Of a stretch of 64,000 bases of DNA, positions 1 to 64,000 are shown in pieces. Made by a program: the position numbers and the translations under genes. How positions within the stretch are numbered: the first letter of the stretch is position 1; the number at the start of each line of letters is the position of its first letter. Source of the DNA: Desulfarculia bacterium (GTDB lineage Bacteria > Desulfobacterota > Desulfarculia > G963662305). The stretch covers positions 960,428 to 1,024,427 of the forward strand of contig OY759351.1 of assembly GCA_963662305.1 (NCBI GenBank), read 5' to 3'. The notes beneath the pieces were generated by a model. The model saw only the letters and a list, made by a program, of their open reading frames with translations. It had not been told where the DNA came from and made no database searches.

Positions 1-70
1 GGAACTGGTGGCGGCCCTCAGGAGCGGCCGCTATTCTGTTTTGGATTTTGGGGCAGACTGAGAAGGAAAG

Positions 71-1510
71 ATGGTCATGAGCGAGCCGGAAAAGATCGAC
101 TGGACCAAGCTGATTCGGCGGATGGAGCAGCTCCTCCGCCTCAAGTCCTTTCCCGTGGCCTTCAAGATGCTGGAGGACAAGGCCCAGCTGGAGGGCATCC
201 CCTTCATGCGCCGGCCGGAGTCCAAGGTGACCCTGTGCCAGATGATCACCCAGGTGCGCAACTTCGACTGGACCGTGGGGGCCGAGCTCAAGGATTTTAT
301 CTTCCCGGCCTGCCCCGCCGTCATCGGCCTGTGCGATGTGCCGGAGGTGAACAGGGACGGCACCTTCCGCAACATCGTCTGGGTCCAGACCAAGGAGGAT
401 GCGCGCCGCTACGAGGCGGCCATCCCCAGGCTGCCCCTGGACAAATACCAGGCCGTGGCCATGGCCCCCCTGGTCTACAACCCCTTTGAACCGGACATTG
501 TTTTGATCTACGCCAACCCGGCCCAGATGATCGTCCTGATCAACGCCCTCCAGTTCCAGGACTATGAGGTCATGCAGTTCTACTGCGTGGGCGAATCTTC
601 CTGCGCCGACGCCATCGCCCGCTGCTACAACGACGATAGGCCCTCCCTGACCATCCCCTGCTACGGCGAGCGGCGCTACGGTCACGCCCAGGACGAGGAC
701 CTGGTCATGGCCCTGCCCCGGAGAGTGATGGAGAAGGCCCTGGCCGGGCTGGAGACCCTCTACCGCAAGGGGGTTCGCTACCCCATCAGCTTTGCCGGGG
801 CCGAGAGCGACATGGCGGCCAAGTTTCCCCCGGCCTACCTGGGCCTGGAGGAGATGATGGGAAAAGTCCGGGGCGACGGCCAAAGGACCCTGGTGGGGGT
901 GACCGGCTCCATCGCCTGCGGCAAATCCACGGTGACCGACATGTTGGAGGAGCTGGGCGCGCCCCTGATCGATTTCGACATCCTGGCCCGGGAGGTGGTG
1001 GAGCCGGGACGGCGGGCCTACAAGGAGATCGTGGACTATTTCGGCAAGCAGGTTCTCAATGAGGACGAGACCCTGGACCGCAAGAAGATCTCCGACATCG
1101 TTTTCGGCGATCTGGAAAAGAGAAAGAAGCTGGAAGGCTTCACCCATCCCCGCATTTACGAGGAATTTTTCCGCCGGGTGGAGGAGATCTCTTCCTCGGA
1201 CCCGGCGGCCGTGATCCAGGTGGCTGTTCCCCTGCTCATCGAGGTGAACATGCAGTACCTGTTCGACAAGCTCATCGTGGTCTACCTCTCCCCGGAGAGC
1301 CAGGCCCAAAGGCTGGCCCAACGGGACGGCATCGGCCTGGAGGAGGCCACCAGGATCATCTCCTCCCAGTTGCCCATTGACCAGAAGGTCGGCTACGCCG
1401 ATTATGTGGTCGACAACGGGGGCGCCCTGGAGGAGACCAGGGTCCAGGTGGAAAAGGTCTGGGCCAGATTGCAGCAGATCCGGAAACAGAAAATGAAAAC
1501 CGCCCCGTGA
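71..1510 (+). CDS. coaE: DUF169 domain fused to dephospho-CoA kinase (CoaE) domain
   Basis: The C-terminal ~190 aa have a Walker A motif (GVTGSIACGKST) and a CoaE-like layout. The N-terminal ~260 aa resemble DUF169. ATG at 71 is preceded by a GAAGGAAAG ribosome-binding site. Confidence 0.7.
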   Translation: MVMSEPEKIDWTKLIRRMEQLLRLKSFPVAFKMLEDKAQLEGIPFMRRPESKVTLCQMITQVRNFDWTVGAELKDFIFPACPAVIGLCDVPEVNRDGTFRNIVWVQTKEDARRYEAAIPRLPLDKYQAVAMAPLVYNPFEPDIVLIYANPAQMIVLINALQFQDYEVMQFYCVGESSCADAIARCYNDDRPSLTIPCYGERRYGHAQDEDLVMALPRRVMEKALAGLETLYRKGVRYPISFAGAESDMAAKFPPAYLGLEEMMGKVRGDGQRTLVGVTGSIACGKSTVTDMLEELGAPLIDFDILAREVVEPGRRAYKEIVDYFGKQVLNEDETLDRKKISDIVFGDLEKRKKLEGFTHPRIYEEFFRRVEEISSSDPAAVIQVAVPLLIEVNMQYLFDKLIVVYLSPESQAQRLAQRDGIGLEEATRIISSQLPIDQKVGYADYVVDNGGALEETRVQVEKVWARLQQIRKQKMKTAP

Positions 1511-1533
1511 GTTGAGTACAACCAGGAGGAATA

Positions 1534-2283
1534 ATGAGTTCGGAGTTACGTTCGGTGGAAAAACTGAACAAGGAGGAACTGATCCGGTTCGTGGTGGACG
1601 TGTTTCACCGGACCGTGGTTCATTACGGCCTTTGGCTGAGGGAGGCCGAGTATAACCTGGGCCTGAAAGCGGCCGCCAAAACAGAGGACCAGGTCTTTAA
1701 GACCAGCTTCAAGATCCAGATGAAGCGGCTGTCCAAGATCCTGGGCTTTGAGATAAACGAGGACGGCGTGCCCGCCCGGCTTACGGAGATGGATAACCGG
1801 GAGCTGCTGGAACTGGCCCAGGCCCAATCCGTCAACTGGCTGGCCAACGACGGGGTCTGGTTCCAGGGAGTGGAAAACGGGTACAGCATGGCCACGGCCA
1901 AGCGCCTCAACGACACCTGCTGGACCCGCTATTCCCCCTTTGAGGCGGAGCGGATCAAGGCCCTCCTGAACCTGGGCGACCGCAGCGGCCTGGAGGGGCT
2001 CAAGGAGGCCCTGGGGTTCCGGACCTACGCCATGGTCAACAAACAGTCCATCCACGACACGGAGGACGGCGGGTTCATCTTCCAGATGAACGACTGCCGG
2101 GTCCAGGCCGCCCGCAAGCGCAAGGGGCTGCCCGACTACCCCTGCCACTCGGTGGGCAACGTGGAGTACCCCTATTTCGCCTCGGCCATAGATGCCAGGA
2201 TCAAGACCGAGTGCATCGGCTGTCCGCCGGACGAGCATCCGCCGGAGTGGTACTGCGCCTGGAAGTTCACCCTGGAGGAGTAA
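1534..2283 (+). CDS. conserved hypothetical protein with a C-terminal Cys cluster (CHSVG...CIGCP...C)
   Basis: 249-aa ORF with coding-like composition and a GGAGG ribosome-binding site; I recognise no family. Confidence 0.5.
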   Translation: MSSELRSVEKLNKEELIRFVVDVFHRTVVHYGLWLREAEYNLGLKAAAKTEDQVFKTSFKIQMKRLSKILGFEINEDGVPARLTEMDNRELLELAQAQSVNWLANDGVWFQGVENGYSMATAKRLNDTCWTRYSPFEAERIKALLNLGDRSGLEGLKEALGFRTYAMVNKQSIHDTEDGGFIFQMNDCRVQAARKRKGLPDYPCHSVGNVEYPYFASAIDARIKTECIGCPPDEHPPEWYCAWKFTLEE

Positions 2284-2301
2284 TGTAACGCCGGCCCTTG
2301 G

Positions 2302-2448
2302 CGGTGTCGGGGGTGCGACCCCGACACCGCGTAAGTGGGTAAAGCCCCATTTATTCCATGGCGTCAGGGACGCAGCCCTGACACCACATCATCTACTCCA
2401 TCCCTATTTTGATCAGGTGGCGTCAGGGCTGCGTACCCGACGCCAAAA
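2302..2448. repeat. cluster of GC-rich palindromic repeats (REP-like)
   Basis: The cluster holds gcggtgtcgggggtgcgaccccgacaccgc (12-bp stem), ggcgtcagggacgcagccctgacacc and ggtggcgtcagggctgcgtacccgacgcc. Confidence 0.55.
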
Positions 2449-2461
2449 TCCGGGAGCGCTC

Positions 2462-2746
2462 ATGGACGACGACTGGTCGCCCTTTCCGGAACCGGTGAAG
2501 GTGGAGCTGGGGGACACCCTGGATCTGCACCTGTTCCGGCCCCAGGAGGTGGCCGACCTCATGGCCGACTGGCTGGCCCATTGCCAAGAGGCCGGGATAG
2601 CCGAAGCCAGGGTCATCCACGGCCGGGGCAAGGGAGTGCTGCGGCCCCGGGTCCATTCAATATTGGGCAAACACCCACTTGTAGACTCCTTTGCCGTGGA
2701 ACCGGCCAATCCCGGAGCCACCCTGGTCAGGCTGAAGACCCCTTGA
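2462..2746 (+). CDS. Smr domain protein
   Basis: Smr/MutS2-C-like motifs LDLHLF...VIHGRGKGVLR; start chosen at the in-frame ATG at 2462. Confidence 0.6.
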   Translation: MDDDWSPFPEPVKVELGDTLDLHLFRPQEVADLMADWLAHCQEAGIAEARVIHGRGKGVLRPRVHSILGKHPLVDSFAVEPANPGATLVRLKTP

Positions 2747-3584
2747 CCGCTTTTTTCGTTCTCAGGGGTTGGCAGGAGGGGCAGAAAAAGGTGGACCGTC
2801 CGCCCACCACGGTTCTTTCCACCAGGCGGCCGCAGACCGGGCAGGGTTTGTTCTTGCGGCCGTAGACCTTGTGTCTGGTCTGGAAATAGCCCAGACTTCC
2901 CTCGGCGTCCTCAAAGTCGGAGATGGAGGAGCCGCCGCACTCCACGGCCTCGCACAGGACCTCCTTCATGGCCCGGAAAAGTTCCTTGGCCTTGGGCCGC
3001 GAGATGGTCTCGGCGGTCTGCAGGGGATGGAGTCCGGCCCGGAACAGGGTTTCGTCCACGTAGATGTTGCCCAGTCCGGCCATGAAGGCCTGGTTAAGCA
3101 GCAGGGGTTTGATCCGGCCTCTTCTCCCGGCCAGCCGGTCCAGGAACTCCTGTTTCCTGATCTCCAGGGCGTCCGGCCCCAGCCCCTTTCGGTCCATCCA
3201 GGAGTCCAGGTCCCGGGGATTGATGAGGCGGAACCAGCCGAACTGCCTCACATCCCGGTAGCGCAGTTGGAACTCCGCATCCTGAAAGAGGAAACAGAGA
3301 TGGGTGTGTTTGGGCCGGGGCTGGTCCGGGGCGGCGAAGGTGAAGGTCCCGGTCATGCGCAGGTGGACCCCGATGAGGAACTCGGGAGTGTGGATAAAGA
3401 GAACCTTGCCGTGCCTGGTCACGTCCGTTATCCGGGCTCCCCGCAGCCTGCTGGCAAACTCCGCGGTATCTCCGTCCACCATCTTGTCCAGGGTTACCTC
3501 CACCTTTTCCAGGCTTCGGCCGATGAGCTTGCGGCGCAGCCCCTTGGCCACGGTTTCCACTTCGGGTAATTCCGGCAAATTCAA
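2727..3584 (-). CDS. mutM: formamidopyrimidine-DNA glycosylase
   Basis: N-terminal MPELPEVE, H2TH region and C-terminal CPxCG zinc finger. Confidence 0.85.
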   Translation of the reverse strand: MNLPELPEVETVAKGLRRKLIGRSLEKVEVTLDKMVDGDTAEFASRLRGARITDVTRHGKVLFIHTPEFLIGVHLRMTGTFTFAAPDQPRPKHTHLCFLFQDAEFQLRYRDVRQFGWFRLINPRDLDSWMDRKGLGPDALEIRKQEFLDRLAGRRGRIKPLLLNQAFMAGLGNIYVDETLFRAGLHPLQTAETISRPKAKELFRAMKEVLCEAVECGGSSISDFEDAEGSLGYFQTRHKVYGRKNKPCPVCGRLVERTVVGGRSTFFCPSCQPLRTKKAVKGSSA

Positions 3585-3879
3585 TCTCCTCTTTCGTGGT
3601 CTGAAACCGGGTTTTCCGGCTTCCCGCTCTCACCCGGTCGATTATGTTAAAGATGGGTCCTATAAGGCCCCTGTCAAGGCCGGAGTACGGTCCCGGGGCG
3701 GCCCGCCGGCTCGGCCTTGGAGGATTCGGTCGGCCCGGTCGGCAGGCGGCTGTTTTTTGCCGCCTGCGATCCTCTGGAACGACAGCCGATTGGATGGATA
3801 TGATGAATACCTTCCAACAGCCGCCTGCCGACCGGGCGTCATTCCGGCCGCCGCGCCGCGATTTGGGAATGGTTTTTAA

Positions 3880-3907
3880 TTGACACAAGCCCAGGAAAGG
3901 ATAGGAT
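3880..3907 (+). promoter_or_regulatory. sigma70-like promoter for the tRNA (TTGACA, 16-nt spacer, TAGGAT)
   Basis: TTGACA at 3880-3885; a -10-like hexamer ends about 13 nt before the tRNA 5' end. Confidence 0.35.
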
Positions 3908-3920
3908 AAGAGGTTCCGGT

Positions 3921-3998
3921 GGGCCCATAGCTCAGTCTGGTTAGAGCCACCGGCTCATAACCGGTAGGTCCCTGGTTCGAAGCCAGGTGGGCCCACCA
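3921..3998 (+). tRNA. tRNA with CAU anticodon (elongator Met or lysidine-modified Ile2), CCA encoded
   Basis: Cloverleaf can be drawn: acceptor gggccca/tgggccc, anticodon loop ctCATaa, T-loop GGTTCGAAGCC. G1-C72 pairing argues against an initiator tRNA. Confidence 0.9.
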
Positions 3999-4124
3999 CA
4001 AAAATTTTCACGGGCGGGAGTGGGCCGAGTTGGAACTCTCAGCAAAACAGTCGGGTTCGACCGAAGAAGATCACATGGGGCGCCCTGGCGGACGGGGCGC
4101 CCCATCTCTTTTCCGGGGGATTGG

Positions 4125-4931
4125 ATGAAACCGGTCGGGCTCGGTTTTATAATGGGGCTCTTGGAAGATCTGGCCCCCTCCGGTCTGGCCGAAAGTTGGG
4201 ACAACGTGGGCCTGATGATCGGCTCTCGTGAAGACCCTGTAACAGGTATAATGGTCTCTCTGGACCCCACCGTGGAAGCCGTGGCAGCGACTCGACGGTC
4301 CGATCTGAACCTGCTCATCACTCACCATCCCCTCCTTTTCAAACCCCTTTCCTCAGTGGACCCTTCAACTCCCACGGGTGCGGTGGTCTACCGGGCCGTC
4401 CGGGAGGGGGTCGGCATCCTGGCCGCCCACACCAATCTGGATTCGGCCCAAGGCGGGGTGAACGACGCCCTGGCCGACCTGCTGGGGCTCAAGGAGACCG
4501 CTCCGCTCATTCCCGCTGTGGACCGGGTTGGCGCAGGGATGGGCCGCCTGGGTCTCCTGGACCCTCCATTGACCTTGGGCGAGGTGGCGGCCAAGGTTAA
4601 GGAGGTCTTAGGAATAAGCTCGTTGCGGATGGTCGGTCTCTCAGAACGGACCATTAGGCGGGTGGCTCTCTGTGGGGGGGCGGGCGGTGAGCTGGTGGGA
4701 ATCGCCCGGGACAGCGGCGCCGACCTGTACATCACCGGTGAGGCGGCCCATCACCACGCCCGGGAGGCCGAATTCAGGGGCTTGGCTCTGATCGAGGCCG
4801 GACACTATGCCACCGAGGTTCCCGTGGTGCCGGTTCTGGCCCGCAGACTTAAAGAAGCGTTGAACGCGGCGGGATTTCCGCTGGCGGTAAGTATTTTCGA
4901 AGAAGAGAGGGCGCCCTACGTTCCCAGTTAG
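4125..4931 (+). CDS. Nif3-like dinuclear metal centre protein (YqfO/YbgI family)
   Basis: LAESWDNVGLMIG and HHPLLF motifs; start at ATG 4125, in frame with the longer listed ORF. Confidence 0.8.
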   Translation: MKPVGLGFIMGLLEDLAPSGLAESWDNVGLMIGSREDPVTGIMVSLDPTVEAVAATRRSDLNLLITHHPLLFKPLSSVDPSTPTGAVVYRAVREGVGILAAHTNLDSAQGGVNDALADLLGLKETAPLIPAVDRVGAGMGRLGLLDPPLTLGEVAAKVKEVLGISSLRMVGLSERTIRRVALCGGAGGELVGIARDSGADLYITGEAAHHHAREAEFRGLALIEAGHYATEVPVVPVLARRLKEALNAAGFPLAVSIFEEERAPYVPS

Positions 4932-4966
4932 GGTCCGGGGCGTTCTGCCAAGAGGTCGAGGAACGG

Positions 4967-5686
4967 ATGTCAGAGATAAAAGAACAGATTAAAAATTTGC
5001 TGGAACTCCAGGAAGTGGATACTCATCTCAGGATTTTGGTCGAGGAAAGAGATCAGGCTCCGCTGCGAGTGGCTGAACTGGAGAAGCGCCGTGACCAACA
5101 ACAGGAAACCCTGGACAACCTGAAGGTCGAGCAGTCAGAGCTGGAGGCCAGGCGCAAGGAGTTGCAGAAGAAGATCGACGACAACACCAGGAACACGGGG
5201 CGCAGCCAGAAACGGTTGTCAGAGATCAAGAACGTCCGGCAGCACAAAGCCATGCTCAAGGAGATCGAGGACCTGAAACTGGCCAAGGAAGACCTGGAAG
5301 AGGAGATCCTGGAGATCCTGGAGAACCTGGAAGAGGTCAATCCCCAAGTGGAGGCGCTGGCTCCTGCCCTGGAGGAGACGGTCAAGGCTCTGGAGGATGA
5401 GAAGGCCGAGCTGGATGCCACCGTGGACAAGATGAACAGCGATATCAAAAGGCTGACCAAGGAAAGGGCAGAGAATGCGTCCCGGATCAGCCCGGAGCTC
5501 CTGGGACAGTACGAGTTCATCAGCAAGCGGCTCAACGAGGCCGCGGTGGCCCCGGTGCTGGACGGCACCTGCCAGATCTGCCACATGCGGTTGACCCCCC
5601 AGCAGGCCATCGAACTGCAGCGAATGGACCGGATGATGAACTGTCCCAACTGCCAGAGGATCATCTACTGGGCCGGTGAAGAATAG
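4967..5686 (+). CDS. coiled-coil zinc-ribbon protein (COG1579/DUF164 family)
   Basis: Long heptad-rich region followed by C-terminal CQICHMRL...CPNCQRI zinc ribbon; typical partner of Nif3. Confidence 0.75.
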   Translation: MSEIKEQIKNLLELQEVDTHLRILVEERDQAPLRVAELEKRRDQQQETLDNLKVEQSELEARRKELQKKIDDNTRNTGRSQKRLSEIKNVRQHKAMLKEIEDLKLAKEDLEEEILEILENLEEVNPQVEALAPALEETVKALEDEKAELDATVDKMNSDIKRLTKERAENASRISPELLGQYEFISKRLNEAAVAPVLDGTCQICHMRLTPQQAIELQRMDRMMNCPNCQRIIYWAGEE

Positions 5687-5729
5687 GCCGTCCGGGCGGG
5701 GTCCCTTGGATAACCTCAAAAAATCGAGG

Positions 5730-6347
5730 ATGATGGCCGCTCTGGCCAGGGAGCTGGATCTGGACCGGGCCATGGCCCGGGAGCCGGGCCTGGACCGCCG
5801 GGAATGGCGGTCGGTTCTGGAAGAGGCCTCGCGTCTTTTCCGCCCGGACTGCGGGGAACCCCCGGAGTTTCCTGGCGAGGACGGAACGAAAACCGCGCCC
5901 GAACAGCCTTCCGCCACCCCCCGTCAAGAGCCCTTAAACCAGCCGGCCAGGCCGGTCCTGTTCACCGACGGGGCCAGCCGGGGCAATCCGGGTCCGGCCG
6001 CGGCCGGCGCGGCGGTTTTTCTGGGCCAGGACCAGGTCGGCTCCCTTTCCCGGGCCCTGGGGATCAAGACCAATAACCAGGCCGAGTACCAGGCCCTTCT
6101 GCTGGGGTTGAAGCTAGTCCGGGAGCTGGGCTTCGATCAGGTCTCCATCCGCTCCGACAGCCAACTCATGGTCCGCCAGATCCAGGGCCGCTACAAGGTC
6201 AAAGACTCCAAGCTGAAGCCTCTTTTCGACCAGGCCAGGAGTGCCTTGAAAGAGTTCTCCGGCTATGATATTGTTCATGTAGAAAGAGGACTTAACCGCA
6301 TCGCCGACGGACTGGCCAATCAGGCCCTGGACGCCGGCGGAGGTTGA
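5730..6347 (+). CDS. rnhA: RNase H-fold ribonuclease with a Pro/Glu-rich N-terminal extension
   Basis: The RNase H catalytic motifs are TDGASRGNPGPA, NNQAEYQALL, RSDSQLMV and RIADGLAN. The start is uncertain: GTG 5676 or ATG 5730. Confidence 0.7.
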   Translation: MMAALARELDLDRAMAREPGLDRREWRSVLEEASRLFRPDCGEPPEFPGEDGTKTAPEQPSATPRQEPLNQPARPVLFTDGASRGNPGPAAAGAAVFLGQDQVGSLSRALGIKTNNQAEYQALLLGLKLVRELGFDQVSIRSDSQLMVRQIQGRYKVKDSKLKPLFDQARSALKEFSGYDIVHVERGLNRIADGLANQALDAGGG

Positions 6348-6353
6348 ATGAAC

Positions 6354-6743
6354 GCGGGCCGGAGAGGGACAGGCGGCCGCTGGCCTCGTTTTGAGGCGGG
6401 AGGAAAGTCCGAGCTCCACAGGGCAGGGTGCTGGCTAACGGCCAGTGGGGGCGACCCCAAGGACAGTGCCACAGAGAACAGACCGCCCCGGATCCTGCCT
6501 GGCAGGGCCGGGGTAAGGGTGAAACGGCGAGGTAAGAGCTCACCAGTTCCGGGGGCGACTCCGGAAGCTTGGTAAACCCCACCCGGAGCAAGACCATATA
6601 GGGGGGCGCTGGAGGATGGCCCGTCCGAGTCCCCGGGTAGGTTGCTGGAGGCGCCGGGTAACCGGCGTCCTAGAGGAATGGTCGCCGCCCCGGACCTTTA
6701 TCGGCCGGGGAACAGAACTCGGCTTACGGCCCTCTCCGGCCCG
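6354..6743 (+). ncRNA. rnpB: RNase P RNA, bacterial type A
   Basis: GGAGGAAAGTCCGAGCTCCACAGGGCAGGGTGCTGGCTAACGGCCAG... matches the conserved P4/P5-P7 core of M1 RNA; GGTAAGAGCTCACCAG and ACCCCACCCGGAGCAAG boxes present. A terminal P1 stem (gcgggccggagaggg / ccctctccggcccg) closes the molecule. Confidence 0.85.
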
Positions 6744-6833
6744 TACATTTTCAGAGGTGGCGTTGTCGGTCCGCGGCAGGACCGCCGTCCGGAATAGATC
6801 TTTAAAAAGCCCTTTGGCGAAACGGAGGCATCC

Positions 6834-7544
6834 GTGGAGGACGAGACTGGAAGAACCCGTTGGGGCGCGGTGGTTCCGGCCGGAGGGCTGGGCGCCAGAA
6901 TGAAGGGCGGAGATCCCAAGCAGTATATCACCCTGGGGCACCGCCCCATCCTGATCCACACCCTGGCCCGCCTGGCCGCCTGTCCCAGCCTGGAAGGGAT
7001 AGTGGTGGCCGCCCCGGCCGACGAGATCCAACGGACCGAAGAGTTGATCAAAAGCTACGGCATCGGCAAGATCCAGGCCATCGTGGCGGGCGGCGATACC
7101 CGGCAGGGGTCTGTCTTTCTGGGCCTCAGTGAGCTGGATCCTTCTTTTGACTACGTGGTGGTCCACGACGGGGTGCGGCCCCTGATGGACCAGGCCATCC
7201 TGGACCGGGTCATGCTGGCCGCCAGGGAGCACGGCGCGGCCACGGCGGCCATCAAAGTCCAGGACACCCTGGCCGAGGTGGACAGGCACTCCCACATCTC
7301 CACCATGCCCTCCAGAGCCAGGCTGTGGCAGGTCCAGACCCCCCAGGCCTTTTGGCGGCCCATCCTGGTCAAGGCCCACAATAAAGCCTGGGCAGATGCC
7401 CATATAGGTACGGACGAGGCCGGGCTGGTGGTCCGCATGGGCCACGAGGTGATGGTGGTGGAAGGCTCTCCCCTGAACCTGAAGGTCACCACCCGCCACG
7501 ATCTGGAGCTGGCCGAGGCCATTGTCGGGCTGCGGGGGGTCTAG
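6834..7544 (+). CDS. ispD: 2-C-methyl-D-erythritol 4-phosphate cytidylyltransferase
   Basis: VVPAGGLGARMKGGDPKQYI N-terminal motif; length and layout as IspD. Confidence 0.85.
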   Translation: MEDETGRTRWGAVVPAGGLGARMKGGDPKQYITLGHRPILIHTLARLAACPSLEGIVVAAPADEIQRTEELIKSYGIGKIQAIVAGGDTRQGSVFLGLSELDPSFDYVVVHDGVRPLMDQAILDRVMLAAREHGAATAAIKVQDTLAEVDRHSHISTMPSRARLWQVQTPQAFWRPILVKAHNKAWADAHIGTDEAGLVVRMGHEVMVVEGSPLNLKVTTRHDLELAEAIVGLRGV

Positions 7545-8024
7545 GTGCGCATCGGACAGGGGTTTGATGTCCACCGCCTGGTTCCCGGCAGGAAGCTGGT
7601 CCTGGGCGGGGTGGAGCTGGACCATCCCCTGGGGCTGGAAGGCCATTCCGACGCGGACGTAATGGTCCACGCCTTGGCCGATGCCCTTCTGGGAGCGGCC
7701 GGCCTGGGCGACATCGGGGCTCATTTTCCGGACACGGACTCCCAGTACAAGGACGCCGATTCCATCCTGCTCCTGGCCAGGGTCGTGGACCTGCTGGCGC
7801 AGAAAAATCTCCGCCCGGTCAACGCGGATCTGACCCTCCTGGCCCAACGGCCCAAGATCGGCCCCCACCGCGGGCGGATGGAGGCCCGCCTCTCAAAAAC
7901 AATGGGCCTTGACCCGAAATTCGTCTCCGTCAAGGCCACCACCACCGAGGGGCTGGGACTGGTGGGCCGGGAGGAGGGCCTGGCCGCCCTGGCCGTGGTC
8001 CTGGTTGAGGAGATAAAGGGATAG
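7545..8024 (+). CDS. ispF: 2-C-methyl-D-erythritol 2,4-cyclodiphosphate synthase
   Basis: RIGQGFDVHRL...HSDADV motifs. GTG start directly abuts the ispD stop. IspD and IspF are separate genes here, not a fusion. Confidence 0.85.
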   Translation: MRIGQGFDVHRLVPGRKLVLGGVELDHPLGLEGHSDADVMVHALADALLGAAGLGDIGAHFPDTDSQYKDADSILLLARVVDLLAQKNLRPVNADLTLLAQRPKIGPHRGRMEARLSKTMGLDPKFVSVKATTTEGLGLVGREEGLAALAVVLVEEIKG

Positions 8025-8197
8025 GACGGTTACGGGCTCTTCCCGCCCTTGGCCGCTTGCCAACCCCCCTTTCAACAACTATATTGAGACTGTTGCAAAA
8101 GCCGTCCCCGGGTTTTGCATTGCTTTCATATTGATGACCGCCCCCGGCCGTTGCAGGGCCGGGGAGCGGATCCAGGCGCAAAGGAAGAACCCGGCCC

Positions 8198-9631
8198 ATG
8201 CTGACCCTATACAACACCGCCACCCGTAAAAAGGAAGAGTTTAAACCCATTGTCCCCGGTCGGGTGGGAATGTACGTCTGCGGGGTCACGGTCTACGATC
8301 GGTGCCACATCGGCCACGCCCGCTCGGCCGTGGTTTTCGACGCCATTGTCCGCTACCTGGAATACTTGGGCTACAAGGTCACCTATGTCCGCAACTTTAC
8401 CGACGTGGACGACAAGATAATCGCCCGGGCCAACCAGGAGGGGATCGATTCGGCCGAGGTGGCCCAGAGGAACATCGAGGCCTTTTACGAGGACATGAAT
8501 CCCCTGGGGTTGCGCCGGCCCGATGTCGAGCCCAGGGCCACGGAGCACATCGCCGAAATCATCAAGGCCGTATCCGGGCTGGTGGACAAGGCAGCGGCCT
8601 ATGAATCCCAGGGCGACGTCTATTTTGCGGTGGACAACTACGCGGCCTACGGCGATCTGTCGGGCCGCAACCTGGACGACATGCGAGCCGGGGCCAGGGT
8701 GGCCGTGGACGAGCGCAAGCGCAATCCCTACGATTTCGCCCTGTGGAAGACCTCCAAGCCTGGTGAACCCTCCTGGGAGAGCCCCTGGGGCCGGGGGCGG
8801 CCCGGCTGGCACATCGAATGCTCGGCCATGTCCTCCAAGTATCTGGGGCTGCCCTTCGATATCCACGGCGGGGGCGAGGACCTGATCTTCCCCCACCACG
8901 AGAACGAGAAAGCCCAGGCCGAGGCCCTCACCGGCGGCCGCTTCGTCAACTACTGGATGCACAACGGATTCGTCCGTATCGATCAGGAGAAGATGTCCAA
9001 ATCCCTGGGCAATTTTTTGACCATCCAGGATATCCTGAAAAAATATCACCCCGAGGTGTTGCGCCTGTTCCTGCTCTCGGCCCACTACCGCTCCCCCCTG
9101 GACTACAGCCAGGAGGCCATGGCCGAGGCTGACGAGGGGCTGAGCCGCCTCTACGAGACCCTGGCCCGAATCCAGACCCAGCTGGCCGTGGAGCGGCCCG
9201 CGGAGGGCGGGCCCCTGGCCGATCTGGCCGCCAAGACGCGTGAGCTTTTTCTGGCGGCCATGGATAACGACTTCAACTCAGCCCAGGCCATGGGCCATCT
9301 CTTCTCTCTGGCCAGGGCGGCTAACCGGGCCCTGGAGACTGGGAAAAAGTTGGGCGGCCTCCAGACCGTGCCGGAGACCTTGACCGAATTGGCCGGTGTC
9401 TTGGGGCTCCTATCCCACGCCCCGGAAGATTTCGCCTCGGAGCGGGAGGCCTTGCTGGTGAACCGGGACGGGCTGGACCCCAAGGCCATCCAGAGGCTGG
9501 TGGAGGAGCGGACCCGGGCCCGCCAAGACAAGGATTTCGCCAAGGCCGACCAGATCCGTGACCGGCTGGTGGATCTGGGCGTGGTTATTCTGGATTCGCC
9601 GGAAGGGACCACCTGGAAGCTTAAGGGTTAG
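8198..9631 (+). CDS. cysS: cysteine--tRNA ligase
   Basis: HIGH motif (CHIGHARS), KMSKS motif and zinc-binding cysteines. Confidence 0.9.
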
Positions 9632-9803
9632 AAGACACTTCAAATCAATTCTGCTGCGGACGGCTTGCTTTCCCAGAGACTTCGTTGGCAGGCCCAAAAC
9701 ATTCTCGCCGTAGCTTAGCTACGACTGCGAGTGTTTTGGACCTGCCGCCTTGCCTCTGGGAAATCCGCTCGTCCTTGCCACGAAACGATTTGAAGTGTTT
9801 TCT
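9630..9803. repeat. 174-nt imperfect palindrome (arms of about 85 nt) in the cysS-uvrB spacer
   Basis: AGAAGACACTTCAAATC...GATTTGAAGTGTTTTCT. The reverse complement of the right arm aligns to the left arm with many matches, centred near 9716. Confidence 0.7.
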
Positions 9804-9889
9804 AACAAGGCGTAATAGTCGTACTGCCGGTTTGCTTTAGGGAATCTGAAGGCCGCAACAGGTTTTCTCAATACGATCCCGGAGAATAG

Positions 9890-11878
9890 ATGCCCAATAA
9901 ATTCAAACTTGTCTCCGACTACCGCCCCCGGGGCGACCAGCCCCGGGCCATAGAGGCCCTGGTCCGGGGACTGGAGAACAACAAGCCCCGCCAGGTCCTC
10001 CTGGGCGTCACCGGCTCGGGCAAGACCTATACCATGGCCAACGTCATCGCCGCCGGGGAGCGTCCGGCCCTGGTCATGGCCCCTAACAAGACCCTGGCCG
10101 CCCAGCTCTACGCCGAGTTCAAATCCCTGTTTCCGGAAAACGCGGTGGAGTATTTCGTCTCCTATTACGACTACTACCAGCCCGAGGCCTATGTCCCGGC
10201 CAGCGACACCTATATCGAAAAGGACGCCTCCATCAACGAGGAGATCGACAAGCTCCGTTTGTCCGCCACCCGCTCCCTTCTGGAGCGCAACGACGTTATA
10301 ATCGTGGCCTCGGTGTCGTGCATCTACGGCCTGGGCTCGCCCGAGGCCTACTACGGGTTGATCCTCCAGCTCAGGGAGGGGATGGAGGTGGACCGGAGGG
10401 AGATGCTGGCCAAACTGGTGGAGATCCAGTACAAGCGCAACGACGCCGACTTCCACCGGGGGACCTTCCGGGTCAGGGGCGACACGGTGGAAATATTCCC
10501 GGCCTACGAATCGGAGAAGGCGCTTCGGATCAGCATGTTCGGGGACGAAGTGGAGGGCATCTACGAGATCGACCCCCTCCGGGGCAGGGTCCTCAATCAA
10601 TTCGACCTGGTGACCATCTACCCGGCCAGCCACTATGTGGTGGGCCAGGTGACCAAGAAGCAGGCCACGGCCTCCATCGAGGCGGAGCTCACGGAGCGGC
10701 TGGCCGTGCTCAAGGCCGAGAACAGGCTCCTGGAGTACCAGCGCCTGGAGCAGCGGACCCGGTTCGATCTGGAGATGCTCAAGGAGATCGGCTACTGCCA
10801 GGGCATCGAGAACTACTCCCGCCACCTCACCGGCCGGGAGCCGGGCCAGCCCCCGCCCACCCTGATCGACTATCTGCCCGCCGAGTCTTTGGTCTTTCTG
10901 GACGAGTCCCACATCACCGTGCCCCAGCTCATCGGCATGTATAGGGGCGACCAGTCCCGCAAGAGAACCCTGGTGGAGTACGGCTTCCGGCTGCCCTCGG
11001 CCCTGGACAACCGGCCCCTGCGGTTCGAGGAGTTCAACACCCTGGTCAAACGGCTCGTCTATGTTTCGGCCACCCCGGCCGATTACGAGCTGGAGGTTTC
11101 GGAAGGGGTCACGGCCGAGCAGGTCATCCGCCCCACCGGGCTGACCGACCCGCTCATGGAGATCCGACCGGCCGAAACCCAGGTGGACGACCTTCTGGCC
11201 GAGATCCGCAAGCGGGCGGCTCGCAATGAGCGGACCCTGGTCACCACCCTGACCAAACGGCTGGCCGAGGAGCTGACCGAGTACTACTCCGGGGTGGGGG
11301 TCAAGGTCCGCTATCTCCACTCCGACGTGGACACCCTGGAACGGGTGGCCATCCTGCGCGACCTGCGCCGGGGCGAGTTCGACGTGCTCATCGGGATCAA
11401 CCTGCTGCGGGAAGGGCTGGACCTGCCCGAGGTCTCCCTGGTGGCCATCCTGGACGCGGACAAGGAGGGCTTTCTGCGCTCGGAGCGGTCCCTGATCCAG
11501 ACCGCGGGCCGGGCCGCCCGGAACGTGGAGGGGAAAGTTTTGCTTTATGCCTCCAAGCTGACCGCGGCCATGGACGGGGCCATGACCGAGACCCACCGTC
11601 GCCGGGAGATCCAGCAGGCCTATAACGAATCCCACGGCATCACCCCGGAGACGGTCAAGAAGAAGATCGGGGATCTGCTGACCTCGGTGGAGGAGCGGGA
11701 TTACGTGACCGTGCCCCTGGAAGAGGACGAGGGCATCCTGCCCCACGAGCTGCCCAAGAAGATCAAGAAGCTGAAAAAAGAGATGAGAAACGCGGCCGAG
11801 CAGCTGGAGTTCGAGACCGCAGCCGTGCTCCGGGACCGGATCAGGAAGTTGGAGGAACTGGAGTTGAGGTGGAAATAG
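9890..11878 (+). CDS. uvrB: excinuclease ABC subunit B
   Basis: GVTGSGKT Walker A, helicase motifs, C-terminal UVR domain. Confidence 0.9.
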
Positions 11879-11906
11879 GTCTTCTGCCGGATAACAGCCA
11901 GAACAA

Positions 11907-11930
11907 AAGGCGAGGCCGCCTTCAGATTTA
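11907..11930 (+). terminator. possible intrinsic terminator after uvrB (weak T-tract)
   Basis: Hairpin aaggcg-aggc-cgcctt followed by cagatttatt. Confidence 0.3.
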
Positions 11931-12236
11931 TTGTCACTAGACGGTTTATGGAGCATGTCTCCGGCTCCGGAAATATATTAAATTGATAGTCGGATTAACG
12001 AAACAATCATCTAACCGCTCTCCATAAAGTAAAATATTAATTGTTTATGATTGACAGGACGGGTATGCGGACTTTAGATTTAAATAATATTTACCTCCAG
12101 GGCGCCCGCAGTGTGTTGCCGAAGATGATGAGGATCAGGTGGTTTGTATCGTCTAAAGAGGGCCATGACAAGGCTGTTGTTGATTTAAAGGGAAAATTGA
12201 CATTAATCAGTTCATTGCAAAAAGGAGGAAGCGGCG

Positions 12237-12395
12237 ATGGCAATGGTAACTGTATGTGAGAGATGCGGAAAGAAGAAAAAATGCGCCCGCTGTCCCAGCT
12301 GCGGAGGATGGTTTTGCGCAGCCTGCTCCCCTCCGCCCCACCCTTTGTCTTTTTCTGCTCACTGCCCAAATTGCAGGGTTAAACTAAAAGGTTAG
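12237..12395 (+). CDS. small (52 aa) cysteine-rich zinc-ribbon-like protein
   Basis: The ORF is not in the supplied track because it is shorter than 60 aa. AGGAGG lies 7 nt before ATG 12237. Sequence MAMVTVCERCGKKKKCARCPSCGGWFCAACSPPPHPLSFSAHCPNCRVKLKG has nine Cys in CxxC pairs. It sits in an AT-rich islet. Confidence 0.4.
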   Translation: MAMVTVCERCGKKKKCARCPSCGGWFCAACSPPPHPLSFSAHCPNCRVKLKG

Positions 12396-12517
12396 CATCC
12401 AAGCTTCGGCGCAGCATTTTATTTGTTGGGGGCAGGATGACCATAGGCACGCTAATTGTGTGTTGAGCCGTTGCTATGACCTGATTTATTGTTGATCTGA
12501 AAACAAAATACCTAAAA

Positions 12518-13793
12518 TCAGTTCTGTCCGGCTAGGCGAAGCATAGATTTAACTGATTGTTATTGTGGGTTAAATGATTATTAAAGCTGGGCGGTTGAAG
12601 TAATTTCTGGATGGTGCAGCGTCTGAAGAGGTTGAGTTGAAGGAGTTGAGCCAGTTGCTGAAGGCTTAATCCGAGGGGACAAAGGAACTTGAGGTAGCAG
12701 AGCAAAAGGTAAGCAATCAAGGCCACATAGACCTGAGAAAGAACGGCATTGGGGGAGTTGCCGATAAAGGATTCGATCTTCAGGTTCTGCTTGATGAAGC
12801 GGAAGAAGGTCTCTATCTGCCAGCGTTCCTTGTAGATGTCGGCGATGGTCCTGGCCGAGAGATCGAAGTAGTTGGTCAAAAAGACGTAATGCTTGCCGGT
12901 CTCCTTGTCGCGGTAACCGACTCTTCGCAAGGCCACCGGGTAATCGGCCCATTTGGCCCCTGTAAGCCAGATGACCTGGTCGGAGGTGACGCCCAAACGG
13001 CGGTTGACTCTGTTGCGCTTGACGACCTTGTAGCGAGTGTTTGTTTTCATCCTGGTGACAAAGAAGACACCTTGGCTGGTCAGGGAAAAAAGCCAGGCAA
13101 AGGCGATGTAGGCCTTGTCCATGGCCACAATCGACTCCTTTGGAAGGCGCATGGATCGGGCGGTCTTGGACTCATGACGTTTGGCTTCGGAAATTGAAAC
13201 AAAGGCAGGCAGATAGCCGTCATGATCCAGCAGGGTGTTGATTTTAATGCCGGCCTTAGTCTTTCGAAACCTGGCCCAAGGGAAGAGGCTCAGGCAGAGA
13301 CTGATCGTGGTCGCATCCAAGGAGAACAGCTTGTTTTTAAACTTAAACTTGTGCTTGGGAGCGATGGGCCGACAGCGGCTGTAGACCCGTCCGAACAGGG
13401 CCTCGAAGAAGGAGGCCGGCCGCCTTTCATTGGCCTCGGCAAAGGTGGACCGGACTACTGGTTGGGTACCTAAGTGGTAGAGATTATTGCTCCTGGAGCG
13501 CATGGACCTGACCCCGTCACGGAGCGAGGATCGGCCGGTCAGTTGGATGGCCATGAGGTGAACGAACTGGTCCCAGCGGCTGAATTTGCGGGCCTTGCGG
13601 CCGCTCCCGTGGGCTTTGTCCAGGGTGCTGAAAACATGTCTCGGTACAATCTTGAGCATCTGGGAGAGGATCGTGCTACAATGAGCCATGGCCTGATTTG
13701 TCCTTTCCGATCGGTGAGTTATGCGCAACACCATTATATCGGAATGCCGGATGAATCGGGCCATTTTCTCAACCCTTAACCGGACAGGGCTGA
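12518..13793 (-). mobile_element. IS4-family insertion sequence, apparently intact, with terminal inverted repeats and a 7-8 bp target-site duplication
   Basis: The ends are TCAGTTCTGTCCGGCTAGG (low coordinate) and the reverse complement of TCAGCCCTGTCCGGTTAAGG (high coordinate). CCTAAAA(T) is directly repeated at 12511-12518 and 13794-13801. Confidence 0.8.
12532..13764 (-). CDS. IS4-family DDE transposase
   Basis: 410-aa ORF with the DDE-transposase layout, including a C-terminal YKERWQIETFFRFIKQNL motif characteristic of IS4-type transposases. Confidence 0.85.
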   Translation of the reverse strand: MARFIRHSDIMVLRITHRSERTNQAMAHCSTILSQMLKIVPRHVFSTLDKAHGSGRKARKFSRWDQFVHLMAIQLTGRSSLRDGVRSMRSRSNNLYHLGTQPVVRSTFAEANERRPASFFEALFGRVYSRCRPIAPKHKFKFKNKLFSLDATTISLCLSLFPWARFRKTKAGIKINTLLDHDGYLPAFVSISEAKRHESKTARSMRLPKESIVAMDKAYIAFAWLFSLTSQGVFFVTRMKTNTRYKVVKRNRVNRRLGVTSDQVIWLTGAKWADYPVALRRVGYRDKETGKHYVFLTNYFDLSARTIADIYKERWQIETFFRFIKQNLKIESFIGNSPNAVLSQVYVALIAYLLLCYLKFLCPLGLSLQQLAQLLQLNLFRRCTIQKLLQPPSFNNHLTHNNNQLNLCFA

Positions 13794-14011
13794 CCTAAAA
13801 TATTCATGCTGTGCTTTAACAAAATCGAATACGGTGCTGCGGTTCCGGCCCGAGATAGAGACGCAGAGCCGGTTTCTGTGTCTTTGCTTTCTCCAGTCCG
13901 ACTGTTATTTTTCCGGATGCCTCCGGCGGTCCCTTTGGGGAGGGCAAAGGGTCTCTACGCTTTTTAGAGTGTTTGTCAGAATAACGTTCCGATTCAAAAG
14001 CTGAATGTGCT

Positions 14012-14036
14012 GCCGGGGTCACACCCCGGCAGCCGA
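14012..14036. repeat. GC-rich perfect palindrome related to the REP-like family
   Basis: gctgccgggg-tcaca-ccccggcagc; shares ggggtcacacccc with the 26601 locus. Confidence 0.5.
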
Positions 14037-14332
14037 ATCGGAACAGATTTATGACATTCGCTCTAGATGTCCCGAAGTTCGCCGGCCCTTCGCAACTCCG
14101 CTTGCCAAAAAAATTCTTGCTCAGATTATCGGGCCAATAAAGGATGAACCCGCTTTCGGTGTCGTTTCCCGGCGAACCACCTGCCCGAGGAGTCTTTATG
14201 AAAATTATTCAGCTGATCGACAAGGAGTAAACGATGTTCGCGACCGGACCACAGGTCGGTTGGGGAATGCCTCCGCGTGGTTTGGAAAGCGCCTTCCGGC
14301 AACTGAGGTTGAACCTGTTTTCGGCGAAAGGC

Positions 14333-15520
14333 TCAGTAATATAGAACCTGTCCGGGTTGCAGGGTGGTGGTTTTAAGGTTGTTGATTCCCACCAGATGGG
14401 TTGGGGAGACCCCCAGGCGGCGGGCCACCTTGGTCAGGTTGTCCCCGGCCACGACCACGTATCTCTTTCTCGATGTTTGCTTCTTGGGATCAGCCTCCCT
14501 GGGGCTCGGGGAGGCATATTTGCCGCTGAGTCCGGCCAGCCGCTCCTCGAATCCATCCGCGCCTTTCTGGGGAAGGCTGATCCAGTGCAGTCCGGGCTGG
14601 AGATAGCGGCCCTGGATGTCAGGGTTCAGCTCTTTTATCTCCTTGTAATAAGTTCCGGCGGCCTCGGCTATGGTCCGGAGGTGAGTCTTCCGCTTGAGCT
14701 TGAGGGCCACGGTCTTGACCTCCAGGGGAGGATAGAGCCTGATCTGCTTGAGGTCGTAACCGTACTTTTCCGGATTTTCCAGGATTATCTTGGCCGACAG
14801 GATACGGAAGATATACCGCTCCGTCTCCAGGGGCAGGTCTAGGAGGAAGTAGTCGTTTACTCCCTGCTGCTCGAGCTCCTCCCCGACCCGCTTCTCCCCG
14901 CAGTTGTAGGCGGCCATGGCCAGGGCCCAGGAGCCGAACATCTCGTGGAGATCCTTGAGGTAGCTCAGGGCCGCCCTGGTGGAGGCCTCCAGGTCCAGCC
15001 GCTCGTCCTTGTGCCGGGATTTCTGGAGGCCGTAGCGCCGCCCTGTGGATTTGATGAACTGCCAGAATCCGGCCGCTCCGGCCGGGGAATAGGCGTAGGT
15101 TTTCAAGGCCGACTCGGCCACGGCCAGATATTTGATGTCGTCGGGCAGCCCGGCCTGGCGGAGAGCCCTGGAGATGGACTCGAAGTGGCGGTTGGCCCGT
15201 TTCAGCCACATGATTACCTGAGCCTGATCGTAGACCGCCAGTTGGAACTCCCGGTCCAGCATCTCGTAGACCGCCTGACGATGGATGGGGACCGGCTCTC
15301 CGCAGAGCTCAAGCTTGGTGGGAAGTTGGTAGATGGGAAAATGAAATCGGGGGGCGCTCCGGGCCGGAGGCTCCGGCACCGGGGCCGGGTCCACCGGACC
15401 CTGGCCCAGGCTGGGACAAGGCAGCAGAAATAGAAACAGGGCCAGGACGGAAACGAGTTTTCTCAGGTCCGCTCCGGGTCGAAAGATTTCAGGTTTTTCC
15501 TTTCTTATCCGGATCTCCAT
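14333..15520 (-). CDS. mltD: membrane-bound lytic transglycosylase (MltD-like) with C-terminal LysM
   Basis: Signal peptide; SLT catalytic motif AVAESAL...AGFWQF; C-terminal LysM (YVVVAGDNLTKVARRLGVSPTHLVGIN). Confidence 0.8.
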   Translation of the reverse strand: MEIRIRKEKPEIFRPGADLRKLVSVLALFLFLLPCPSLGQGPVDPAPVPEPPARSAPRFHFPIYQLPTKLELCGEPVPIHRQAVYEMLDREFQLAVYDQAQVIMWLKRANRHFESISRALRQAGLPDDIKYLAVAESALKTYAYSPAGAAGFWQFIKSTGRRYGLQKSRHKDERLDLEASTRAALSYLKDLHEMFGSWALAMAAYNCGEKRVGEELEQQGVNDYFLLDLPLETERYIFRILSAKIILENPEKYGYDLKQIRLYPPLEVKTVALKLKRKTHLRTIAEAAGTYYKEIKELNPDIQGRYLQPGLHWISLPQKGADGFEERLAGLSGKYASPSPREADPKKQTSRKRYVVVAGDNLTKVARRLGVSPTHLVGINNLKTTTLQPGQVLYY

Positions 15521-15631
15521 TTCCTTTCCGCCGCCCGGTGCTGGTCCGGAACCGGCTCCCCTATCCCTTCCCGGATCGGCAACGGTGCAGCTGGGCCCGC
15601 ATGTGTAGCCTACCCGTTCGGGTAAAGAGGA

Positions 15632-16063
15632 TCAACTCCGGACTATCTCCAGGGCGTTGAAGAAATAGCCGATCTCGTAGGCCGCCGTCTCCGGCGCGTC
15701 GGAGCCGTGAGTCGCGTTCTGCTCCACGTTGGTCCCGAATTTTTTGCGGATGGTTCCCTCGGCAGCCTCGGCCGGGTTGGTGGCGCCCATGGTCTCCCGC
15801 CATTTCTTGATGGCGTTCTCGGCGGCCAGGACCATGACCACGCAGGGGCCGGAGGACATGAAATCGGTCAGGCTGTCGAAAAAGGGCCGTTCCTTGTGCA
15901 CGGCGTAGAAACCCTGGGCCTGGGCTTTAGTCAGGTGCAGAAGCTTCATCCCGGCCAGCTTGAATCCGGCTGCGGTGATGGCGCTCAGGATGGGGCCCGC
16001 GTTTCCGGCGGCTACGGCGTCGGGTTTGATGATGGCGAAAGTCAGTTCCAATTCATCCTCCAC
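15632..16063 (-). CDS. ndk: nucleoside diphosphate kinase
   Basis: [11 protein letters not shown]... NATHGSD active-site His motif. Confidence 0.9.
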
Positions 16064-16248
16064 TCATGGAAAAAAGGATTCCCGAACCAGTCGGCGGCCG
16101 GGAGTTTGATTGTCTGTAAGGAATATCTTCCAGAGCGCGCTTCCCCAGGGCTTGGGCCGAACCGGCCAGACGGCGCATGGTGGGGGCGCATCGCATCCGC
16201 CCCGAATGTACCCTTGTTCCATTGATTCCACAAGGGTAACGGGCATCA

Positions 16249-16265
16249 TTTTTTTTTGGGGGGGG
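16249..16265. repeat. homopolymer tract T9G8, about 185 nt upstream of ndk
   Basis: tttttttttgggggggg is read directly in the ndk / ABC-ATPase intergenic region. Confidence 0.8.
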
Positions 16266-16365
16266 AGTGGGGCGGCCGGGCTCATTATCGGCGTCCAGCC
16301 AGGTTCACCAGGCCTGGGCCGGGGCAATCGGGTCCACAATCAATTCCGCGTTTCTGAGGCCCGCC

Positions 16366-17169
16366 CTACTCCTCCCCGGCGGTGAACAGGGTCTCGTCCT
16401 TGAGGGTCTGACCGAACTTGGAGACCACCTCGGTCACGGTCAGGCCGGTTTTCTCCTCCCCCTCCACGTCCATCTGAACCCGGCCCTGGTGGAGCATGAT
16501 CATCCGGTTGCCGTAGCGGATGGCCTGGTTCATGTTGTGAGTCACCATGAGGGTGGTCAGGTTATGCCGGGCCACCATCTTCTCGGTCAGATCCATGACC
16601 TTTTTGGCCGTCTTGGGGTCCAGGGCCGCAGTGTGCTCGTCCAGGAGAAGCAGCCGAGGCGGGGTCAGGGTGGTCATGAGCAGGGACAGGGACTGGCGTT
16701 GGCCCCCGGAAAGGAGCCCCACCTTGTCCTTGAGCCGGTTTTCCAGGCCCAGTTCCAGGATCTTGAGGATCTCCCGGTAGCGTTTACGCCGGGATTTGGT
16801 GACGCCCCATCGGAGCCCCCGTTTTTTGCCCCGGAGTTCGGCCATGGCCAGGTTCTCCTCAATGGACATCTGTCCGGCCGTGCCCAAGGTCGGGTTCTGG
16901 AAGACCCTGGCCAGATGGCAGGCCATGCAGTAGTCCGGAGAGGTGGTCACATCCTCGTCGCCGATGACAATGTTTCCCCCGTCGGGCTGATGAGTTCCGG
17001 CAACCACGTTGAGCAGGGTGGACTTACCGGCCCCGTTGGAGCCGATGATGGTGATGAAATCCCCCTCCCGGACCTCCAGGCTGAGCCTGTCCAGGGCTTT
17101 TTTTTCGTCCTGAGTGCCGGGGTTGAAAATCTTGGTGACGTCCTTTATCGACAGCAGCGAGCGGGCCAC
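16366..17169 (-). CDS. ABC transporter ATP-binding protein (COG1101-type)
   Basis: Walker A GSNGAGKST, signature LSGGQRQ, Walker B LLLDEH. Confidence 0.8.
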   Translation of the reverse strand: MARSLLSIKDVTKIFNPGTQDEKKALDRLSLEVREGDFITIIGSNGAGKSTLLNVVAGTHQPDGGNIVIGDEDVTTSPDYCMACHLARVFQNPTLGTAGQMSIEENLAMAELRGKKRGLRWGVTKSRRKRYREILKILELGLENRLKDKVGLLSGGQRQSLSLLMTTLTPPRLLLLDEHTAALDPKTAKKVMDLTEKMVARHNLTTLMVTHNMNQAIRYGNRMIMLHQGRVQMDVEGEEKTGLTVTEVVSKFGQTLKDETLFTAGEE

Positions 17170-17171
17170 GG

Positions 17172-18272
17172 CTAAACCCCCCTGAGGTGGATCTTGGCCT
17201 CTTTCTGGCCCCTGATCGCGGGGACGCCCAAGGCCAGGATGACCATCAGCCCGGTGGCCAGTTTGAGATCCGTGGGGGCCAGGCCCAGCCGCAGACCGAT
17301 CACAATAATGGCCCGGTACATCACCGAGCCCAGCACCGCGGCCATGGTCAGCCGCAGCACATCGTCGGGCTTGGCCAGCATCTCGATAAGGGTGTTGATC
17401 ACCATCATTCCGAAAGCGATCAGCAGCCCCACCCCGACGACCATCAGTTTGAGATTACCGCTCTCCCAGGGCAGGGCGTAGGACAGCCCGAAGGCGACCA
17501 CGGTGCAAAGCCCCAGCACTCCGGTGAAGCCGGCGCCGTAAGCCTTTCTTTGCTTGACCATGGCCTCGCCGATGATGATCGAGGCCAGCCCGGCCACGAT
17601 CATGCCGATGCCCATGCCCACGTCGGCGAACCCCTGGTCCTGGGAGATGAGGGCCCCGGAGAGAGCCACCATGGCGTTGGACAGGCCCAGCCCGAAGACC
17701 GTGGCCGTGTCGGTGTTGACCCCCAGGGAGCGGATCATGTCCTCGTTATCGCCGGTGGCCCGCAGGGCCAGCCCGTATTCGGTGTGCAGGAACACGTCGG
17801 TCAGGCCCTTGCAGAGAAATACTACCACCATAAAAAACAGAACTATCGGTAAATAGCGGTTGCCCGGCCAGCTCTCCATGAAGGTGAAGACGGTGGTGGC
17901 GTCCAGAAGCTGAATGTTGGCCCGGCCCATGATCCTCAAGTTTACCGAGTAGAGGATGGTCATCATCAGAATTCCGGCCAGCAGGCTGTTGATCTTGAGC
18001 CTGGTGTTGAGCAGGCCGGTCAGACAGCCGGCCATAAAGCCGGCCCCGATCGCGGCCAGACAGGAGATTCCCGGAGAGAGGCCCTCGCTGATCAGCCTGG
18101 CCGCCACCGCCCCTCCCAGGGGAAAGGAACCGTCAACGGTAAGGTCGGGAAAGGAGAGGACCCTGAAGGTCAGGGCGATCCCCAGGGCCACCAGGGCGTA
18201 GGAAAGCCCCTGCTCCAGGGTGATGGGAAGAACCGCACTCAGCATTTTTAGATTTTCCTCAGGTCGGGCCAC
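17172..18272 (-). CDS. ABC transporter permease (COG4120-type); the start may instead be 18245
   Basis: About 10 predicted transmembrane segments; located between the binding protein and the ATPase of the same operon. Confidence 0.75.
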   Translation of the reverse strand: MARPEENLKMLSAVLPITLEQGLSYALVALGIALTFRVLSFPDLTVDGSFPLGGAVAARLISEGLSPGISCLAAIGAGFMAGCLTGLLNTRLKINSLLAGILMMTILYSVNLRIMGRANIQLLDATTVFTFMESWPGNRYLPIVLFFMVVVFLCKGLTDVFLHTEYGLALRATGDNEDMIRSLGVNTDTATVFGLGLSNAMVALSGALISQDQGFADVGMGIGMIVAGLASIIIGEAMVKQRKAYGAGFTGVLGLCTVVAFGLSYALPWESGNLKLMVVGVGLLIAFGMMVINTLIEMLAKPDDVLRLTMAAVLGSVMYRAIIVIGLRLGLAPTDLKLATGLMVILALGVPAIRGQKEAKIHLRGV

Positions 18273-18318
18273 CGCCCGGGGGGGCGCGCTCCTCCCGGAC
18301 GGTATGCTCCAGGGTGGA

Positions 18319-19287
18319 TTATTTTATAACCTCTTTGGCGGTCTTGATCATGTCCTCGGGGATGATAACGCCCTGGGTTTTGGCCGATTTGAGGTTGAGG
18401 TGGAGGTTGAGCTGCTCGGTCTGGCCGGAAGGAACTTCGCTGGGCTTTTTGCCTTTGAGCACCTCCGCAGCCTTTTTGCCGGCGGTGTAGCCTACCTGGA
18501 AGTAGTCGAAGCCCAGGGCGGCCGCAGCCCCCAGCTTGACCTGGTCGGTATTGCCCACAAAAAAGGGAATCTTGTTCTGGTTGGCCACCTTGGTCACCGA
18601 CTGGAGAGCCGAGGCGACCATGTTGTCCGAGGTGATATAGATGCCGTCCACCCGCCCGATGAGGGACTGGGCCGCGGTGTAGACCTCGTTGGAGGAGGAG
18701 ATGGTGACCTCAATCAGCTCCAGGCCGAATTTTTCCATGGCCTCTTTGGTCCAGTCGATGGACTTGACCGAGTTCTGATCCCCGGCGTTGTAGATGGTGC
18801 CCCACTTCTTGGCCTTAGGCACCAGCTCGTGGTAGAGCTTTATCTGCCGCTCAATGGGCCAGGCGTCGGAGACGCCGGTGACGTTGGCGTTGGCCGGATC
18901 GGCGGCCATGGTCTTGACCAGGCCCGCGCCCACCGGGTCGGTGACCGAGGAGTAGACCACAGGCTTGTCCTTGACCACCTTGCAGGCGGCCTGGGCCGTG
19001 GGGGTGGCGATGGCGTGGACCATCTCGATGGACGGGTCGTCGGCGAACTTCTGGGCGATGGTCTGGGCGTTGGCCATCTCGCCCTGGGCGTTCTGATAAT
19101 CGTACTCCGCCTCGATTCCGGCGTCCTTCAGGGCTTTTTCAAAACCTTTCTGATCCGCCTCCAGAGCCGGATGGGAGACGATCACGGTGACCCCGATCTT
19201 GAATTTTTTGGCCTCGCAGGGAGACGGCCCGGCAAACCCTAAGGTCACCAGCAACAAAGCCAGACAAATAACCACACCCCTTTTCAT
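18319..19287 (-). CDS. ABC transporter substrate-binding protein (COG2984-type)
   Basis: Signal peptide MKRGVVICLALLLVTLG and periplasmic binding fold; first gene of the SBP-permease-ATPase triad. Confidence 0.8.
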   Translation of the reverse strand: MKRGVVICLALLLVTLGFAGPSPCEAKKFKIGVTVIVSHPALEADQKGFEKALKDAGIEAEYDYQNAQGEMANAQTIAQKFADDPSIEMVHAIATPTAQAACKVVKDKPVVYSSVTDPVGAGLVKTMAADPANANVTGVSDAWPIERQIKLYHELVPKAKKWGTIYNAGDQNSVKSIDWTKEAMEKFGLELIEVTISSSNEVYTAAQSLIGRVDGIYITSDNMVASALQSVTKVANQNKIPFFVGNTDQVKLGAAAALGFDYFQVGYTAGKKAAEVLKGKKPSEVPSGQTEQLNLHLNLKSAKTQGVIIPEDMIKTAKEVIK

Positions 19288-19409
19288 AAGGAACCCCCTT
19301 TAAAAGGTTAACTTAGAATGTAACTGGTGCATTTGAAGACTAGCAGTACCCAATCCGTTTTTAACAGAATCAGTTACTAGTTGTCAAAAAAAACCGACAG
19401 CCAAAGAGA

Positions 19410-19437
19410 TTGACTCGTAGTGGTGGTAGAGTATATA
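19410..19437 (+). promoter_or_regulatory. sigma70-like promoter (TTGACT, 16-17 nt spacer, TATATA) with an ~140-nt GC-rich leader ahead of the first ykgJ-like gene
   Basis: TTGACT at 19410-19415 and TATATAA at 19432-19438. The leader contains dyads ggcggcgggc...gcccctgccgcc and gagcgc...gcgctc. Confidence 0.4.
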
Positions 19438-19578
19438 AACCCCTTGTCCTCAAAATTAAGGACCGGGCTGATTGCGGCGGCGGGCCTATCCGCCCCTGCC
19501 GCCGAGGCCGGGGAATGAGAACCGAGCGCCTGTGAGTGCGTTTAGGACGCGCTCATCGTCTGTACTGTATTAAAGCCT

Positions 19579-20346
19579 ATGTTAGGAAACGATGTGAGCG
19601 AAAAAAAGAACCTTTTGAGTTTCAAGGACAGCTTCAAGTTCCGCTGCCATCCGGGGGTTTCTTGTTTTACCACCTGCTGCGCCGACGTAACCATCTATCT
19701 GACCCCCTTTGACGTGGTCCGGCTGTGCCAGGCCCTTAAGCTGGAGTCGGACGTTTTTCTGAAGGAATGCACCATGGTCCTGAGCGGCCCCCGGCCGATC
19801 ATTCCTCTGGTGGTGCTGAAGATGCGGGAGGACAAGGAAGGCCTGCCCTGTCCCCTGGTCACCCCCGAGGGATGCTCCGTCTACGACTCCCGGCCCTGGT
19901 CCTGCCGGATGTTCCCCCTGGACCAGATCAGCAAGAACGAGTTTCAGACCATCGCCCAGTCCGATTTCTGCAAGGGCCTGGAGGAGGATTTCAACCAGCC
20001 GGTGCTGGACTACCTCCACAGCCAGGGGGTGGACAAGTCGGCGCTGATGGACGCGGCCTATCAGGAGATCACCAACCATCCCTCCCTGGACGGGATGGAT
20101 GTGGAAAACCCCAAGGTGGCCCAGATGGTCTACCTGGCCTGCTACAATCTGGACCGGTTCAAGGCCTTTGTGTTCGAATCCTCCTTCCTGGACAAGTTCG
20201 AGGTGGAGGAGGAGCGGCTGGAGAGGATCAGAAAAGACAAGGTGGAACTGCTCAAGTTCGGCTTCGACTGGGTAAAGTTCGGTCTTTTCGCGGAAAAGAC
20301 GCTGAAGATCAAACCCCAGGCCACAGGGGGAAAGGCAGGTGGGTGA
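19579..20346 (+). CDS. YkgJ-family putative Fe-S / zinc cluster protein (CxxCxxCC, UPF0153)
   Basis: CHPGVSCFTTCC motif and later CP...GC..Y..RP..CR.FP. Confidence 0.7.
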   Translation: MLGNDVSEKKNLLSFKDSFKFRCHPGVSCFTTCCADVTIYLTPFDVVRLCQALKLESDVFLKECTMVLSGPRPIIPLVVLKMREDKEGLPCPLVTPEGCSVYDSRPWSCRMFPLDQISKNEFQTIAQSDFCKGLEEDFNQPVLDYLHSQGVDKSALMDAAYQEITNHPSLDGMDVENPKVAQMVYLACYNLDRFKAFVFESSFLDKFEVEEERLERIRKDKVELLKFGFDWVKFGLFAEKTLKIKPQATGGKAGG

Positions 20347-21109
20347 GCGGGTGGAGAGCCCGGCCGGATCGCTGAAGCCGGTGGGCCGGGAGTTCCGGTT
20401 CGGCTGCCACCCCGGGGTGGACTGTTTCGGGGTCTGCTGCCACAAACTGGACCTGGTCCTTACCCCCTACGACATCCTGAGGCTGAAGAAGGCCCTGGGC
20501 ATGACCGCGGCCGATTTTTTGGAAAAGCACATCCTCCCGGCCGCTCCGGAGCGCTCCCGGTGGCCTCTGGTCAGACTCAAGATGGAGGCGGGAGAGGAGG
20601 GTCGCTGTCCCTTTCTGGTTCCGGAGGGCTGCCGGGTCTACCGTGACCGGCCCTCGGCCTGCCGGACCTATCCCCTGGCCCGGGCCGCCCAGAAGAACGC
20701 CCAGGGCCAGGTGGCCGAGCGGTTCTTCCTGGTGGAGGAGGCCCACTGCCACGGTTTCAAGGAACGGGAGACCTGGACCATCCAGGCCTGGGTGGCCGAC
20801 CAGGGGCTTGTTCAGTACCACCACTGGAACGACCGCTGGATGGAGATTCTGACTCATCCCCAGGGTCCGGGTGAGGGCCCCCAGACCAAGGCCAAGGTCG
20901 GCATGTTCTACCTGGCCTCCTACAACCTGGACCGCTTCCTGGAGTTCGTCTCCACCCCCAAGTTCGGTTCCCTGTTCGAGCTGGAAGCCGGATTCATGGA
21001 CCAGGCGGCCCAGGACCAGGAGAAGCTTCTGGCCCTGGCTTTCGACTGGATGAAGTTCTCCTTTTTCGGGGAGCCGACCATGAAGCTCAAGGAGGGAGCG
21101 GGGGGATAA
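20339..21109 (+). CDS. YkgJ-family paralog (CxxCxxCC); its GTG start overlaps the upstream stop
   Basis: CHPGVDCFGVCC; about 40% identity to the upstream gene along its whole length; GTGGGTGA overlap. Confidence 0.7.
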   Translation: MGERVESPAGSLKPVGREFRFGCHPGVDCFGVCCHKLDLVLTPYDILRLKKALGMTAADFLEKHILPAAPERSRWPLVRLKMEAGEEGRCPFLVPEGCRVYRDRPSACRTYPLARAAQKNAQGQVAERFFLVEEAHCHGFKERETWTIQAWVADQGLVQYHHWNDRWMEILTHPQGPGEGPQTKAKVGMFYLASYNLDRFLEFVSTPKFGSLFELEAGFMDQAAQDQEKLLALAFDWMKFSFFGEPTMKLKEGAGG

Positions 21110-21220
21110 TCCTGCTGTAAGTCCTTCCCTGCTCTTTAAACGAAAAGGATTCGGACGGGGGGGCTCTTAACAGGCGGTGCCAGGGCTGCATCCCCGAGGC
21201 CCACAATGGAGACCGCCTCC

Positions 21221-21395
21221 GCCGGCCCCTTCCATCCCGCTCGCGAAAAACATTTTTCTCCGGGCGGTTCTCTGTACTCCGGGCCTTTCATTACCGTGGG
21301 GTTGTTGGAACAACCATACAGACCCCGTGAAAGCTGGAGCTGAAGGAACGATACGCCGACCATTAAGGAAGCCGCCCCTGTTCATGGGCGGCCGT
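21221..21395 (+). repeat. copy A of a duplicated conserved non-coding element (131-nt core)
   Basis: About 80% identity to 26411-26541. Shared blocks are gccggcccctt, cgcgaaaaacatttttctccgggcg, gcctttcat.accg and cagaccccgtgaaagctggag.tgaaggaacga. Confidence 0.6.
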
Positions 21396-21435
21396 CAATC
21401 CTAAGGAGTTTGTCCGGTTAGGGTGGGGCGGGGGA

Positions 21436-21993
21436 TTAGTCCAGCTTCTCAACCCAGCCCATCACCCTGTCTCTGAGTTCCTTTTCCCCCAGCTCCACGG
21501 CCACGGACAGCAGCAGCTCAGCCGCCACCCCGGCCTTGGGGCGGGCCGAGCCCAGATGGGCCAGCAGTCCGGACACGTCGGCCTGGGCCTGGGCAGGGGC
21601 CGCTCCCAGCAGATCGGCGGCCAGGCCTCTCAATCCTTCGATCCCTTTGGGCCCCAGGACGGAAAGTTCCCGGTCAGTGTCCGGGACAGGGATTTTTCCC
21701 GCGATCAGCCCGCCCTGGGCCTGGCCCTGGGCGGCCGGGATTGCCAGGCCCAGCTTATCCGCTCCTTCCAGCCCGCTGTCGGTGAGGCGAACCGTCCCGC
21801 CCAGGCTGACTATCTCCACCAGGTGCCGGCCGATCAGGTCCTCGGCCGTGTGGCGGGTGCCCTCCTTGTCCAGGCCCAGTTCGGTTCCGATCTCGTACAT
21901 GGAGATGTTGACCGTAGTGTCGCCCCCGGTTTTTTCCACCAGCTTGGCCAGGAAATCCAGGGAGGTCTTGTTCAGATTGTCGATAAAAAGCAT
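21436..21993 (-). CDS. hypothetical protein
   Basis: 185-aa ORF with GC3-rich coding composition; no family recognised. Confidence 0.45.
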   Translation of the reverse strand: MLFIDNLNKTSLDFLAKLVEKTGGDTTVNISMYEIGTELGLDKEGTRHTAEDLIGRHLVEIVSLGGTVRLTDSGLEGADKLGLAIPAAQGQAQGGLIAGKIPVPDTDRELSVLGPKGIEGLRGLAADLLGAAPAQAQADVSGLLAHLGSARPKAGVAAELLLSVAVELGEKELRDRVMGWVEKLD

Positions 21994-22195
21994 CTTGCGC
22001 CTTTCCGCCGCTTGGGGCTTGTCTTGCCAGGAGATGAAAACTCTATGAGTCTACCAGAAGTTTCGAAGTTTCCCAGCGATAACCGGCCCGGGATGCGGGT
22101 CCGGGGGCCAGGTGGCCGGACTTTACAAAACCCTCTCTTTTTGCGAAGCTCTTGATTGGCCGCCAGGCATATAAGCGATCGAACAGGAGTGAGAG

Positions 22196-22906
22196 ATGCC
22201 TCTTTCCATCCAACCCCTTTGCGTGGGGATCAACCAGACCGACCAGGGCATAATGACCTACCAGCGGGGCTACGGCCAGAGAATCCTTCTGCCCATCTAC
22301 ATGTGGCTGATCAAGGGCGCCTCCAGGACCGTCCTGGTGGACACCGGCATGGAGGAGTTCATGGTTCCGGAAGGGGCCGAGGAGAGCATAGGCTTCCCCA
22401 TCCTGGAATTCGAGGAGGCCCTTGAGCGCCACGGCCTGACCCCGGAGAAGATAGACCTGCTCATCCAGACCCACCTCCACAACGACCACTGCGAGAACTC
22501 CTACAAGTGCACCAATGCGGAAGTCCTGGTCCAGCAGGCCGAGTGGGAGTTCGCCTTATCTCCCCACCCCCTGGATCACCGCTATTTCCCGGATCTGCTG
22601 GAGGACCTGGAGCCGACCCTGATCAGGGGCGATTATGAGGTGGAGCCGGGGCTGGAGCTGCTATTCACTCCGGGCCACACTCCCGGCGGCCAGTCCGTGG
22701 CCATCCAAACTTCGGCCGGCAGGGCCGTCATCACCGGATTCTGCTGCAACGCCAAAAATTTCCCGGCCAGCGGCCCGGCCGTCTGCTCCGGGGTCCACAC
22801 CGACCCCCTGGCGGCCTATGATTCGGCCCAGCGGGTCAAGGCCGAGGCGGATCTGATCCTGGCCTGCCACGATCCGGCCTGGGGCACCGGGGAGGTTGTT
22901 TCATAG
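22196..22906 (+). CDS. MBL-fold metallohydrolase (AHL-lactonase-like HxHxDH)
   Basis: THLHNDHC motif and downstream His/Asp ligands; AGGAG ribosome-binding site 8 nt upstream. Confidence 0.7.
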   Translation: MPLSIQPLCVGINQTDQGIMTYQRGYGQRILLPIYMWLIKGASRTVLVDTGMEEFMVPEGAEESIGFPILEFEEALERHGLTPEKIDLLIQTHLHNDHCENSYKCTNAEVLVQQAEWEFALSPHPLDHRYFPDLLEDLEPTLIRGDYEVEPGLELLFTPGHTPGGQSVAIQTSAGRAVITGFCCNAKNFPASGPAVCSGVHTDPLAAYDSAQRVKAEADLILACHDPAWGTGEVVS

Positions 22907-22948
22907 AGCCGACTAAAGCGGCGGCTTGCGGTTGCGGCCCAATCCCCC

Positions 22949-22997
22949 GGGCTGTCCTTCCTTGACAGCCCGGCCCTGGCAACGATATCGTTTTTTT
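22949..22997 (+). terminator. intrinsic terminator (two hairpins; the second is followed by T7)
   Basis: gggctgtc-cttcctt-gacagccc, then aacgat|atcgtt followed by ttttttt. Confidence 0.5.
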
Positions 22998-23230
22998 AGG
23001 ATACCGCCTGGGGCGGAAGCCGTGACCCGGAGGTTCCGGGCCAAGGCGTAGGCTGCGAAAATTGAAAAGCGCTGGGGCCCCGCCCCGGCGCCTGGAACGG
23101 AACAGGTAGCGATCGTTCTGAATTTCCGGATGCGCTGTGTTCACCCCGGTCAGCGCGCCGTGGGGCGGCGTTTTCTGATTGAGCTTCAACTGCGGTCAGG
23201 GAGGGCGGCCCGGATACTGGGAGGCGGAAG

Positions 23231-25201
23231 GTGAATCCTTACAAGTTGCTTTTCAGTCCCCTTAACATAAATTCCATAACCCTTAAAAACCGGCTGGTCA
23301 TGCCCCCCATGGGAACCAATCTGCCCACCCGCACGGGCGAGGTCACCCAGGAGTTGATCGACCACTACGCCGCCAGGGCCAGGGGCGGGGTGGCCTTGGT
23401 GACGGTGGAGGGAACCACGGTCCATTCCTCGGGCCGGGGTTTCAACTTTCAGCTTTGCGCCGACCGGGACGAGCTGATTCCCGGCCTGGCCGACCTGGCC
23501 GGAGCTATAAAGGAGGTCGGGGCCGTGGCCCTGCTCCAGCTCCACCACGGCGGCCGCAACACCGACGTCCGGGTTTCGGGCCGGCCCCCCCTGGCCCCTT
23601 CGGCCCTGCGCAGCCCGGTGAGCCGGGTCACCCCCGAAGCCATGAGCCTGGACCAGATAGAGCTGATGGTGGAGGCCTACGGCCGGGCCGCGGAGCGAGC
23701 CCTGGAAGCCGGCTTCGACGGGGTGGAGCTTCACGGAGCCCATGAGTACCTGATCCACCAGTTCCTCTCGCCCTACTGCAACCGGCGCACGGACGACTAC
23801 GGCGGCAGCGAGGAGAACCGGCTCCGCTTCCCCCTGGAGGTCATCGCCCGGATCAGGCGGCGTCTGAAAAACGAGATTCTGTCCTTCCGGCTCAACGGCT
23901 CGGATTATGTTCCGGGCGGGTTGACCATCGAGGAGGGGGTCCGCATTGCCCAGGCCTTGGTCCGGGCCGGGGTGGACCTGATCTCGGTCACGGCCGGGCT
24001 GTACGAGACCCCCCACAAGCTCATCCCCCCCCTGGACACCCCCCGGGGGACCCACCTGGACCTGGCCGCCGAAGTGAAAAAAAGGGTGGACCGGCCGGTG
24101 GTGGGGGTGGGCCGGATCATCGACCCGGCCCAGGCCGAGCTGGCCCTGCGCCGGAACCAGGCCGACCTGATCGCCGTGGGCCGGGCCCTGCTGGCCGATC
24201 CGGAATGGCCCCGCAAGGCCCGGGAGGGCAGGTGGAAGACCATCCGCCGCTGCGTGGGCTGCAACCAGGGCTGTATCGACCACATGTTTTCCGACCGCCC
24301 CGTGACCTGCCTCTACAACCCCCGCACCGGCCACGAGCGGGAGCTGGCCCCCCGGCCCTGCACCCGGTCCAAACGGGTGGTGGTGGTGGGGGCCGGTCCG
24401 GCCGGCCTGGAGGCGGCCAGGGCCCTGGACCGGATGGGTCACCGGGTCATCCTCCTGGAAAAGGAGCACCGCATCGGCGGCCAGGTCAACCTGGCCAGCC
24501 GCGCCCCAGGCAAGGAGGAATTCCGCTACATCATCGATTATTACCGGCAGGTTTTGAAACAAAGCGGCATCGACCTGCGTCTGGGCACGGAGGCCGACGC
24601 CCGCGCCGTACTGGATCTGGACCCCGACGAGGTGGTGGTGGCCACCGGCTCGGTGCCCCTGAAGCCGGACCTGCCCGGACTGGACGACCCCGGGATCCTC
24701 ACGGCCCACCAGGTCCTCTCCGGAGAGGCGGAGGCGGGCCGCCGGGTGGTCATCCTGGGCGGGGGTAATGTGGGTCTGGAGACGGCTTATCTCCTCCTCA
24801 GCCAGGGCCGGGAGGTGACCGTCATGGAGATGGGCCAGCAGGTGGGCCGGGATCTTGGCCCGGCCCGGCGGTACCTGCTCAACAGAAAGTTGCGGGACCT
24901 GAAGCTGAAACGGCTGGTCAGCTGCAAGATCCGCCGGGTCCACTCGGACCGGGTCTCCTACGTCCGCTATCTCAACGACGGCCGCCGGACCCACCAGGAG
25001 CTGACCGGGATAGACAGCCTGATCGTGGCCCTGGGAGTGCGTCCCCAGGACAGGCTGGCCCTGGAGCTGGAGGAGGTGGATCTGCCGGTCCACCTCATCG
25101 GCGACGCTCTTACCCCGGGCAAGATCCTGGACGCGGCAGGGGAGGGGGCCAGGGTGGCCCAGCTGATAAACGGTCAGGCCGAAAAAAGGAAAATCGCTTG
25201 A
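23231..25201 (+). CDS. NADH:flavin oxidoreductase (Old Yellow Enzyme TIM barrel) fused to an FAD/NAD(P)-binding domain, 2,4-dienoyl-CoA-reductase-like
   Basis: The N-terminal OYE motifs are GVELHGAHEYL and FLSPYCNRRTDDYGGS. A GCNQGC motif follows. The C-terminal domain has a VVVVGAGPAGLEAA Rossmann fold. Confidence 0.8.
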   Translation: MNPYKLLFSPLNINSITLKNRLVMPPMGTNLPTRTGEVTQELIDHYAARARGGVALVTVEGTTVHSSGRGFNFQLCADRDELIPGLADLAGAIKEVGAVALLQLHHGGRNTDVRVSGRPPLAPSALRSPVSRVTPEAMSLDQIELMVEAYGRAAERALEAGFDGVELHGAHEYLIHQFLSPYCNRRTDDYGGSEENRLRFPLEVIARIRRRLKNEILSFRLNGSDYVPGGLTIEEGVRIAQALVRAGVDLISVTAGLYETPHKLIPPLDTPRGTHLDLAAEVKKRVDRPVVGVGRIIDPAQAELALRRNQADLIAVGRALLADPEWPRKAREGRWKTIRRCVGCNQGCIDHMFSDRPVTCLYNPRTGHERELAPRPCTRSKRVVVVGAGPAGLEAARALDRMGHRVILLEKEHRIGGQVNLASRAPGKEEFRYIIDYYRQVLKQSGIDLRLGTEADARAVLDLDPDEVVVATGSVPLKPDLPGLDDPGILTAHQVLSGEAEAGRRVVILGGGNVGLETAYLLLSQGREVTVMEMGQQVGRDLGPARRYLLNRKLRDLKLKRLVSCKIRRVHSDRVSYVRYLNDGRRTHQELTGIDSLIVALGVRPQDRLALELEEVDLPVHLIGDALTPGKILDAAGEGARVAQLINGQAEKRKIA

Positions 25202-26250
25202 ACTACACGTATAGCAACCGTTCCATCCGTTCCGTTCTGGAGGAGGTGGAGGAGAAGACCCTCTCTCCCCTGGCCGCCAGGTCGGCCCGGAGCCGGGGCC
25301 GTCTCAGGCCCGAGCCGGAGTGCGACCTGCGCCCGGCCTTTCAGCACGACCGGGACCGCATCCTCCATTCCAAGGCCTTCAGGAGGCTGAAGCACAAGTC
25401 CCAGGTCTTTCTCTCCCCCACCGGGGACCACTACCGGACCCGGCTGACCCACACCCTGGAGGTGGCCCAGATCGCCCGGACCATGGCCAGGTCGTTGCGC
25501 CTCAACGAGGACCTGACCGAGGCCATCGCCCTGGGCCACGACCTGGGCCACACCCCCTTCGGCCACGCCGGGGAGTCGGTCCTGGACAGTATTGTGGAGG
25601 GCGGGTTCCGCCACAACGAACAGTCTTTGCGGGTGGTGGATATCCTGGAGGGGCTCAATCTGACCTTCGAGGTCAGGGACGGCATCCTGAAGCATTCCAA
25701 GGGCAAGGGCCAAATCCTGGACAACGACCCGGAGCTGATGGCCCGGACCCTGGAGGGCCGGCTGGTCCGGGTGGCCGACATCATCGCCTACATCTGCCAC
25801 GACATCGACGACGCCCTCCGGGCCGGGGTCCTGGTCGAGGGGGACCTGCCCGCCGAATACACCGACCTGGTGGGGCGGACCCATTCCAGCCGGATCGGGA
25901 CCATGGTCCGGGACCTGATCATGACCACCCTCCAGGTCGGCGACGGGGACCTGCATCTGACTTCGGAGATGACCCAGGCCATGGCGGGGCTGCGCGAATT
26001 CCTCTACGCCGAGGTCTACGGCAACCGGACCATCAAACGGGATTTCGATCGGGCCAGGAAGGTCCTGGCCGACCTGTTCCGGGCCGTGAAGGAGGAACCA
26101 GGGAGGCCCGAGTTCGGCGGAGCGGTAGCCGTCCGGGCGGGCGACGACGGCACCCAGGCCGCGGTGGACTTCATCGCCGGCATGACCGACCGCTACGCCC
26201 TGGACCTGTACGACAAGCTGTTCCTGCCCCGGCCCTGGGCGGTGCTTTAG
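25198..26250 (+). CDS. dgt: dGTPase-like HD-domain phosphohydrolase
   Basis: FQRDRDRILHSKAFRRL and HD motifs HTLEVAQI...GHDLGHTPFGH; TTG start overlaps the upstream stop (TTGA). Confidence 0.8.
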   Translation: MNYTYSNRSIRSVLEEVEEKTLSPLAARSARSRGRLRPEPECDLRPAFQHDRDRILHSKAFRRLKHKSQVFLSPTGDHYRTRLTHTLEVAQIARTMARSLRLNEDLTEAIALGHDLGHTPFGHAGESVLDSIVEGGFRHNEQSLRVVDILEGLNLTFEVRDGILKHSKGKGQILDNDPELMARTLEGRLVRVADIIAYICHDIDDALRAGVLVEGDLPAEYTDLVGRTHSSRIGTMVRDLIMTTLQVGDGDLHLTSEMTQAMAGLREFLYAEVYGNRTIKRDFDRARKVLADLFRAVKEEPGRPEFGGAVAVRAGDDGTQAAVDFIAGMTDRYALDLYDKLFLPRPWAVL

Positions 26251-26410
26251 AGGCCGGTGGAACAACCGATCAGGCCCTGTGAACAAAGGGCAGATTTTCT
26301 GCGTCACCTTGCTTGGAAGCTGAGTATGGGGTTAGGCAATCGTCCTTTTACCTCCGGCGGTCGCTCCGCTATGGCCAAGGGGCCTGTACGCCTTTTCCGG
26401 GAAAAGGCTC

Positions 26411-26580
26411 GCCGGCCCCTTGGAACCCCGCTTGCGAAAACCATTTTTCTCCGGGCGCCTCAAACCAATTTTGCCTTTCATACCGAAAGGGTGATTGGAG
26501 CAGCCCGTCAGACCCCGTGAAAGCTGGAGATGAAGGAACGAGAAGCCCAAAATAATGTTTCCCGACCATTTCATGGCCGG
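26411..26580 (+). repeat. copy B of the duplicated conserved non-coding element
   Basis: The core is the same length (131 nt) as 21221-21351, with compensating 1-nt indels. Confidence 0.6.
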
Positions 26581-26600
26581 TGCTTTACGGACAAGATTTT

Positions 26601-26727
26601 GGGTGCGACTGCCGAGGTCACACCCCGACACAGAGAAAAAATGTCCCCTCTCCCCCCCTGGGGGAGAGGATTAAGGTGAGGGGGGTTTCTCGATTAAGTG
26701 GCGTCAGGGCTGCGTCCATGACAGCGA
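26601..26727. repeat. cluster of GC-rich palindromic repeats (REP-like)
   Basis: The cluster holds gggtgcgactgccgaggtcacaccccgac, cctctccccccctgggggagagg and gtggcgtcagggctgcgtcc. These words are shared with the 2302-2448 locus. Confidence 0.55.
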
Positions 26728-26878
26728 ATAGGAATCGAATGCGCTCTTTCCGGAATCCTCCCGTGAGGGCCGAGGAGCAGCTCCAATTTAACCTTGTCCG
26801 GTGGGGTGGTACGGACTATATTTGGGCTTTCGAGCCGCCGCTCCATCCGCCGCTGAACTTCACTTCCGGGAGAATTGT

Positions 26879-28147
26879 TTGGATCGAATCGTAATCAAAG
26901 GAGGCCGGCCCCTCAAGGGGGAGATCCCTATCTCCGGGGCCAAGAACGCCTGCCTGCCCATCATGACCGCCACCCTTTTAACCGACCGCACCTGCACCCT
27001 GCGGGGCGTGCCCGAACTGATGGACGTCCGGACCATGGCCCGGCTTCTGGCCCACCTGGGGGTGGAGGTGACTCCGGAGATGGCCCGGGCCGAGACGGTC
27101 ACCTTCAAGGACGGCAATCTCTCCACCGTGGAGGCGCCCTACGAGCTGGTCAAGACCATGCGGGCCTCGGTCCTGGTCCTGGGGCCCCTGGTGGCCCGGC
27201 ACCGCCGGGCCAGGGTCTCCCTGCCCGGAGGCTGCGCCATCGGGGCCCGGCCTATCAACCTCCACCTCAAGGGCTTGGCCGCCATGGGAGCCACCATCGA
27301 GCTGGAGGAGGGCTATGTGGTGGCCTCGGCCAGGAGGCTCAAAGGCGCGGACTTCACCTTTGACCAGGTCACCGTGACCGGAACCGAGAACCTGGTCATG
27401 GCCGCGGTCCTGGCCAGGGGCGAAACGGTGCTCCGCAATGCGGCCAGAGAGCCCGAGGTGGCTGATTTGTGCCGGGTCCTGATCCGGATGGGGGCCCGGA
27501 TAGAGGGACTGGACACGGACACCTTGACCATTGAGGGGGTGGACCAGCTGGAGGGCTTCGACTACCGGGTTATGCCCGACCGGATCGAGACCGGGACCTA
27601 TCTGGCCGCGGCGGCCATTACCGGCTCCCGGCTGAGCCTGACCAAGGCCCGGCCCGAGACCCTGGGTGCGGTCCTGGCCAAATTCAGGGAGGCCGGGGTG
27701 GTGCTCAAGACGGGGCCGGACCGCCTGGAGATCGACGCCCGCCAGGGCGGCCTCCGGGCAGTGGACTGCACCACCGCGCCCTATCCCGGATTCCCCACGG
27801 ACATGCAGGCCCAGCTCATGGCGGCCGTGTCCCTGGCCCAGGGAACCTCGGTGATCAAGGAATCCATCTTCGAGAACCGGTTCATGCACGTCCAGGAGCT
27901 GGCCCGGCTGGGGGCCGACATCCAGGTGGACGGCAACCGGGCCGTGGTCCGGGGGGTGGCCCACCTTTCCGGGGCTCCGGTCATGGCCACGGACCTGCGG
28001 GCCTCGGCCTGCCTGATCGTGGCCGGGCTGGCCGCCCGGGGGGAGACCACCATCCGCCGGGTCTACCACCTGGACCGGGGCTACGAGCGGATCGTGCGCA
28101 AGCTCTCGGCCGCAGGAGCGGAAATCCGGCGGGAGAAGGACAAATAG
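26879..28147 (+). CDS. murA: UDP-N-acetylglucosamine 1-carboxyvinyltransferase
   Basis: [19 protein letters not shown]-terminus and active-site region. The start is probably TTG 26879; the listed ORF extends further upstream. Confidence 0.85.
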
Positions 28148-28204
28148 AAGGTCAGCTTTTCTTAGCCAGATGATCGCCCCGGCCGATGCGGAGACGATTC
28201 AGCC

Positions 28205-30763
28205 ATGGAGTTAGCAACTGGGAAAGAGCCGGTGCGATGGCTAAAAAGGCCCCTGCCCGTTGTTCTTGCCGCGCTCTGGGCCGGGCTCGTCCTGGGCCGG
28301 TTCCAGCCCTGGGCCTTGCCCGCCTGGTCCGCATGGGCGTTCTGGGCGGCTGCGGCCGGGGCTACCCTGGCCTGGCTGGTCCTGTTGCGGCGAAACACCC
28401 GGCCCCGCCTGGTTCTGCCCCTGACGGTTTTTGTCCTGACCGGTCTGGCCCTGATTTGGCCCTTTGAGAAACCCCTCTCCCAACTTCCCTCCGGACACCT
28501 GATCCACCTTGCCGGGCAAAAGGTGGTCATCGAAGCTATGGTGGCGGCTCAGCCCCAGAAACGGGAATGGGGAACCTATCTGACCGTCCGGGCCCGGTCG
28601 GTCCTGACCATGGATCGAGATAGGGCGGAGCGCCCGGCTTCCGGGCGGGTGCGGCTGCTTTTGGGCTCCAGGGGGGAGCCCTGGCCAAAGCTGGGCTACG
28701 GTTCCCTGATCAGGTTTCAGGCCCGGCTCAGCCCCATCCGCGACTTCGCCAACCGTCCGCCAGGCGGATACCTGTTCTCCTACCGTCGTTATCTGGCCGA
28801 CCGGGCGGTCCATCTTAGGGCTTCAATCAGCAACCCGGCCGCCCTGATGGTCCTGGGCCGCCCGGGCGGATGGGCCCTGTGGCGGCTGGTGGAAGGGTGG
28901 CGGGCCAGGGCCAGGGACCTCATTGAAAGGGCCGTGCCGCAACCTTCGGCCGGTCTTCTGGGGGCCATTCTTCTGGGCGACCGGAACGGGTTAGACAAAG
29001 ACCTGCGGGAGGCCTTCCAAAAAACCGGGACAGCCCACCTTTTGGTTGTCTCCGGGCTCCACCTGACCATGGTCGCTCTGCTGGCCGGGCTCCTCTTCCG
29101 TTTTCTGCTGACCCGCTCGGTCCGGCTCTGCCTGGGGACCAACGTGATCCTTCTGGCCCGGCTCCTGGCCCTTGGGCCGGTCCTGGGCTACGCCCTTCTC
29201 TCGGGCCTGTCCATCCCCACCTGGCGGGCCTTTGTCCTGGTGGCCACGGCCTGGGCGGCCCTGGCCCTGTGGCGGAGGATGGACGGCCCTTCGGCCCTGG
29301 CCCTGGCCGGACTGATCATCACCCTGCTCTGGCCGCCGGCCCTGTTCGACACCGGGTTCCAGCTCAGCTTCATTGCCGTGGCCGTGCTCATGTCTCTGGG
29401 GGGCGCCCTGGAAAAACGCCTGCGTTTTGATCCGGCCGGGAGGGGGAGGTTGAGCCCCTGGCGCCGGACGGCTCTGCGGGGCTTCAACTATTTGGCGGGG
29501 CTGGCCGTCTCCTCCATCCTCATGGCCGTCTTTCTGGCCCCTATTCTGGCCCTCTCCTTCGGTCGGGTGCCTCTTTTGGGGACGGCCCTGAACATGGTCC
29601 TCATCCCGCTATACACCCTCCTGGCCGTGCCCCTGGGCCTGGCCGGTCTGTTTCTGAGCCTGATCCATCCGGCCCTGGGGACCTGGCCGCTCTCCCTTGC
29701 GGCCCAGACGGCCCTGGCCGGGGCGAACCTGGTGGCCGGAGCCTCCCAGTGGGACTGGGTCAGCCTCAGAATAATGGGCTTGACCCTGACCGAAGCGGTT
29801 CTGATGTACGCGGTTCTGGGGGGCGGGGTCCTGGCTGCTTCCGGACGTACCAGCCGCCGGGGGCTTATCCTTGTGGCGGCCGGCCTCCTGGCCCTGATCG
29901 GAGACGGGGCCTGGTGGCACCACCGTAACCACGACGCCAGGATGGTGGTCGAGATCCTGGATGTGGGCCAGGGAACCTCCCTGCTGATGCGCCTGCCCGG
30001 CAGGGAAACCTGGCTCATGGACGGCGGATTCCGCTCGTCCGGGGGGTTTGATGTGGGCCGCTCGGCGGTGGCTCCGGCCCTGTGGTCCCGCAAGACGGAC
30101 CGGGTCGATACCGTGGTCCTGAGCCATCCCCATCCGGACCACTGCGGCGGACTGCCCTTTCTGGTGGAGGAATTCAACCCCCGCCGGTTTGTCCACCCCG
30201 GACACCGGGACGGTTCCCTGATGTACTCAGAATTGTTGAAGAAAATAGAGATGTCCGGTATCCCCCGCCTTTCCTTGGCCGCCCTGCACCGGGGCCTGGA
30301 TCTGGGCCCGGTTTCCATCCGGGCCCTGTGGCCGCCTCCGGATTTCGAGGGGAAGACACCCCGGCCAAAGTGGTACGGCAATCTGAACGAGACCTCCCTG
30401 GTCCTCAAGATAACCCACGGCCGGGTCCGTTTTCTGTTCACCGCCGACATCGAGTCCCGGGCCGAGGAGGCCTTGTGCCGGCTCCACGACCAGGGGACCG
30501 TGGATCTTTCCGCCGAGATTCTCTATCTGCCCCACCACGGCAGCAGCACCTCCAGCGGCCCGGATTTCCTGGAAAGGGTTGGGCCGGAGCTGGCCCTGGC
30601 CTCCTGCGGTCCTGGACCGGGCAAGTGGCCCCATCCCGAGGTTCTGGCCAGGCTGGAACAGGCCGGGGTGGAGGTTCTGGCCACCAACACATGGGGCGGC
30701 CTGACCGTATCCTCCTCCGGGACCGGGTATGAAGTCCGGACCGGGCTGAGCCGAAGCCGTTAA
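28205..30763 (+). CDS. comEC: DNA internalisation competence protein ComEC/Rec2 with C-terminal MBL domain
   Basis: Many transmembrane segments; LLGDRNGLDKDLREAFQKTGTAHLLVVSGLHL competence motif; C-terminal HPHPDHCGG metallo-beta-lactamase motif. Confidence 0.8.
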   Translation: MELATGKEPVRWLKRPLPVVLAALWAGLVLGRFQPWALPAWSAWAFWAAAAGATLAWLVLLRRNTRPRLVLPLTVFVLTGLALIWPFEKPLSQLPSGHLIHLAGQKVVIEAMVAAQPQKREWGTYLTVRARSVLTMDRDRAERPASGRVRLLLGSRGEPWPKLGYGSLIRFQARLSPIRDFANRPPGGYLFSYRRYLADRAVHLRASISNPAALMVLGRPGGWALWRLVEGWRARARDLIERAVPQPSAGLLGAILLGDRNGLDKDLREAFQKTGTAHLLVVSGLHLTMVALLAGLLFRFLLTRSVRLCLGTNVILLARLLALGPVLGYALLSGLSIPTWRAFVLVATAWAALALWRRMDGPSALALAGLIITLLWPPALFDTGFQLSFIAVAVLMSLGGALEKRLRFDPAGRGRLSPWRRTALRGFNYLAGLAVSSILMAVFLAPILALSFGRVPLLGTALNMVLIPLYTLLAVPLGLAGLFLSLIHPALGTWPLSLAAQTALAGANLVAGASQWDWVSLRIMGLTLTEAVLMYAVLGGGVLAASGRTSRRGLILVAAGLLALIGDGAWWHHRNHDARMVVEILDVGQGTSLLMRLPGRETWLMDGGFRSSGGFDVGRSAVAPALWSRKTDRVDTVVLSHPHPDHCGGLPFLVEEFNPRRFVHPGHRDGSLMYSELLKKIEMSGIPRLSLAALHRGLDLGPVSIRALWPPPDFEGKTPRPKWYGNLNETSLVLKITHGRVRFLFTADIESRAEEALCRLHDQGTVDLSAEILYLPHHGSSTSSGPDFLERVGPELALASCGPGPGKWPHPEVLARLEQAGVEVLATNTWGGLTVSSSGTGYEVRTGLSRSR

Positions 30764-30964
30764 CCGGACCCGCACATAACCCCCCGGAGGCCGGGAAACG
30801 GTCTGTTTCTCCTTGCCGTTAAGGTCTTCCTGTGGTACATAGCCACCTTACAAGAACACACGCGTCTCGGCCGATTGTCGTGTGTCCCTGGTCGTATGTG
30901 CTGCGGCCGGGGATTTCCCTTCTGGGACGGGGACGCGGAGGTTTAACACGAAAGGAGAATTTCT

Positions 30965-31870
30965 TTGTTTCAGATCAGCATGAAGAGCCTTTTGGAAGCC
31001 GGGGTCCATTTCGGACACCAGACCCGCCGCTGGAATCCCAAGATGAAACCCTATATCTTCGGGGCCCGCAACGGTATTTACATCATCGACCTCCAAAAGA
31101 GCGTGGGCCTTTTTAAGACCGCCTACGATTTCATCGTGGAGACCGTGGCCCAGGGCCACGGGGTCATCTTTGTGGGCACCAAGAAACAGGCCCGGGAGGC
31201 CATCATCGAAGAGAGCCAGAGGGCCGGTCAGTACTGCGTCTTTCACCGCTGGCTGGGCGGGATGCTGACCAACTTCAAGACCATCAAGAAATCCATCAGC
31301 CGCCTCAAGGAGTTGGAGGAGCTGCGGGACACCGGAGCTCTGGAGCAGCGGGTCAAGAAAGAGCAGCTCTCCCTGATGCGGGAGCTGTCCAAGATCGAGC
31401 GCAACCTGGGCGGCATCAAGGACATGACCAAGCTGCCCGGGGCCATCTTCGTGGTGGATCCCAAGCGGGAGAAGATCGCCGTGGCCGAGGCCAACCGGCT
31501 CAAGATTCCGGTGGTGGCCATCGTCGACACCAATTGCGATCCGGACGATATCGATTACCTGATTCCGGGTAACGACGACGCCATTCGGGCCATCCGCCTG
31601 ATTACGGCCAAGATCGCCGAGGCCTGCATGGAGGGCCGGGACCTCCGGGAAAAACGGATGATGACCCAGAAAGAGGGCGAGGCCGTGGTCGACTCCGCCT
31701 CCCCGGCCGAGACCGCCAAGGCCGAAGAGGGAGAGAGCGTCATCACCACGGCCGACGGCCAGGAGGTCGCCGTGGACCGCAAGGAAAGGCCCCAGGCCGA
31801 GCCCAAGCCGGAGACGATAGAGGCTGCCAAGGCCGAACTGGAACAGACAGAGGAAAAGGCTTCGGAGTAA
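30965..31870 (+). CDS. rpsB: 30S ribosomal protein S2
   Basis: [24 protein letters not shown]; TTG start 9 nt after AGGAG. Confidence 0.9.
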
Positions 31871-31901
31871 ACTCGAGCGGCCTTATTAAGGAGTTAGGAA
31901 A

Positions 31902-32504
31902 GTGGATATCACTGCAGCGATGGTCAAGGAACTCCGGGAGAAGACCGGGGCCGGGATGATGGATTGTAAAAAAGCGTTGACCGAATCCGGCGGGGACATG
32001 TCGGCGGCCAACGACTATCTCCGCAAAAAGGGTCTGGCCACGGCCAAGAAAAGGGCCGGCAAAGAATCCAAGATGGGCCAGGTCGGCTCCTATATCCACG
32101 CCGGGGGCAAGATCGGGGTGTTGGTGGAGATCAACTGCGAGACCGATTTCGTGGGCAAGACCGAGGAATACTCCGAGTTCGTCAAGAACGTGGCGATGCA
32201 TATCGCCGCCGCCGCCCCCATCGCAGTGAAGAAAGAAGAGATCGACCCGGAGGTGGTGGAAAAGGAGAAGACCATCTACCGCGAGAAGGCCCTGGCCGAG
32301 GGCAAGCCGGAGAAAGTTCTGGACCGGATCGTGGAGGGCCAACTCAAAAAGTTCTTTTCCGAGAGCTGCCTCCTGGAGCAGCCCTACGTCAAGGATCCGG
32401 ACATGACCATCGCCGACTACCTCAACCAGACCATCGCCAAGACCGGCGAATCCATGGAGATCCGCCGCTTCTGCCGCTACGTCTTGGGCGAAGAGCTGGA
32501 TTGA
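31902..32504 (+). CDS. tsf: elongation factor Ts (short form)
   Basis: ITAAMVKELREKTGAGMMDCKKAL UBA-like N-terminus; GTG start. Confidence 0.9.
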   Translation: MDITAAMVKELREKTGAGMMDCKKALTESGGDMSAANDYLRKKGLATAKKRAGKESKMGQVGSYIHAGGKIGVLVEINCETDFVGKTEEYSEFVKNVAMHIAAAAPIAVKKEEIDPEVVEKEKTIYREKALAEGKPEKVLDRIVEGQLKKFFSESCLLEQPYVKDPDMTIADYLNQTIAKTGESMEIRRFCRYVLGEELD

Positions 32505-32511
32505 GGGCCGG

Positions 32512-33234
32512 ATGAGCCGGCTGCTGCCATACAACAGAGTCCTCCTCAAGCTCTCCGGCGAGGCCTTGATGGGGGATAAAGCATTCGGCCTGGACGGCGA
32601 CGTGGTGGACGAGGTCGCCCAGGAGATAGGCCAGGCCCACGAGACCGGGGTGCAGATCGCGGTGGTCGTGGGCGGCGGCAACATCTTCAGGGGCGTCTCG
32701 GCCGCTGCCCGGGGAATGGACCGGGTCAAGGCCGACCACATGGGCATGCTGGCCACGGTCATCAACGCCCTGGCCCTCAAGGAGGCCCTGGACGGCCGGG
32801 GCGTTCCGGCCAGGGTTATGAGCGCGGTGGGCATGGAGCCCATCGCCCAGCCCTTTAACCGGACCGACGCCCTGGAGCTGCTGGACAACGGCCGGGTGGT
32901 GGTCCTGGGGGCCGGCACCGGGCTGCCCTATTTCACCACCGACACGGCGGCCGCGCTGCGGGCCGTGGAGATCAAGGCCCAGGTTCTTATGAAGGCCACC
33001 AAGGTGGACGGGGTATACGATTCTGATCCGGTCAAGAACCCGGAGGCCAAACGTTTCGACCGGCTGGATTACGATGACGTGATCATCAACAATCTCCGGG
33101 TCATGGATCAGACCGCCGTGGCCTTCTGCCGGGAGTCGAGGTTGCCCATATACGTCTTCAAGCTGACTCGGGGCGGTCTTAAATCGGCTCTTGCCGGCCG
33201 GGGGCTGGGAACCCTGGTCGGAGACGCCGAATAA
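32512..33234 (+). CDS. pyrH: UMP kinase
   Basis: RVLLKLSGEAL...VVVGGGNIFRG motifs. Confidence 0.9.
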   Translation: MSRLLPYNRVLLKLSGEALMGDKAFGLDGDVVDEVAQEIGQAHETGVQIAVVVGGGNIFRGVSAAARGMDRVKADHMGMLATVINALALKEALDGRGVPARVMSAVGMEPIAQPFNRTDALELLDNGRVVVLGAGTGLPYFTTDTAAALRAVEIKAQVLMKATKVDGVYDSDPVKNPEAKRFDRLDYDDVIINNLRVMDQTAVAFCRESRLPIYVFKLTRGGLKSALAGRGLGTLVGDAE

Positions 33235-33245
33235 GGAGAGGTACA

Positions 33246-33803
33246 ATGACCGACGAGGTATTCGCCGACCTGAAGGAGTCCATGGAAAAATCCCTGGCCA
33301 ACCTGGAACGGGAGTTCAAAAGGGTCAGAACCGGGCGAGCCTCGACCGCCCTGCTGGACGGGATAACGGTGGAGGCCTACGGCGCGGCCTCGCCCCTCAA
33401 CCAGGTGGCCTCCCTGTCCGCCCCCGAACCCAGGCTGCTGTTGATCCAGCCCTGGGACAAGTCCGTTATCGGCGATCTCGAAAAGGCGATCCTTAAGTCG
33501 GAACTGGGGTTGACCCCCATGAACGACGGCAAGATAATCCGCATCTCCATCCCCCCGCTCTCGGAGGAGAGGCGGGTGGAGCTGGTCAAGGTCACCAAAA
33601 AGATGGCCGAAGAGGCCAAGATCGCCATGCGCAACGCCCGCCGCTCGGCCAACGAGATGCTCAAGGAGTTCAAGACCGAAAAAGAGATCTCCGAGGACGA
33701 GATGTACAAGGCCACCGACGAAGTCCAGAAATTGACCGACAAGTACACCGCCAAGGCGGACGACGTGGCTGCGGCCAAGGAGAAGGAGATAATGGAGTTT
33801 TAA
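33246..33803 (+). CDS. frr: ribosome recycling factor
   Basis: Length and conserved RVRTGRA...IPPLSEERR motifs. Confidence 0.9.
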   Translation: MTDEVFADLKESMEKSLANLEREFKRVRTGRASTALLDGITVEAYGAASPLNQVASLSAPEPRLLLIQPWDKSVIGDLEKAILKSELGLTPMNDGKIIRISIPPLSEERRVELVKVTKKMAEEAKIAMRNARRSANEMLKEFKTEKEISEDEMYKATDEVQKLTDKYTAKADDVAAAKEKEIMEF

Positions 33804-33824
33804 TACTCCGGCCTCCGTTTTACC

Positions 33825-34592
33825 ATGCCCAAACCACCCTGGGCCGCCAAATGGCCCGAACTTCGCGGGGAGTCCTTGCCCCGGCATCTGGCCGTCATCA
33901 TGGACGGCAACGGCAGATGGGCCACGGCCAGGGGCAAGAGCCGCATAAACGGCCACCGCGAAGCGGCAGAAAGCGTCCGGACCCTGGCCCGAACCTGCCA
34001 CGAACTGGGTGTTCCGGCGGTCACCCTCTACGCCTTTTCCACCGAAAACTGGGGCCGCCCCAAAACCGAGGTCAGCGGCCTGATGGAGCTTTTGAAGAGG
34101 TTTCTCAAAAGCGAGTTGGATGAGTTTCTGGATAAGGGAATCCGGTTGACCACCATCGGGCAGACCGAGCGGCTGCCCAAGGGGGTGCGCAAGGCTCTTC
34201 TGGAGTTCATGGACAGGACCTCCGGCGGACAGAGCATGGTCTGCAACCTGGCCCTGTCCTACGGCTCCCGGGACGAGATTGCCCGGGCCGCCCGGGAGAT
34301 CGCCCGCAAATGCCGCGAGGGCGAACTGGAGCCCGAGGAGATCGACGAGGACCTGTTCTCCGCCCATCTCCAGACCGCCGGGCTGCCCGAGGTCGATCTG
34401 GTGATCAGAACCTCCGGCGAGGTCCGCCTCTCCAACTTCCTGTTGTGGCAGGTGGCCTACGCCGAGATGATCTTCACCCCCACCCTTTTCCCCGACTTCC
34501 GCGAAAAGGAACTCGTCTCCTGCCTGGTCGAGTACCAACAGAGGAACCGCCGTTTCGGCTTGGTCCCCGGTGGGGCCGAAGACAAGACGTAA
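33825..34592 (+). CDS. uppS: isoprenyl transferase (undecaprenyl-diphosphate synthase)
   Basis: HLAVIMDGNGRWA motif and ...RTSGE.RLSNFLLWQ.AYAE motif. Confidence 0.85.
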   Translation: MPKPPWAAKWPELRGESLPRHLAVIMDGNGRWATARGKSRINGHREAAESVRTLARTCHELGVPAVTLYAFSTENWGRPKTEVSGLMELLKRFLKSELDEFLDKGIRLTTIGQTERLPKGVRKALLEFMDRTSGGQSMVCNLALSYGSRDEIARAAREIARKCREGELEPEEIDEDLFSAHLQTAGLPEVDLVIRTSGEVRLSNFLLWQVAYAEMIFTPTLFPDFREKELVSCLVEYQQRNRRFGLVPGGAEDKT

Positions 34593-35395
34593 TGCTCAGA
34601 CAACGGGTCTTAACCGCCTTGGTCGGACTGCCCCTGCTGCTGGGGCTGGTCATCTTCGGTCCGGCCTGGAGCGTGGTTCTGGTCCTGGCCCTCCTGGCTG
34701 CTTTGGCTTGGCTGGAATACGGCCGGATCGTGGGAAGGCTTCATCCTTTGTTTCTGGTCCCCGGTCTCCTGTGCGGGCTGGGCTTCATTCTCTTCACCTG
34801 GCTGGGGTGGTATCCCTGGACCGTCTTTGTCTTTGCCGGAGGGTTGACCCTCTTCGCCTTAACGGCGGTGACCCTCCACTCCCGGAACCCGGGGATCTGG
34901 TCCCAGGTGGAGCACTCCTGGCTGGGTCTGGCCCTGGTCTTCATCCCCCTGGGGGCCATGTCCGCCATGGCCACGGAAGGCTTTACCGGGCGGCTCTATC
35001 TCCTCTTTCTGCTGGCAGCCATCTTCGCCGGCGACACCGGGGCCTATTTTGCGGGCCGGGCCTGGGGCAAAAAAAAGCTTTGCCCCACCATCTCCCCCAA
35101 TAAGACCTGGGCCGGGTTGTGGGGCGGCCTTCTGGGCGGAGCCCTGGTGGGCCTGGGCGGCGGCATCCTGGACGGAGACCCCCCGGACCTCCTCATCGGC
35201 CCGGCCCTGGGCCTGGGCGCGGCCGGGCTGGGGGTGATCGGGGATCTGATGGTCTCCATGATCAAACGGCACTACAAAGTCAAGGACTCTGGGTCCCTCC
35301 TGCCGGGTCACGGCGGGGTGCTGGACCGTTTGGACAGCTTTATCCTGGCCGGGCCCTGGCTTTATCTGATCTGGCGGATCTGGGGACAGGTGTGA
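34592..35395 (+). CDS. cdsA: phosphatidate cytidylyltransferase
   Basis: Multi-transmembrane protein with KRHYKVKDSGSLLPGHGGVLDRLDS C-terminal signature; TAATG overlap with uppS. Confidence 0.8.
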   Translation: MLRQRVLTALVGLPLLLGLVIFGPAWSVVLVLALLAALAWLEYGRIVGRLHPLFLVPGLLCGLGFILFTWLGWYPWTVFVFAGGLTLFALTAVTLHSRNPGIWSQVEHSWLGLALVFIPLGAMSAMATEGFTGRLYLLFLLAAIFAGDTGAYFAGRAWGKKKLCPTISPNKTWAGLWGGLLGGALVGLGGGILDGDPPDLLIGPALGLGAAGLGVIGDLMVSMIKRHYKVKDSGSLLPGHGGVLDRLDSFILAGPWLYLIWRIWGQV

Positions 35396-36546
35396 ACAAC
35401 GGACCGAAAAAACTGGCCGTCCTGGGCTCCACCGGGGTGATCGGGCGCTACGCCCTGGAGATAGCCGAGCGCTTTCCGGAAAGGTTCCGGGTGGTGGGCC
35501 TGGCCGCGGGCAGCAATGCGCGGCTACTGGAAGCCCAGATCGAAAGGTTCAAGCCCCGGCTGGCCTCCCTGGGCAACGGGGCCGGAGCGGGGCTTTCCCG
35601 GTCCTCCACCACTCTGCTCAGCGGTCCGGAGGGGCTGGACCAGGTGGCCCGCATGGAGGAGGCCGACCTGGTGGTCTCGGCCGTGGTGGGGTTCGCCGGG
35701 CTGGCTCCCACCCTGGCCGCCCTGGCCGCCGGAAAACAGGTAGCCCTGGCCAACAAGGAATGCCTGGTGGCCGGGGGCGCCCTGGTCATGGCCGCGGCCC
35801 GGCGGGCCGGGACCGTGATCCTGCCCATCGATTCGGAGATATCGGCCATCTTCCAGTCCCTGGCCGGGCACAACAGGGAGGACCTGCGGCGGATTATCCT
35901 GACCGCCTCGGGCGGGCCTTTCCGGGAGATGGACCCGGCCGGGCTGGAGAGGGTCACCGCAGCCCAGGCCCTGGCCCATCCCAACTGGGACATGGGACCC
36001 AAGATCACCATTGATTCCGCCACCCTGATGAACAAGGGCCTGGAGGCCATCGAAGCCTCCTGGCTGTTCGGCCTGAGCCCGGAGAATATCTCCATCCATG
36101 TCCACCCCACCTCCGTTGTCCACTCCGCGGTGGAGTATGTGGACGGTTCCGTGGTGGCCCAGCTGGCCGTGCCGGACATGCGATTGCCCATCGCCTACGC
36201 CCTGGCCTATCCCCAGCGGCTTAAACTGGACGACCCGGCGCCCCTGGATCTTTTCGCGGCCCGGCCTCTAAGCTTTGAGCGGCCTGATCTGAAGCGTTTT
36301 CCCTGCCTGGCCCTGGCCCTGGAGGCGGGCCGGACCGGCCGCAGCGCTCCGGTGGTCCTGGGTGCGGCCGACGAGGTGGCGGTGGAGGCCTTCCTGAAAA
36401 ACAGGATCGGATTCATGGACATCTCCAGGGTGGTGGAGAAGACCCTGGAGGCTCACCAGCTGGTGGACCTCCCTGACCTGGAGACCATTCTGGAAGTGGA
36501 CCGGAGAGCCCGAGCCAAGGCCGCCGAAATAGTGTATGATGGTTAA
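35392..36546 (+). CDS. dxr: 1-deoxy-D-xylulose 5-phosphate reductoisomerase
   Basis: KLAVLGSTGVIG N-terminus and NKGLE motif; GTG start overlaps the cdsA stop (GTGTGA). Confidence 0.85.
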   Translation: MNNGPKKLAVLGSTGVIGRYALEIAERFPERFRVVGLAAGSNARLLEAQIERFKPRLASLGNGAGAGLSRSSTTLLSGPEGLDQVARMEEADLVVSAVVGFAGLAPTLAALAAGKQVALANKECLVAGGALVMAAARRAGTVILPIDSEISAIFQSLAGHNREDLRRIILTASGGPFREMDPAGLERVTAAQALAHPNWDMGPKITIDSATLMNKGLEAIEASWLFGLSPENISIHVHPTSVVHSAVEYVDGSVVAQLAVPDMRLPIAYALAYPQRLKLDDPAPLDLFAARPLSFERPDLKRFPCLALALEAGRTGRSAPVVLGAADEVAVEAFLKNRIGFMDISRVVEKTLEAHQLVDLPDLETILEVDRRARAKAAEIVYDG

Positions 36547-36634
36547 GGTTGACAAAACCCCTATCCATTAACCTCAAGGAATCCAAAACCGGAAATATGG
36601 AACATACCTATTCGATCATAAAGGAGCCGGGTTC

Positions 36635-37714
36635 ATGACCAGTCTATGGGCCGCGGCGCTTGTTCTGGGCGGCTGCGTATTTATACATGAACTGGGACAT
36701 TTTATCGCGGCCAGGCTATGCGGAGTGGAGGTCAAGGCCTTTTCCCTGGGCTTCGGACCCCGCCTGGCCGGGTTCAAACGCGGCCCCACGGACTACCGGC
36801 TGTCCCTGGTCCCTCTGGGCGGCTACGTCAAAATGGAGGGCGAATCCCTGGACGAAGAGACACCCCCTGAAAAGGAGGCGGTCTCCTTCGCCCACCAGAA
36901 GGTGGGACGGCGCCTGATCATCGTGGCCGCCGGTCCGGTGATGAACTTTGTCATGGCCGTGGTCATCTTCGGCATCGTCCTCTTCTTTTACGGCCAGCCG
37001 ACCCTTATCCCCCACGTGGGCCAGGTTCTGAAAGGTTTCCCGGCCGAGGCTGCGGGGATCAAGACAGGCGACCTGATCGTGGGCCTCAACGACCGGGAGG
37101 TTAAGACCTGGGAGGAAATGGCCGGGTTCATCAGCTCCAACGGCAGCCGGCCGGTCAAGGTCACGGTCAAGCGGGAGAAGAAGCTCCTCGACCTGACCAT
37201 GATTCCCAAGATGGGCGAATCCAGCGATATCTTCGGGGAGACGATCAATAAGCCCATGATCGGCATCTCCCCCTCGGGACAGACCATTGTTCAGTCCTTG
37301 GGACCGGGCCGGGCCCTGGTCGGCGGCTTTGTCCAGACCTGGTCCGTGGCCAAACTGACCTGGGAGACCATTGTCCGGCTGATCCAGCGGAGAATTCCCT
37401 TCTCCACCCTGGGCGGGCCCATCTTCATCGCCCAGGCCGCGGGGCAGCAGGCCAAGAGCGGGTGGGTCAATCTCTTTTTCTTCATGGGCCTCCTTTCAGT
37501 CAACCTGGGGATTCTCAACATCCTGCCCATTCCTGTCCTGGACGGGGGGCACCTCCTCTTTTTCAGCATCGAGGCCGCCTTCCGCCGTCCGGTCTCCCTC
37601 AGAATCCGGGAAAGGGCCCAGCAGGCCGGGCTGGTCTTTCTGCTGGTCTTTTTCGGGTTCGTTTTTTACAACGACATCCTCCGCCTGGTGGCCGGGCCCC
37701 TGGGAGCCCAGTAG
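36635..37714 (+). CDS. rseP: RIP metalloprotease (site-2 protease)
   Basis: HELGHF zinc motif, PDZ domain, LDGG motif. Confidence 0.85.
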   Translation: MTSLWAAALVLGGCVFIHELGHFIAARLCGVEVKAFSLGFGPRLAGFKRGPTDYRLSLVPLGGYVKMEGESLDEETPPEKEAVSFAHQKVGRRLIIVAAGPVMNFVMAVVIFGIVLFFYGQPTLIPHVGQVLKGFPAEAAGIKTGDLIVGLNDREVKTWEEMAGFISSNGSRPVKVTVKREKKLLDLTMIPKMGESSDIFGETINKPMIGISPSGQTIVQSLGPGRALVGGFVQTWSVAKLTWETIVRLIQRRIPFSTLGGPIFIAQAAGQQAKSGWVNLFFFMGLLSVNLGILNILPIPVLDGGHLLFFSIEAAFRRPVSLRIRERAQQAGLVFLLVFFGFVFYNDILRLVAGPLGAQ

Positions 37715-37722
37715 GTAAGGGG

Positions 37723-38454
37723 ATGCTCTGTCTAGGAATCGAGACCGCCTCCCTCAGCCCGGGCCTGGGCCTGGCCGGGGAGAAGGGCATTATCCTGGAA
37801 AGAACCGATTTCAGGCCCAACTCCAAGGCTCAGGCCATCTTTGTCCATCTCAATGACCTGATCTCCCAAGGCGACCTGGCCCTGGCCGACCTGGATCTCA
37901 TCGCCGTGACTTCCGGCCCCGGCTCCTTTACCGGGCTGAAGGTGGGCCTGGCCGCGGCCAAGGGGCTGGCTTTGGCCCTGAATCTGAAATGCGTGGGGGT
38001 CTCTTCCCTGGAGGCTCTGGCCCGCAACTGCGGGGCGACGGCGTCGGGCCCCATCGCCGCCCTGTTCGACGCCCGGCGGGGGCTGATTTATGCCGCGCTG
38101 TTCAGGCCAGGGCCGAATGGCGGGCTGGTCAGGCTGAGCCCGGACCGGGCCCTGACTCCGGAAGATTGGGCCCAGGAACTTGCCCCGTACGAAGGGGAGG
38201 ACAAACTCACTCTGGTGGGACGGGGGCTGGCCTCCTACGGAGACTTCCTCCTGGGTCGCCTGGGCTCCAGGGCTGTTTTGGCCCCCGAGGAGCAGTGGTC
38301 CATCCGGCCCGGGGTGGTGGCTCTGATGGGCCTGGAGCAGGCCCGGACCGGCCGGCCGGTCTCCCCTCAGGCTTTGAAGGCCGCCTATCTTCGGCCCGTG
38401 GACGCCGTCCGCCCCAAGAGGCCGCTGCTCAACCTGGACCGCCTGCCCGGTTAA
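37723..38454 (+). CDS. tsaB: tRNA threonylcarbamoyladenosine biosynthesis protein TsaB (YeaZ)
   Basis: MLCLGIETAS...VTSGPGSFTGLKVG motif. ATG 37723 after the GTAAGGGG ribosome-binding site. Confidence 0.75.
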   Translation: MLCLGIETASLSPGLGLAGEKGIILERTDFRPNSKAQAIFVHLNDLISQGDLALADLDLIAVTSGPGSFTGLKVGLAAAKGLALALNLKCVGVSSLEALARNCGATASGPIAALFDARRGLIYAALFRPGPNGGLVRLSPDRALTPEDWAQELAPYEGEDKLTLVGRGLASYGDFLLGRLGSRAVLAPEEQWSIRPGVVALMGLEQARTGRPVSPQALKAAYLRPVDAVRPKRPLLNLDRLPG

Positions 38455-38576
38455 ATTCGCCTCCTCCTTCCCACCCTTTCAGCGCCGTCTCCCGGCAATC
38501 ATAATTCATAACGGCCCTCAGGCCGTAGCGCGCAATTTTTGATACGCAAAAGCCGGGCTTATTAAACCCCTTCATA

Positions 38577-38605
38577 TTGACGGTTTACCGCCTCTGGGAT
38601 ATATT
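38577..38605 (+). promoter_or_regulatory. sigma70-like promoter (TTGACG, 17-nt spacer, TATATT) placing the transcript start at or near ATG 38614 (leaderless-mRNA candidate)
   Basis: TTGACG 38577-38582 and TATATT 38600-38605. There is no Shine-Dalgarno sequence before ATG 38614. Confidence 0.4.
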
Positions 38606-38613
38606 TGTTACAC

Positions 38614-39468
38614 ATGGAAACTATTAAAATAATAGCCGAACCCCAATTGAAAAAGCCTCTTGCGGTGATCGGCTTCGGCGGCTGGGCCAATGCCGGGGAG
38701 ATAGCCACCTCGGTCTTGAAATTTCTGGAGCAGGGCCTGGTGACCAGGCCCCTGGCCAGGTTCAACCCGGACTCCTACTACGATTTTGCGGTCCACCGGC
38801 CCAGGGCCAGGATAAAGGCGGGCCAGCTGGAGAGCCTGACCCTGCCCCGAAACGAATTTTCCTATCACCGGGCCGAGGATCGCGGCTCGATCATTCTTTT
38901 CCGCGGCGAAGAACCCCATCTGTGCTGGCCCACCTTTGTTCAGGAGATGCTGGACCTCCTCGGCAGGTTCGACGTGGATCTGGTGGTGACCATCGGCGGG
39001 ACCTACGACGAAAGGCTTCATACGGACCCTCCCAAGGTTTCGGTTATAGCCGAGGACATGGTCTTGGCCGAGGGGCTGATCGGCCGGGGCGGCAGCCCAG
39101 GGGAATACATGGGGCCGGTCTCCATTCACACCCTTCTCTATAAGGCCTGCCGGGAGAGGGGCATGAACGTGGTCAGCCTGTGGGGGCATGCGCCGGTCTA
39201 TGTCCAGACCGGCAACTTCGGCACAGTGGAGCGGGTTATCGAGCTGATCTCCGCCCTGGGCGGGCCCAGGATGGACCTGAATACCCTCAGCCAGGCCAAG
39301 GCGGAGATGGATGAGCAGATCGAATCCCTCATCAATCAATCACCCAAGCTGTCCGGTTATGTAAAAAAATTAAAAACAGACCTTGCCTTCAAACAGAATT
39401 GCGCGGAATGCCAGCCCAGGAATAAGGCCAAGGTGATCCCCATCCGCCCCTTTGACGCTGAGGAATGA
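38614..39468 (+). CDS. PAC2-family (proteasome-assembly-chaperone-like) protein
   Basis: The fold assignment comes from overall sequence pattern only and is of moderate confidence. Confidence 0.5.
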   Translation: METIKIIAEPQLKKPLAVIGFGGWANAGEIATSVLKFLEQGLVTRPLARFNPDSYYDFAVHRPRARIKAGQLESLTLPRNEFSYHRAEDRGSIILFRGEEPHLCWPTFVQEMLDLLGRFDVDLVVTIGGTYDERLHTDPPKVSVIAEDMVLAEGLIGRGGSPGEYMGPVSIHTLLYKACRERGMNVVSLWGHAPVYVQTGNFGTVERVIELISALGGPRMDLNTLSQAKAEMDEQIESLINQSPKLSGYVKKLKTDLAFKQNCAECQPRNKAKVIPIRPFDAEE

Positions 39469-39608
39469 AAGCGGGCTTGACAACCCCGACTGTTAGTGGA
39501 TTAGACTTGAACCGGAGTTTCGGCCCGTTGCCTAAGCATAGCCGTCTAGTTCAATCCGGTTTCGGGCCCGGAGACCATTAATCATAGACCTCATCCGGGT
39601 GTCATGCC

Positions 39609-40595
39609 ATGCCGGCCAACCTGCCTCCTCAATATTACGATGCGGAGAAGCGGCTTCGCGTCGCGGCGACCCCCTCCCGGAAAAGAGAGATCCTGGAGGA
39701 GATGCTCCGGATCATGCCCAAGCACAAGGGGACGGACCATCTTCAGGCCGATCTGAAATCCCGCCTGGCCAAACTCCGCCGGGAGCAGGCCAAGCCCTCG
39801 GGGCCCAACCGGGCCCCCTCGAAAATCGTGCCCAAGGAAGGGGCCGGCCAGATAGCCCTGGTGGGCGCGGCCAACAGCGGCAAGTCGTCCCTGCTGAAGT
39901 CCCTGACCAAGGCCCAACCGGAGGTAGCCGACTACCCTCGCACCACCAGGGAGCCCCTGCCGGGGATGATGGAATACCAGGACATCATGTTCCAGCTCCT
40001 GGATCTGCCCCCGGTCTCCGAGGATTACAACGAACCCTGGCTGTGGGAACTCATCAGACGGGCCGATCTGGTCTGGCTGGTCCTGGCCGGAGCCGGTCCC
40101 CTCAGCCAGCTGGAGATTGTGGAGAAGGTTCTGGCCGGACGGAGGATCGCCCTTTATCCGGCCGGGGAGGGCCTCTCGGGCGACCTGGAGGCCGGCTGGA
40201 CCTATCTTCCGGCTCTGGCCGTGGTCACGGGGGCCGATTTGGAGGAGACCGGGGAGAACATAGAACTTATCAGGGAGTTGGTGGAAAATCGGCTGGAATT
40301 TTCCCCGGTCTCCACCGTCAGCGGCCAGGGCCTGGAGGAACTGGGCCGGCCCAGCTTCCAGGCCCTGGAAATAATCAGGGTCTACACCAAACAGCCGGGC
40401 AAGCCGCCGGACAGGGAGCACCCCTTTGTTCTGGAACAGGGCGGCAGGGTGGAGGATCTGGCGGTCAAGATCCACCAGGACGTGGCCGCCAGGATGAAAC
40501 AGGCCAAGGTCTGGACCGGGGGCCGCGAGAACAGCCGGACGGTCAATCGCGGCCATGTGCTGGAGGACGGAGATACAGTGGAGATAACGATCTGA
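39609..40595 (+). CDS. GTP-binding protein with C-terminal TGS domain (DRG/Obg-like)
   Basis: P-loop GAANSGKSSLL; C-terminal TGS-like region ending DGDTVEI. Confidence 0.7.
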   Translation: MPANLPPQYYDAEKRLRVAATPSRKREILEEMLRIMPKHKGTDHLQADLKSRLAKLRREQAKPSGPNRAPSKIVPKEGAGQIALVGAANSGKSSLLKSLTKAQPEVADYPRTTREPLPGMMEYQDIMFQLLDLPPVSEDYNEPWLWELIRRADLVWLVLAGAGPLSQLEIVEKVLAGRRIALYPAGEGLSGDLEAGWTYLPALAVVTGADLEETGENIELIRELVENRLEFSPVSTVSGQGLEELGRPSFQALEIIRVYTKQPGKPPDREHPFVLEQGGRVEDLAVKIHQDVAARMKQAKVWTGGRENSRTVNRGHVLEDGDTVEITI

Positions 40596-41350
40596 TGGAT
40601 GAGATAAGAACCTGGACCATGGACCATTTCGCGGAGGTGGAGGGCCTGGCCCACGGCTTTTTGGGCCGCCTGGGCGGGGTCAGCCCCGCGCCCTGGGAGA
40701 GCCTCAACCTGTCGATCTCCACCGGGGACAGCGAAGCCAATGTGCGGGCCAATCTCAAGGCGGTTCGGGACCGGTTCGGGTTCCAGCGCCTGGCCACGGT
40801 CCACCAGGTCCACGGCGCCAGAGTGGTCCTGGCCGACGGAAACCTGCCCCTGGACGATTTCCGGCCCCTGACCAGGGCCGACGGTCTGGTCACCGCCCAC
40901 AGAGGCCTGGGCCTGATCCTGAAAACGGCGGACTGCCTGGGCGTGGCCCTGGTGGACCCGGTCCAAAGAGCGGTGGGCCTGGTCCACGCCGGATGGCGGG
41001 GGCTTCTGGCCGGAGCGGTCATCTCCGGGGTGCGGGCCATGGAGACCAACTTCGGCAGCGCTCCGGCCGACCTCCTGGCCGGGATCGGGCCCAGCCTGGG
41101 GCCCTGCTGCGCCGAATTCGTCAACTATCGCCAGGAGTTCCCCAAAGAGTACTGGAGCTACAACGACGGCGGGGACCATTTCGATCTGTGGGCCATAGCC
41201 AGGGACCAGATGATCTCCCAGGGGCTTTTGGGGGGGAACATAAAAACCCTGGGTCTGTGCAGCCGCTGCCAGGGCGACCTGTTTTTTTCCCACCGGGGCC
41301 AGGGCCCGGTCACCGGGCGGATGGGGGTGATTCTGGGGTTTGTCTCCTGA
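40595..41350 (+). CDS. pgeF: peptidoglycan editing factor PgeF (YfiH/DUF152, laccase-domain protein)
   Basis: HQVHGARVV...ADCLGVALVDP...VHAGWRG motifs; TGATG overlap with the upstream gene. Confidence 0.8.
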   Translation: MDEIRTWTMDHFAEVEGLAHGFLGRLGGVSPAPWESLNLSISTGDSEANVRANLKAVRDRFGFQRLATVHQVHGARVVLADGNLPLDDFRPLTRADGLVTAHRGLGLILKTADCLGVALVDPVQRAVGLVHAGWRGLLAGAVISGVRAMETNFGSAPADLLAGIGPSLGPCCAEFVNYRQEFPKEYWSYNDGGDHFDLWAIARDQMISQGLLGGNIKTLGLCSRCQGDLFFSHRGQGPVTGRMGVILGFVS

Positions 41351-41400
41351 GTCCGCTTCGGGGGCCTTTGAGGGCGCTTTGAGGGTGGAAAGGTTTATTC

Positions 41401-42213
41401 ATGATAGAGCTCCTGGTCGGATTTGATCCGGTTACCCAGGCCCTTTTGGCCACCCTGTTCACCTGGGGTCTGACGGCGGTCGGGGCGGCCCTGGTGTTCG
41501 CCACCAAAACTCTGAACCAGCGGTTGTTCGACGCCATGCTCGGTTTTGCCGGGGGGGTCATGATCGCGGCCAGCTTCTGGTCCCTCCTGGCTCCGGCCAT
41601 TGAGATGGCCCAAGGGATGGGGCTTCCGGGCTGGCTTCCGGCTGCGGCGGGATTCATGCTGGGCGGGTTGTTTCTGCGGCTGGTGGATCAACTCCTGCCC
41701 CATCTCCACCCCGGTCTGAAGAAGGGCCAGGCCGAAGGCATCAAGACCACCTGGCAACGCTCCACCCTGCTGGTTCTGGCCATCACCCTGCACAACATTC
41801 CCGAGGGGCTGGCCGTGGGGGTGGCCTTCGGCGCGGTGGCCCACGGCCTGGATTCGGCCACCCTGGGGGGGGCCGTGGCCCTGGCTCTGGGCATCGGCAT
41901 CCAGAATCTGCCCGAGGGCACGGCCGTGGCCATGCCGCTGAGGCGGGAGGGCCTGGGCCGGTTCAGGTCCTTCTGGTACGGCCAGCTCTCCGGGGTGGTG
42001 GAGCCCCTGGCCGGGGTCCTGGGGGCCTGGCTGGTTCTGGCGTTCCGGCCTATCTTGCCCTATTCCCTGGCCTTTGCCGCCGGAGCCATGATCTACGTGG
42101 TGGTGGAGGAGCTTATCCCGGAATCGCACCAGTCCGGCCATCCGGACCTGGCCACCATGGGCCTGCTGGTGGGCTTTACGGTGATGATGATTCTGGACGT
42201 GGCCTTGGGGTAG
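41401..42213 (+). CDS. zupT: ZIP-family metal transporter (ZupT-like)
   Basis: Eight predicted transmembrane segments; [10 protein letters not shown] and NLPEGTAVA motifs. Confidence 0.8.
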
Positions 42214-42252
42214 ACCGGGTAACGGGCTCGGATTGCTAAAAGAGCCCGGAGT

Positions 42253-43029
42253 CTATCCCGGATTGTCGGCCTTGACCTGGTAGGCCACCTTGGCCCAGAT
42301 GTAGCCGGCCCCGGCCCAGTTTTTGTGATCCACCACCTTGAATTCACTGCCATCGCCGAGAATACAAAGAAGTTCGCCCTTGACCCCGAAGGGGCTGGGC
42401 GGCCTGTCCCAGACGCTTGTTTTGTCCTTTACTGTCTGCAGGGTTTTATCCACCAGATCTTTGGGCGACTGGTGGTCTAGAAAATTAAACTGCTTGGTGT
42501 TCCAGCAGGCTACCTTCGTGTCGTATCTGCCCATGAAGACCCAGCCGAATTTTTCCACCATGGCCGGCACGGCCTGAGCGTTCCCTCCTCCCCCGCCCGC
42601 GGGTTCCGAGACGGTAGAAACTTTTTGCTGACAGGTTCTGCCGTCCGGCGGCTTTTCAGTATCGGTCATTATCTCGGCTACCTTATCCGACTGCTTTTCG
42701 ATTAGGTGACCCGGATTTTTGTTCCCAGTGCTCTTGGCCGAATTATTTTCCTTGGTCTCGATATAATCGAAAAACAGTTCGATCATCTTTTTTTCGTTTT
42801 CGAAGCCGGTTAAAAAGATGGTCGCCACATACCTGACCTCGGGGTCGTCACTGCGTAGATACGGGGCTGTCTTTTGCAATATTTCAGCTTTCCTGTTGGT
42901 CCATCTGCTGACTTCTTCAAAATAGTATCCGAGCCCCGCGCTCAGTGCGGCCACGATCAGTGGCGTTATTATTTTTCCCAGGACCTCGACTATTCTCCAG
43001 CCATTTTTGGGGCTGCCTTGGCTGTTCAT
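42253..43029 (-). CDS. hypothetical membrane-anchored protein (lower GC than neighbours)
   Basis: Single N-terminal transmembrane segment, Gly-rich linker, C-terminal domain of unknown function. Confidence 0.45.
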   Translation of the reverse strand: MNSQGSPKNGWRIVEVLGKIITPLIVAALSAGLGYYFEEVSRWTNRKAEILQKTAPYLRSDDPEVRYVATIFLTGFENEKKMIELFFDYIETKENNSAKSTGNKNPGHLIEKQSDKVAEIMTDTEKPPDGRTCQQKVSTVSEPAGGGGGNAQAVPAMVEKFGWVFMGRYDTKVACWNTKQFNFLDHQSPKDLVDKTLQTVKDKTSVWDRPPSPFGVKGELLCILGDGSEFKVVDHKNWAGAGYIWAKVAYQVKADNPG

Positions 43030-43406
43030 CCCTCCCCCCCTCCTTTTAAATTGGCCCCTACAATATTAACCGGTGAAAGATCGTTTATGGTTTAAAAAAC
43101 GAATTAATGGGTAATTGAATCGTAAGCGCATTTGATTATAAAGAAAATAAAAGGTGGAAAATCCGGAGGGGCGGCCGCCGGGACCACGACACTTCGCCGC
43201 CCGCCAGGAAGAGCGAGAACCTTGTGGAGCCTGAAGGGAAAACCGCCGGGCCAGGCCTGCGGAGTTAGGGTCTGGTTTCGGCCATGTTAGCGGATTGGCC
43301 GGTTCCCGCCGGACCGATTAGGGCTGGCCTACCGGCCGCAGAAATTGTAATATTTATTAAATCAAAATTGTTTTTTCCAAAGCGGATTAACCAAAGGAAG
43401 GTCCTT

Positions 43407-44918
43407 TTGAGCCCGTCAGAGGTGCAACGAAAACTGGCCGCCATCCTGAGCGCCGACGTCAAAGGCTACAGCCGTCTCATGGGCGACGACGAGCTGGCCA
43501 CGGTCAGGACCATCACTTCCTACCGCGAGATTATCACCGCTCTGGTGGAGGAGCACCGGGGCCGGGTGGTGGATTCGCCGGGGGACAACCTTCTGGCCGA
43601 GTTCGCCAGCGCCGTGGACGCGGTGGAATGTTCGGCCCGGATTCAGGACCGGCTGGGACAGGAGAACGCCGTCCTGCCGGACCACCGCCGCATGGAGTTC
43701 AGGATCGGGATCAACGTGGGCGACGTGATCGTGGACGGAGACAGAATCTACGGCGACGGGGTCAACATTGCGGCCCGGCTGGAAGGTCTGGCCGACGGCG
43801 GCGGAGTCTGCATCTCCGGCACGGTTTTCGATCAGATCGAGACCAAGCTGGATTACCGCTACATCTCCCTGGGGCCCCTGCGGGTTAAGAATATCTCCAG
43901 ACCCGTCAGAAGCTATAAGATCGCCTTGGGCCGGGAGAACGGCCTGGACCGGCCCCTCAGGGATGAGGGGGAGACTTTCTCCTTTTCCGGTCGGCCGGGA
44001 GGGGTGTCCGGCCATCAGGACCGGTTCTCCACCGAAGATTATCATGCCAATTTCAGAGAAGGTTTCCAGATCCTCAAAAAGAAGCTGAGCGAGAGCGTAT
44101 CCACTTCCCCCCAGGGCCTGCCCCGCAAAATCTGGGAGACCGTGGAGGGGGTTCTGGAAGGGGGCGGCGGTTCTCCCACCGATATCACCAGGCGGGCCAA
44201 TGCGGTTTCGTCCAGGTTGACCCGCCAGGCCAACCAGGAGGCCCGGTCTCTCTACCGGCGGGCCCTGCGTCTGGACTCGGATCGGGCCGAGGCCCTGGTG
44301 GGGCTGGGCTGGACCTATCTCATGGAGTGGCTGTGGGGTTGGACCAACAATCCCAGGGTCCTGGACAAGGCCCAGGAATCAGCCCGCAAGGCGCTGATCC
44401 AGGAGCCGGACTCGGTCAGGGCCAAGCTTCTTTTGGGCTGGATTCATTTGTGGCAGAAGGAGTATGTTCCGGCCCTGGCCGCCGGAACCAGGGTCTTGGA
44501 TCTGGAGCCGGCCAACGCCGATGGGGCCGCCTTTGCCGCCCTGGCCCTGACCCTCACCGGGCTTTCCGACAAGGCCGCCGGGCTGGTGGAGACGGCCCTC
44601 CGTTACGAGCCGGAGAACCGGCTGCTCCACGCTTTCAGCCTGGGCTTTGTCTCCTATTACGCCAGACGCTACCAGGAATCGTTGAACCACCTTCAGGCGG
44701 CCCTGGATCTGAGCAGGGAGTTTACCGGGGCCATACTCATCCGGGCCATGGTCTTCTCCGAACAGGGTTTGAAAGACCGAGCCAAGGAGGAGACCCAAAG
44801 GCTTCTTAGCCTGGCCCCCGGCTTTTCCCTGAAGCTGGTCAAGAAGCGCTATCCGTTCAAGAACCCTGCCGACCTTAAGAGATGCCTGACCGGACTGCGC
44901 AAGGCCGGGTTGAGGTAG
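43407..44918 (+). CDS. class III adenylate/guanylate cyclase with C-terminal TPR repeats
   Basis: The cyclase homology domain has ILSADVKGYSRLMGDDE and GDNLLAEF...RIGINVGDVIVDGDRIYGDGVNIAARLE motifs. TPR-like repeats follow. TTG start 7 nt after AGGAAGG. Confidence 0.75.
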   Translation: MSPSEVQRKLAAILSADVKGYSRLMGDDELATVRTITSYREIITALVEEHRGRVVDSPGDNLLAEFASAVDAVECSARIQDRLGQENAVLPDHRRMEFRIGINVGDVIVDGDRIYGDGVNIAARLEGLADGGGVCISGTVFDQIETKLDYRYISLGPLRVKNISRPVRSYKIALGRENGLDRPLRDEGETFSFSGRPGGVSGHQDRFSTEDYHANFREGFQILKKKLSESVSTSPQGLPRKIWETVEGVLEGGGGSPTDITRRANAVSSRLTRQANQEARSLYRRALRLDSDRAEALVGLGWTYLMEWLWGWTNNPRVLDKAQESARKALIQEPDSVRAKLLLGWIHLWQKEYVPALAAGTRVLDLEPANADGAAFAALALTLTGLSDKAAGLVETALRYEPENRLLHAFSLGFVSYYARRYQESLNHLQAALDLSREFTGAILIRAMVFSEQGLKDRAKEETQRLLSLAPGFSLKLVKKRYPFKNPADLKRCLTGLRKAGLR

Positions 44919-45186
44919 CCTATTAGTCTTTACTTAGCCTCCGTCCTCTTCCGTCTGGAGCCTTTTGAAGGGGATGTCAGACAAGTCTTTATAATTACCA
45001 CTTGGGCCAACTGTTAAACATCGTAATTGCCTACCTGTAGCAATCCTTGTTGATGCCGATAGGTGCTGCTGAATAATTGACGCTACGTGGATAGGCAGAA
45101 GAGCCATGACAGTATACTGCTCTGTCTCGATTGGTTGTCGTAAGTTTCCGCGGCTCAATAGAATTTTTAAAATATTATAAACAGAG

Positions 45187-46010
45187 TCATTCACGTCCAG
45201 CTAAGGGTAGAAAAAATGGCCCGACTCGCCCTGGTTCCCGGCATAATGGTGTTGCTTGTAACCCACTAATCGGAATGGATAAATCAGGATATGGTTCATT
45301 GTGGCACGATCTTCTCCCGGATGCTCAAAATCATCCCGCGACATGTTTTCGGTACCCTGGACAAGGCCAACGAAAAACGCCCGGCTTCCTTTTTCGAAGC
45401 CCTTTTCGGGCGGGCCTATAACCGTTGCCGACCCGTTGCTCCCAAGCACAAGTTCAAGTTCAAAAACAAGCTCTTCTCACTGGACGCGACCACGGTGAGC
45501 CTCTTTCCCTGGGCCAGGTTCCGCAAGACCAAGGCCGGGATCAAGATCAACACCCTGCTCGACCATGACGGCTATCTGCCTGCTTTTGTATCAATTTCAG
45601 AGGCAAGGAAGCATGAATCCAAGACCGCCCGAACAATTCGCCTGCCCAAGGGTTCCATCGTGGCCATGGACAAGGCCTACCTCGCCTTTTCCTGGCTCGC
45701 TGCCCTGAACAACAGGGGCGTCTTTTTCGTCACCAGGATGAAAAAGGGCACCCGTTTAAAGGTCGTCAAAAGGAACCAAGCCAATCGCCGCCTGGGCGTC
45801 ACTTCCGATCAGACCATCTGGTTGACCGGCTCCAAATGATCAGATTACCCGGCCGCGCTGCGCCGGGTCGGCTACCGGGACAAGGAGACCGGCAGACATT
45901 ACGTTTTCCTGACCAACAATTTCGACCTCGCCGCCAGGACCGTCGCCGACATCTACAAGGAACGCTGGCAGATCGAGACCTTCTTCCGGTTCATCAAGCA
46001 GAACCTGAAG
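45187..46010 (+). mobile_element. degraded IS4-family element (left end plus transposase remnant; 3' end missing)
   Basis: Similar to the 12518-13793 IS at nucleotide level, including the left terminus gtcc.gctaagggt.gaaaaaatggcc, but diverged and truncated after ...FIKQNLK. Confidence 0.75.
45291..46010 (+). pseudogene. IS4-family transposase pseudogene (internal deletion, frameshift near 45836, 3' truncation)
   Basis: Two-frame reconstruction: MVHCGTIFSRMLKIIPRHV... then ...DYPAALRRVGYRDKETGRHYVFLTNNFDLAARTVADIYKERWQIETFFRFIKQNLK*. Confidence 0.8.
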
Positions 46011-46458
46011 ATGCACTCTCCAGGAGCTCCTTGAACCGCCAGTATCAAAGAATGATATTACATGTGAGAACAACCAGTTAACCTTGTGCTTCACTTAGCC
46101 GGGCAGAAATGATTTCAAGGCAAGATCACTCTGTCGCTGGACCAAAATTCGGGGAGAGGTCAATTCCTTTGAATTTGCTGATCAGCATAAGATTTTATGC
46201 GTGTAAATCCTTTCATGATTTTCCTGTAAACCTGCCCAAGGAGAGCTCACTGCTAACATTGAAAATCAAGCGACGCCACTCAGCTCCCTCGTGAGCCTTT
46301 TAATCCCCCAAGGGGGGTTTAATTCCCTGCGGCTTGCCGCGAGTGCAACCACCGTTTTCTCCTGCCATACCCCGCTGCTTGCTGCGGGGTGGTTGCTTAA
46401 ATTCACTTTGCAAATTCCGGAATATGCTTGACCGCACCAACAGGACAGGTTATGCATA

Positions 46459-46498
46459 TTGGTAAGACCGGTCGGATAATCTTACCGGTAAGATGAGG
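46459..46498. promoter_or_regulatory. GntR/FadR-type operator-like bipartite palindrome upstream of dctP
   Basis: TTGGTAAGACCGGT-cggataat-CTTACCGGTAAGA. Near-identical to the motif at 49997-50034. A TTGACC -35-like hexamer lies 17 nt upstream. Confidence 0.5.
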
Positions 46499-46542
46499 AA
46501 GGCCGCCTGACATACCAAATGAATGAAAAGGGAGGACAAGGG

Positions 46543-47589
46543 ATGTACCGATTAGCAGGGATTAAGAGCATCTTTTTAGTAGCGGCTTTGATTTTTTCAG
46601 TTACTGTGTCGGCAGTATGTTCAGCGGATTCCGGCAAGGTGGAATTAAGCGTTTCCTTTCCGGACAAGGCCAAGTCGGGATTCGGTGCAGACGTCTTCGG
46701 ACCTTGGGGTGAGGCTGTTAAATCCATTACCCAGGGTCGGGTGACCTATACTCTCTTCGGCTCTCAGTCTCTGAATAAGATACCGGATGCCTTTGAGGCC
46801 ACCGTCAGTGGCGTTGCCGATGTCAATCACCTCATAGAGCAGGCCATCCCGGGGCGCTTCCTTTTGGCCGATATCTTCACCCTGCCCGGTATTATTCCCA
46901 ACCAGGCGGTGGCCAATCAGGCCTACCGGGAACTCATGGAGATGTACCCGCAGTTCCTGGAGCAGTATAAAGGGGTCAAGGTTTTATGGGCCTCGGTCAA
47001 CATGCCGGCCGATCTTCATTCCAAGGTGCCCATTAAAAGCCTGAGCGATCTAAAAGGTAAGATCATCGGTTGCCAGAACGCCGCCTCGGCCAGCGCCCTT
47101 AAGGCGCTCGGGGCCAGCGCCAGCATCATCACCATCGCCGAGGCCTACTCATCCTTGGAGCGGGGCGTTATCGACGGCGCAGTGGTGGCCTGGGGGACCT
47201 ACTGGTCCTGGCGCCTGTTCGAGGTGACCAAACACCACACCCTGCTGCACATCGCCCCCGTCACCTCGGCCTACATCGCCAACGAGAAAAAATTGGCCAA
47301 GATTTCGCCGGCCGACCAGAACGCTATTCTTATGATGAGCAAGGAGTTGGGCCCGAACCTGACCGCCAGATGTAACGCCAACACCCGCTCCATGGTTTTA
47401 GCGCGTGAGGCGACAAAGGAAAAAGGGCACGAATTCTACGAATTGTCTATCGATGATAAGGCAAAGGCCACCGCTTCCTATAAGCCTATTTGGGACAAAT
47501 GGGTGGCTGAGGTCACCAAGGCAGGTTATCCGGGGCAAAAGATTCTGGACGATCTGCTAAGGTTGATAGAAAAATACAAAAATTCATAG
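46543..47589 (+). CDS. dctP: TRAP transporter substrate-binding protein (DctP family)
   Basis: Signal peptide; DctP-like motifs (AEAYSSLERGVIDG); GGGAGG ribosome-binding site before ATG 46543. Confidence 0.8.
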   Translation: MYRLAGIKSIFLVAALIFSVTVSAVCSADSGKVELSVSFPDKAKSGFGADVFGPWGEAVKSITQGRVTYTLFGSQSLNKIPDAFEATVSGVADVNHLIEQAIPGRFLLADIFTLPGIIPNQAVANQAYRELMEMYPQFLEQYKGVKVLWASVNMPADLHSKVPIKSLSDLKGKIIGCQNAASASALKALGASASIITIAEAYSSLERGVIDGAVVAWGTYWSWRLFEVTKHHTLLHIAPVTSAYIANEKKLAKISPADQNAILMMSKELGPNLTARCNANTRSMVLAREATKEKGHEFYELSIDDKAKATASYKPIWDKWVAEVTKAGYPGQKILDDLLRLIEKYKNS

Positions 47590-47757
47590 GAGTACTGAAC
47601 AGCCGGGCGTTGCGGGGCCCTGTGAAGGTTCGGCAGGCCCTGCTGTTCAGGAAATTGACAAACAGTCGGAGGCGGCCGGGCTCTGCTGGGAGCGCTTTGA
47701 AAGCGACAACGGCCCGGAGGGAAACACAAGCCGTTCGTGGAAAAATAATTTTTGAAG

Positions 47758-47797
47758 CAGGCGAAAAATCCGCCTCCGGCTCAGCCTTTTTATTTTA
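47758..47797 (+). terminator. possible intrinsic terminator after dctP (GC dyads followed by a T-tract)
   Basis: caggcg-aaaaatc-cgcctcc, then ggctcagcc followed by tttttatttt. Confidence 0.35.
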
Positions 47798-47804
47798 GAT
47801 AGAG

Positions 47805-49925
47805 GTGCGCGAGTTGGCCGTTGTCTCAACAAACTCAAACCCCGGGGTTTTACGAATGGGACGAAGTGAGATGATCGAACGGTCATTCCTGCCCGCCGTC
47901 GAATTTGAATTCGCCGTCCTGGCTGATACCCACTACATGCAGGACCCGGGTTCCGAGCAGGTTGAATTCCAGTCCCGCCGTCTCCAGACGGCGAGAATCG
48001 AGAGGGTGTTGGGGCTGGTTGAATCCCTGGAAGTCGATTTTGTGGTTCACCTCGGGGATCTGACCCAAAATTACCCCGAGGCCGAAGGCTATCATGATTC
48101 GCTCGACCAGGCCCTGGGGCAACTCAAGAAACGCAACCTGAATTGGCGGTTCGTGGCCGGTAATCACGATGTGGGGGACAAGCCCGATCCGACCATGCCC
48201 ACAGAGTGGGTCTCTGAAGAAAGGCTCTCCCATTATCACCGCGTTGTCGGCCCTTCGTGGTATAGCTGGGACCGGAATCGCCGCCATTTCGTGGTCTTAA
48301 ATTCACAGATACTGAATTCCGCCCTGCCCCAGGCCGCCGCCCAGAATCAGTGGCTGGAAGAAGATCTGGCGGCCCACCGGGGCAGGCCGGTTTTCATGTT
48401 CATGCATCTGCCGCTTTATCTGGAAAACGAGGCCGAACCGGATTTGGGGCATTATGACAATATCGGTCAGCCGGCCCGCCGGAGATTGCTTAGTTTGATC
48501 CGTGAGTACGGGGTAAAGCTGGTTTTCGCCGGCCACAGCCACTACCCCTTTTTCGATAATATCGGAGCGACGAAATATTACGTGGCCGCTTCGCCTTCTT
48601 TCACCCGGCCGGGATTCGGGGAGATGTTTTCCAGTTGCCCTCCCCCGGAAAGGGGTCGCAATGATCAAGGCAAGCTGGGATTTTATCTGGTCCGGGTCGG
48701 CGGCGACAACATCGAGGTCCACTTTATCAGAACCGGAGGGGAGACCGCAGCCCTGGGAAGCGAACCGGATTATAAGAAGATCGTTCCCTGCCTTTCCTCG
48801 GAATATCCCGATTCGCCGATGGGGCTGACGCTTCGGCATCCCCTGTCCTGGAGAAGCGAGGTCCCGATCGCCTTTCCCTCGACCATCCGCCAGAAAGTTC
48901 GTAATGATTGCCAGATGTTGGCTATCACCGAACTGGGCTGCAGGCACCTCCGGGTTCCGGCGGCCGATTTTCAAGATGAGTTTCAACGGCAGAGGTTGAC
49001 CATCTTAAGGAACCAGGGTGTCGGCCTGACCGCTTTTTGGTTGTGGTCCGAGGGACTTGATTTGGTTTCAGCGATCCTGCCCTTCAGGGATCTTCTGGAC
49101 GGGATGGAGATTCAATTGGTCGGTCTCACCAAGCCGGGGCCGGAGTGTCTGGACCTGATGGCAGCCCTGGTCTCTCAATCAGGTCTGGAAACGACCCTTT
49201 CAACCCTGATTCCGAACGAGCGTGTCCGGGGCAAACAGCATGATCGTCCCAGATTCGGATTTCTGCCAGGCGAGTTGCCGGAATTGATTCACCATCTGAG
49301 CAAAAACCGGCCTGGTCCGGGACGGATCACAGCCCGCCTTGAACCCGGAATCGAACCTTGGGAGACCGTTGTTCGAGGCCGGTGGGCATCCCGTCCGGAC
49401 CGCCCCTTTGCGATCGACTGGCTGGTGGAAATGCAGACCACGGACGAGTCGGAGCAGACGGCCCTGGCGGCCGAAGCCCTGTTCGCCGGGGCCGCCTTGG
49501 GCGACTCCCGCATCTTCCTGGAACCCGTAATCGACCTTGACCGGACAATGGACGCCGCCTTCGGGCTGCTCGACCGGTTGGACAATCCCCGTCCCGCTTT
49601 CAGGGCCGTCAGTTGTCTGAACACCATACTTTTCAATAGCGGCGGAAAGTACAGTCCGAGAGAGCCTTTTCAGTTTGACGGGGTTCGGGTGCTGGGCCTT
49701 GACGGAAAAGGGGAAACGCTTCTCCTGCTCCTGCCCGACCGGTCAAACCGGGACGGGGTGGAAGTGGATATCCAGGGGCTCGAATCCCTGGCGGGAATCT
49801 CGGGGACAGACGAATACTATGATCTGGGAAAAGGGGCGGGGATGAAGCCGGGATTCGGCGAAGACCGCGATTCACAATCCTTGTTGCGGCCCACAGGTCC
49901 GATCCTGCTCGTGGTCCGGTACTGA
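47805..49925 (+). CDS. calcineurin-like metallophosphoesterase with an ~450-aa uncharacterised C-terminal region
   Basis: The N-terminal ~250 aa carry the metallophosphoesterase motifs LADTHY, GDLTQNY, GNHD and GHSHY. The C-terminal two thirds match no family I recognise. The start is GTG 47805 or ATG 47871. Confidence 0.65.
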   Translation: MRELAVVSTNSNPGVLRMGRSEMIERSFLPAVEFEFAVLADTHYMQDPGSEQVEFQSRRLQTARIERVLGLVESLEVDFVVHLGDLTQNYPEAEGYHDSLDQALGQLKKRNLNWRFVAGNHDVGDKPDPTMPTEWVSEERLSHYHRVVGPSWYSWDRNRRHFVVLNSQILNSALPQAAAQNQWLEEDLAAHRGRPVFMFMHLPLYLENEAEPDLGHYDNIGQPARRRLLSLIREYGVKLVFAGHSHYPFFDNIGATKYYVAASPSFTRPGFGEMFSSCPPPERGRNDQGKLGFYLVRVGGDNIEVHFIRTGGETAALGSEPDYKKIVPCLSSEYPDSPMGLTLRHPLSWRSEVPIAFPSTIRQKVRNDCQMLAITELGCRHLRVPAADFQDEFQRQRLTILRNQGVGLTAFWLWSEGLDLVSAILPFRDLLDGMEIQLVGLTKPGPECLDLMAALVSQSGLETTLSTLIPNERVRGKQHDRPRFGFLPGELPELIHHLSKNRPGPGRITARLEPGIEPWETVVRGRWASRPDRPFAIDWLVEMQTTDESEQTALAAEALFAGAALGDSRIFLEPVIDLDRTMDAAFGLLDRLDNPRPAFRAVSCLNTILFNSGGKYSPREPFQFDGVRVLGLDGKGETLLLLLPDRSNRDGVEVDIQGLESLAGISGTDEYYDLGKGAGMKPGFGEDRDSQSLLRPTGPILLVVRY

Positions 49926-49969
49926 AGGCATGAAGCATGTTTCTCCCAAATGGCAACTCGAATTTATTC

Positions 49970-49998
49970 TTGACTATAAATGTGAGGGACATATAATT
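49970..49998 (+). promoter_or_regulatory. sigma70 promoter of the gntR operon (TTGACT, 17-nt spacer, TATAAT)
   Basis: TTGACT 49970-49975 and TATAAT 49993-49998. The operator motif begins inside the -10 box. Confidence 0.6.
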
Positions 49999-50034
49999 GG
50001 TAAGACCGGTAAGGATATCCTACCGGTAAGGAGA
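49997..50034. promoter_or_regulatory. GntR/FadR-type operator-like bipartite palindrome overlapping the -10 box and transcript start of the regulator gene
   Basis: TTGGTAAGACCGGT-aaggatat-CCTACCGGTAAGG; core TGGTnnnACC as in FadR-subfamily operators. Confidence 0.55.
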
Positions 50035-50041
50035 TGACGGT

Positions 50042-50773
50042 ATGGCCTTTGAAAAAATAGCCCCTGGAACATTTCAGAACAGAAGCTCTCTCATCGCCAA
50101 GATCATTGTGGAAAAAATCCAAGCCGGCGAATACAAGGTCGGTTCCAAGCTGCCGCCGGAAAGAGTGCTCGCCGAGCAGATGGGGGTCGGACGGCCGGCC
50201 ATCAGGGAGGCCATCTGCGCCCTACAAATCGTGGACATAGTGGAGAGCAGGCCGGGCGACGGCACCTACGTCCAGAACACCGAATGGGCCAACCCGAGTA
50301 CGTTGCAGCGGGAAAGTTCCGCCCTTTCGCTGCTGGAGGAGGGCGACAACCCCTTTGAGGCCCTGGAGGCCAGGCGGACCGTGGAAGCAGATACCGTGAG
50401 GCGTGCTTCTGAAAGAAGGGATCAGCAGGATCTTGAAAAAATCAAATTGACTCTTGACCGGATCGTTGCCGCCGTCCGCGATAAGGAGATAGACGATCTG
50501 CTCGAAGCCGATTGCGAATTTCACGAAGCTATCGCTGTCGCGGCCAAAAATACGCTTCTGGAAAGAATCCTCAAGTCCCTCATGAAAGTGATGGAGCAGG
50601 AACTCTGGACCAAGATCAAGAAACAGTTTCTGGCAAGCAATTCCAAGGATCATTTGTCGGAGACCGTTAAGTCTCACGAAGAGATTTTTGAGGCCATAAA
50701 AAACCAAGACGGGCAAAGAGCGGCCAAGATCATGGAACGGCATTTTGACGAAATAGAACGTTTGTTCGATTAG
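50042..50773 (+). CDS. GntR-family (FadR-subfamily, FCD domain) transcriptional regulator
   Basis: The N-terminal winged helix-turn-helix is KLPPERVLAEQMGVGRPAIREAICALQIVDIV. An FCD-like helical domain forms the C-terminus. The AGGAG ribosome-binding site is 7 nt before ATG. Confidence 0.85.
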   Translation: MAFEKIAPGTFQNRSSLIAKIIVEKIQAGEYKVGSKLPPERVLAEQMGVGRPAIREAICALQIVDIVESRPGDGTYVQNTEWANPSTLQRESSALSLLEEGDNPFEALEARRTVEADTVRRASERRDQQDLEKIKLTLDRIVAAVRDKEIDDLLEADCEFHEAIAVAAKNTLLERILKSLMKVMEQELWTKIKKQFLASNSKDHLSETVKSHEEIFEAIKNQDGQRAAKIMERHFDEIERLFD

Positions 50774-50791
50774 GAACAGATTGGAGAATAG

Positions 50792-51262
50792 ATGTCTGTT
50801 GAAGATAAGCTGAAAGAGATGGGGCTCCAGCTCGATTTGGACCGGGAGGTCAAGGCGCCTGTTATTAACAAAGCAACCAGATCGGGAAATTTAATTTTCG
50901 TTTCCGGACACGGACCGCTCGGCCCTGATGGGAAGATGGCTTTTTCGGGCCGGGTCAGCGCAGAGCTTAGCCTGGAGGAAGGGTACCAGGCGGCCAGACT
51001 CTGCGCCCTCGATTGTCTGTCTTCGGTAAAGGCCATGGTCGGGTCTCTGGATGAAATCGAGGAAATCGTCTCGGTCAGGGGCTATGTAAGCAGCTCCCTT
51101 GATTTTTTTGATCAACCCAAGGTTTTAAACGGCGCCTCGGAATTCCTTATCGCCCTATTGGGGGACCGTGGCCGCCACACCCGGACAGCCATCGGCACCT
51201 CCGCCCTGCCCGGCAACATTCCGGTTGAGGTAGACATGATCGTCAGGGTTGGGTCCGCTTAG
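50792..51262 (+). CDS. Rid (YjgF/YER057c) family protein
   Basis: Chorismate-mutase-like Rid fold signature (...DQPKVLNGASE...RTAIG...P); about 156 aa. Confidence 0.8.
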   Translation: MSVEDKLKEMGLQLDLDREVKAPVINKATRSGNLIFVSGHGPLGPDGKMAFSGRVSAELSLEEGYQAARLCALDCLSSVKAMVGSLDEIEEIVSVRGYVSSSLDFFDQPKVLNGASEFLIALLGDRGRHTRTAIGTSALPGNIPVEVDMIVRVGSA

Positions 51263-51308
51263 GATCTGAAAACCGCTTTCCGCCGCACCGGCATAAAGGA
51301 GCGCTCCA

Positions 51309-51782
51309 GTGGGAGAAGCTGAGAAAAAAATAAGGGAGTTGGGGCTGGTTCTGGCCCCCAGGACGGAGATTCGGACGCCGGTCTACGAAAAAGCCAAGCG
51401 GGTCGGCGATCAGGCTTTTGTGGCCGCTCACGGTCCGCAGGACTCCCAGGGCCGGGTGGCATTCACCGGCCGTCTGGGAATCGACCTCACCATTGATGAA
51501 GGCTACGAGGCGGCAAGACTTTGTGCTCTTGACTGCCTGGCCTCTCTGAAGGTTTTGCTGGGTACGCTCGACAAAATTTCCCAGGTCGTCATGGTCAGGG
51601 GTTTTGTCAACAGTGCCGATGGTTTTTTTGACCAGCCCAAGGTAATGAACGGCGCTTCTGAGGTTCTCATTGATATTTTCGGTGACCGGGGCAGGCATTC
51701 CAGGACAGCCATAGGCGTGCCCGTTTTACCCAGAAACCTGGCCGTTGTTGTTGATATGCAGGTCGATTTGGTTTCCGACTGA
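51309..51782 (+). CDS. Rid-family protein, tandem paralog
   Basis: About 50% identical to the upstream Rid gene (CALDCL, FFDQPKV.NGASE, GDRGRH.RTAIG shared). Confidence 0.8.
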   Translation: MGEAEKKIRELGLVLAPRTEIRTPVYEKAKRVGDQAFVAAHGPQDSQGRVAFTGRLGIDLTIDEGYEAARLCALDCLASLKVLLGTLDKISQVVMVRGFVNSADGFFDQPKVMNGASEVLIDIFGDRGRHSRTAIGVPVLPRNLAVVVDMQVDLVSD

Positions 51783-51840
51783 TCCATATCCGACCTGGCC
51801 CAGGTTTCGACAGCCTCTCGTTCACTCTTCGGAGGAAAAC

Positions 51841-53139
51841 ATGAAAAACGACAAATCGACGGCATTGCTCAACGAATATGACCGCATCGTTCCGGGAGGA
51901 GTGCACTCAAATTTCCGTCGGCCGGTCTATTTCAAGAAGGTCCAGGGAGCCTATCTCTGGGATGTTGACGGCAACGAATATCTTGATTGCGTGATCAACA
52001 ACGGCGCCTGCATTTTGGGACATGGCGACCCGCAAGTCGCTGCGGCAGTGACAGAAACGATGAGCAACGGCCTCACCGTCGGGCTGGAGTCCGAACTCAG
52101 CCTGGAGGTGGCCAAACAGCTTCACGAGATGATCCCCTCGGCCGAACAGGTCCGGCTGGCGAATACCGGCACCGAGGCGGTGATGAAGGCCCTGATGGTC
52201 GCCCGGGCCTTCACCGGAAGGGAAAAGATAATAAAGGTGGAGGGATGTTATCACGGCTGGTTTGACGAGGCCCAGGTGAGCGTCCATCCGGATCCGCAGG
52301 AGTCCGGTCCGGCCGATGCCCCGATCCCGGTTCTTGAGACTTCGGGTATCAGACATAACACAACCGAATCGGTACTGGTCGTTCCCTTTAACAACCCGGA
52401 GTCGCTTGAGCGGACCCTGGAGGCCAACAAGGACCAGGTTGCGGCCATGATAATCGAGCCGGTGGTGCTCAACAGCGGCTGCATTATGCCTCAGCCGGGA
52501 TATTTGGCCGAGGTCAGGCGGCTGACCGAAAAATACGGCGTGCTTCTGGTCTTCGACGAGGTGATTACCGGTTTCAGGCTGGCTCCCGGAGGGGCCCAGG
52601 AACTCTTCGGGGCGGTTCCGGACCTCAGTACCTTTGCCAAGGCCATTGCCAACGGGTACTCCCTGGCAGCCTTAGCCGGCCGCAAGGATCTGATGGAGTT
52701 GACCCGGCCGGGCCGGCGTCTGACCTATGGCGGGACCTACAACGGGCAGTATTCGGCCCTGGCTGCGGCGTCGGTCTGCCTCCGGAAACTGAAGGACGGA
52801 ACGGTCCAGAAACACCTCGATACAATAGGCCGGACCCTTTGCCGAAGGTTTGAAAGGGAGGCGGCTGAGGTGGGAGTAAAAGCCCGCATATACCAATGCG
52901 GCGGCGAGTTCCAGATCTATTTCACAGACCGGGAGATCAAGGACTACCGCGACGCCTGCTCCGCCGACCAGGACAGCTACCGGATCTTTTTCGAGACCGT
53001 CAGCGACAAGGGGCTTTGGATGAGCGCGGGGTACTTGTTCCACCACGGCCTGACCTACGCTCACGGCGAGGCCGAATTGGACAAGATCATAACCGCCTTC
53101 AGGGCCGGTCTGGAGGCGGTGAGGGCCTTTCAGGGCTGA
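51841..53139 (+). CDS. class III PLP-dependent aminotransferase (glutamate-1-semialdehyde aminomutase-like)
   Basis: GGVHSNFR, YLWDVDGNEYLD, NTGTEAV and FDEVITGFR motifs. ATG 51841 directly after GGAGGAAAAC. Confidence 0.8.
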   Translation: MKNDKSTALLNEYDRIVPGGVHSNFRRPVYFKKVQGAYLWDVDGNEYLDCVINNGACILGHGDPQVAAAVTETMSNGLTVGLESELSLEVAKQLHEMIPSAEQVRLANTGTEAVMKALMVARAFTGREKIIKVEGCYHGWFDEAQVSVHPDPQESGPADAPIPVLETSGIRHNTTESVLVVPFNNPESLERTLEANKDQVAAMIIEPVVLNSGCIMPQPGYLAEVRRLTEKYGVLLVFDEVITGFRLAPGGAQELFGAVPDLSTFAKAIANGYSLAALAGRKDLMELTRPGRRLTYGGTYNGQYSALAAASVCLRKLKDGTVQKHLDTIGRTLCRRFEREAAEVGVKARIYQCGGEFQIYFTDREIKDYRDACSADQDSYRIFFETVSDKGLWMSAGYLFHHGLTYAHGEAELDKIITAFRAGLEAVRAFQG

Positions 53140-53200
53140 TCGCTGAAAAACTGGTCACCTGTGGGAGCTAGAATTTCTTTTTGGATACGGAGGCAAACTA

Positions 53201-54433
53201 ATGGCAGCCAATACACAACGCCCCTGGATCAGTGAGAGGGCCTTCATCAGCCCCTGGACATACGAGGCCAATCAATCACTTAGTCTGCCCGGGCAGGTGA
53301 CGATCTACGACGTCACCCTGAGAGACGGTGAACAATACCCCGGGTTGGTTTTTACCAAGGAAGACAAGATTCGCCTGGCCGAGGCCCTCGACGATCTGGG
53401 CATAAGCCGCCTGGAGGCCGGGATGCCGGCTGTCTCAAAGGACGATTTCGAGGCTGTTTGCGAGATCGTTAAAAGAATTAAGTCCGATGTGGTGGTCTTC
53501 TGCCGGGGATTGGAAAGCGATGTGGATCTGGCCGTGGAGGCCGGGGCGTGGGGGGTGATAGTGGAGCTCCCCTCCAACCAGACTCTCATCGAAAAAGGAT
53601 ACCAGTGGACCCGGGAGGATGTGGTCGGCAAGGCCATCAAAACCTGTAACTACGCCAAAGGTAAAGGCCTCCATACCACTTTCTTCCTCATCGATTCCTC
53701 GGGCGCCGATCCGTCCTTTTTGAAGTCGATTATCGAAGAGGTCGTCCCCAGGACCGACATCGACTCCCTGACCGCGGTGGACACCTTCGGGCGGTTGAAC
53801 CCTATGGGAACGGCCGCCTTTGTCAAAAAAGTTCGAGAATGGAGCGGGGTTCCGGTGGAGATTCACGTCCACAACGATTTCGGGCTGGGGCTGGCCAACT
53901 CGCTGTCAGCCGTGGAGGCCGGGGCGGTTGCGGTCCACACCAATATGCTCGGACTGGGAGAGCGCTCGGGAGGAGTGCCCACGGAAGAGGCAGCTGCGGC
54001 CCTGGAATACATCTACGGCCTGGATACGGGTGTGGATCTGAAAAAGGTAAAGAAGACGGCCCAGGTATTCGAGTCCGTCTCCGGGGTGAAAATGACGGGC
54101 CACAAGCCGGTTGTCGGAGCAAACTCCTTTGCCTACGAGGCGGGAATAGCGGCCATGTTCTCCTATCGGCTTTTCAAGGATGATCTGCCTTTGAATGTGA
54201 TGCCCTACCGTCCCGATCTGGTGGGCGGTGAATTCCGGATAGACCTGGGCAAAAAAGCCGGGCAGTACAACGTGATGTGGCATCTGGACCGGCTCAGTCT
54301 GGCGGCCGACGAAGACCAGGTGCGCCGAATGGTCGATCTGATAAAGGCCAAATCAATGGAAAAACGCAGCGCCATCACTGAGAACGAATTCATCGACATC
54401 TATAAAACGGTTTGCCCCGGTGCTTCCATCTAA
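53201..54433 (+). CDS. DRE-TIM metallolyase (HMGL-like / pyruvate carboxyltransferase family) aldolase or synthase
   Basis: YDVTLRDGEQ motif near the N-terminus and HVHNDFGLGLAN metal site. Confidence 0.7.
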   Translation: MAANTQRPWISERAFISPWTYEANQSLSLPGQVTIYDVTLRDGEQYPGLVFTKEDKIRLAEALDDLGISRLEAGMPAVSKDDFEAVCEIVKRIKSDVVVFCRGLESDVDLAVEAGAWGVIVELPSNQTLIEKGYQWTREDVVGKAIKTCNYAKGKGLHTTFFLIDSSGADPSFLKSIIEEVVPRTDIDSLTAVDTFGRLNPMGTAAFVKKVREWSGVPVEIHVHNDFGLGLANSLSAVEAGAVAVHTNMLGLGERSGGVPTEEAAAALEYIYGLDTGVDLKKVKKTAQVFESVSGVKMTGHKPVVGANSFAYEAGIAAMFSYRLFKDDLPLNVMPYRPDLVGGEFRIDLGKKAGQYNVMWHLDRLSLAADEDQVRRMVDLIKAKSMEKRSAITENEFIDIYKTVCPGASI

Positions 54434-54566
54434 CCGGAGCTGTCGGCTCATCACTGCAGGGTGGGTTGTCCGTTTTCAGGATGATCAACTCTGCCAATCA
54501 AGCGCTTACGCGCCTTGGAGTTGATCGGGGTGACGATTATTTCTTCCCGATCAGGTCCATAGGGGA

Positions 54567-56465
54567 GTGATCAGGCCAATGAACCGGGAATTCAACGACA
54601 CCATAACCCGAATCGCCCTGTGGTACAGCAGATTGGGCGCGATCTGCCTTCTCGGAATCGTGCTTGTCATTTTGATAGACGTATTCCTGCGGCGGATGTT
54701 CCACATGACCTTTGTGGGCGCCCTGGAATCGGTGGAACTGATGCTGATCATGGTGATGTTCGCCGGCCAGGCCCACACCGAAATAAACGACCGTCACGTT
54801 CAGATAGACATCCTCACGGATAAGCTGTCTCCCCGTACTCAAGCGGTGCTGAGGGTCTTTGTCGGAGCCATGAGTCTGGGTATCACCTTCATCCTGGTCT
54901 GGCAGTCGTTCGTCATGGCCCACAACATGCAGTTGGCCGGAGACAGAACCGGAATGCTGGGGCTTCCCGTATATCCCATGATCTACCTCATGGCGGTGGG
55001 CCTTTCGCTTTTGTGTTTCGTCCTATTTATCGAGTACTACAGATATGTTCGAGAACTTTTAGCCCGGGGAAAAGGCTCCTGGGCCGTGGTCCTGATTTCG
55101 GTCGTTGCGGTCGCCGCTCTCTTTTTGGTGCCGTGGTGGGGCAGATCGCTCTGGCCGGACATCAGCCGCCAGTCGATCGGGATAATCTTTTTGAGCGGTC
55201 TTTTCCTTCTTCTGTTCTTAAGGATGCACATCGGACTGGCGATCGCCTTTTGCGGAGTCATCGGCATGTCCTTTCTGGTCAACTATACGGCCGGCTTCAG
55301 CCTGGCCGGAATCACCATCAAATCGGTGGCCTCGAGCTACACCTGGAGCGTTATCCCGCTGTTCGTCTTTATGGGCTATCTGGCCTCCAACACCGGCATG
55401 GCCCGGGAGATATACGAGACAGCCTACGCCTGGGTCGGGTATCAGCCGGGCGGTCTGGCCATCGCGACCATGGGGGCCTGCGGCGGTTTTGCCGCGGTCA
55501 CGGGCGACACCCTCTCCGGGGCGGTGACCATGGGTTCGATCTCCCTGCCGGAGATGAAACGCTACAACTACGATCCCAAACTGGCCACCGGAGCTGTTTG
55601 CGCCGGCGGGACCCTGGGGGTGCTGATCCCCCCCAGCATAGGCTTCATCATCTACGGACTGCTGACCGAGGAATCCATCGGGAAGCTTTTTATCGCCGGC
55701 ATAGTCCCCGGCATTCTGCTGGTTTTGCTCTTCGCCGCGACCATATCGATCATGGTCCGGCTGAACCCGGCCATGGGGCCCCGGGGCGAAAAGGTCGGCT
55801 TCAGGGAAAAGGTGATATCCCTGAGAAAAACATGGGGGGTTATTCTTTTATTCGTCGTCGTTATCGGGGGTATTTACGGCGGCGTTTTTACCGCCACCGA
55901 AGCCGGCGTGGTCGGCGCAGCAGGGGCGCTGGTCCTCGGGCTGATAAAAAGATCGCTTACCTGGGAAAGGTTCCTGGACGCCCTCAACCAGACCATCCAG
56001 ACGACCTCGATGGTCTTTCTGATATTCATCCCGGCCACGATCCTGAATCATTTTCTGGCCGCCACCAAACTGCCGATGATGATGGCCAATTTTCTGACCG
56101 AGATCCAGACCGCACCCATCGTGATAATCATCATCATAATGATTTTCTACATAATAATCGGGTGCGTCATGAACGTCCTGCCGGCCGTCATCCTGACTCT
56201 GCCGCTGATCTATCCCACCGTCAAGACGCTCGGTTTCGATCCTACCTGGTTCGGGGTGGTGATGATGATAATCATGGAGATGGGCCAGATCACACCGCCT
56301 ATCGGAATGAACGTCTTCGCCATCTCGGGTGTGGCCAAGTACGTACCCATGGGTGATATTTTTAAGGGCATCATGCCTTTTTGGCTCGCCATGACGGTTT
56401 TCGTGGCCCTGCTTCTGATATTCCCCCAGATAGCCACATTTTTGCCTGATTTGCTGATGAAATAA
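54567..56465 (+). CDS. dctQM: TRAP transporter fused small/large permease (DctQ-DctM)
   Basis: N-terminal four-transmembrane DctQ-like part, then a DctM large permease (...GGTLGVLIPPSIG...); about 17 transmembrane segments. Confidence 0.8.
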   Translation: MIRPMNREFNDTITRIALWYSRLGAICLLGIVLVILIDVFLRRMFHMTFVGALESVELMLIMVMFAGQAHTEINDRHVQIDILTDKLSPRTQAVLRVFVGAMSLGITFILVWQSFVMAHNMQLAGDRTGMLGLPVYPMIYLMAVGLSLLCFVLFIEYYRYVRELLARGKGSWAVVLISVVAVAALFLVPWWGRSLWPDISRQSIGIIFLSGLFLLLFLRMHIGLAIAFCGVIGMSFLVNYTAGFSLAGITIKSVASSYTWSVIPLFVFMGYLASNTGMAREIYETAYAWVGYQPGGLAIATMGACGGFAAVTGDTLSGAVTMGSISLPEMKRYNYDPKLATGAVCAGGTLGVLIPPSIGFIIYGLLTEESIGKLFIAGIVPGILLVLLFAATISIMVRLNPAMGPRGEKVGFREKVISLRKTWGVILLFVVVIGGIYGGVFTATEAGVVGAAGALVLGLIKRSLTWERFLDALNQTIQTTSMVFLIFIPATILNHFLAATKLPMMMANFLTEIQTAPIVIIIIIMIFYIIIGCVMNVLPAVILTLPLIYPTVKTLGFDPTWFGVVMMIIMEMGQITPPIGMNVFAISGVAKYVPMGDIFKGIMPFWLAMTVFVALLLIFPQIATFLPDLLMK

Positions 56466-56568
56466 GGCGAGTGGATTGAAATTGGCGGCGACCCCAAAAC
56501 ATCCGTCCGGTGATCGGAGGCCTGATCGGGTTCGGTCAGGGGAGACGGGATATTCAGAGGAGGAAACT

Positions 56569-57330
56569 ATGCTGTGGTCAGAGATGACCTCCCCTCAGGT
56601 AGAGAAGTGCGCCAAGGAGAATTATCTTGTCGTTCTGCCCTGCGGCTCCCTGGAGCAGCACGGGTGGCATCTCCCGGTGGACACGGACAGCGACATCATC
56701 ACCAACGTGGCCCGTCAGGCGGCGTCAAAGATAGAACGGACCGTGGTAATGCCGACCTTGTGGTGCGGCTTTTCGCCCCAGCACCAATCTGCGGCCGGGA
56801 CCGTATCCCTCTCTCTTTCGACCTACGCCTCCTTGATCCAGGAGATCATCGGCGCCGTGGCCGAACACGGTTTCAAGCGGATGGTGCTGCTCAACGGGCA
56901 CGGGGCCAACGAGGAGCCGCTTCGGGCTGTTGTCCGCGGGTTGGTCAAGGAATACCGGATCAGGCTGCTGGTGCTGACCTACTGGTATCTTATCGACCGG
57001 GCCGAGGTGGAAAAGATACGGGAGGGGGGACCGGGCAGCATGGGCCACGCCGGAGAGATGGAGACTTCGGTGGAGCTTTACCTGCGACCCGATCTGGTCC
57101 ACATGGATAAGGCGGTTTCAAACCCGATCCGGCCCAAACTGAAGCATCAGTGGGAGGATATGTTTGCTCCGGGGCCGGCCTTTATGGTCGATTCGCTTTA
57201 TCGTTCCTCGGGGCCCGTGGTCCGGGGAGACGCCACCTGCGGCAGCGCCGAAAAGGGTCGCAAATTCATGGACTGGTCCATCCAGAAGGTAGCCGAATAT
57301 TTACAGGGGTTCATGGAGTTGAACGACTGA
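56569..57330 (+). CDS. creatininase-family amidohydrolase
   Basis: LPCGSLEQHGWHLPVDTD...LNGHG...GHAGEMETS motifs; ATG 56569 after GGAGGAAAC. Confidence 0.75.
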   Translation: MLWSEMTSPQVEKCAKENYLVVLPCGSLEQHGWHLPVDTDSDIITNVARQAASKIERTVVMPTLWCGFSPQHQSAAGTVSLSLSTYASLIQEIIGAVAEHGFKRMVLLNGHGANEEPLRAVVRGLVKEYRIRLLVLTYWYLIDRAEVEKIREGGPGSMGHAGEMETSVELYLRPDLVHMDKAVSNPIRPKLKHQWEDMFAPGPAFMVDSLYRSSGPVVRGDATCGSAEKGRKFMDWSIQKVAEYLQGFMELND

Positions 57331-57389
57331 GAAGCTGGCTTCCATGTCCCTGACTGAAATGAAAGATGTTTCTTAAGGGAGAGTTTTCG

Positions 57390-58265
57390 ATGAGCGACGT
57401 GAAATGCGTTTTCGAGGCCAAGGCCACGACGGCCGAGTGTCCTGTCTGGAATATAGAGGGGAAAGCCCTTTATTGGATCGACATACAGGGGAAAACCCTC
57501 AACCGTTTTGACCCTGCATCGGGTCGGAACAGGGTCTGGCCCGTGGGCGAGGATATCGGATCCTTTGCTTTCCGGGAAACCGGGGGTGTGGTGGCGGCCA
57601 TGCGTTCCGGGTTCGCCCATATCGACCTGAACGGCGGCGGGGTTGACTACCTGGTCGATCCCGAGGCCGAGATCGAGACCAATATTTTCAACGACGGCAA
57701 ATGCGACCGGGCCGGGAGGTTCTGGGCCGGAACCATGTATGAACCCCAGCCCCGCAACCAGCCGGTCGCCGGCCTGTATAGACTCGATCCCGACCTGAGC
57801 TGGCATAAGATGGAGGAGGGGATCGGGACCTCCAACTGTCTGGCCTGGAGCCCGGACAACCGGACCATGTATTTCGGCGACTCCCGGCGCAAAACCGTCT
57901 GGACCTACGATTTTGATTTCGAGACGGGAAGCCTGAGCAACCGCCGGGTGTTTCTCGAACTGGGAGAGCTGGGGCGTCCGGACGGCGCCGCGGTCGACGA
58001 GGAAGGTGGCTACTGGCTGGCCGTTTTCGATTCCAGCCGGGTTTTCCGGTTCACCCCGGACGGCAAGGTCAGCCAAGAGATCAGTCTTCCGGTAACCCAG
58101 CCCACCATGGTCGCTTTCGGCGGCGATGACTTGAGCACGCTCTATATAACCTCGGCCAGAATAGGCTTAAGCGAGGAGCAGCTCGTCCGGGAACCTCTGG
58201 CCGGCGGAATTTTCGCCGTTAAGGTCGAGTTCAAGGGATTGCCCGAACCGAAGTTTAAGGGTTAG
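57390..58265 (+). CDS. SMP-30/gluconolactonase/LRE-like lactonase (six-bladed beta-propeller)
   Basis: ECPVWN...LYWIDI...FNDGKCD...PDG motifs characteristic of the regucalcin family. Confidence 0.75.
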   Translation: MSDVKCVFEAKATTAECPVWNIEGKALYWIDIQGKTLNRFDPASGRNRVWPVGEDIGSFAFRETGGVVAAMRSGFAHIDLNGGGVDYLVDPEAEIETNIFNDGKCDRAGRFWAGTMYEPQPRNQPVAGLYRLDPDLSWHKMEEGIGTSNCLAWSPDNRTMYFGDSRRKTVWTYDFDFETGSLSNRRVFLELGELGRPDGAAVDEEGGYWLAVFDSSRVFRFTPDGKVSQEISLPVTQPTMVAFGGDDLSTLYITSARIGLSEEQLVREPLAGGIFAVKVEFKGLPEPKFKG

Positions 58266-58309
58266 CGCACTGCAGGTTCCTGAAAACATTATAATCGATA
58301 GGAGAGGGC

Positions 58310-60418
58310 ATGAATTCAGCGGGCGAGCCGGTTGAGGCCGCATTGTCCAGGGCCGCAGGTCAACTGTCCGAGTATCAATCCAAACGGCTTTTGGCCGAGT
58401 ACGGCATCCCGGTTGTGGATGAGATTCTAGCCGAGAAGCGGGAAGACGTCCTACAGGCGGCCGTTGACCTGGGTTGGCCGGTGGTGCTCAAGTACTGTTC
58501 CTCCCAACTGACCCACAAGACCGAACAGGGACTGATCGCTCTGAATCTGAACAATCCGGAGGAACTAAAGGAGGCCTTTGAGCGGCTCTCCTCCCTGGCG
58601 GCTGAGACCGGATTGGAGGGGGCGTTCCTGGTTCAGCGGTTCATCAGGGGCGATCGGGAGCTGGTCGCAGGTTTGATCCGCGATCCCCTTTTCGGCCCCT
58701 GCATCATGTTCGGCCTGGGCGGGATTATGACCGAAGCCTTGGGCGATGTGACCTTCCGGGTCGCCCCGTTTTCCCGGGCCCAGGCCGAGCAGCTCCTCCA
58801 GGAACTAAGGTCGGCCAAGATCCTGGGCGAGTTTCGGGGACAGCCGGCCGTCGATCGGGAAATTCTGATAGAGACTTTAATGGGGCTCGGCCGGATCGGC
58901 CTGGATCACCCGGAGATCAAAGAGTTGGACATCAACCCCTTGGTCATCCGGGAAGGACGGCCCGTGGCTGTGGATGCCCTGGTGATCCTGGACCGGGAGG
59001 TCCCCAAAGAGGCTGACCGGGGGGTCAGGACAGAGGGCCTGGGGGCCCTGTTCGAACCCCGCTCGGTGGCCGTTATCGGGGCCACGGCCAAGGAGGGCAA
59101 GGCCGGAAACGACGTAATCAAAAACATTCTGGCCAACGGATATAGGGGCGACCTCCATCTGGTCAACCCCAAGGGAGGCCGAATCATGGGCCGCCGGGTG
59201 GCGGCCTCCATCGAGGACCTTCCGGACGGAATCGACCAGGCCATCATCATCCTTCCGGCCCAGGCCAATCCGGACGCCATCCGAGCCTGCGCCGCCAAGG
59301 GGATCAAGGCCGTGGTTCTGGCGGCGGGTGGATTTGCGGAGGTCGACGAAAACGGCTCCTCCCTCCAGGAGGAGCTGGCCAGGGCGGTGACCGAGACCGG
59401 CATTCGGGCCTTGGGCCCCAACACTTCGGGCCATACCTCCACCCCCCACAACTTCACCTCCAGCTTTTTCCCCCTGGGCAGGCTGCCCAAAGGGCCCATA
59501 AGCTATATCGCCCAGACGGGTAATTTCGCCACTCATACCATGCGCTCCATTATGTCCACCGAATACTACGGGGTGGCCCGGGTGATCGGGCTGGGCAACA
59601 AGATCGATTTTGACGAGACGGACGCCCTGGCCTACCTGGCCCAGGACCGGGAGACCAAGGCCATCTTCTGCTATCTGGAAAGCCTGGCCCGGCCTCGTCT
59701 GTTTCTCGAAACAGCGGCCGAAGTAACCAAAAAGAAGCCGGTGGTGATGCTCAAGGGAGGCAGTTCGGAGGACGGCGCCCGGGCTGCGGTGGCCCACACG
59801 GCGGCCCTGGCCTCTGACCGGAGGATAATGGACGCGGCCTTACGGCAGGTCGGGATTGTCCAGATCCACGAATACTCCCACCTGATTCTGGCGGCCAAGG
59901 CTCTGGTGCGGATGCCCCCCCCCAGGGGCAACCGGGTCGCTTTTCTGGCCCCTTCAGGGGCCATGCTGGTGGCTCTGACCGATCTTTGCCGGCTGAAACT
60001 GGGCTTAACCGTGCCCCGGGTGGAGGAGCGGACCAGAGCCCGGTTGCAGGAGATCAGCCCCTCTTATATCCGGATGCGCAATCCGGTCGATATCTGGCCG
60101 GCCGCCGCCGTCAGCGGGGTGGAGTTCGCCTATCGGGAAGGGATGAAGGCTGTGCTGGAGGACCCGAACATCGACGCCGTGGTTCCGGTCTTGATGATGA
60201 CCGACGAAACAGGGGTACCGGATTTGACCTTTATTCTCGATTTGGCCGATACGCACCCGGACAAGCCCATTTACATCACCTTTTCCGGAGAGAAAAAGCA
60301 CATGGATGCGGCCCGGGATTTTCTTGAACCGCATGGGGTGCCTACCTACCCCCTCATTGAGCAGCCATTTGAGGTTCTCAGCATTCTGGCCCGCTGCCGC
60401 GGGGCCATGGAGAGGTAA
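58310..60418 (+). CDS. ADP-forming acyl-CoA synthetase, fused beta (ATP-grasp) then alpha (CoA-binding / ligase-CoA) domains
   Basis: The N-terminal ATP-grasp region runs LSEYQSKRLLAEYGIPVV...VVLK. Next comes the CoA-binding motif RSVAVIGATAKEGKAGN. A succinyl-CoA-ligase-like alpha domain follows. Confidence 0.8.
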   Translation: MNSAGEPVEAALSRAAGQLSEYQSKRLLAEYGIPVVDEILAEKREDVLQAAVDLGWPVVLKYCSSQLTHKTEQGLIALNLNNPEELKEAFERLSSLAAETGLEGAFLVQRFIRGDRELVAGLIRDPLFGPCIMFGLGGIMTEALGDVTFRVAPFSRAQAEQLLQELRSAKILGEFRGQPAVDREILIETLMGLGRIGLDHPEIKELDINPLVIREGRPVAVDALVILDREVPKEADRGVRTEGLGALFEPRSVAVIGATAKEGKAGNDVIKNILANGYRGDLHLVNPKGGRIMGRRVAASIEDLPDGIDQAIIILPAQANPDAIRACAAKGIKAVVLAAGGFAEVDENGSSLQEELARAVTETGIRALGPNTSGHTSTPHNFTSSFFPLGRLPKGPISYIAQTGNFATHTMRSIMSTEYYGVARVIGLGNKIDFDETDALAYLAQDRETKAIFCYLESLARPRLFLETAAEVTKKKPVVMLKGGSSEDGARAAVAHTAALASDRRIMDAALRQVGIVQIHEYSHLILAAKALVRMPPPRGNRVAFLAPSGAMLVALTDLCRLKLGLTVPRVEERTRARLQEISPSYIRMRNPVDIWPAAAVSGVEFAYREGMKAVLEDPNIDAVVPVLMMTDETGVPDLTFILDLADTHPDKPIYITFSGEKKHMDAARDFLEPHGVPTYPLIEQPFEVLSILARCRGAMER

Positions 60419-60527
60419 ACACCAGGTTTCAGATCCATTTGTCGATGTTGAGGCCTTCTTCCGTGCTTGGACAGCTTGAATCCTCCCCAAAGGCCGACGC
60501 TACCGGCTCCGATGGCGACAGGGGATC

Positions 60528-61670
60528 TTATTTTACATCGCTGACCAAATGTCGAGTGGGAAGATGGGGCCAAGCTGTAACTATAATTACCTGCACCCAC
60601 CTCTCGTACTCTGCCCCCTTTAAGACGCGTTTATTTGGCCGTGAGGCTATCTTTGCGGCTGCCGGTTGGCGAACAATACCCAATTTCTTCATGCGCGTGT
60701 ACAGTGTGGTCCGCTTCATTCCCAAAATCTCGGTTACGCCGCCCGCACCGCTTATTTTGCCGCCGCACTTTTTAATGGCGTGGGTAATATAGCGACGTTG
60801 CAATTCATCCATGGTGGGGAGATCCGTGAGTAAATTTTCATGAAATTGATATCCCTGGTTTGCGCCGCCACGCGTTTGGGGAACCGCCAGCTCAAGATCT
60901 TTGCCGTCCGACAGAATTACGCTGCGTTCAATGACGTTTTGCAATTCCATGACATTGCCCGGCCATTGATAAGCCCTCAGTATGGTTTGGTTCTTATGGG
61001 AAAGCTCCTGGGGAGGTTTTTGATATTTTTTGGCATATTTATTGAAAAAATATTCTACCAGGAGGACGACGTCATTACCCCGCATACGCAGCGGTGGAAC
61101 CACCAGGGGAACTACATTAAGTCGGTAATATAAATCTTCCCTGAAATTGCCGTTACCGACGTCTTTTACCAAATCACGGTTTGTGGCGGCCACCAGTCTG
61201 AAATTGGAGCCAATACTTTTTACGCTTCCCCCTCTGAAAAAGGCTTTTTCCTCCAAAGCACGCAATAGCTTGACCTGTGCGGGCAGGGAAATTTCGCCTA
61301 TTTCATCGATAAATAAAGTTTCCATGTTGGCCAACTCCATACGACCCGGCTTCTGGTTAACCGCCCCGGTAAGCGAGCCTTTTTCATGGCCGAACAGTTC
61401 GCTTTCGAGCAACATCTCCGGTACGGCGGATAAATTTACGGCAACGAAGGGGCCCACTTTACGGGAACTCATGCCGTGAACTCTTCTGGCCAGAAGCTCT
61501 TTGCCGACTCCGGTTTCGCCAAGGATCAATACCGGAGCGTCGGATCTGGCGGCCTTGTCCGATTGCGCAAGCACCTTTTGCATGGTCTGGCTGTGGCAGA
61601 TGATCCCCCTGCCGTCCAATTGACCGCCGGAGGTGGTTTCCCTGAGCGCCGACACGGTCTTTTCCGCCAT
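60528..61670 (-). CDS. sigma-54-dependent transcriptional activator, AAA+ and HTH domains only (sensor domain lost)
   Basis: The gene has GETGVGKE Walker A, GAFTGA-like ESELFGHEKGSLTGA and an HTH at the C-terminus. Only about 30 aa precede the AAA+ domain in this frame. A partial GAF-like fragment lies in another frame in ORF 61526-61954. Confidence 0.6.
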   Translation of the reverse strand: MAEKTVSALRETTSGGQLDGRGIICHSQTMQKVLAQSDKAARSDAPVLILGETGVGKELLARRVHGMSSRKVGPFVAVNLSAVPEMLLESELFGHEKGSLTGAVNQKPGRMELANMETLFIDEIGEISLPAQVKLLRALEEKAFFRGGSVKSIGSNFRLVAATNRDLVKDVGNGNFREDLYYRLNVVPLVVPPLRMRGNDVVLLVEYFFNKYAKKYQKPPQELSHKNQTILRAYQWPGNVMELQNVIERSVILSDGKDLELAVPQTRGGANQGYQFHENLLTDLPTMDELQRRYITHAIKKCGGKISGAGGVTEILGMKRTTLYTRMKKLGIVRQPAAAKIASRPNKRVLKGAEYERWVQVIIVTAWPHLPTRHLVSDVK

Positions 61671-62074
61671 GTTCTGGCAGTATTGCTGAATCCGGTAAAC
61701 ATAGGTTCCCAGCTGCGGCCAATCTCGACAAGGGTGTTGCTCGAAAAATCAAAGGCGGCTTCGCTATACATGGTGTCGTGGTACAGGATGCCGAGTACCG
61801 ACTCTTGAATCCTCAACGGGAGGTACAAAATGGCCTTGGGCAGATGGCCCGGAGCATTATCGACAGTGGATGATTGTTTAACTTTTATGGGCTGATGATT
61901 CCTGTAGGCCTTCAGCACGTAAACCATGCTCTCCCGGAATGACTCCCCATTCACTTCATAGGGCCTGTCAAGGGCGGAGTAAAAATGTACCAGTGGGGCG
62001 GAGTAAAAGTGTACCGGTTTTGAAGTTGATCATCAGGGGGCCTTAAGGCCGCCTGATGAGGATAGAGGCGTGCA

Positions 62075-62560
62075 TCAGGTATTGCCTTTTAGCCGTTTGG
62101 ATTGTTTGAGGCGATAGCTGTGGCCGTTCATTAGGATGTGAACATGATGGGTGAGGCGGTCCAGGAGAGCACCGGTGAGGCGTTCGGAGCCGAACACGTC
62201 GGGCCACTGGTCAAAGGGCAGGTTTGTGGTGATCAGGATCGAGCCGCGTTCATATCTTTGCGAGCTCAGTTCAAAGAGCAGCTCAGCCCCGGTCTTGGAG
62301 AAGGGCACGAAGCCCAGCTCGTCGATAATCAGGAGATTAACCCCGGCCATCTGTTTTTGAAGCCTAAGGAGCCGTTTTTCATCCCTGGCCTCGATCATCT
62401 CGTTGACCAGGGCGGCGGCGGTGGTGAACTTGGCCTTAAAGCCGTTCTGACAGGCGCTGAGGCCCAGGGCCAAGGCCAGGTGGGTCTTGCCTGTTCCGGA
62501 GTTGCCCACGGCCAGGACATTCTCCCGCCTGTTGATGAACTCGCCCCGGGCATGAGAGCC
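62075..62560 (-). pseudogene. istB: istB (IS21 helper ATPase), N-terminal part out of frame
   Basis: The Walker A to C-terminus region is intact. The upstream ...FINRRENVLAVGNSGTGKTHLA is readable in the same frame but is interrupted further 5'. Confidence 0.65.
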
Positions 62561-62579
62561 GTGTAGGATTTGGCCGAGG

Positions 62580-63838
62580 TGGTCTCGACCCTGGCCCTGG
62601 GCAGATGGGGGTAGTTTTGAAGGTCCAGCCGGGGCGTTTTATCTTCTATCCGGCACAGGACCAGATGCTTGACCGCGTCGTAGGAGACCGCACCCAAGCC
62701 GAGGGCCGCTTTGATCCCGGCCCTGACCTCGGCCTGGTCAAAGATCTCCAGCAACCTCAGGATCTGGATATACTCCCGCTTTCCCTTTTTCCCCGAGCGC
62801 CGTTCCAGGAGCCGGCGCAAGCGGTTGAACTCTTGGGGCAGGTCCCAGCCCTTGAGCGGCGCGGCCTGGTCCAGGGCATTTGGTTTACGCTCCAGGATCT
62901 TTAGAGTAAGCCTCAAAAACACGTTCCGTGTTTTTGAGGGACCGCCGGGCCAAAAGCGCGGTTTTGGCCCGGCTTACGGTCGCTTAGCGACCGGCGGCCC
63001 GTGTCCGGTCCGCTTAGAGCGGTCTTCTTTCGAAACATATTTATGAAACCGCTCTATATAGTGCAAGGGATTATAAACCAGGTCCTCTTTTTCGTAAGAC
63101 CGGGGATAACGGACGATCTCCTTGCCTTGGCAGACGATCACCACCTGGTGGACATAGCCCTTGACCAGGACTTCCTGGTGGCCGTAAACAGACGGGACCG
63201 AGTAGTCGCATGCCTTGAATCGGACCAGAGAGGTTGAGCGGACCCTGGTTGACTCCTCGACTGAAATGGGCAAAGGCCAGATTGTGCCCTTCGCACAAAC
63301 CCTCGATCCTCTCGGCCGGAAACGCGGTCACGGACATATCGTCGCTCTGGGGCAGGCTGAGGCATAAATAATGGGCCTTTTGTAAAACGCCGTCGATTAT
63401 TACCCGGGCCTCTCCAAAATCGACCTGGGCATCGCCCGGTGGATGATCCAAGGGCACAAACATCTCCTTGGATCAAAAGCGCAGTTCGCGGACGTAATCC
63501 TTGACCATTGTCAAGCCGCCCGTATATCCGAACTCGTCCCGTAACCGCTCGAAGATCCGCTTCACCGTGTGACGCTGCTTCTTCGGGCGATCCTTGTCTT
63601 ATTCCAATATCTGTTTGATTATCCCAAGGAATGGCCTCGTTTTGGGCCGCCTGGCCGGCTTCTCTCGACAATATCCCGGCGGAATCGAATGCTCCAGCAT
63701 CTTGGATACCGTCCGGCGATCTATCCCGAATCTACGCGCCGCCTCCCGGCGGCTCATCCCCTCCACCATACAGGCCCGGCGGACCTTCCCGTATATCTCC
63801 ATGCCGTACATCCTCCACCCCTCCAACGCTCGATTCAA
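62580..63838 (-). pseudogene. istA: istA (IS21 transposase), split over at least three frames
   Basis: Segments 63599-63838, 63071-63463, 62974-63273 and 62395-62922 each carry consecutive IstA regions in different frames. Confidence 0.7.
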
Positions 63839-63940
63839 CTCGAACTATGGAGTGGGCGCCAGTGGTACATTTTTCAACCGGCCTTCTCGCCTCCTTTTCG
63901 GCCGTCCACTGGTACATTTTCTCTCCGCCTTTTACACTGG

Positions 63941-64000
63941 CCACGGGCTCCCTGGCCGCCGGCGGAACTCTGGGGATTCTCATCCCGCCCAGCATCGGCT
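63941..64000 (+). pseudogene. fragment of a second dctM-like TRAP permease gene beginning right at the IS21 boundary
   Basis: Translation LATGSLAAGGTLGILIPPSIG matches LATGAVCAGGTLGVLIPPSIG of the dctQM gene at 54567. No 5' half is present upstream of the IS. Confidence 0.5.

Follow-up and report, generated by a model that had tools for sequence, protein, structure and literature searches.

What a pair of similar segments in two different gene gaps represents was the question raised by this locus, which lies in a 64-kb stretch of bacterial DNA (hereafter the window). An earlier note on this DNA had described the segments as a candidate small RNA (sRNA) pair or a novel repeat and had left their coding status ambiguous. 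Neighboring proteins place the window in an uncultured Desulfobacterota/Thermodesulfobacteria-like lineage, and we consider it probable that the segments, designated A and B, belong to a small family of non-coding repeats that is specific to this lineage and dispersed among its intergenic regions. The repeat half of the earlier proposal was favored because more copies were found and these occupied non-orthologous sites, while the sRNA half gained no support. Overall, the pattern was better explained by a dispersed, lineage-specific repeat than by a conserved pair of sRNA genes or a small protein gene.

Architecture and gene context of copies A and B

A BLAST search of the window against itself revealed that A (21220-21357) and B (26410-26547) were collinear on the same strand with 77% identity over 140 nt, in agreement with the earlier description of two cores of like length and orientation that were about 80% identical. 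They were the sole non-coding repeat pair in the window, IS copies aside, and some coding paralogues were also detected. Past the core, a weaker homology reached a 3' hairpin, referred to as T, at 21371-21392 in A and 26562-26580 in B. The full extents of the copies were 21220-21392 (A) and 26410-26580 (B), with an identity of ~77%. The AT near-palindrome and the conserved 3' block that had been reported for the core were both present; the former reads GAAAAACATTTTTC, and the latter contained an exact 21-mer, CAGACCCCGTGAAAGCTGGAG, which occurred twice in the window compared with 0.01 occurrences expected by chance. The compensating 1-nt indels noted previously between A and B were also evident in the alignment.

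We found that the unit was modular and oriented, consisting of an upstream GC-rich palindrome, a 5' block of ~48 nt (P), a variable middle of ~50 nt, a 3' block of ~33 nt and the terminal hairpin, all of which are given here on the + strand. In A, the upstream hairpin module (21172-21218), which was read directly and by a REP pattern match, contained the degenerate REP-like palindrome GGTGCCAGGGCTGCATCCCCG at 21176-21196 and was closed by AGGCGGT / ACCGCCT. The following P block (21220-21267; CGCCGGCCCCTT...CGCTCGCGAAAAACATTTTTCTCCGGGCGG) contained an imperfect palindrome, CGCTCGCGAAAA-ACAT-TTTTCTCCGGGCG, with an A5-N2-T5 core. The variable middle spanned 21268-21318, and the 3' block (21319-21351) had the form CAGACCCCGTGAAAGCTGGAG-C-TGAAGGAACGA. 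The T hairpin of A, an inverted repeat (GCCGCCCCTG / CATGGGCGGC), had no U-tract on the + strand, and it could also serve the convergent minus-strand gene. In B, the span 26351-26423 held the upstream module U (CCTCCGGCGGTC...) and a nested palindrome of 49 nt, CCAAGGGGCC..GCCTTTTCC-G-GGAAAAGGC..GGCCCCTTGG, which was formed by U and the start of P and had its arms at 26375-26398 and 26400-26423. The upstream palindrome was thus REP-like in A and nested in B. The remaining parts of B were the P block (26410-26457), the variable middle (26458-26508), the 3' block (26509-26541) and the T hairpin, CCGACCAT-TTC-ATGGCCGG, which was homologous to that of A. Upon alignment of A and B with a third full copy from another organism (on contig L009, described below), the invariant columns clustered into the 5' and 3' blocks around the variable middle (permutation p=0.005), where only ~45% of the columns were invariant.

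The gene context was as stated in the earlier note. Copy A is flanked by two convergent genes, of which the one on the + strand (20339-21109) encodes a CxxCxxCC-domain protein and the one on the minus strand (21436-21993) a 185-aa protein, and B lies upstream of murA in a gap of 628 nt (~630 nt in the earlier note) that follows the HD-domain dGTPase gene dgt (25198-26250). The true start of murA is a TTG codon at 26879. Copies A and B, as well as a partial copy, C, were all on the + strand, and A, B and the L009 copy each followed a co-directional gene; no co-directional gene was located downstream of A or the diverged copy C.

A sigma-70-like promoter for murA (26794-26822; TTGTCC-17-TATATT) was observed ~57 nt upstream of the TTG start. 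The surrounding region (26785-26899) had 88% nucleotide identity to the closest relative, L012. As this promoter is located downstream of B and is conserved with L012, the expression of murA is probably independent of the inserted repeat. An integron attC site, a parS site and a riboswitch leader were considered for the unit and rejected on account of a poor fit to the context, since A and C have no downstream co-directional gene and murA has its own promoter. We also ruled out that A and B are att-like repeats flanking a 5-kb island, because relatives natively have the order Lactamase_B-dgt-murA. In the window, a gene for a 656-aa oxidoreductase (23231-25201) with Oxidored_FMN and pyridine-nucleotide-disulphide oxidoreductase domains separates the Lactamase_B gene from dgt. 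This gene was present at the same position in L012 and missing there in the relatives L003 and L004, which indicates a gene-level insertion or deletion.

Other elements were located on the + strand in the dgt-murA gap. Just after the dGTPase stop, a possible fragment of the 3' part of the core (TGGAACAACCGATCAGGCCCTGTGAA; 26258-26283) was detected with an nhmmer E-value of 0.1; its status is uncertain, and part of it looks orthologous to the L012 sequence. Downstream of B, a series of hairpin modules (26608-26725) comprised a REP-like palindrome (26611-26629), the hairpin CCTCTCCCCC/GGGGGAGAGG (26647-26669) and a second REP-like palindrome (26700-26722). The middle hairpin has a perfect 10-bp core and was reported by the terminator scan as an 11-pair stem (26646-26670) followed by a T-run on the minus strand, where no gene was found upstream of it. 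It was kept, and duplicated, in the orthologous spacer of L012.

Further copies and their distribution among relatives

The earlier note had suggested a search for further copies in the genome and its relatives, and this search yielded one partial copy, one full copy and one probable copy. The partial copy, C, retained only block P (14079-14118, + strand), which was 80% identical to that of B (nhmmer E=1e-5), and the sequence downstream of P was diverged or unrelated. Module U, which is common to B and C, was found at 13919-13964 in C (CCTCCGGCGGTCCC...TACGCTTTT), and it was separated from P by a palindromic insertion of 101 nt (13965-14065) on the same strand. The units can therefore be truncated or interrupted, as in C. 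The insertion itself was MITE-like, with 31-nt inverted arms that were 74% complementary around the perfect REP-like hairpin CTGCCGGGGTCACACCCCGGCAG. We also observed that block P of C reads TTGCCA-N16-GATTAT, a plausible sigma-70 promoter, and that a 10-codon mini-ORF (MKIIQLIDKE; 14198-14230) lies downstream of it after a strong GAGGAG ribosome-binding site.

The full copy was identified in a metagenome scan with a pattern that fit block P of A, B and C. It is located on contig L009 (NPIE01035009.1) from another organism, downstream of a larA-like gene, and it was preceded by the same kinds of hairpin modules. The L009 copy showed identities of 74-78% to A and B, so that all three were roughly equidistant, and the same blocks were conserved. 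Assemblies often break at repeats, and the L009 contig ends inside the element. The probable copy was obtained from an exhaustive protein search with a 64-aa ORF that one pipeline had called across U, P and the core of B. Apart from low-complexity WD-repeat noise, the search matched only the ORF of the window itself and P0127, a 49-aa ORF on a 2.6-Mb contig of another genome. P0127 was 80% identical to the ORF across U and P of B, with an identical stretch of 24 residues, suggesting that one more copy of the family is probably present at this site.

In total, ~5 copies were seen, with two full copies and one partial copy in ~75 kb (the 64-kb window together with 11.5 kb of L011, a contig that shares its ENA sample with the window genome). 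The remaining ~50 kb of the window and L011 yielded no further copies. The exact 21-mer had one match in the genome collection, inside an alcohol-dehydrogenase gene of 'Bacterium HR19', which we rejected as a chance match, and the plasmid and viral contig collections contained no match to the element. A peptide query concatenated from the six translated frames and aimed at ORFs annotated over other copies also gave no scoring match among 8000 candidates, most of which were probably noise. The earlier note had allowed that additional copies might show the element to be a fragment of a known mobile element, and no IS-end, plasmid or viral match of this kind was obtained. An inverted-repeat scan revealed no terminal inverted repeats at the termini of A and B, only internal hairpins.

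An IS4-like element (12507-13804) lies near copy C; its transposase, encoded on the minus strand (12532-13764), is a 410-aa DDE enzyme that contains a DUF4372 domain, and the element has imperfect inverted repeats of 28 nt. A second IS4-like copy with ~80% identity is located at ~45195-46012 in the opposite orientation, and the same type of transposase was found in L011. Derivation of the unit as a MITE from the neighboring IS4-like element was rejected, as the unit did not significantly resemble the ends of either IS copy in the window.

We compared the sites of the copies with the corresponding regions of related genomes. In the closest relative, L012, the dGTPase had 88% amino acid identity and the order of the oxidoreductase gene, dgt and murA was kept, but the dgt-murA spacer was only 272 nt compared with 628 nt in the window and contained no U, P, core or T. 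Likewise, L003 and L004 (85% amino acid identity) had a spacer of 118 nt without the element. The element was also absent from the DNA after larA in L010, whose LarA was 88% identical at the amino acid level to that of L009, and in L011. Judged from these sequences, the copies occupy non-orthologous sites and differ in presence or absence between close relatives. Because B is missing from relatives whose flanks are ~12-18% diverged, it is not an old resident conserved in place; at the same time, B is ~25% diverged from A and hence is no recent copy of A. These absences could conceivably reflect deletion in the relatives and not gain at these sites. In L008 and L012, which are ENA long-read contigs, comEC, rpsB, dgt and murA were among the genes split by apparent frameshifts, and single-base indels in those contigs may therefore be sequencing errors.

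The intergenic spacers of the relatives were too diverged for exact insertion boundaries of the element. An exact 10-nt direct repeat, CGGTGCTTTA, was found on the + strand at the dGTPase stop (26240-26249) and again just after the T hairpin of B (26578-26587). The two repeats were spaced 338 nt apart, a distance similar to the length of the extra DNA in comparison with L012 (~325 nt). The counterpart at A was only the 6-nt AATCCT, and other short similarities in these GC-rich spacers were clearly due to chance. The CGGTGCTTTA pair could mark a target duplication on either side of the B insertion, but we regard this indication as weak.

RNA gene, protein gene or local duplication

The view that A and B are paralogous + strand sRNA genes, with a promoter within the 5' block or upstream of it, an end at the 3' hairpin and the conserved 3' block (…CCCCGUGAAAGCUGGAG.UGAAGGAAC…) as the functional or seed region, appears doubtful, although it is the alternative to which we assign the most weight. 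The size of ~150-175 nt, the common orientation and the 3' hairpin shared by A and B would suit such genes, but neither a sigma-70 promoter nor a U-tract terminator was found at A or B. Block-wise, non-uniform conservation is also expected of a functional RNA among copies that are ~25% diverged. Covariation, which the earlier note had proposed to examine, gave weak negative evidence: with only three sequences available, the RNAalifold covariation term was unfavorable on both strands and broken pairs outnumbered compensated ones. The + strand folds of the ~240-nt regions were somewhat more stable than shuffled sequences (z = -2.0 for A and -2.6 for B), but these values were unremarkable and favored no strand, as the minus strand gave -0.2 for A and folded equally well for B (-2.7). 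A GG-N10-GC motif resembling a sigma-54 promoter was present in B and L009, and the window contains a sigma-54 activator-like gene (60528-61670, minus strand), whose Walker-A motif, GETGVGKELLAR, is typical of sigma-54-dependent activators and indicates that the organism probably uses sigma-54. However, the promoter candidate in block P of B (TGGAAC-N5-TTGCG) was at chance level, with 58 matches at 3 mismatches in the window compared with 83 expected from shuffles, and its GG was missing in A and C although the A core was equally conserved; it was consequently rejected. A role as a CsrA sponge through GGA motifs was also rejected, because only one GGA, that in GAAGGAAC, was conserved in L009. 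At the gathering threshold, Rfam identified only RNase P (bacterial class A RNA, 6361-6741, 305 bits) and one tRNA gene (3921-3995) in the whole window, and a search of both loci at E<=10 returned only noise of 13-18 bits where 40-100 are required, consistent with the earlier statement that the segments match no RNA family that could be named. Additionally, no copy was kept at an orthologous site in the nearest relatives. The sRNA and repeat explanations are nonetheless compatible, and both could coexist. A further variant, in which the unit is a mobile, self-contained RNA gene for a structured RNA of ~150-250 nt with the conserved blocks as a functional scaffold, seems improbable. Such an RNA could act, for instance, as a guide or decoy for an enzyme whose gene lies elsewhere; its U/P helix would tolerate large insertions, by analogy with expansion segments in structured RNAs, and the family would spread as an RNA-gene cassette and not as inert repeat DNA. 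Only if this RNA-scaffold reading were true would the family have a bearing on a long-standing open question.

Two other explanations were weighed against the dispersed repeat. The first holds that a small protein is translated from the element, whether from the two minus-strand ORFs (75 and 99 aa), which we found at 21136-21363 and 26332-26631 as previously described, or from the 64-aa + strand ORF over B. The frames are open on both strands, one pipeline called a gene over U, P and the core of B, and P0127 is a similar called ORF, but long open frames are expected by chance in DNA of 62% GC and the protein search added nothing to these matches except noise. Three separate 1-nt indels leave no single frame through A, B and L009, and the SFL.LQLSRGL frame contains an in-frame TAG in L009. 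Codon periodicity, another check suggested by the earlier note, was not apparent, as the differences among the three copies showed no clear three-base pattern (14/8/15, 12/9/9 and 14/11/9), and the 21-mer was identical at every nucleotide, including the would-be synonymous sites. On this sequence evidence the coding option, left ambiguous before, appears effectively excluded for the copies, and we regard a small protein as extremely improbable. The second is a one-off local segmental duplication within a 12-kb neighborhood, which would be immobile, functionless and neutrally decaying. Although A, B and C are on the same strand within 12.4 kb and the rest of the window and L011 are free of copies, homologues lie beside unrelated genes in at least one, and probably two, other organisms. 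The rough equidistance of A, B and L009 with retention of the same blocks is not uniform decay, and B, which is absent from the closest relative despite the kept gene order, is too far from A to be a recent copy. We therefore consider a local duplication very unlikely.

The distribution of the copies shows that units have been copied into intergenic gaps that are unrelated to one another, in the typical case immediately after a gene of the same direction. Each of the full copies (A, B and L009) is preceded by a co-directional gene, and an inserted unit would thus be read through as part of the 3' untranslated region of the upstream gene. The hairpins of the unit could then act as 3'-end barriers or stabilizers, as REP and BIME elements do. 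The conserved end blocks may be kept for the copying or insertion process, or for a DNA- or RNA-binding protein. In particular, a nucleoid protein might plausibly bind the A5N2T5 palindrome, much as IHF has its sites in E. coli RIP/BIME elements.

Comparison with known intergenic repeats and REP-like palindromes

To place the unit among known bacterial systems, we compared it with several families of intergenic repeats. It was closest in kind to BIME/RIP, ERIC or BOX elements, as it is oriented, modular and mosaic with REP-like palindromes. The BIMEs of E. coli, including RIP and RIB, are mosaics in which REP palindromic units are combined with conserved linker motifs that are not palindromic, and one of these linkers contains an IHF site. 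The present units resemble BIMEs, as described in the literature, in that they are strictly outside genes and often at 3' flanks, combine GC-rich palindromes with conserved non-palindromic segments in a composition that varies by site, contain an AT-rich bendable motif in a GC-rich frame and show presence/absence differences between relatives. As expected of a REP/BIME-type mosaic repeat, all copies are intergenic and GC-rich palindromic units are combined with other conserved motifs. In contrast to BIMEs, the conserved non-palindromic part is much longer here (~130 nt), the sequences are unrelated to the E. coli REP/BIME motifs, and the copies are few, as counted in ~75 kb of genome. ERIC (or IRU) elements of enterobacteria and BOX elements of Streptococcus pneumoniae are intergenic repeats of 100-150 nt or of modular build. 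These are similar in unit size, in their modularity with truncated versions, in their position in transcribed intergenic regions and at non-orthologous sites in related species, in having no coding capacity and in their obscure means of movement. However, they share no sequence similarity with the present unit and belong to a different phylum, and ERIC is one long imperfect palindrome, whereas the present unit is oriented and not palindromic overall.

The unit also had features in common with MITEs such as the Neisseria Correia/NEMIS elements, which are likewise short, non-autonomous and intergenic with conserved ends and a more variable middle, and copy C is itself split by an insert that is palindromic and MITE-like. 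The terminal inverted repeats that define MITEs were nevertheless not found here, a target duplication was suggested only by the weak CGGTGCTTTA candidate at B, and the ends did not match the IS4-like element of the window. Multi-copy sRNA families, such as the sigma-54-dependent Qrr and the GlmY/Z-type RNAs, are similar in being same-orientation paralogues of ~150 nt, each of which has one conserved block and a hairpin at its 3' end, but there was no supported promoter, U-tract terminator, covariation among the three sequences or conservation at matching sites in relatives for the present unit.

If this reading is right, an uncultured and little-studied Desulfobacterota-like lineage harbors an intergenic repeat family that had not been described before. 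The family appears undescribed, although it is a familiar kind of bacterial intergenic repeat. It would account for breaks in contigs and for false calls of small ORFs, could be used as a marker of strains or lineages, and would show recent intergenic remodeling beside core genes, as in the dgt-murA gap. Oriented non-palindromic repeats that have conserved ends and no recognizable transposase are mechanistically unexplained.

REP-like palindromes of the form GGTGTCGGGG-loop-CCCCGACACC flanked or lay within A, B, C and the L009 copy. Related palindromes were present in all of the fetched relatives (L003, L004, L009, L010 and L011), which points to a clade-wide REP family. In another part of the window, three REP-like palindromes in +/-/+ orientation were observed between two genes (2299-2447), with the unit GGCGGTGTCGGGG-GTGCGA-CCCCGACACCGC and variants carrying the loop CTGCGT. 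The sequence GCCGGCCCTTGG, similar to the beginning of block P, precedes the first of these palindromes.

Follow-up and report, generated by a model that had tools for sequence, protein, structure and literature searches.

The window analysed here, a stretch of 64,000 nucleotides from a Desulfarculia bacterium, carries a run of catabolic genes that includes a GntR-type regulator. This raises the question of whether these genes form one functional unit and which compound they would degrade.

Gene content and borders of the island

The island consists of eleven genes, all on the plus strand, whose Pfam matches lie well above the gathering cut-offs: DctP; Metallophos; GntR with FCD; two YjgF_endoribonc/Rid; Aminotran_3; HMGL-like; fused DctQ and DctM; Creatininase; SGL; and ATP-grasp_5 with CoA_binding and Succ_CoA_lig. 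The families are those given by the first-pass annotation, and its description of a GntR-headed, single-strand catabolic cluster with a TRAP importer is supported. Gene starts were corrected from gene calls on contig L172 of the same organism and from exact-sequence look-ups (dctP 46543, mpe 47871, AT3 51841, dctQM 54579, creatininase-like gene 56569, SGL 57390). With these starts, the gntR-acd stretch of 10,377 nt has intergenic gaps of 18, 46, 58, 61, 145, 103, 59 and 44 nt; of the spacing of 18-133 nt claimed earlier, the minimum holds, but the upper limit has to be raised to 145 nt.

The left border is marked by a degraded IS4-family transposase remnant (45216..46095, plus strand; partial DDE_Tnp_1 match) with frameshifts, which tblastn recovers as three pieces that are not in one frame. 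The main piece aligns with residues 104-332 of the intact transposase at 12532-13764, at an amino-acid identity of 82%. The right border comprises a sigma-54 activator that lacks a sensor domain (60528-61670, minus strand) and an IstB, truncated at the N-terminus, from an IS21 element (62075-62509, minus strand), so that the degraded IS elements reported at the flanks are present on both sides. Further gene fragments occur farther downstream on contig L172. The surrounding context is housekeeping, as had been proposed: cysS, uvrB, murA, rpsB, pyrH, uppS, dxr and rseP were read from translations in window positions 1-41 kb. The island genes have a GC content of 0.58 and a GC3 of 0.72, compared with 0.65 and 0.84 for ten housekeeping genes of the same window. 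Horizontal acquisition of the island, the origin suggested by the first reading, agrees both with the remnants of IS elements at its borders and with the shift in GC3.

A shared operator and the related loci

Upstream of dctP (46428..46502, plus strand), a promoter-like site with hexamers read by eye (TTGACC-17-TATGCA, 46428-46456) is followed by operator copy 1 at 46458-46502, with the core TTGGTAAGACCGGT-N10-TACCGGTAAG. The gntR operon is preceded by a strong, sigma-70-like promoter (TTGACT-16-TATAAT, 49970-49997; 11/12 matches) overlapping operator copy 2 (49996-50040; whole site 49970..50040, plus strand), which is a 45-nt direct repeat of copy 1 (family D4). The dctP site also shows the palindrome ACCGGT-N11-ACCGGT (I7). 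The exact 14-bp core occurs at only two sites in 64 kb, after the sigma-70-like promoters of dctP and gntR, while 0.29 matches would be expected over this length even with two mismatches allowed. Inside the operon, a single weak terminator-like hairpin was detected (54444-54468), and the Rfam search found no element.

Because the exact core stands before both dctP and gntR, the region is, judged by its sequence, a single regulon read from two promoters, one serving dctP-mpe and the other gntR-rid-rid-AT3-leuA*-dctQM-creatininase-like-SGL-acd. The earlier inclusion of dctP and the phosphoesterase in the island is justified, since both promoters share the operator and the phosphoesterase is syntenic in a second organism (locus L166). 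The regulator (50042..50773, plus strand; Pfam GntR and FCD), whose nearest NCBIfam models LldR, NanR and PdhR are all below cut-off, probably represses both promoters.

The same gene order was found in uncultured material only. Locus L166 shares it, including the tandem Rid pair, with identities to the window of 59% for mpe, 81% for gntR and 83% for dctQM; the dN/dS values of seven genes (0.06-0.18) indicate that they are under purifying selection. L166 carries the LeuA-like gene as a pseudogene, with the other genes intact, which argues that the upper pathway works without LeuA* and that the lower, LeuA*-dependent module is separable. Analogous sets are built from non-homologous parts in L090 (creatininase-like protein, Amidohydro_2, Rid, class V aminotransferase, LeuA*, ACD) and in L150 (UxuA, MlrC, AT3, LeuA*). 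The view that the combination matches no characterised pathway is borne out by the scores of the enzymes, every one of which is below the NCBIfam equivalog cut-offs.

Uptake and upper-pathway proteins

The TRAP transporter is represented by the 348-aa solute-binding protein DctP (46543..47589, plus strand; Pfam DctP 2.9e-34; NCBIfam TRAP_S1 96 bits, above the 50-bit cut-off) and the fused membrane component DctQM (54579..56465, plus strand; Pfam DctQ and DctM; TIGR00786 337 bits, above the 268-bit cut-off). The dctP reading frame opens at 46519, and the 348-aa call comes from contig L172.

The gene mpe (47871..49925, plus strand) had been described as a long metallophosphoesterase. This is correct for the N-terminal part, as Pfam Metallophos is limited to residues 36-248, but a GH39-like domain was overlooked. 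The C-terminal 400 aa gave no Pfam match; in the AlphaFold2 model (pLDDT 85.9, pTM 0.90) they form a TIM barrel and beta-sandwich. Foldseek matches were 5jvk GH39 (2e-12), PslG (5bx9/4zn2) and GpdQ/Rv0805/purple acid phosphatases. In this model, the C-terminal half, fused to the phosphoesterase, resembles GH39 glycosidases and PslG.

The creatininase assignment (56569..57330, plus strand; Pfam Creatininase 2.2e-61) stands at the level of the family of metal amidohydrolases, but creatininase proper was rejected at 133 bits against the 235-bit cut-off of TIGR04448; MftE and IolN also fell below cut-off. Orthologues are rare, with 10 clusters at ≥45% identity. The SMP-30/gluconolactonase-family lactonase (57390..58265, plus strand, in a frame opening at 57366; Pfam SGL 3.4e-86) matches regucalcin 4gn7 (5e-53) and the xylonolactonase-type 7plb (1e-49).

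The class III PLP enzyme AT3 (51841..53139, plus strand; Aminotran_3 4.6e-63; PDB 6w80 at 8e-82) scores 358-369 bits with HemL models, below their cut-offs of 398-527. The Aminotran_3 family was thus correctly named, but the closest enzyme by sequence is glutamate-1-semialdehyde 2,1-aminomutase, and transamination cannot be assumed. AT3 orthologues (60-73% identity) adjoin LeuA* in L001, L002, L088, L150 and L166. The two Rid proteins (50792..51262 and 51309..51782, both plus strand; Pfam YjgF_endoribonc) are paralogues with 52-56% identity, Rid1-like and with the catalytic arginine of the RHxRxA motif kept. In the PDB, copy 1 is best matched by 3d01 and by PA0814 and ACIAD3089, two Rid1 proteins that deaminate imines in vitro (PMC5619798).

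LeuA* and the proposed route

The HMGL-like protein LeuA* (53201..54433, plus strand) had been called a DRE-TIM aldolase. The DRE-TIM assignment is confirmed, but a DmpG-type aldolase was rejected: profiles, PDB and Foldseek all place the protein with LeuA and homocitrate synthase. Its NCBIfam IPMS/HCS models are below cut-off, the PDB match is 6ktq (Foldseek 1e-30; AlphaFold2 pLDDT 86.9), and its fold and nearest relatives are those of homocitrate, isopropylmalate and methylthioalkylmalate synthases. Residues R41, D42, Q45, T195, H222 and H224 are kept; among them are the ligands of the 2-oxo acid and the metal, as well as the Gln beside the CoA thiol. In contrast, I164, A317 and L331 stand for Glu227, His388 and Tyr399, three BjMAMS residues that mutagenesis showed to be essential (PMC11532901); the mapping of Tyr399 to L331, in the post-barrel region, depends on a gapped alignment. 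Glu at the Glu227 position and His at the His388 position occur in 0/127 family members, while every one of the 15 true synthases recovered in the same scans has this His. By sequence, the LeuA* family keeps the 2-oxo acid/metal site without the Glu-Tyr-His needed to enolise acetyl-CoA. Neither name, "aldolase" or "synthase", can therefore be taken for granted.

Genomic neighbours were analysed with simple ORF calling of our own and single-linkage clustering. LeuA* has an ADP-forming synthetase (ACD) no more than 2.5 kb away in 13/14 clade-A (close relatives), 8/9 clade-B and 8/97 clade-C loci. These partners form one group, 43-84% identical among themselves; that of L001 reaches 800 bits with the 3-hydroxypropionate-CoA ligase model. 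In Terriglobia, LeuA*, Pta and AckA form a free-standing trio, complete in L056 and L075 (AckA above its cut-off in L075), and LeuA* is followed by Pta in three further loci (L078, L079, L081). Other neighbours are GlcD-like FAD oxidases, with or without GlcF-like proteins or ETF (22 loci), D-2-hydroxyacid dehydrogenases (19), SDRs (17) and FAH-family hydrolases (7). The linkage of LeuA* to ACD and Pta-AckA lends independent support to the earlier suggestion of ATP conservation by the synthetase, but the usual partner is not beside LeuA* in the window. The window's own fused ACD, with its ATP-grasp domain first (58310..60418, plus strand; Pfam ATP-grasp_5, CoA_binding_2, Succ_CoA_lig; PDB 9y43 at 5e-102), is of a different lineage (30-34% identity), closer to the acetate-CoA ligase model (Archaeoglobus, 478 bits) than to 3-hydroxypropionate-CoA ligase (408 bits), though neither score reaches its cut-off.

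The best explanation of the whole, which we hold tentatively and at somewhat less than an even chance, is a repressor-controlled regulon for uptake and degradation of a nitrogen-containing carboxylic acid, its lower part running through LeuA* cleavage. An amino-sugar-acid-type compound, able to exist as lactone, lactam or phosphoester, fits best as candidate substrate. Going by protein families, the TRAP system would import the acid, the lactonase, amidohydrolase and phosphoesterase/GH39-like protein would open its ring or trim it, deamination would fall to the aminomutase-like PLP enzyme, and both Rid1 proteins would hydrolyse the imine or enamine set free, giving a 2-oxo acid.

As LeuA* could not enolise acetyl-CoA and yet is tied to acyl-CoA-to-ATP enzymes, we infer a retro-Claisen cleavage: the metal site would bind the 2-oxo acid, CoA would attack the 4-carbonyl of a 2,4-dioxo acid or a compound like it, C-C cleavage would release pyruvate and acyl-CoA, and the synthetase would convert the latter to acid and ATP. 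The window holds no dehydrogenase or dehydratase for making a 2,4-dioxo acid, so that the PLP step would have to supply it. In the known hydrolytic counterpart, L-KDF 4-dehydrogenase is followed by a diketo hydrolase yielding pyruvate and lactate (PMC11199699), whereas the LeuA* route would cleave by CoA attack. A CoA-independent role of LeuA* is suggested by L170, where an RraA-like protein (aldolase/decarboxylase family) follows Rid and a PALP enzyme at the place of LeuA* in L005. Cleavage to pyruvate and acyl-CoA is nevertheless the preferred mechanism. LeuA* is a member of a large, uncharacterised family of enzymes whose genes, in uncultured anaerobes and in some clades of the family, lie almost always next to those of ATP-yielding acyl-CoA enzymes (an ACD is near in nearly all clade-A and clade-B loci, against about 8% of clade C).

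Gene content, regulation and borders of the island

The listing of ORFs combined with Pfam scans showed eleven co-directional genes at the island, on one strand, as the first-pass annotation had described. They encode DctP, a metallophosphoesterase of 684 aa, a GntR/FCD regulator, two Rid proteins, a class III PLP enzyme, an HMGL-like protein, a fused DctQM, a creatininase-family protein, an SMP-30/SGL protein and a fused ADP-forming acyl-CoA synthetase (ACD). Each of the eleven ORFs is intact in the window. The start sites were refined using the gene calls of L172, a 105-kb contig from the same organism, and exact-sequence look-ups, which placed the starts of dctP, the phosphoesterase gene, the class III PLP enzyme gene, dctQM, the creatininase-like gene and the SGL gene at 46543, 47871, 51841, 54579, 56569 and 57390, respectively. 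With these starts, the intergenic gaps from gntR to the ACD gene are 18–145 nt; the close spacing claimed earlier is retained, and its upper bound of 133 nt is not. A single weak hairpin was detected inside the operon, 3' of the HMGL-like gene, and no Rfam elements, including riboswitches, were found in the 44.9–62.6 kb region.

The presence of DctP, DctQ and DctM, with TRAP_S1 and TIGR00786 scoring above their cut-offs, identifies a TRAP transporter. Every enzyme of the island scored below the cut-off of any characterised equivalog in the curated NCBIfam models, so that the family names can be trusted but specific functions cannot. ETF, GlcD-like oxidase, AFOR, SDR, Pta and AckA have no homologues in the window.

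The gntR gene is preceded by the best sigma-70-like site in 17 kb (TTGACT-16-TATAAT, 11 of 12 matches). A direct repeat of 45 nt is present upstream of dctP (46458–46502) and of gntR (49996–50040); at both sites it begins right after the -10 hexamer and holds the palindrome ACCGGT-N11-ACCGGT. Its 14-bp core, TTGGTAAGACCGGT, has exactly two copies in the 64-kb window, while the number of matches expected by chance is 0.29 even with two mismatches allowed. The site is of the form GT-N3-AC, the type bound by FadR/FCD-type GntR proteins. The simplest reading of this arrangement is that the GntR protein, which itself scored below every equivalog cut-off, would autorepress the operon and co-repress dctP and the phosphoesterase gene, the island thus forming one regulon with two promoters and a shared putative operator. 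In the orthologous gntR promoter region of L166 (2380–2420), a contig with a syntenic relative of the cluster, the palindrome TTGTCTGGACAA replaces the TTGGTAAGACCGGT of the window; the two regulators are 81% identical.

The GC3 of the island genes is 0.72 (range 0.62–0.78) versus 0.84 for ten housekeeping genes of the same window. The left border is formed by a frameshifted IS copy (45216–46095) with 82% amino-acid identity to an intact IS at 12532–13764, and the right border by a sigma-54 activator lacking a sensor domain together with a truncated IstB. The region from 1 to 41 kb carries housekeeping genes (cysS, uvrB, murA, rpsB, pyrH, uppS, dxr and rseP). The island is foreign to the host genome, and the degraded IS flanks and the housekeeping context reported in the first-pass annotation were both confirmed. 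Part of L172 (14064–19910), situated downstream of the island and partly past the 3' end of the window, contains a fragment of DctM and a sulfatase gene broken into two ORFs, which indicates several decayed genes near the island. In the same long-read assembly the ACD is split into 404 and 292 aa; since the gene is intact in the window and in the NCBI genome copy, the split may be an assembly error.

Several other features were recorded around the island. The sigma-54 activator region (60528–61954, reverse strand) contains AAA+ and HTH_8 domains and no N-terminal sensor domain, and the ORF adjacent to it upstream gave a faint GAF-like match only (E ~0.1); the activator gene may be split or truncated. 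The intact IS at 12532–13764 (reverse strand) encodes an IS4-family transposase (DDE_Tnp_1 and DUF4372) and lies in a low-GC patch (~0.50, 11–15 kb) inside the housekeeping region. A protein with an adenylate/guanylate cyclase domain and TPR repeats (43284–44918) is encoded between the housekeeping block and the island.

The LeuA-like protein and the other enzymes

The HMGL-like protein (53201–54433) had been called a DRE-TIM aldolase. Sequence, profile and predicted-structure comparisons placed it beside homocitrate, isopropylmalate and methylthioalkylmalate synthases, and showed no close relation to DmpG-type aldolases or HMG-CoA lyase. It is called LeuA-like here, together with its family. 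Foldseek matched it to 6ktq (1e-30), with a sequence identity of 30%. The DmpG/BphI model TIGR03217 gave 74 bits against a cut-off of 286, and no DmpF-like gene is present in the window. Likewise, the best LeuA-type synthase equivalog, NF002085, gave 299.7 bits against 517, and NifV 269.5 against 462.9.

Active-site residues were analysed across 152 aligned homologues obtained by scanning genomes and metagenomes, 127 of which share 36–77% identity with the window protein. The residues R41, D42, Q45, T195, H222 and H224, which belong to the metal- and 2-oxoacid-binding motifs RDGxQ, DTxG and HxH of the DRE-TIM barrel, are invariant or nearly so in these 127 members. The protein was mapped onto the structure 6E1J of the Brassica methylthioalkylmalate synthase BjMAMS, whose residue roles are known from mutagenesis (PMC11532901), and the six residues correspond to the retained Arg89, Asp90, Gln93, Thr257, His288 and His290. 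Four BjMAMS residues are lost: Glu227 is replaced by I164, His388 by A317, Tyr399 by L331 and His383 by Y312. In BjMAMS, His388 is the general base, and Glu227 and Tyr399 support it in the enolisation of acetyl-CoA (PMC11532901). Within the family the positions of Glu227, Tyr399 and His388 are occupied by Ile/Val, Leu/Thr and Ala/Val, respectively; none of the 127 members has Glu at the first of these positions or His at the last. The 15 true synthases recovered by these scans all have His at the last position. This pattern implies that the LeuA-like family keeps the 2-oxoacid/metal site and the Gln by the CoA thiol, and that canonical acetyl-CoA enolisation is lost.

The protein thus shares with LeuA-type Claisen synthases (2-isopropylmalate, homocitrate, citramalate and methylthioalkylmalate synthases, all DRE-TIM metallolyases) the TIM barrel with a post-barrel subdomain, the RDGEQ, DTxG and HxH motifs and the Gln mentioned above, but it lacks the enolising Glu-Tyr-His and the regulatory domain, occurs in a catabolic setting and scores below all curated cut-offs. 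The family is widespread and apparently uncharacterised.

The creatininase-like protein belongs to the Pfam family after which it was named in the first-pass annotation, but is not supported as a creatininase proper (EC 3.5.2.10), with 133 bits against the TIGR04448 cut-off of 235 and no creatinase or sarcosine oxidase partner genes. Nor is the class III PLP enzyme supported as a glutamate-1-semialdehyde 2,1-aminomutase (HemL): the HemL models gave 358 bits against 527 (TIGR00713) and 369 against 398 (NF000818), and its setting is catabolic rather than that of tetrapyrrole synthesis. Rid1 proteins are recognised by an arginine equivalent to RidA Arg105 and by nearest likeness to other Rid1 proteins (PMC4433059, PMC5619798). 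Both Rid proteins of the island belong here: their motifs RHTRTA and RHSRTA align with RHARAA of PA0814 and 3d01, and their Rid1 matches have E values of 8e-26 and 2e-28. Rid1 proteins hydrolyse imines and enamines in vitro (PMC5619798), and Rid genes cluster with those of enamine-releasing PLP enzymes (PMC4433059). The ACD has the ATP-grasp, CoA-binding and ligase-CoA domains of its class (PDB 9y43, 8wzu), and its scores against substrate-specific equivalogs, 478 bits versus 1200 and 408 versus 1300, are both below the cut-offs.

The phosphoesterase (47871–49925) represents a family of proteins of about 680 aa, with 769 matches at E ≤ 1e-10. Its C-terminal 400 residues are highly conserved, and no Pfam match was obtained for the C-terminal half even at E = 1. 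The predicted structure is confident (pLDDT 85.9, pTM 0.90): an N-terminal domain similar to GpdQ, Rv0805 and purple acid phosphatases is followed by a TIM barrel and a beta-sandwich resembling GH39 enzymes and PslG, and the C-terminal half shows clear fold likeness to the GH39 structure 5jvk (2e-12). GH39 enzymes have a clan GH-A fold with glutamates as catalytic acid/base and nucleophile. Among the invariant residues of the C-terminal half, Arg, Asp and Lys prevail, and a single Glu is found. Members of the family lie in loci of a similar kind elsewhere: in L168 alongside GlcD/GlcF-like genes, MlrC, a GFO/IDH/MocA oxidoreductase and an Opp-type ABC transporter, and in L170 alongside an M19 peptidase, a DAO-family oxidase, a Rid protein, a PALP enzyme and an RraA-like protein. 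This context points to a carbohydrate-like, anionic substrate, although it proves nothing.

Relatives of the cluster and neighbours of the LeuA-like genes

Orthologues of the creatininase-like protein are rare, and the best one (77% identity) is encoded on the 9.6-kb contig L166. There the gene order is phosphoesterase, gntR, rid, rid, class III PLP enzyme, LeuA-like gene, dctQM, creatininase-like and SGL, with 59–83% amino-acid identity to the products of the window. The dN/dS values of seven orthologue pairs are 0.06–0.18, with dS saturated. Together with the synteny, these values indicate that the cluster has been kept together as a unit in two or more lineages. The LeuA-like gene of L166 (5592–6455) is a pseudogene with deletions of 20, 160 and 317 nt and several indels of 1–4 nt; its decay among intact genes makes the LeuA-like step a separable lower module. 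The neighbours of the pseudogene are under purifying selection, and L166 is the sole syntenic relative found.

The gene order of the island was encountered in no named, cultured organism. Relatives of the LeuA-like protein in the single genome scan had at most 46% identity, except for one short contig with 62%. Exact-sequence look-ups gave no match for the LeuA-like protein, and one with the creatininase-like protein led to a contig of the same organism. At another locus, L167 (10001–12297), more distant creatininase-family homologues (45% identity) occur in tandem beside a Prok-JAB protein; a radical-SAM gene is encoded on the other strand some 2.7 kb upstream, and the setting is quite unlike that of the window.

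ORFs were called around 143 LeuA-like loci with a simple procedure, the neighbours were clustered and representatives were annotated. An ACD gene lies within 2.5 kb of the LeuA-like gene in 13 of the 14 distinct informative loci of the window clade (≥57% identity), in 8 of 9 loci of the 43–49% clade and in 8 of 97 loci of the 36–42% clade. The partner ACDs are 43–84% identical to one another, in tiers that mirror the divergence of the LeuA-like proteins. The partner ACD of L001, a locus of this set, scored 800 bits against the 3-hydroxypropionate-CoA ligase model and 548 against the acetate-CoA ligase model.

In five loci from Terriglobia/Bryobacteraceae MAGs (L056, L075, L078, L079 and L081) the LeuA-like gene is followed by a PTA_PTB gene, and in L056 and L075 a member of the AckA cluster comes next after Pta, the one in L075 scoring 404 bits, above the cut-off of 293. 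The unit occupies about positions 10001–13500 of each locus, and the genes upstream of it in L056, L075, L078 and L081 are unrelated housekeeping genes; for this reason its assignment to a phosphoketolase unit was rejected. The arrangement suggests that the Terriglobia LeuA-like protein acts on a common metabolite and yields or uses a small acyl-CoA. The occurrence of two different acyl-CoA-to-ATP systems beside the family suggests, by genomic context, that an acyl-CoA is the product or the substrate of the LeuA-like protein.

Other neighbours found often are GlcD-like FAD oxidases, accompanied by GlcF-like Fe-S proteins or ETF (22 loci), D-2-hydroxyacid dehydrogenases (19), SDRs (17), AFOR (11), class V aminotransferases (9), M24 peptidases (9) and FAH-family proteins (7). 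The loci of clade A, to which the window protein belongs, are analogous sets made from partly non-homologous parts. L001 and L002 combine an Opp-type ABC transporter, AFOR, a creatininase-like protein, MlrC, a class III PLP enzyme (63–64% identity), a class V aminotransferase, the LeuA-like protein, ACD, ETF and an FAD oxidase. The same last five components are found in L090 with SBP_bac_5, MR_MLE, a creatininase-like protein, Amidohydro_2 and Rid. L005 carries MR_MLE, a PLP enzyme of the D-cysteine-desulfhydrase family, an amidohydrolase, Rid, the LeuA-like gene and ACD, L150 UxuA, MlrC, the class III PLP enzyme and the LeuA-like gene, and L094 DctP, DctQ, DctM and the LeuA-like gene. The window is set apart from related clade-A loci by its TRAP importer, its SMP-30 lactonase and an ACD of a different lineage at the end of the operon. 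This ACD is only 30–34% identical to the partner lineage and falls outside it; the closest one, in L092, shares 49%. Its separate lineage and the L166 pseudogene weaken the link between the LeuA-like protein and ATP formation in this operon.

Proposed pathway, alternative readings and significance

The island agrees with none of the characterised pathways considered. Ectoine, creatinine, hydroxyproline, uronate and sialate catabolism were rejected because their defining enzymes are absent, with no DoeA, DoeB, EutBC, creatinase or sarcosine oxidase among the eleven genes; the first-pass annotation was right in this respect. In its regulator class, its TRAP importer and the placing of the putative operator after the promoter, the island resembles GntR/FCD TRAP operons for sialic acid and sugar acids, of the NanR/SiaPQM and Uxu/Exu type. 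Oxidised amino-sugar pathways exist, e.g., for D-glucosaminate/GlcNAc1A, and an amino-sugar-acid route would suit the lactonase, the amide hydrolase and PLP deamination with Rid proteins. Unlike in sugar-acid, sialic-acid and amino-sugar systems, NanA, KdgK, KDPG aldolase, DgaE and OngBC are all absent from the island. Related loci resemble the module by which anaerobic archaea and bacteria ferment peptides and amino acids (aminotransferase, 2-oxoacid:ferredoxin oxidoreductase, ACD and AFOR) in having an aminotransferase, ACD, often AFOR, peptidases and Opp-type importers, but most of them lack the 2-oxoacid oxidoreductase, and the LeuA-like protein sits between the 2-oxo acid and the acyl-CoA. 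As in the DmpG/DmpF (BphI/BphJ) system, a DRE-TIM lyase would yield pyruvate while the other fragment ends as acyl-CoA; unlike in that system, the acylating aldehyde dehydrogenase is absent from the window, the partner is an ADP-forming synthetase or Pta-AckA, and the similarity of the lyases is weak (E 1e-12 to 1e-15). The island is a new combination of known families around the LeuA-like family, and the literature searched contained no description of the cluster or of a CoA-dependent diketo-acid lyase.

The island is probably a regulated catabolic regulon for a nitrogen-containing acid. Judging by the families, the TRAP system would import a carboxylate, the lactonase, amide hydrolase and phosphoesterase would open or trim the substrate, and the PLP enzyme would take off the amino group; hydrolysis of the imine or enamine would fall to the two Rid1 deaminases. 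Hypothetically, the LeuA-like protein would then hold the resulting 2-oxo acid on its metal and let go pyruvate enolate, CoA would capture the other fragment as a thioester, and the ACD would turn the thioester into ATP. By analogy, the LeuA-like protein might be a thiolytic counterpart of the dehydrogenase-plus-hydrolase route that ends in pyruvate and lactate or glycolate (PMC11199699), an idea we regard as possible, though less likely than not. The substrate type proposed is the same as in these non-phosphorylative deoxy-sugar and pentonate routes, which close with a 2,4-diketo-3-deoxy acid hydrolase (PMC11199699), and SDR, FAH-family, GlcD/GlcF-like and sugar-acid dehydratase genes recur near the LeuA-like genes. 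The known route, however, is hydrolytic and conserves no energy, whereas CoA-dependent cleavage with ACD is proposed here, and the window has neither the 4-dehydrogenase nor the dehydratase. Somewhat more speculatively, the family could constitute a new class of CoA-dependent C-C lyases acting on 2,4-dioxo-type acids, with the acyl-CoA converted to ATP via ACD or Pta-AckA. It would then form a novel substrate-level phosphorylation module in groups such as uncultured Desulfobacterota, Chloroflexota, Acidobacteriota and Bathyarchaeia, and a TRAP-fed version for an amino-sugar-acid-like compound would be encoded in the window.

The same upper pathway could also lead to a CoA-independent, metal-dependent lyase, i.e., a 4-hydroxy-2-oxoacid aldolase or an oxaloacetate-type decarboxylase giving pyruvate and an aldehyde or CO2, with the ACD only turning acetyl-CoA from elsewhere (pyruvate:ferredoxin oxidoreductase) into acetate and ATP. 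We regard this as a possible but doubtful solution. It agrees with the retained 2-oxoacid/metal site and the missing enolisation residues, and with Tyr312, which both clade A and clade B keep without exception; a Tyr also functions in aldolases of the DmpG/BphI type. The aldehyde:ferredoxin oxidoreductase genes (directly adjacent in 4 of the 11 loci), the sugar-acid dehydratases (UxuA, MR_MLE, IlvD/EDD) of several clade-A loci, the RraA-like protein in the equivalent place in L170, the acetate-CoA-ligase-like character of the window ACD and the dispensability of the LeuA-like gene in L166 fit it as well. It leaves unexplained why the LeuA-like gene adjoins a co-diverging ACD across three clades and forms a self-contained unit with Pta-AckA in Terriglobia; moreover, the Gln beside the CoA thiol is retained, and DmpG-type aldolases rely on the His of the RDGxH motif, a residue that is Gln in the LeuA-like protein. 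A condensing enzyme joining a 2-oxo acid (e.g., glyoxylate from glycolate, glycine or sugar-acid fragments) with acetyl-CoA to a CoA ester of the malyl-CoA type, with ACD or Pta-AckA either harvesting ATP from this ester or supplying the acetyl-CoA, is unlikely, even though the nearest relatives are Claisen synthases, genes for GlcD/GlcF-like glycolate oxidases and AGXT-type class V aminotransferases adjoin the LeuA-like gene, and acyl-CoA/ATP enzymes are linked to it. An ATP gain by way of malyl-CoA is reported for syntrophs that ferment glycolate. In 127 of 127 members, hydrophobic residues stand in place of the general-base His and of the Glu and Tyr that support it, and equivalent mutations in BjMAMS abolish activity (PMC11532901); the partner ACD is like ligases of monocarboxylic hydroxyacids, not of dicarboxylates, and neither malic enzyme nor fumarase was seen among the frequent neighbours.

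Very unlikely, in our estimation, is a CoA-dependent glyoxalase-I-like isomerase that would convert a 2-oxoaldehyde, formed by amine-to-aldehyde transaminases, and CoA into a D-2-hydroxyacyl-CoA, with ATP gained by ACD or Pta-AckA and the D-2-hydroxy acid reoxidised by the neighbouring D-specific dehydrogenases. It would account for these D-specific dehydrogenases and oxidases and for the hydroxyacid-type partner ACD, and would suit the aminomutase-like class III enzyme, the PhnW/pyridoxamine-type class V transaminases and a free-standing trio with a ubiquitous substrate such as methylglyoxal. This is an idea from chemical reasoning for which we know of no precedent; the carboxylate-binding Thr and Arg of the 2-oxoacid site are retained, and the neighbours showed no methylglyoxal synthase. 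The IS remnants, the truncated regulator and the gene fragments around the island, as well as the decay of the LeuA-like gene in L166 and the split ACD of L172, could mark a decaying horizontal import that no longer works as a pathway in this organism, but the intact ORFs, the low dN/dS, the intact promoter-operator pairs and the possible assembly origin of the split make this quite improbable. A biosynthetic cluster, in which the LeuA-like and GntE/HemL-like enzymes would elongate a 2-oxoacid chain or synthesise an amino compound, is hardly credible: the class III enzyme does reach 359 bits with the model for GntE, the guanitoxin transaminase, and the relatives of LeuA serve biosynthesis, but a TRAP importer with its solute-binding protein, the GntR/FCD repressor architecture, hydrolases and ACD are present, chain-elongation isomerase and dehydrogenase partners and the synthase residues are missing, and importers and peptidases abound in related loci.

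If the thiolytic reading is true, many energy-limited anaerobes would win an extra ATP where aerobes merely hydrolyse, and a large family annotated as isopropylmalate or homocitrate synthase would be misnamed. Independently of the mechanism, the island offers a DctP usable for ligand screening, a defined putative operator for its regulator and a family of phosphoesterase/GH39-like fusions, uncharacterised so far, for which the search gave more than 700 homologues, three direct routes to a substrate that is evidently contested by uncultured sediment bacteria.

Follow-up and report, generated by a model that had tools for sequence, protein, structure and literature searches.

A predicted operator of composite, phased layout shared by the promoters of a FadR-subfamily regulator operon and a TRAP substrate-binding protein gene

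Autorepressed regulators of the FadR type acting on GGT-N3-ACC operators are textbook knowledge. For E. coli PdhR, the experimentally defined box is AATTGGTnnnACCAATT with a GGTnnnACC core, as determined by gSELEX, and the site at the pdhR promoter reads AATTGGTaagACCAATT (PMC7660256). In E. coli, 11 bp separate the PdhR box from the transcription start of its operon, which is autoregulated and begins with the regulator gene. LldR uses the box AAnTGGTCnGACCAnTT, with two boxes per target, implying two bound dimers (PMC10272880). NanR, also of the FadR subfamily, binds (GGTATA)3 repeats as three dimers, and its cooperativity requires an N-terminal extension of 32 residues (PMC8012715).

The window, that is, the whole 64 kb stretch of DNA that was analyzed (60% G+C), contains a gene, gntR, for a regulator of the same subfamily. 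Its product, of 243 aa, combines a GntR winged helix-turn-helix domain (wHTH; PF00392, residues 18-77, E=9.5e-17, 60.9 bits against a cut-off of 27) with an FCD domain (PF07729, residues 106-236, E=4.6e-26, 92.1 bits against a cut-off of 24.3). About 17 residues precede the wHTH, which can be aligned to the E. coli PdhR wHTH and has the pattern KLPPER..LA.Q..V.RP..REAI in common with it, and the nearest solved relatives of the protein are FCD regulators. The best NCBIfam matches were LldR (130.7 bits), NanR (115) and PdhR (104.4), and the protein stays far below the equivalog cut-offs of all three, among them those for PdhR (NF007001, 330 bits) and LldR (NF007741, 311 bits). Judged by sequence comparison, it is a related paralogue of LldR, NanR and PdhR rather than an orthologue. 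The window also holds a bacterial RNase P RNA of class A (6361-6741, 305 bits) and a tRNA gene (3921-3995), both unrelated to the operator described below.

In its operon, gntR is followed by two RidA/YjgF genes, a class-III aminotransferase gene (GSA-aminomutase-like), an HMGL-like gene, the fused TRAP gene dctQM, a creatininase-family gene, an SMP-30/SGL gene (lactonase-like) and a gene for an ADP-forming acyl-CoA synthetase. No named pathway was matched by this gene set in the family libraries used. The TRAP substrate-binding protein gene dctP is found at 46.5 kb without an adjoining membrane component, and an intact dctQM sits in the gntR operon. Shared control of both makes functional sense. 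The gene between dctP and gntR encodes a metallophosphoesterase-domain protein of about 700 aa, whose N-terminus is a calcineurin-like phosphoesterase domain and whose long C-terminal part matches no family, and it occupies the same place in the gene order of L002 (L002:237-2327), the contig with the closest regulator homologue. No terminator-like sites were predicted between dctP and gntR, on either side of the metallophosphoesterase gene, so the whole stretch may be one cluster with two regulated promoters.

Directly upstream of the dctP promoter region, a truncated DDE_Tnp_1 transposase ORF (IS4/IS5-like) and fragments were found at 45291-46094, and this remnant may explain the separation of dctP from dctQM. 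Between it and the dctP promoter lie GC-rich nested hairpins (46290-46410; MFE -41.9 kcal/mol, z -1.9), including CCCCCAAGGGGGG and GCAACCACC...GGTGGTTGC, which have no match in Rfam and may form a terminator or insulator. At the right window edge, a second DctM-like coding fragment starts abruptly (63937-64000, + strand) just downstream of opposite-strand ORFs (63071-63671, - strand). Over 21 aa it has 81% identity to the operon DctQM (residues 339-359), and it may represent a TRAP permease gene that was broken up by an insertion.

The 64 kb window contains TTGGTAAGACCGGT-N8-CYTACCGGTAAG at two places and no others, 46459-46492 and 49997-50030, both on the + strand. These were also the only window matches to the pattern TTGGTAAGACCGGTNNNNNNNNCYTACCGGTAAG when as many as three mismatches were allowed. 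At this tolerance, 100 dinucleotide-preserving shuffles gave no match, that is, none is expected by chance. The octamer TACCGGTA has two occurrences in the window, one in each copy. When the half-sites were searched singly with mismatches, no further credible copy was obtained in the 64 kb; the best extra candidate, a two-mismatch match at 63091, was dismissed as lying within an ORF. The pattern search and the shuffles thus agree with the first-pass annotation, which had reported two near-identical copies, and the mismatch-tolerant searches of the whole motif and of its halves bear out its statement that no third one was seen in the 64 kb. Details of that annotation were revised. The flanked motifs end at 50031 and 46493 rather than at 50034 and 46498, and the perfect palindrome CTTACCGGTAAG, which it had placed in both copies, is present at the dctP site, the gntR site having CCTACCGGTAAG instead.

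Outside the motif, the two copies are dissimilar, and in the alignment their identity stops at the motif borders. Since the flanks are unrelated, the two copies are not a recent segmental duplication. A metagenome contig (L001, ENA ERZ21831104) is near-identical to the window from 40042 to 60773, with few scattered SNPs, and both operator copies are unchanged in it; an indel near L001:19312 splits its acyl-CoA synthetase gene into two called genes.

Both copies stand at predicted promoters (Table 1). The -35 and -10 hexamers of the gntR operon promoter are separated by 16 nt, and not by the 17 nt annotated before. Operator copy A shares the last two bases of this -10 element, in agreement with the overlap with TATAAT noted earlier, and reaches the ribosome-binding site. 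The overlap between the Shine-Dalgarno sequence (SD) and the operator 3' end recurs at the homologous loci L005, L011 and L013. The -10 elements are weak at dctP and at several homologous loci. The motif at dctP was said to lie about 45-80 nt upstream of the TRAP binding-protein gene; the upstream placement holds, while the motif ends 50 nt before the start in the public gene call, 46543. At both window sites, the motif begins within about 0-2 nt of the end of the predicted -10 hexamer, and a start at or just past the -10 is the position of a repressor.

Table 1. Positions in the window of the two operator copies, their promoters and the neighboring genes.
Feature	Position	Strand	Remarks
dctP promoter -35 hexamer TTGACC	46428..46433	+	read from sequence
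Candidate weak dctP -10 hexamer TATGCA	46451..46456	+	17-nt spacer; tentative, failed consensus scan
Operator copy B	46458..46493	.	ATTGGT aag ACCGGT cg GATAAT ctt ACCGGT aag a
Box I at dctP	46459..46471	.	TTGGTAAGACCGG, canonical GGT-N3-ACC inverted repeat
Perfect palindrome at dctP site	46481..46492	.	CTTACCGGTAAG (hexamer H4 + flanks)
dctP, TRAP substrate-binding protein	46543..47589	+	Pfam PF03480, NCBIfam TRAP_S1, public gene call
Metallophosphoesterase-domain gene	47871..49925	+	also given as 47805-49925
gntR operon promoter TTGACT-16 nt-TATAAT	49970..49997	+	TTGACT 49970-49975, TATAAT 49992-49997; 11/12 consensus positions
Operator copy A	49996..50031	.	ATTGGT aag ACCGGT aa GGATAT cct ACCGGT aag g
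Box I at gntR	49997..50009	.	TTGGTAAGACCGG
Near-palindrome at gntR site	50019..50030	.	CCTACCGGTAAG (hexamer H4 + flanks)
gntR Shine-Dalgarno sequence AAGGAG	50028..50033	+	overlaps operator 3' end
gntR, FadR-subfamily regulator, proposed repressor	50042..50773	+	GntR wHTH + FCD
Rest of gntR operon	50792..60418	+	gene order in the text
Fused TRAP dctQM	54567-56465	+	within gntR operon

The first part of the motif, box I, contains the core GGTAAGACC, a 9-bp GGT-N3-ACC inverted repeat, at 46461-46469 and 49999-50007. Written as (A)ATTGGTAAGACC, this half is a canonical box and matches the E. coli pdhR operator given above. The flanked boxes, AATTGGTAAGACCGGTA at gntR and TATTGGTAAGACCGGTC at dctP, have the GGTnnnACC core with a pdhR-like central aag, and AATTGGTAAGACCGGTA agrees with the PdhR box at 11 of the 14 specified positions. 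The left flanks (AATTGGT at gntR and TATTGGT at dctP) fit the AATT of the 17-bp palindrome, whereas the right flanks are ACCGGTA and ACCGGTC compared with ACCAATT. The assignment of this half to the FadR-subfamily pattern TGGTnnnACC is upheld by the core at both sites and by the GntR wHTH and FCD domains of the adjacent regulator.

Regulator homologues were collected, their contigs were fetched and the upstream regions were read, giving eight sites with both window copies included. The sequence ATTGGTAAGACCGGT-N8-YTTACCGGTAAGG was found upstream of the homologues in L005 (motif ATTGGTAAGACCGGTCAGGATACCTTACCGGTAAGG), L011/L012 (...CAGGGTACCTTACCGGTAAGG) and L013 (...AAGAATAATTTACCGGTAAGG), each with 60% identity to the window regulator. 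L003/L004 (61-63% identity) carry ATTGGTAAGATTGGTAAGACCCATCTTACCAATAAGG; ATTGGTATTACCGGT... stands upstream in L014 (41%, motif ATTGGTATTACCGGTATACCGGCAAGGCCGGC) and ATTGGTAATACCGGT...ACCGGTAAG in L015 (42%, motif ATTGGTAATACCGGTAAACCGGCAAGACCGGTAAG). By pairwise identity, the regulators at these sites are 40-63% identical and represent four independent lineages, and L014 and L015 retain a nearly identical recognition region although their overall identity is low. All eight sites have a TTGAC -35 element 26-35 nt upstream of the first hexamer, so the motif begins at or just after the -10, and an alignment of the first six sites showed conservation confined to the -35 and the motif. Downstream lie TRAP and aminotransferase genes in the window. 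In L003/L005 there are an adenine-deaminase-like amidohydrolase gene and an ABC transporter, whereas L014/L015 have TctABC together with a divergent M20 peptidase gene. Since the downstream operons differ and the regulator gene is the sole constant neighbor, the motif tracks the regulator gene, which argues for a cognate pair. Upstream of two homologues with a changed recognition region, L007 showed no site of this type and L017 a single LldR-like box, AACATGTCTGACCACTT, over its -35. For dctP, a single homologue was present in the protein database, with 57% identity.

The closest regulator homologue, in L002 (81% identity, identical wHTH, same gene order), has no such motif before gntR. Its upstream sequence CTTGACCGCAACAAGGGACAG aligns with the dctP -35 region of the window with 19 identities in 22 columns; the -35 block CTTGACCGCAaCAAgGGACAG is common to L002:2384-2417 and window 46426-46447. 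In L002, another palindrome, GTTGTCTGGACAAC, comes next and stands some 14 nt ahead of the ATG. The HMGL gene of L002 is split into fragments, and the locus may be decaying or mis-assembled; a promoter swap, operon decay or an assembly chimera could lie behind these differences. In L006 (62% identity), only weak remnants of the motif were seen. With L002 and L006 lacking the motif, autoregulation through this site would be common in the clade but not universal.

Some further candidates were rejected. The sequence CCGGTAAGG at the L002 contig start was considered as an operator remnant, and only 12 nt align. A box-like site between dctQM and the creatininase gene (ATTGGCGGCGACCCCAA at window 56477-56497, TTGGCTCGACCGGT at L002:8366-8379) was not distinguishable from chance. 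The loose box YYGGY-N3-RCCRR gave 25 matches in the window, mostly in CCGG-rich coding sequence, being too permissive at 60% G+C.

On comparison, the eight sites can be read as four AYYGGY hexamers, H1 to H4, with spacings of 9, 8-9 and 9 bp. H1 is ATTGGT without exception, H2 is ACCGGT (ATTGGT in L003), H3 is variable, and H4 is ACCGGT, ACCAAT or GCCGGC. ACCGGT being ACC followed by GGT, each hexamer ends one GGT-N3-ACC box as its right half and begins the following box as its left half. Box I, formed by H1 and H2, is a canonical GGT-N3-ACC box at seven of the sites; at the remaining one, L003, the canonical box is H2/H3 within a perfectly phased array (ATTGGT aag ATTGGT aag ACCCAT ctt ACCAAT). 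In L014 and L015, H3 and H4 form a second canonical box, GGC-AAG-RCC, at a distance of 17 bp from the first one. In sites of the window type, the H3 half is A/T-rich and CTTACC|GGTAAG follows as the second conserved element, with back-to-back half-sites and a center about 21.5 bp, around two helical turns, from box I. GGTAAG is directly repeated with a 9-bp period in operator copy A, L013 and L003, while its second copy is GGTCGG or GGTCAG at three of the eight sites (operator copy B, L005 and L011). The stretch from H2 to H4 is a dyad in which 91.7% of cells are pair-compatible; in L003, both arms are altered, with TT/AA in place of CC/GG.

The "second palindrome" CTTACCGGTAAG corresponds to H4 with its flanks and is not universal across lineages. 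As a description of the window lineage, the bipartite motif of the first-pass annotation is fair, with the palindrome being one lineage-specific variant of a four-hexamer phased array. This composite, phased operator layout is the only mildly unusual feature. It seems rather unlikely that the window site represents a FadR-subfamily geometry not described before, in which a face-to-face GGT-N3-ACC box and an inside-out CTTACC|GGTAAG about 21 bp downstream would be read by a dimer of dimers or by a phased chain of dimers on four 9-bp-spaced hexamers, with a footprint over ribosome-binding-site DNA.

A resemblance of the two copies by chance, by recent local duplication or as a REP/MITE-like dispersed repeat, with no regulatory role, was also considered, since the IS remnant upstream of dctP indicates that rearrangements occurred nearby. 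The pattern TGGTAAGAYYGGT-N7-10-YTACCRRTAAG was scanned in species genomes, JGI metagenomes and viral contigs. In 185,579 species genomes (GTDB representatives, one per species, 596 Gb), there were two matches, both inside ORFs, which fits the estimate of about 0.5 chance matches; neither window copy was among them, the collection apparently being without the source genome. The metagenome scan returned the L003 contig only and missed L005, so this collection is incomplete for the purpose, and the viral contigs gave no match to the pattern. Occurrence at many unrelated loci, the behavior of a dispersed repeat about which the first-pass annotation had cautioned, was hence not observed: the motif has two copies in 64 kb and no dispersed copies in the collections. 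Together with the empty shuffles, the unrelated flanks and the retention of the motif in distant lineages, this makes an origin of that kind extremely improbable. Another reading places the function in the RNA, where a 5' leader hairpin ACCGGUA...UACCGGU beside the SD would control mRNA stability or translation. Lying downstream of the predicted -10, the motif is probably mostly transcribed; a hairpin of -11 to -17 kcal/mol is obtained at all sites, the central dyad is largely pair-compatible with the both-sided changes of L003, and the 3' end abuts the SD at gntR sites. However, the fold z-scores are ordinary (-0.9 to -1.9, with the exception of L003 at -3.5), Rfam has no match to either site, whether at gathering score or at E<=10, and the SD is not sequestered by the hairpin. 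Moreover, the most invariant part, ATTGGTAAGA (H1), is outside the hairpin and at gntR overlaps the -10 and the start point, so that transcription probably leaves part of it out. A site bound by a dimeric protein would be expected to show dyad symmetry just as well, and box I agrees with DNA operators that were defined by experiment for this protein family. An RNA-level element is thus very improbable.

If the site acts as DNA, it could be the operator of a different transcription factor encoded elsewhere in the genome. Many FadR-subfamily paralogues read GGT-N3-ACC-type boxes and the box alone does not give specificity, and no such site precedes the regulator gene of L002, which encodes an identical wHTH. 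Nevertheless, in four lineages with unrelated downstream operons the regulator is the only constant neighbor of the motif, and a diverged recognition region goes with different sites, which renders another factor improbable. The remaining alternative keeps the protein and its role and changes the binding mode: three or four dimers would bind cooperatively and asymmetrically, in the manner of NanR, to the four AYYGGY hexamers, which are about 9 bp apart. The hexamer spacing is kept at eight of eight sites, L003 is perfectly phased, and NanR, the second-best NCBIfam match, binds its three repeats as three dimers (PMC8012715). On the other hand, NanR needs its 32-residue N-terminal extension (PMC8012715), whereas here the wHTH starts at about residue 18. 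In addition, H3 is poorly conserved, the second GGTAAG is altered to GGTCGG or GGTCAG at three of the eight sites, and GGT-N3-ACC is the sole element with canonical geometry kept at seven. A NanR-like mode is unlikely, and the missing extension argues against a strict NanR mechanism.

The preferred and very probable reading is that the 35-bp motif serves as operator for the PdhR/LldR-like repressor of the FadR subfamily encoded next to it, which would autorepress the gntR operon and co-repress dctP. The first-pass annotation had likewise predicted an operator of the adjacent regulator with autoregulation and sharing with dctP, and at the sequence level this is supported by the GntR and FCD domains, the GGT-N3-ACC box, the recurrence in four lineages, the lack of dispersal and the position after the -10. 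Both targets of its two-target regulon were found, within a scope of 64 kb of a genome of about 3 Mb. Against the preferred reading stand the non-canonical downstream half, with its half-sites back-to-back (ACC|GGT), the weakness of the -10 elements at dctP and at several homologous loci, the identical wHTH of L002 without a motif and the weak remnants in L006.

From the observed motif, its position, its conservation and the family of the protein, we infer the binding, its stoichiometry, the sign of regulation and the effector as follows. Operator copy A would be occupied from the last -10 bases, through the start-site region, to the ribosome-binding site of the regulator's own promoter, and operator copy B at the same position of the dctP promoter. 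The effector-free dimeric repressor would sit on the GGT-N3-ACC box TTGGTAAGACCGG, and a second dimer would probably be recruited to the ACCGGT-centered palindrome about two helical turns downstream, blocking RNA polymerase. A ligand, presumably a substrate or product of the TRAP system and catabolic operon, would bind the FCD domain and release the repressor, and this release would co-induce dctP, dctQM and the catabolic enzymes, with negative autoregulation.

If this is true, the orphan dctP is linked to its likely partner dctQM and to an uncharacterized catabolic operon under one switch. An operator consensus would be supplied for a small regulator clade known almost only from metagenomes, and the repressor with its 35-bp operator would be a simple handle for finding the pathway substrate or building a sensor. 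General concepts are unchanged by the finding, since this would be an ordinary repressor-operator pair of a well-known kind.

Compared with the described systems, the sites resemble the NanR operator in that they can be described as four hexamers spaced at about 9 bp; in NanR, GGT-containing hexamers recur every 8-9 bp and several dimers bind, with one domain per dimer on a consensus hexamer (PMC8012715). Unlike NanR, the window protein has no N-terminal extension of 32 residues, the hexamers are mostly self-complementary (ACCGGT) and join into an inverted-repeat box, and conservation does not extend to the third hexamer. Among the NCBIfam families, LldR matches the window protein best, its box AAnTGGTCnGACCAnTT has the same GGT-N3-ACC geometry, and one listed LldR site (glcD/glcC) ends in GACCggTa (PMC10272880). 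Unlike an LldR box, the second element is non-canonical in the window type; it is about 21 bp from the first there and 17 bp from it in L014/L015.

From PdhR, the window system differs in the right flank of the box (ACCGGT instead of the ACCAAT of E. coli), in the extra downstream hexamers or palindrome, and in its targets, which are a TRAP transporter and an uncharacterized catabolic pathway, whereas the E. coli target is pyruvate dehydrogenase. Both proteins belong to the FadR subfamily, with a GntR wHTH and an FCD domain, and have wHTH residues in common. Both are encoded by the first gene of their operon, which is autorepressed in E. coli and proposed to be so in the window. In E. coli, the operator ATTGGTAAGACCAAT follows closely downstream of the start site, with a comparable layout in the window, and box I, (A)ATTGGTAAGACCGGT, has the same central aag as the E. 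coli operator.

Follow-up and report, generated by a model that had tools for sequence, protein, structure and literature searches.

Insertion sequences of the IS21 family (IS21, IS5376/IS1326-type) carry the transposase gene istA and the AAA+ helper gene istB. The IstA protein combines an HTH at the N-terminus with a Mu-transposase-like domain at the C-terminus, IstB belongs to the DnaA/DnaC-like ATPases, and the TG...CA ends of the elements bear repeated subterminal transposase-binding motifs. The element studied here shared the gene order, the protein architecture and the type of ends with this family, and differed from live IS21 in being a dead copy without a target-site duplication. The gene remnant on its left shared the AAA+ core, the lid and the Fis-type HTH with the GAF enhancer-binding proteins (NorR, FhlA, NifA class). 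In its parental family, too, the GAF domain immediately preceded the AAA+ domain, but an extra TPR-like N-terminal region of about 350 aa was present compared with that class. NorR turns constitutive once its GAF domain is removed (PMC2941729), and the truncation point inside the GAF domain gave the remnant a superficial likeness to the engineered NorR-deltaGAF constructs. In PspF, Tyr alone can substitute for the Phe of the GAFTGA motif (PMC2941729). The gene remnant on the right belonged to the fused-DctQM TRAP transporters of Desulfobacterota and other anaerobes, and was 56–64% identical to the C-terminal 300 aa of 652–655-aa proteins.

Adjacent deletions mediated by an IS, and recombination between IS copies, leave a single IS, two unrelated truncated genes, no duplication and neutral decay, and the present locus had the same features. 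What alone set it apart from the usual IS-deletion scars was that the divergence between strains changed unusually sharply at the border of the dead region. We consider the locus, with a probability of about 0.7, to be the fossil of one old IS21-associated deletion, of whose three pieces none still functions.

Organization of the Locus

The features of the locus, which lies at the end of the window (the whole stretch of DNA analysed, 64 kb in length), are listed in Table 1. They were compared with those of the sister strain L002 (ENA contig ctg96170l, an independent metagenome assembly), in which both junctions were identical to the base.

Table 1. Positions of the features at the locus, numbered along the window.
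Feature	Position	Strand	Description
Activator remnant ORF	60528–61670	minus	380 aa from ATG 61670; AAA+, lid, HTH
One-base deletion	60673/60674	minus	relative to sister strain
One-base deletion	61711/61712	minus	CCAG-CTG vs CCAGGCTG in sister strain
GAF C-terminal part and linker	61713–61965	minus	residues ~404–486 of P0003 (833 aa)
IS21-family IS relic	61966–63936, 1971 bp	minus	inverted repeats, profile matches, comparison with L144
Terminal inverted repeat, istB-distal end	61966–61996		second subterminal copy at 61996–62018
istB remnant	62075–62554	minus	residues ~91–252 of 252
istA remnants	62555–63838	minus	IstA residues 1–184 and ~300–496 of 499
Insertion within istA	62906–63058, 153 bp		five consecutive stem-loops
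Terminal inverted repeat, istA-proximal end	63906–63936		second subterminal copy at 63859–63873
dctQM 3' part	63937–64000, running past the window	plus	first 21 of ~300 surviving codons

The IS21-Family Element

A preliminary description of this DNA had recognized an IS21 element with its left terminus at 61971. The inverted repeats and the profile matches supported the element, and the terminus was corrected to 61966. The terminal inverted repeats were 31 nt long, 87% complementary and ended with 5'-TG...CA-3', and two subterminal direct repeats were present at each end. The termini were collinear with those of the intact relative L144, to which the IS remnants were 90–91% identical in protein and about 92% identical in DNA; the relic measured 1971 bp against 2490 bp in L144. 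istA preceded istB on the minus strand, and the istB-distal end abutted the activator remnant. A palindrome without a T-tract was observed at 62030–62059. No second copy of the IS end pattern was found within the window, and none was expected by chance.

The sequences flanking the IS, GGCCAG and GGCCCT, matched at four of six positions (chance p about 0.04), and comparison of the flanks gave no target-site duplication. The intact L144 had a perfect 6-bp target-site duplication, CCTCTG. The missing duplication is consistent with a deletion or recombination following the insertion of the IS.

The IS is a long-dead relic, the lesions of which comprised two nonsense codons, two internal deletions, one insertion and frameshifts. 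In istA, the nonsense codons were TAA at 63599–63601 and TGA at 63473–63475, and a 374-bp deletion at 63261/63262 had taken residues 185 to about 299, and with them most of the DDE core. The rve profile (PF00665) had no match in the IS, where an intact DDE core was absent. A 294-bp deletion with its junction at 62554/62555 had removed the first 90 or so codons of istB together with the istA stop region, and a 3-bp deletion in istB at 62132/62133 was specific to the window. The istB remnant was 91% identical to the IstB of L144 and matched PF01695 (E = 1.3e-46, positions 98–236 of 238) as well as NF038214 IS21_help_AAA (E = 1.5e-58, positions 82–232 of 232), in the latter case with 198.3 bits, just under the curated cut-off of 200 bits. 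The istA remnant matched NF033546 transpos_IS21 (E = 3.3e-40, positions 5–180 of 294) with 138 bits, below the cut-off of 160 bits. Both scores were under their cut-offs because istA and istB are truncated. The 153-bp insert in istA gave −55.9 kcal/mol (z = −10.6) on folding, and was present in the sister strain and not in the intact relative. An Rfam scan of 60300–64000, this hairpin insert included, returned no matches.

The Activator Remnant

To the left of the IS, the minus strand carried the last (3') 60% of a gene for a GAF-type sigma-54 activator. The GAF remnant region matched residues 404–534 of P0003 (BLASTP, E = 4e-26), the GAF domain of which lies at residues 357–486. Full-length homologues of the activator measured 745–833 aa, and the missing N-terminus amounted to about 400 aa, namely the TPR-like region and the first third of the GAF domain. 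The loss of the N-terminus proposed in the preliminary description was thus borne out, and the possibility that the gene is naturally short was discounted by the length of the homologues. The sigma-54 AAA+ domain with an HTH, previously assigned to the ORF from ATG 61670, was also recovered by Pfam matches. The domains were Sigma54_activat (PF00158; E = 7.9e-61, positions 1–167 of 168), AAA_lid_14 and HTH_8, with the Fis-type HTH (PF02954) at residues 287–330 (E = 2.3e-6). Walker A (GETGVGKE), Walker B (DEIGE) and the HTH were intact. Among the named NCBIfam equivalogs, none was matched by the activator family at the cut-off. The ORF corresponded to a deposited 375-aa CDS, P0001, with 100% identity.

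A frameshift between the GAF remnant and the AAA+ ORF had been reported earlier near 61690. The frameshift itself was confirmed, and comparison with the sister strain placed it at 61711/61712, where the homologues agreed with the sister-strain reading, VEIGRSLGTYVYRIQQY; it separates the reading frame of the GAF remnant from that of the AAA+ ORF. The deletion at 60673/60674 shifts the frame just past the HTH and lengthens the C-terminal tail. As a result, the remnant ORF carried an abnormal tail of 45 aa, while the homologues stop 2–13 aa past MKKLGI and the sister-strain protein P0121 ends ...MKKLGIASPTGSRKDSLTAK.

The window remnant contained the degraded motifs GSLTGA, NVMELQ, NMETLF and FFRGGS. 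At the Phe position of GAFTGA, 116 of the 119 homologues had Phe, 3 had Tyr and none had Leu, which was the residue of the window (GSLTGA). The sensor-II Arg (GNVRELxN) was conserved in 119/119 homologues and in the sister strain, and was replaced by Met in the window (NVMELQN). In addition, Glu replaced a Gly conserved in 96%. The replacements F199L, G216E and R340M were derived in the window lineage. At near-invariant columns the remnant deviated in 5 of 75, compared with a homologue mean of 1.0. Between the remnant and the sister strain there were 12 nonsynonymous changes, 2 synonymous changes and 2 frameshifts, and the derived replacements numbered 8–9 in the window lineage (five at near-invariant sites) and 3 in the sister-strain lineage. 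Neither the substitution counts nor the derived replacements indicated purifying selection on the window remnant. The two window frameshifts could in principle be consensus errors, which the 8–9 derived replacements cannot be.

The regulatory signals were also inspected. No sigma-70-like promoter was found in a scan of 60300–64000, nor was a terminator between istB and the activator remnant, and direct reading of the sequence showed no Shine-Dalgarno ahead of ATG 61670. The search for TGGCAC-N5-TTGC promoters suggested in the preliminary description, run on the 64-kb window, yielded nothing above chance, with 3 sites at no more than one mismatch against 4.0 expected. With the GG and GC of the −24/−12 elements fixed and at most two mismatches allowed, 6 sites were seen in the 64-kb window against about 10.6 expected, and none lay near the remnant. 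With two frameshifts, and with neither the Phe of GAFTGA nor the Arg of sensor II preserved, the 375/380-aa ORF is probably a pseudogene fragment and not a constitutive activator. In the sister strain, the remnant ORF was an uninterrupted 432 aa and kept GSFTGA, NVRELQ and the sensor-II Arg; in that lineage the remnant need not have been non-functional since the deletion.

The dctQM Fragment and Related Loci

On the far side of the IS, the sequence from 63937 reads LATGSLAAGGTLGILIPPSIG. This had previously been described as a broken second dctM paralog. A second paralog was indeed broken here, but the gene is a fused dctQM. The fragment corresponded to residue 339 onward (339–630) of the window's own 632-aa fused DctQM, with 49% identity, and to positions 119–404 of 405 of the TIGR00786 dctM model. 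About 338 of about 632 codons were missing, and the last 47% or so remained. Downstream of the fragment, the sister strain carried genes for a sulfatase, a thioredoxin, a thioredoxin reductase and a small thioredoxin-like protein, the same set as in the dctP-dctQM-sulfatase-thioredoxin clusters of L016, L018, L009 and L006. Unlike the full TRAP clusters, the fragment locus had no promoter and no dctP, and no dctP adjoined the fragment in the sister strain.

Related loci were compared for the position of the regulator. The gene order in L018 was GAF-EBP, dctP, dctQM, sulfatase and trxB, with the EBP co-directional. In L011, the N-terminus of a P0003-type EBP (43% identity) was divergent from a phosphodiesterase/DsrE/dctP/dctQM/TauE/alkylsulfatase cluster, and the EBP of L003 was divergent as well. 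The loci L016, L006 and L009 had dctQM with the sulfatase, trx, trxB and the small gene. On long contigs, the members of the activator family were divergent from catabolic or transport operons in three of three cases, one of them with dctPQM. Furthermore, the intergenic regions next to the EBP genes of L018, L011 and L003 contained −24/−12-like boxes, against an expectation of about 0.01–0.09 per region. Because relatives pair the activator family or other EBPs with catabolic or TRAP operons, with boxes upstream, the broken activator and dctQM were most likely the regulator and the target of one locus, as judged from distant relatives (40–64% identity) with variable gene content. No uninterrupted orthologous locus was found, and the closest activator homologues, P0002 (71%) and P0005 (73%), were cut by contig ends. 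A scan of metagenome contigs with P0121 gave only generic EBPs, 37–55% identical, and was dominated by the generic peptide NFREDLYY.

Divergence Between the Two Strains

The nonsense codons and the internal deletions of the IS were identical in the window and in L002. The deletion at the locus is older than the split of the window strain and the sister strain, and by that time the DDE core, the 5' end of istB and the reading frame of the IS were already gone. The 3.4-kb dead region was about 20-fold more divergent between the strains than the adjoining 19 kb on the left, with a sharp step beginning at the stop codon of the activator remnant. Relaxed selection alone is not enough to account for this excess. 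The SNPs in the IS were split evenly between the two lineages, 11 vs 12, a symmetry that neutral drift would give.

Two candidate causes of the excess were rejected. Adenine-specific mutagenesis of the DGR type did not agree with the changes, which included both transitions and transversions and affected all four bases. Gene conversion from an intact L144-like IS did not agree with the 11 vs 12 derived states, which were mixed within clusters. Alternatively, the step could be a chance recombination or haplotype-switch boundary. It is quite improbable that the truncated protein, encoded next to the IS and downstream of it on the same strand, was expressed for a while following the deletion as a deregulated ATPase/activator and that the window lineage then took an unusual burst of inactivating changes, namely F199L, R340M, G216E and the two frameshifts. 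If this were true, the divergence step would have a segment-specific cause, such as selection for inactivation with import of a dead allele, or local mutation.

Proposed History and Alternatives

The ancestral locus probably contained a large enhancer-binding protein of the TPR-like/GAF/AAA+/HTH type, divergent from a dctP-dctQM-sulfatase-trx-trxB operon, which, judged from its sulfatase-family genes, would have served substrate uptake and processing. An IS21-family element would have entered this locus, and at least 3.5 kb beside the IS would have been lost, either through an adjacent deletion made by the transposase or because two copies of the IS recombined. The lost segment would have included about 400 codons from the start of the activator gene, the control region common to activator and operon (enhancer sites and the −24/−12 promoter), dctP and the first 338 or so codons of dctQM. 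After the split of the strains the remnants probably drifted, and the window activator took on its two frameshifts and replacements at residues indispensable to an enhancer-binding protein, the Phe of GAFTGA and the Arg of sensor II. A simple insertion of the IS into a pre-existing gene fusion was rejected, since the two genes are on opposite strands and face apart, without a target-site duplication. The same observations upheld the earlier view that a deletion or rearrangement had taken place at the IS. The accompanying claim that the two genes were never contiguous was right in excluding a simple insertion, yet the genes probably lay side by side, the one a regulator and the other part of the divergent operon under its control.

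A different origin would be the independent insertion of two IS copies at distant loci, of which one entered the activator and the other a dctQM, followed by their recombination, by which a large deletion or inversion joined two half-genes. The activator would then never have controlled the TRAP-sulfatase operon, and the remnants would be pseudogenes regardless. The missing target-site duplication is equally compatible with such recombination and with an adjacent deletion, an uninterrupted orthologue was not found, the gene content near related dctQM genes is variable with many lacking an adjacent EBP, and members of the activator family control diverse operons. However, the two genes are oriented precisely as a divergently transcribed regulator and operon would be, and EBPs with −24/−12 boxes adjoin the closest dctQM-sulfatase clusters (L018, L011, L003). 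Moreover, a second IS copy was not present in the window, and an intact IstA from the 2.98-Mb genome was not among the best matches. This origin is considered unlikely, although it retains some weight. An artefact of assembly, in which indel errors and a chimeric junction at a repeated IS would only mimic truncations and frameshifts, is hardly credible. IS elements are often points of misassembly, and the window was the shorter one at all five indels between the two assemblies; nevertheless, the independent L002 assembly had the same junctions and the same lesions inside the IS, the IS was a unique degenerate relic within the window, and the 702-aa ACS gene of the window was intact at the extra base of the other assembly. 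The junction was accordingly taken as genuine, in line with the preliminary description.

The preliminary description had further suggested that the product from ATG 61670, if expressed, could be an unregulated activator. A truncated protein, from this ATG or in the 432-aa form of the sister strain, would have to be made, for instance from transcripts that run out of the co-oriented IS, and would then, having shed its GAF sensor, activate sigma-54 constitutively. This would resemble NorR without its GAF domain. The IS genes and the remnant share a strand with no canonical terminator between them, Walker A, Walker B and the HTH are intact, and the ORF of the sister strain is uninterrupted, with GSFTGA and NVRELQ and with 3 derived replacements against 8–9. 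Against this stand the replacement of the GAFTGA Phe by Leu, seen in 0/119 homologues, the replacement of the invariant sensor-II Arg by Met, and the 12 nonsynonymous against 2 synonymous changes. In addition, 60300–64000 had no sigma-70-like promoter and ATG 61670 no Shine-Dalgarno, the cognate enhancer and promoter were probably deleted, sigma-54 promoters in the 64 kb were not above chance, and half a GAF domain is unlikely to fold. The suggestion was not sustained for the ATG-61670 product, and an active truncated protein is regarded as very unlikely.

Implications

The fossil deletion is an ordinary genomic scar, which neither reveals a new mechanism nor rewires a regulator. Of broader interest is only how abruptly the divergence between the strains changes at the border of the dead DNA. 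It provides a clean, datable case in which one IS-associated deletion takes a regulator, a control region and the start of a target operon together, and the intact 92%-identical IS and the sister strain serve as references for polarizing the later decay. The main value of the finding lies in annotation. In the deposited genome the 375-aa remnant (P0001) passes for a normal CDS of a sigma-54 regulator, and the fragments of the IS and of dctQM mislead to the same degree. If these remnants were counted as genes, the apparent regulatory and transport repertoire would be inflated.

Anatomy of the junction

The right end of the window carries the scar of a deletion associated with an IS, whose remnants have since decayed neutrally. 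The repeat search of this region returned one 31-nt terminal inverted repeat pair (61966-61996 and 63906-63936, 87% complementary), so the element spans 1971 bp. The IS21-family element of the preliminary description was confirmed, and its left terminus was corrected from 61971 to 61966, five bases further left. The ends read 5'-TG...CA-3', with a second, subterminal repeat copy at each; the 64-kb window held no further copy of the repeat motif (0 expected by chance).

Features at the right end of the window, with differences from the sister-strain contig
Feature	Position	Strand	Evidence or remark	Length (bp)	Differences	Differences per kb
Left flank	41309-60527			19,219	13	0.68
Activator remnant	60528-61965	-		1,438	17	11.8
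Activator ORF, 380 aa	60528-61670	-	Sigma54_activat (E = 7.9e-61), AAA_lid_14, HTH_8			
GAF domain, C-terminal part	61965 to ~61713	-	Other frame, upstream of the 380-aa ORF			
IS relic	61966-63936			1,971	29	14.7
IstA N-terminal HTH	within 61966-63936	-	Pfam/NCBIfam			
IS21 transposase, partial	within 61966-63936	-	NF033546 positions 5-180/294			
Mu-transposase C-terminal domain	within 61966-63936	-	Pfam/NCBIfam			
IstB, C-terminal two thirds	within 61966-63936	-	PF01695 98-236/238; NF038214 82-232/232			

The metagenome that yielded the sister strain also contained an intact relative of the element (L144, ERZ21831104 ctg96565l). This relative is 2490 bp long, encodes an IstA of 499 aa and an IstB of 252 aa, is flanked by a perfect 6-bp target duplication (CCTCTG), and shares 92% DNA identity with the window relic. 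On its contig it lies at 2875-5364, amid other transposase fragments (Transposase_mut, DDE_Tnp_1). Compared with L144, two deletions are evident in the window copy: one of 374 bp took IstA residues 185 to ~299, most of the DDE core, and one of 294 bp took the stop region of istA together with ~90 codons at the start of istB. Further lesions are frameshifts, two nonsense codons, at 63599-63601 and 63473-63475, and a 153-bp insertion at 62906-63058, inside the dead istA. Relative to the IS21 family, the window copy has the gene pair and the ends but lacks an intact DDE core and a flanking target duplication (flanks GGCCAG and GGCCCT).

The 153-bp insert consists of five stem-loops in series (DNA fold -55.9 kcal/mol, z = -10.6); the sister strain shares it and L144 lacks it. 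Rfam gave no match, and neither the window nor the fetched loci contained another copy. A small REP- or MITE-like element is one possibility.

The activator to the left of the IS belongs to the sigma-54 enhancer-binding proteins (EBPs). Homologues with a complete N-terminus (P0003, P0004 and P0008) are 745-833 aa long and are ordered as a TPR-like region of ~350 aa, GAF (357-486 in P0003), AAA+ and HTH. The remnant starts at a point matching residue 404 of P0003, so that ~400 codons have been lost and the gene is not naturally short, in agreement with the proposed loss of the N-terminus. The two nearest homologues (71-73% identity) appear short because their contigs end there. In the public annotation (NCBI, ENA), 60528-61655 is deposited as an ordinary 375-aa CDS (P0001) without a pseudogene flag. 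The G+C content was 50.8% in the remnant, 57% in 42001-60500 and 62.4% in 1-42000. A DDE_Tnp_1 fragment was found at ~45291-45839, with a partial copy, 80% identical, at 12776-13436. The right-hand part of the window, including this fragment, looks compositionally foreign.

On the other side of the IS, the plus strand from 63937 reads LATGSLAAGGTLGILIPPSIG. This permease fragment aligns with the window's own fused DctQM (632 aa) over residues 339-630, at 49% identity, and its closest relatives, from 57 genomes, were all fused DctQM genes of ~652 aa. Compared with these permeases, only the C-terminal 47% remains. Loss of the 5' part of a second TRAP permease was thus correctly recognized, but the fragment is not half a dctM; ~338 codons of a dctQM are absent.

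Sister-strain comparison

A 432-aa protein that falls into the remnant's 90% cluster was located by protein search on a 105-kb ENA metagenome contig (L002, L145), which is collinear with window 41309-64000. Both IS junctions are exactly alike in this contig, and the IS-internal deletions, insertion and nonsense codons are also shared. The structure is therefore genuine and not an assembly error, and it is older than the strain split, by which time the IS was already dead.

Downstream of the dctQM fragment, and on its strand, the sister contig carries genes for a sulfatase-family protein, thioredoxin, thioredoxin reductase and a small thioredoxin-like protein. The sulfatase-family gene (L002 5453-6996) has a single frameshift at ~residue 206 and is otherwise 65-70% identical to the intact gene of L016; this split is either further decay of a promoterless operon or an assembly indel. 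An A4 run at window position 59348, in the gene for ADP-forming acetyl-CoA synthetase (58310-60418), is longer by one A in the sister contig. The 702-aa product is intact in the window, and in the sister contig it is split into ORFs of 404 and 292 aa; that contig thus contains one homopolymer indel or more, be it an error or a true mutation.

The two strains differed far more within the remnants than to their left, in a comparison that reaches 64 bp past the IS on the right. The step was located between 60422 and 60949, at the stop codon of the remnant (60528). Five coding SNPs, two of them synonymous, were present in the nearest 9.9 kb, giving a synonymous divergence of ~0.09% in the flank versus ~1.3% in dead DNA. 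Relaxed selection alone could not account for this ~20-fold excess, as the step is too large. Derived states in the IS were divided 11 to 12 between the lineages, indicating drift in both; this symmetry ruled out conversion from an L144-like copy. Mutagenesis of the DGR type was excluded because the changes were not adenine-specific. Two tight clusters stood out, one of 6 differences within 26 bp (62263-62288) and one of 4 within 16 bp (61222-61237). Mosaic ancestry would explain the step most economically, through either recent homogenization of the left-hand cluster by recombination or a haplotype switch in one assembly, with its boundary falling at the pseudogene edge by coincidence.

Origin of the deletion

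The activator and dctQM remnants diverge, and their missing 5' ends face the IS, which is the geometry of a regulator divergent from its target operon. Similar linkage was observed in relatives. L018 carries a GAF-EBP, dctP, dctQM, sulfatase and trxB in a row; in L011, a cluster with dctP, dctQM, TauE and alkylsulfatase lies divergent to an EBP that shares 43% identity with P0003 in the N-terminal region; and in L003 a divergent EBP lies upstream of dctP-dctQM. The set of dctQM, sulfatase, trx, trxB and small genes recurs in L016, L009 and L006. On long contigs, three of three family members were transcribed divergently to a catabolic or transport operon; one of these operons included dctPQM.

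In L018, L011 and L003, the intergenic region next to the EBP gene contained a -24/-12-like box (TGGCAT-N5-T/A-T/G-GC), with ~0.01-0.09 expected by chance per region. Boxes of this type lie upstream of TRAP/sulfatase-type operons in L018 (~7467, TGGCATGGATTTAGCT), L011 (~1930, TGGCATTTTTTTTGCC), L003 (~5445, TGGCATGTGATGTGCA) and L006 (~5052, TGGCATGCCTTTTGCT). This suggests that sigma-54 dependence is common among transporter-sulfatase clusters of this type.

From the divergent geometry and the comparative linkage, we infer a single original locus that probably lost 3.5 kb or more; no uninterrupted close orthologue was found. Such a deletion would have removed ~1.2 kb of the activator, the control region, ~1.1 kb of dctP and ~1.0 kb of dctQM. 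A less likely alternative is that two loci far apart were brought together when two copies of the IS recombined. An IS-linked deletion or rearrangement, as first proposed, is upheld, but the statement that the two genes cannot have been contiguous gives way to one probable divergent locus.

Fate of the truncated activator

For GAF-type EBPs under negative control, NorR among them, the principle that truncation renders them constitutive is sound (PMC2941729). On this basis it had been suggested that the 380-aa product could be an unregulated activator, a role for which the remnant does not qualify. It deviates at 5 of 75 near-invariant columns (≥95% in 119 homologues), compared with a homologue mean of 1.0. 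While AAA+ and HTH are retained as in other GAF-type sigma-54 EBPs, the GAFTGA loop has become GSLTGA (F199L, codon at 61373); its Phe position is F in 116, Y in 3 and L in none of the 119 homologues. The Phe of PspF is replaceable by Tyr only, according to Zhang et al. (2009) as cited in PMC2941729. The sensor-II Arg, present in 119/119 homologues, is Met (R340M, codon at 60949), the Gly by Walker B (114/119) is Glu, and FFRVGG is FFRGGS.

Differences of the remnant from its sister-strain counterpart comprise 12 nonsynonymous and 2 synonymous changes, together with two one-base deletions. One, at 61711, is the frameshift that splits GAF from the AAA+ ORF, earlier noticed but placed near 61690; the other, at 60673, swaps the normal C-terminus for a 45-aa tail. 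Polarization by homologues assigned 8-9 derived replacements to the window lineage and 3 to that of the sister strain. No sigma-70-like promoter was detectable in 60300-64000, direct reading of the sequence revealed no Shine-Dalgarno at ATG 61670, and the search recommended for sigma-54 promoters gave nothing above chance within the 64-kb window. The 375-aa ORF is best interpreted as a pseudogene fragment. In the sister strain the ORF runs without a break, and both GSFTGA and NVRELQ are preserved. The truncated protein may once have been active in that lineage, although this is improbable.

IS21 elements, GAF-type sigma-54 EBPs and fused DctQM are all well-known families, and IS-associated deletion with neutral decay is a textbook route to pseudogenes. 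Such a scar will not surprise a specialist. Its practical value lies in the correction of the annotation, and it provides a tidy worked example.
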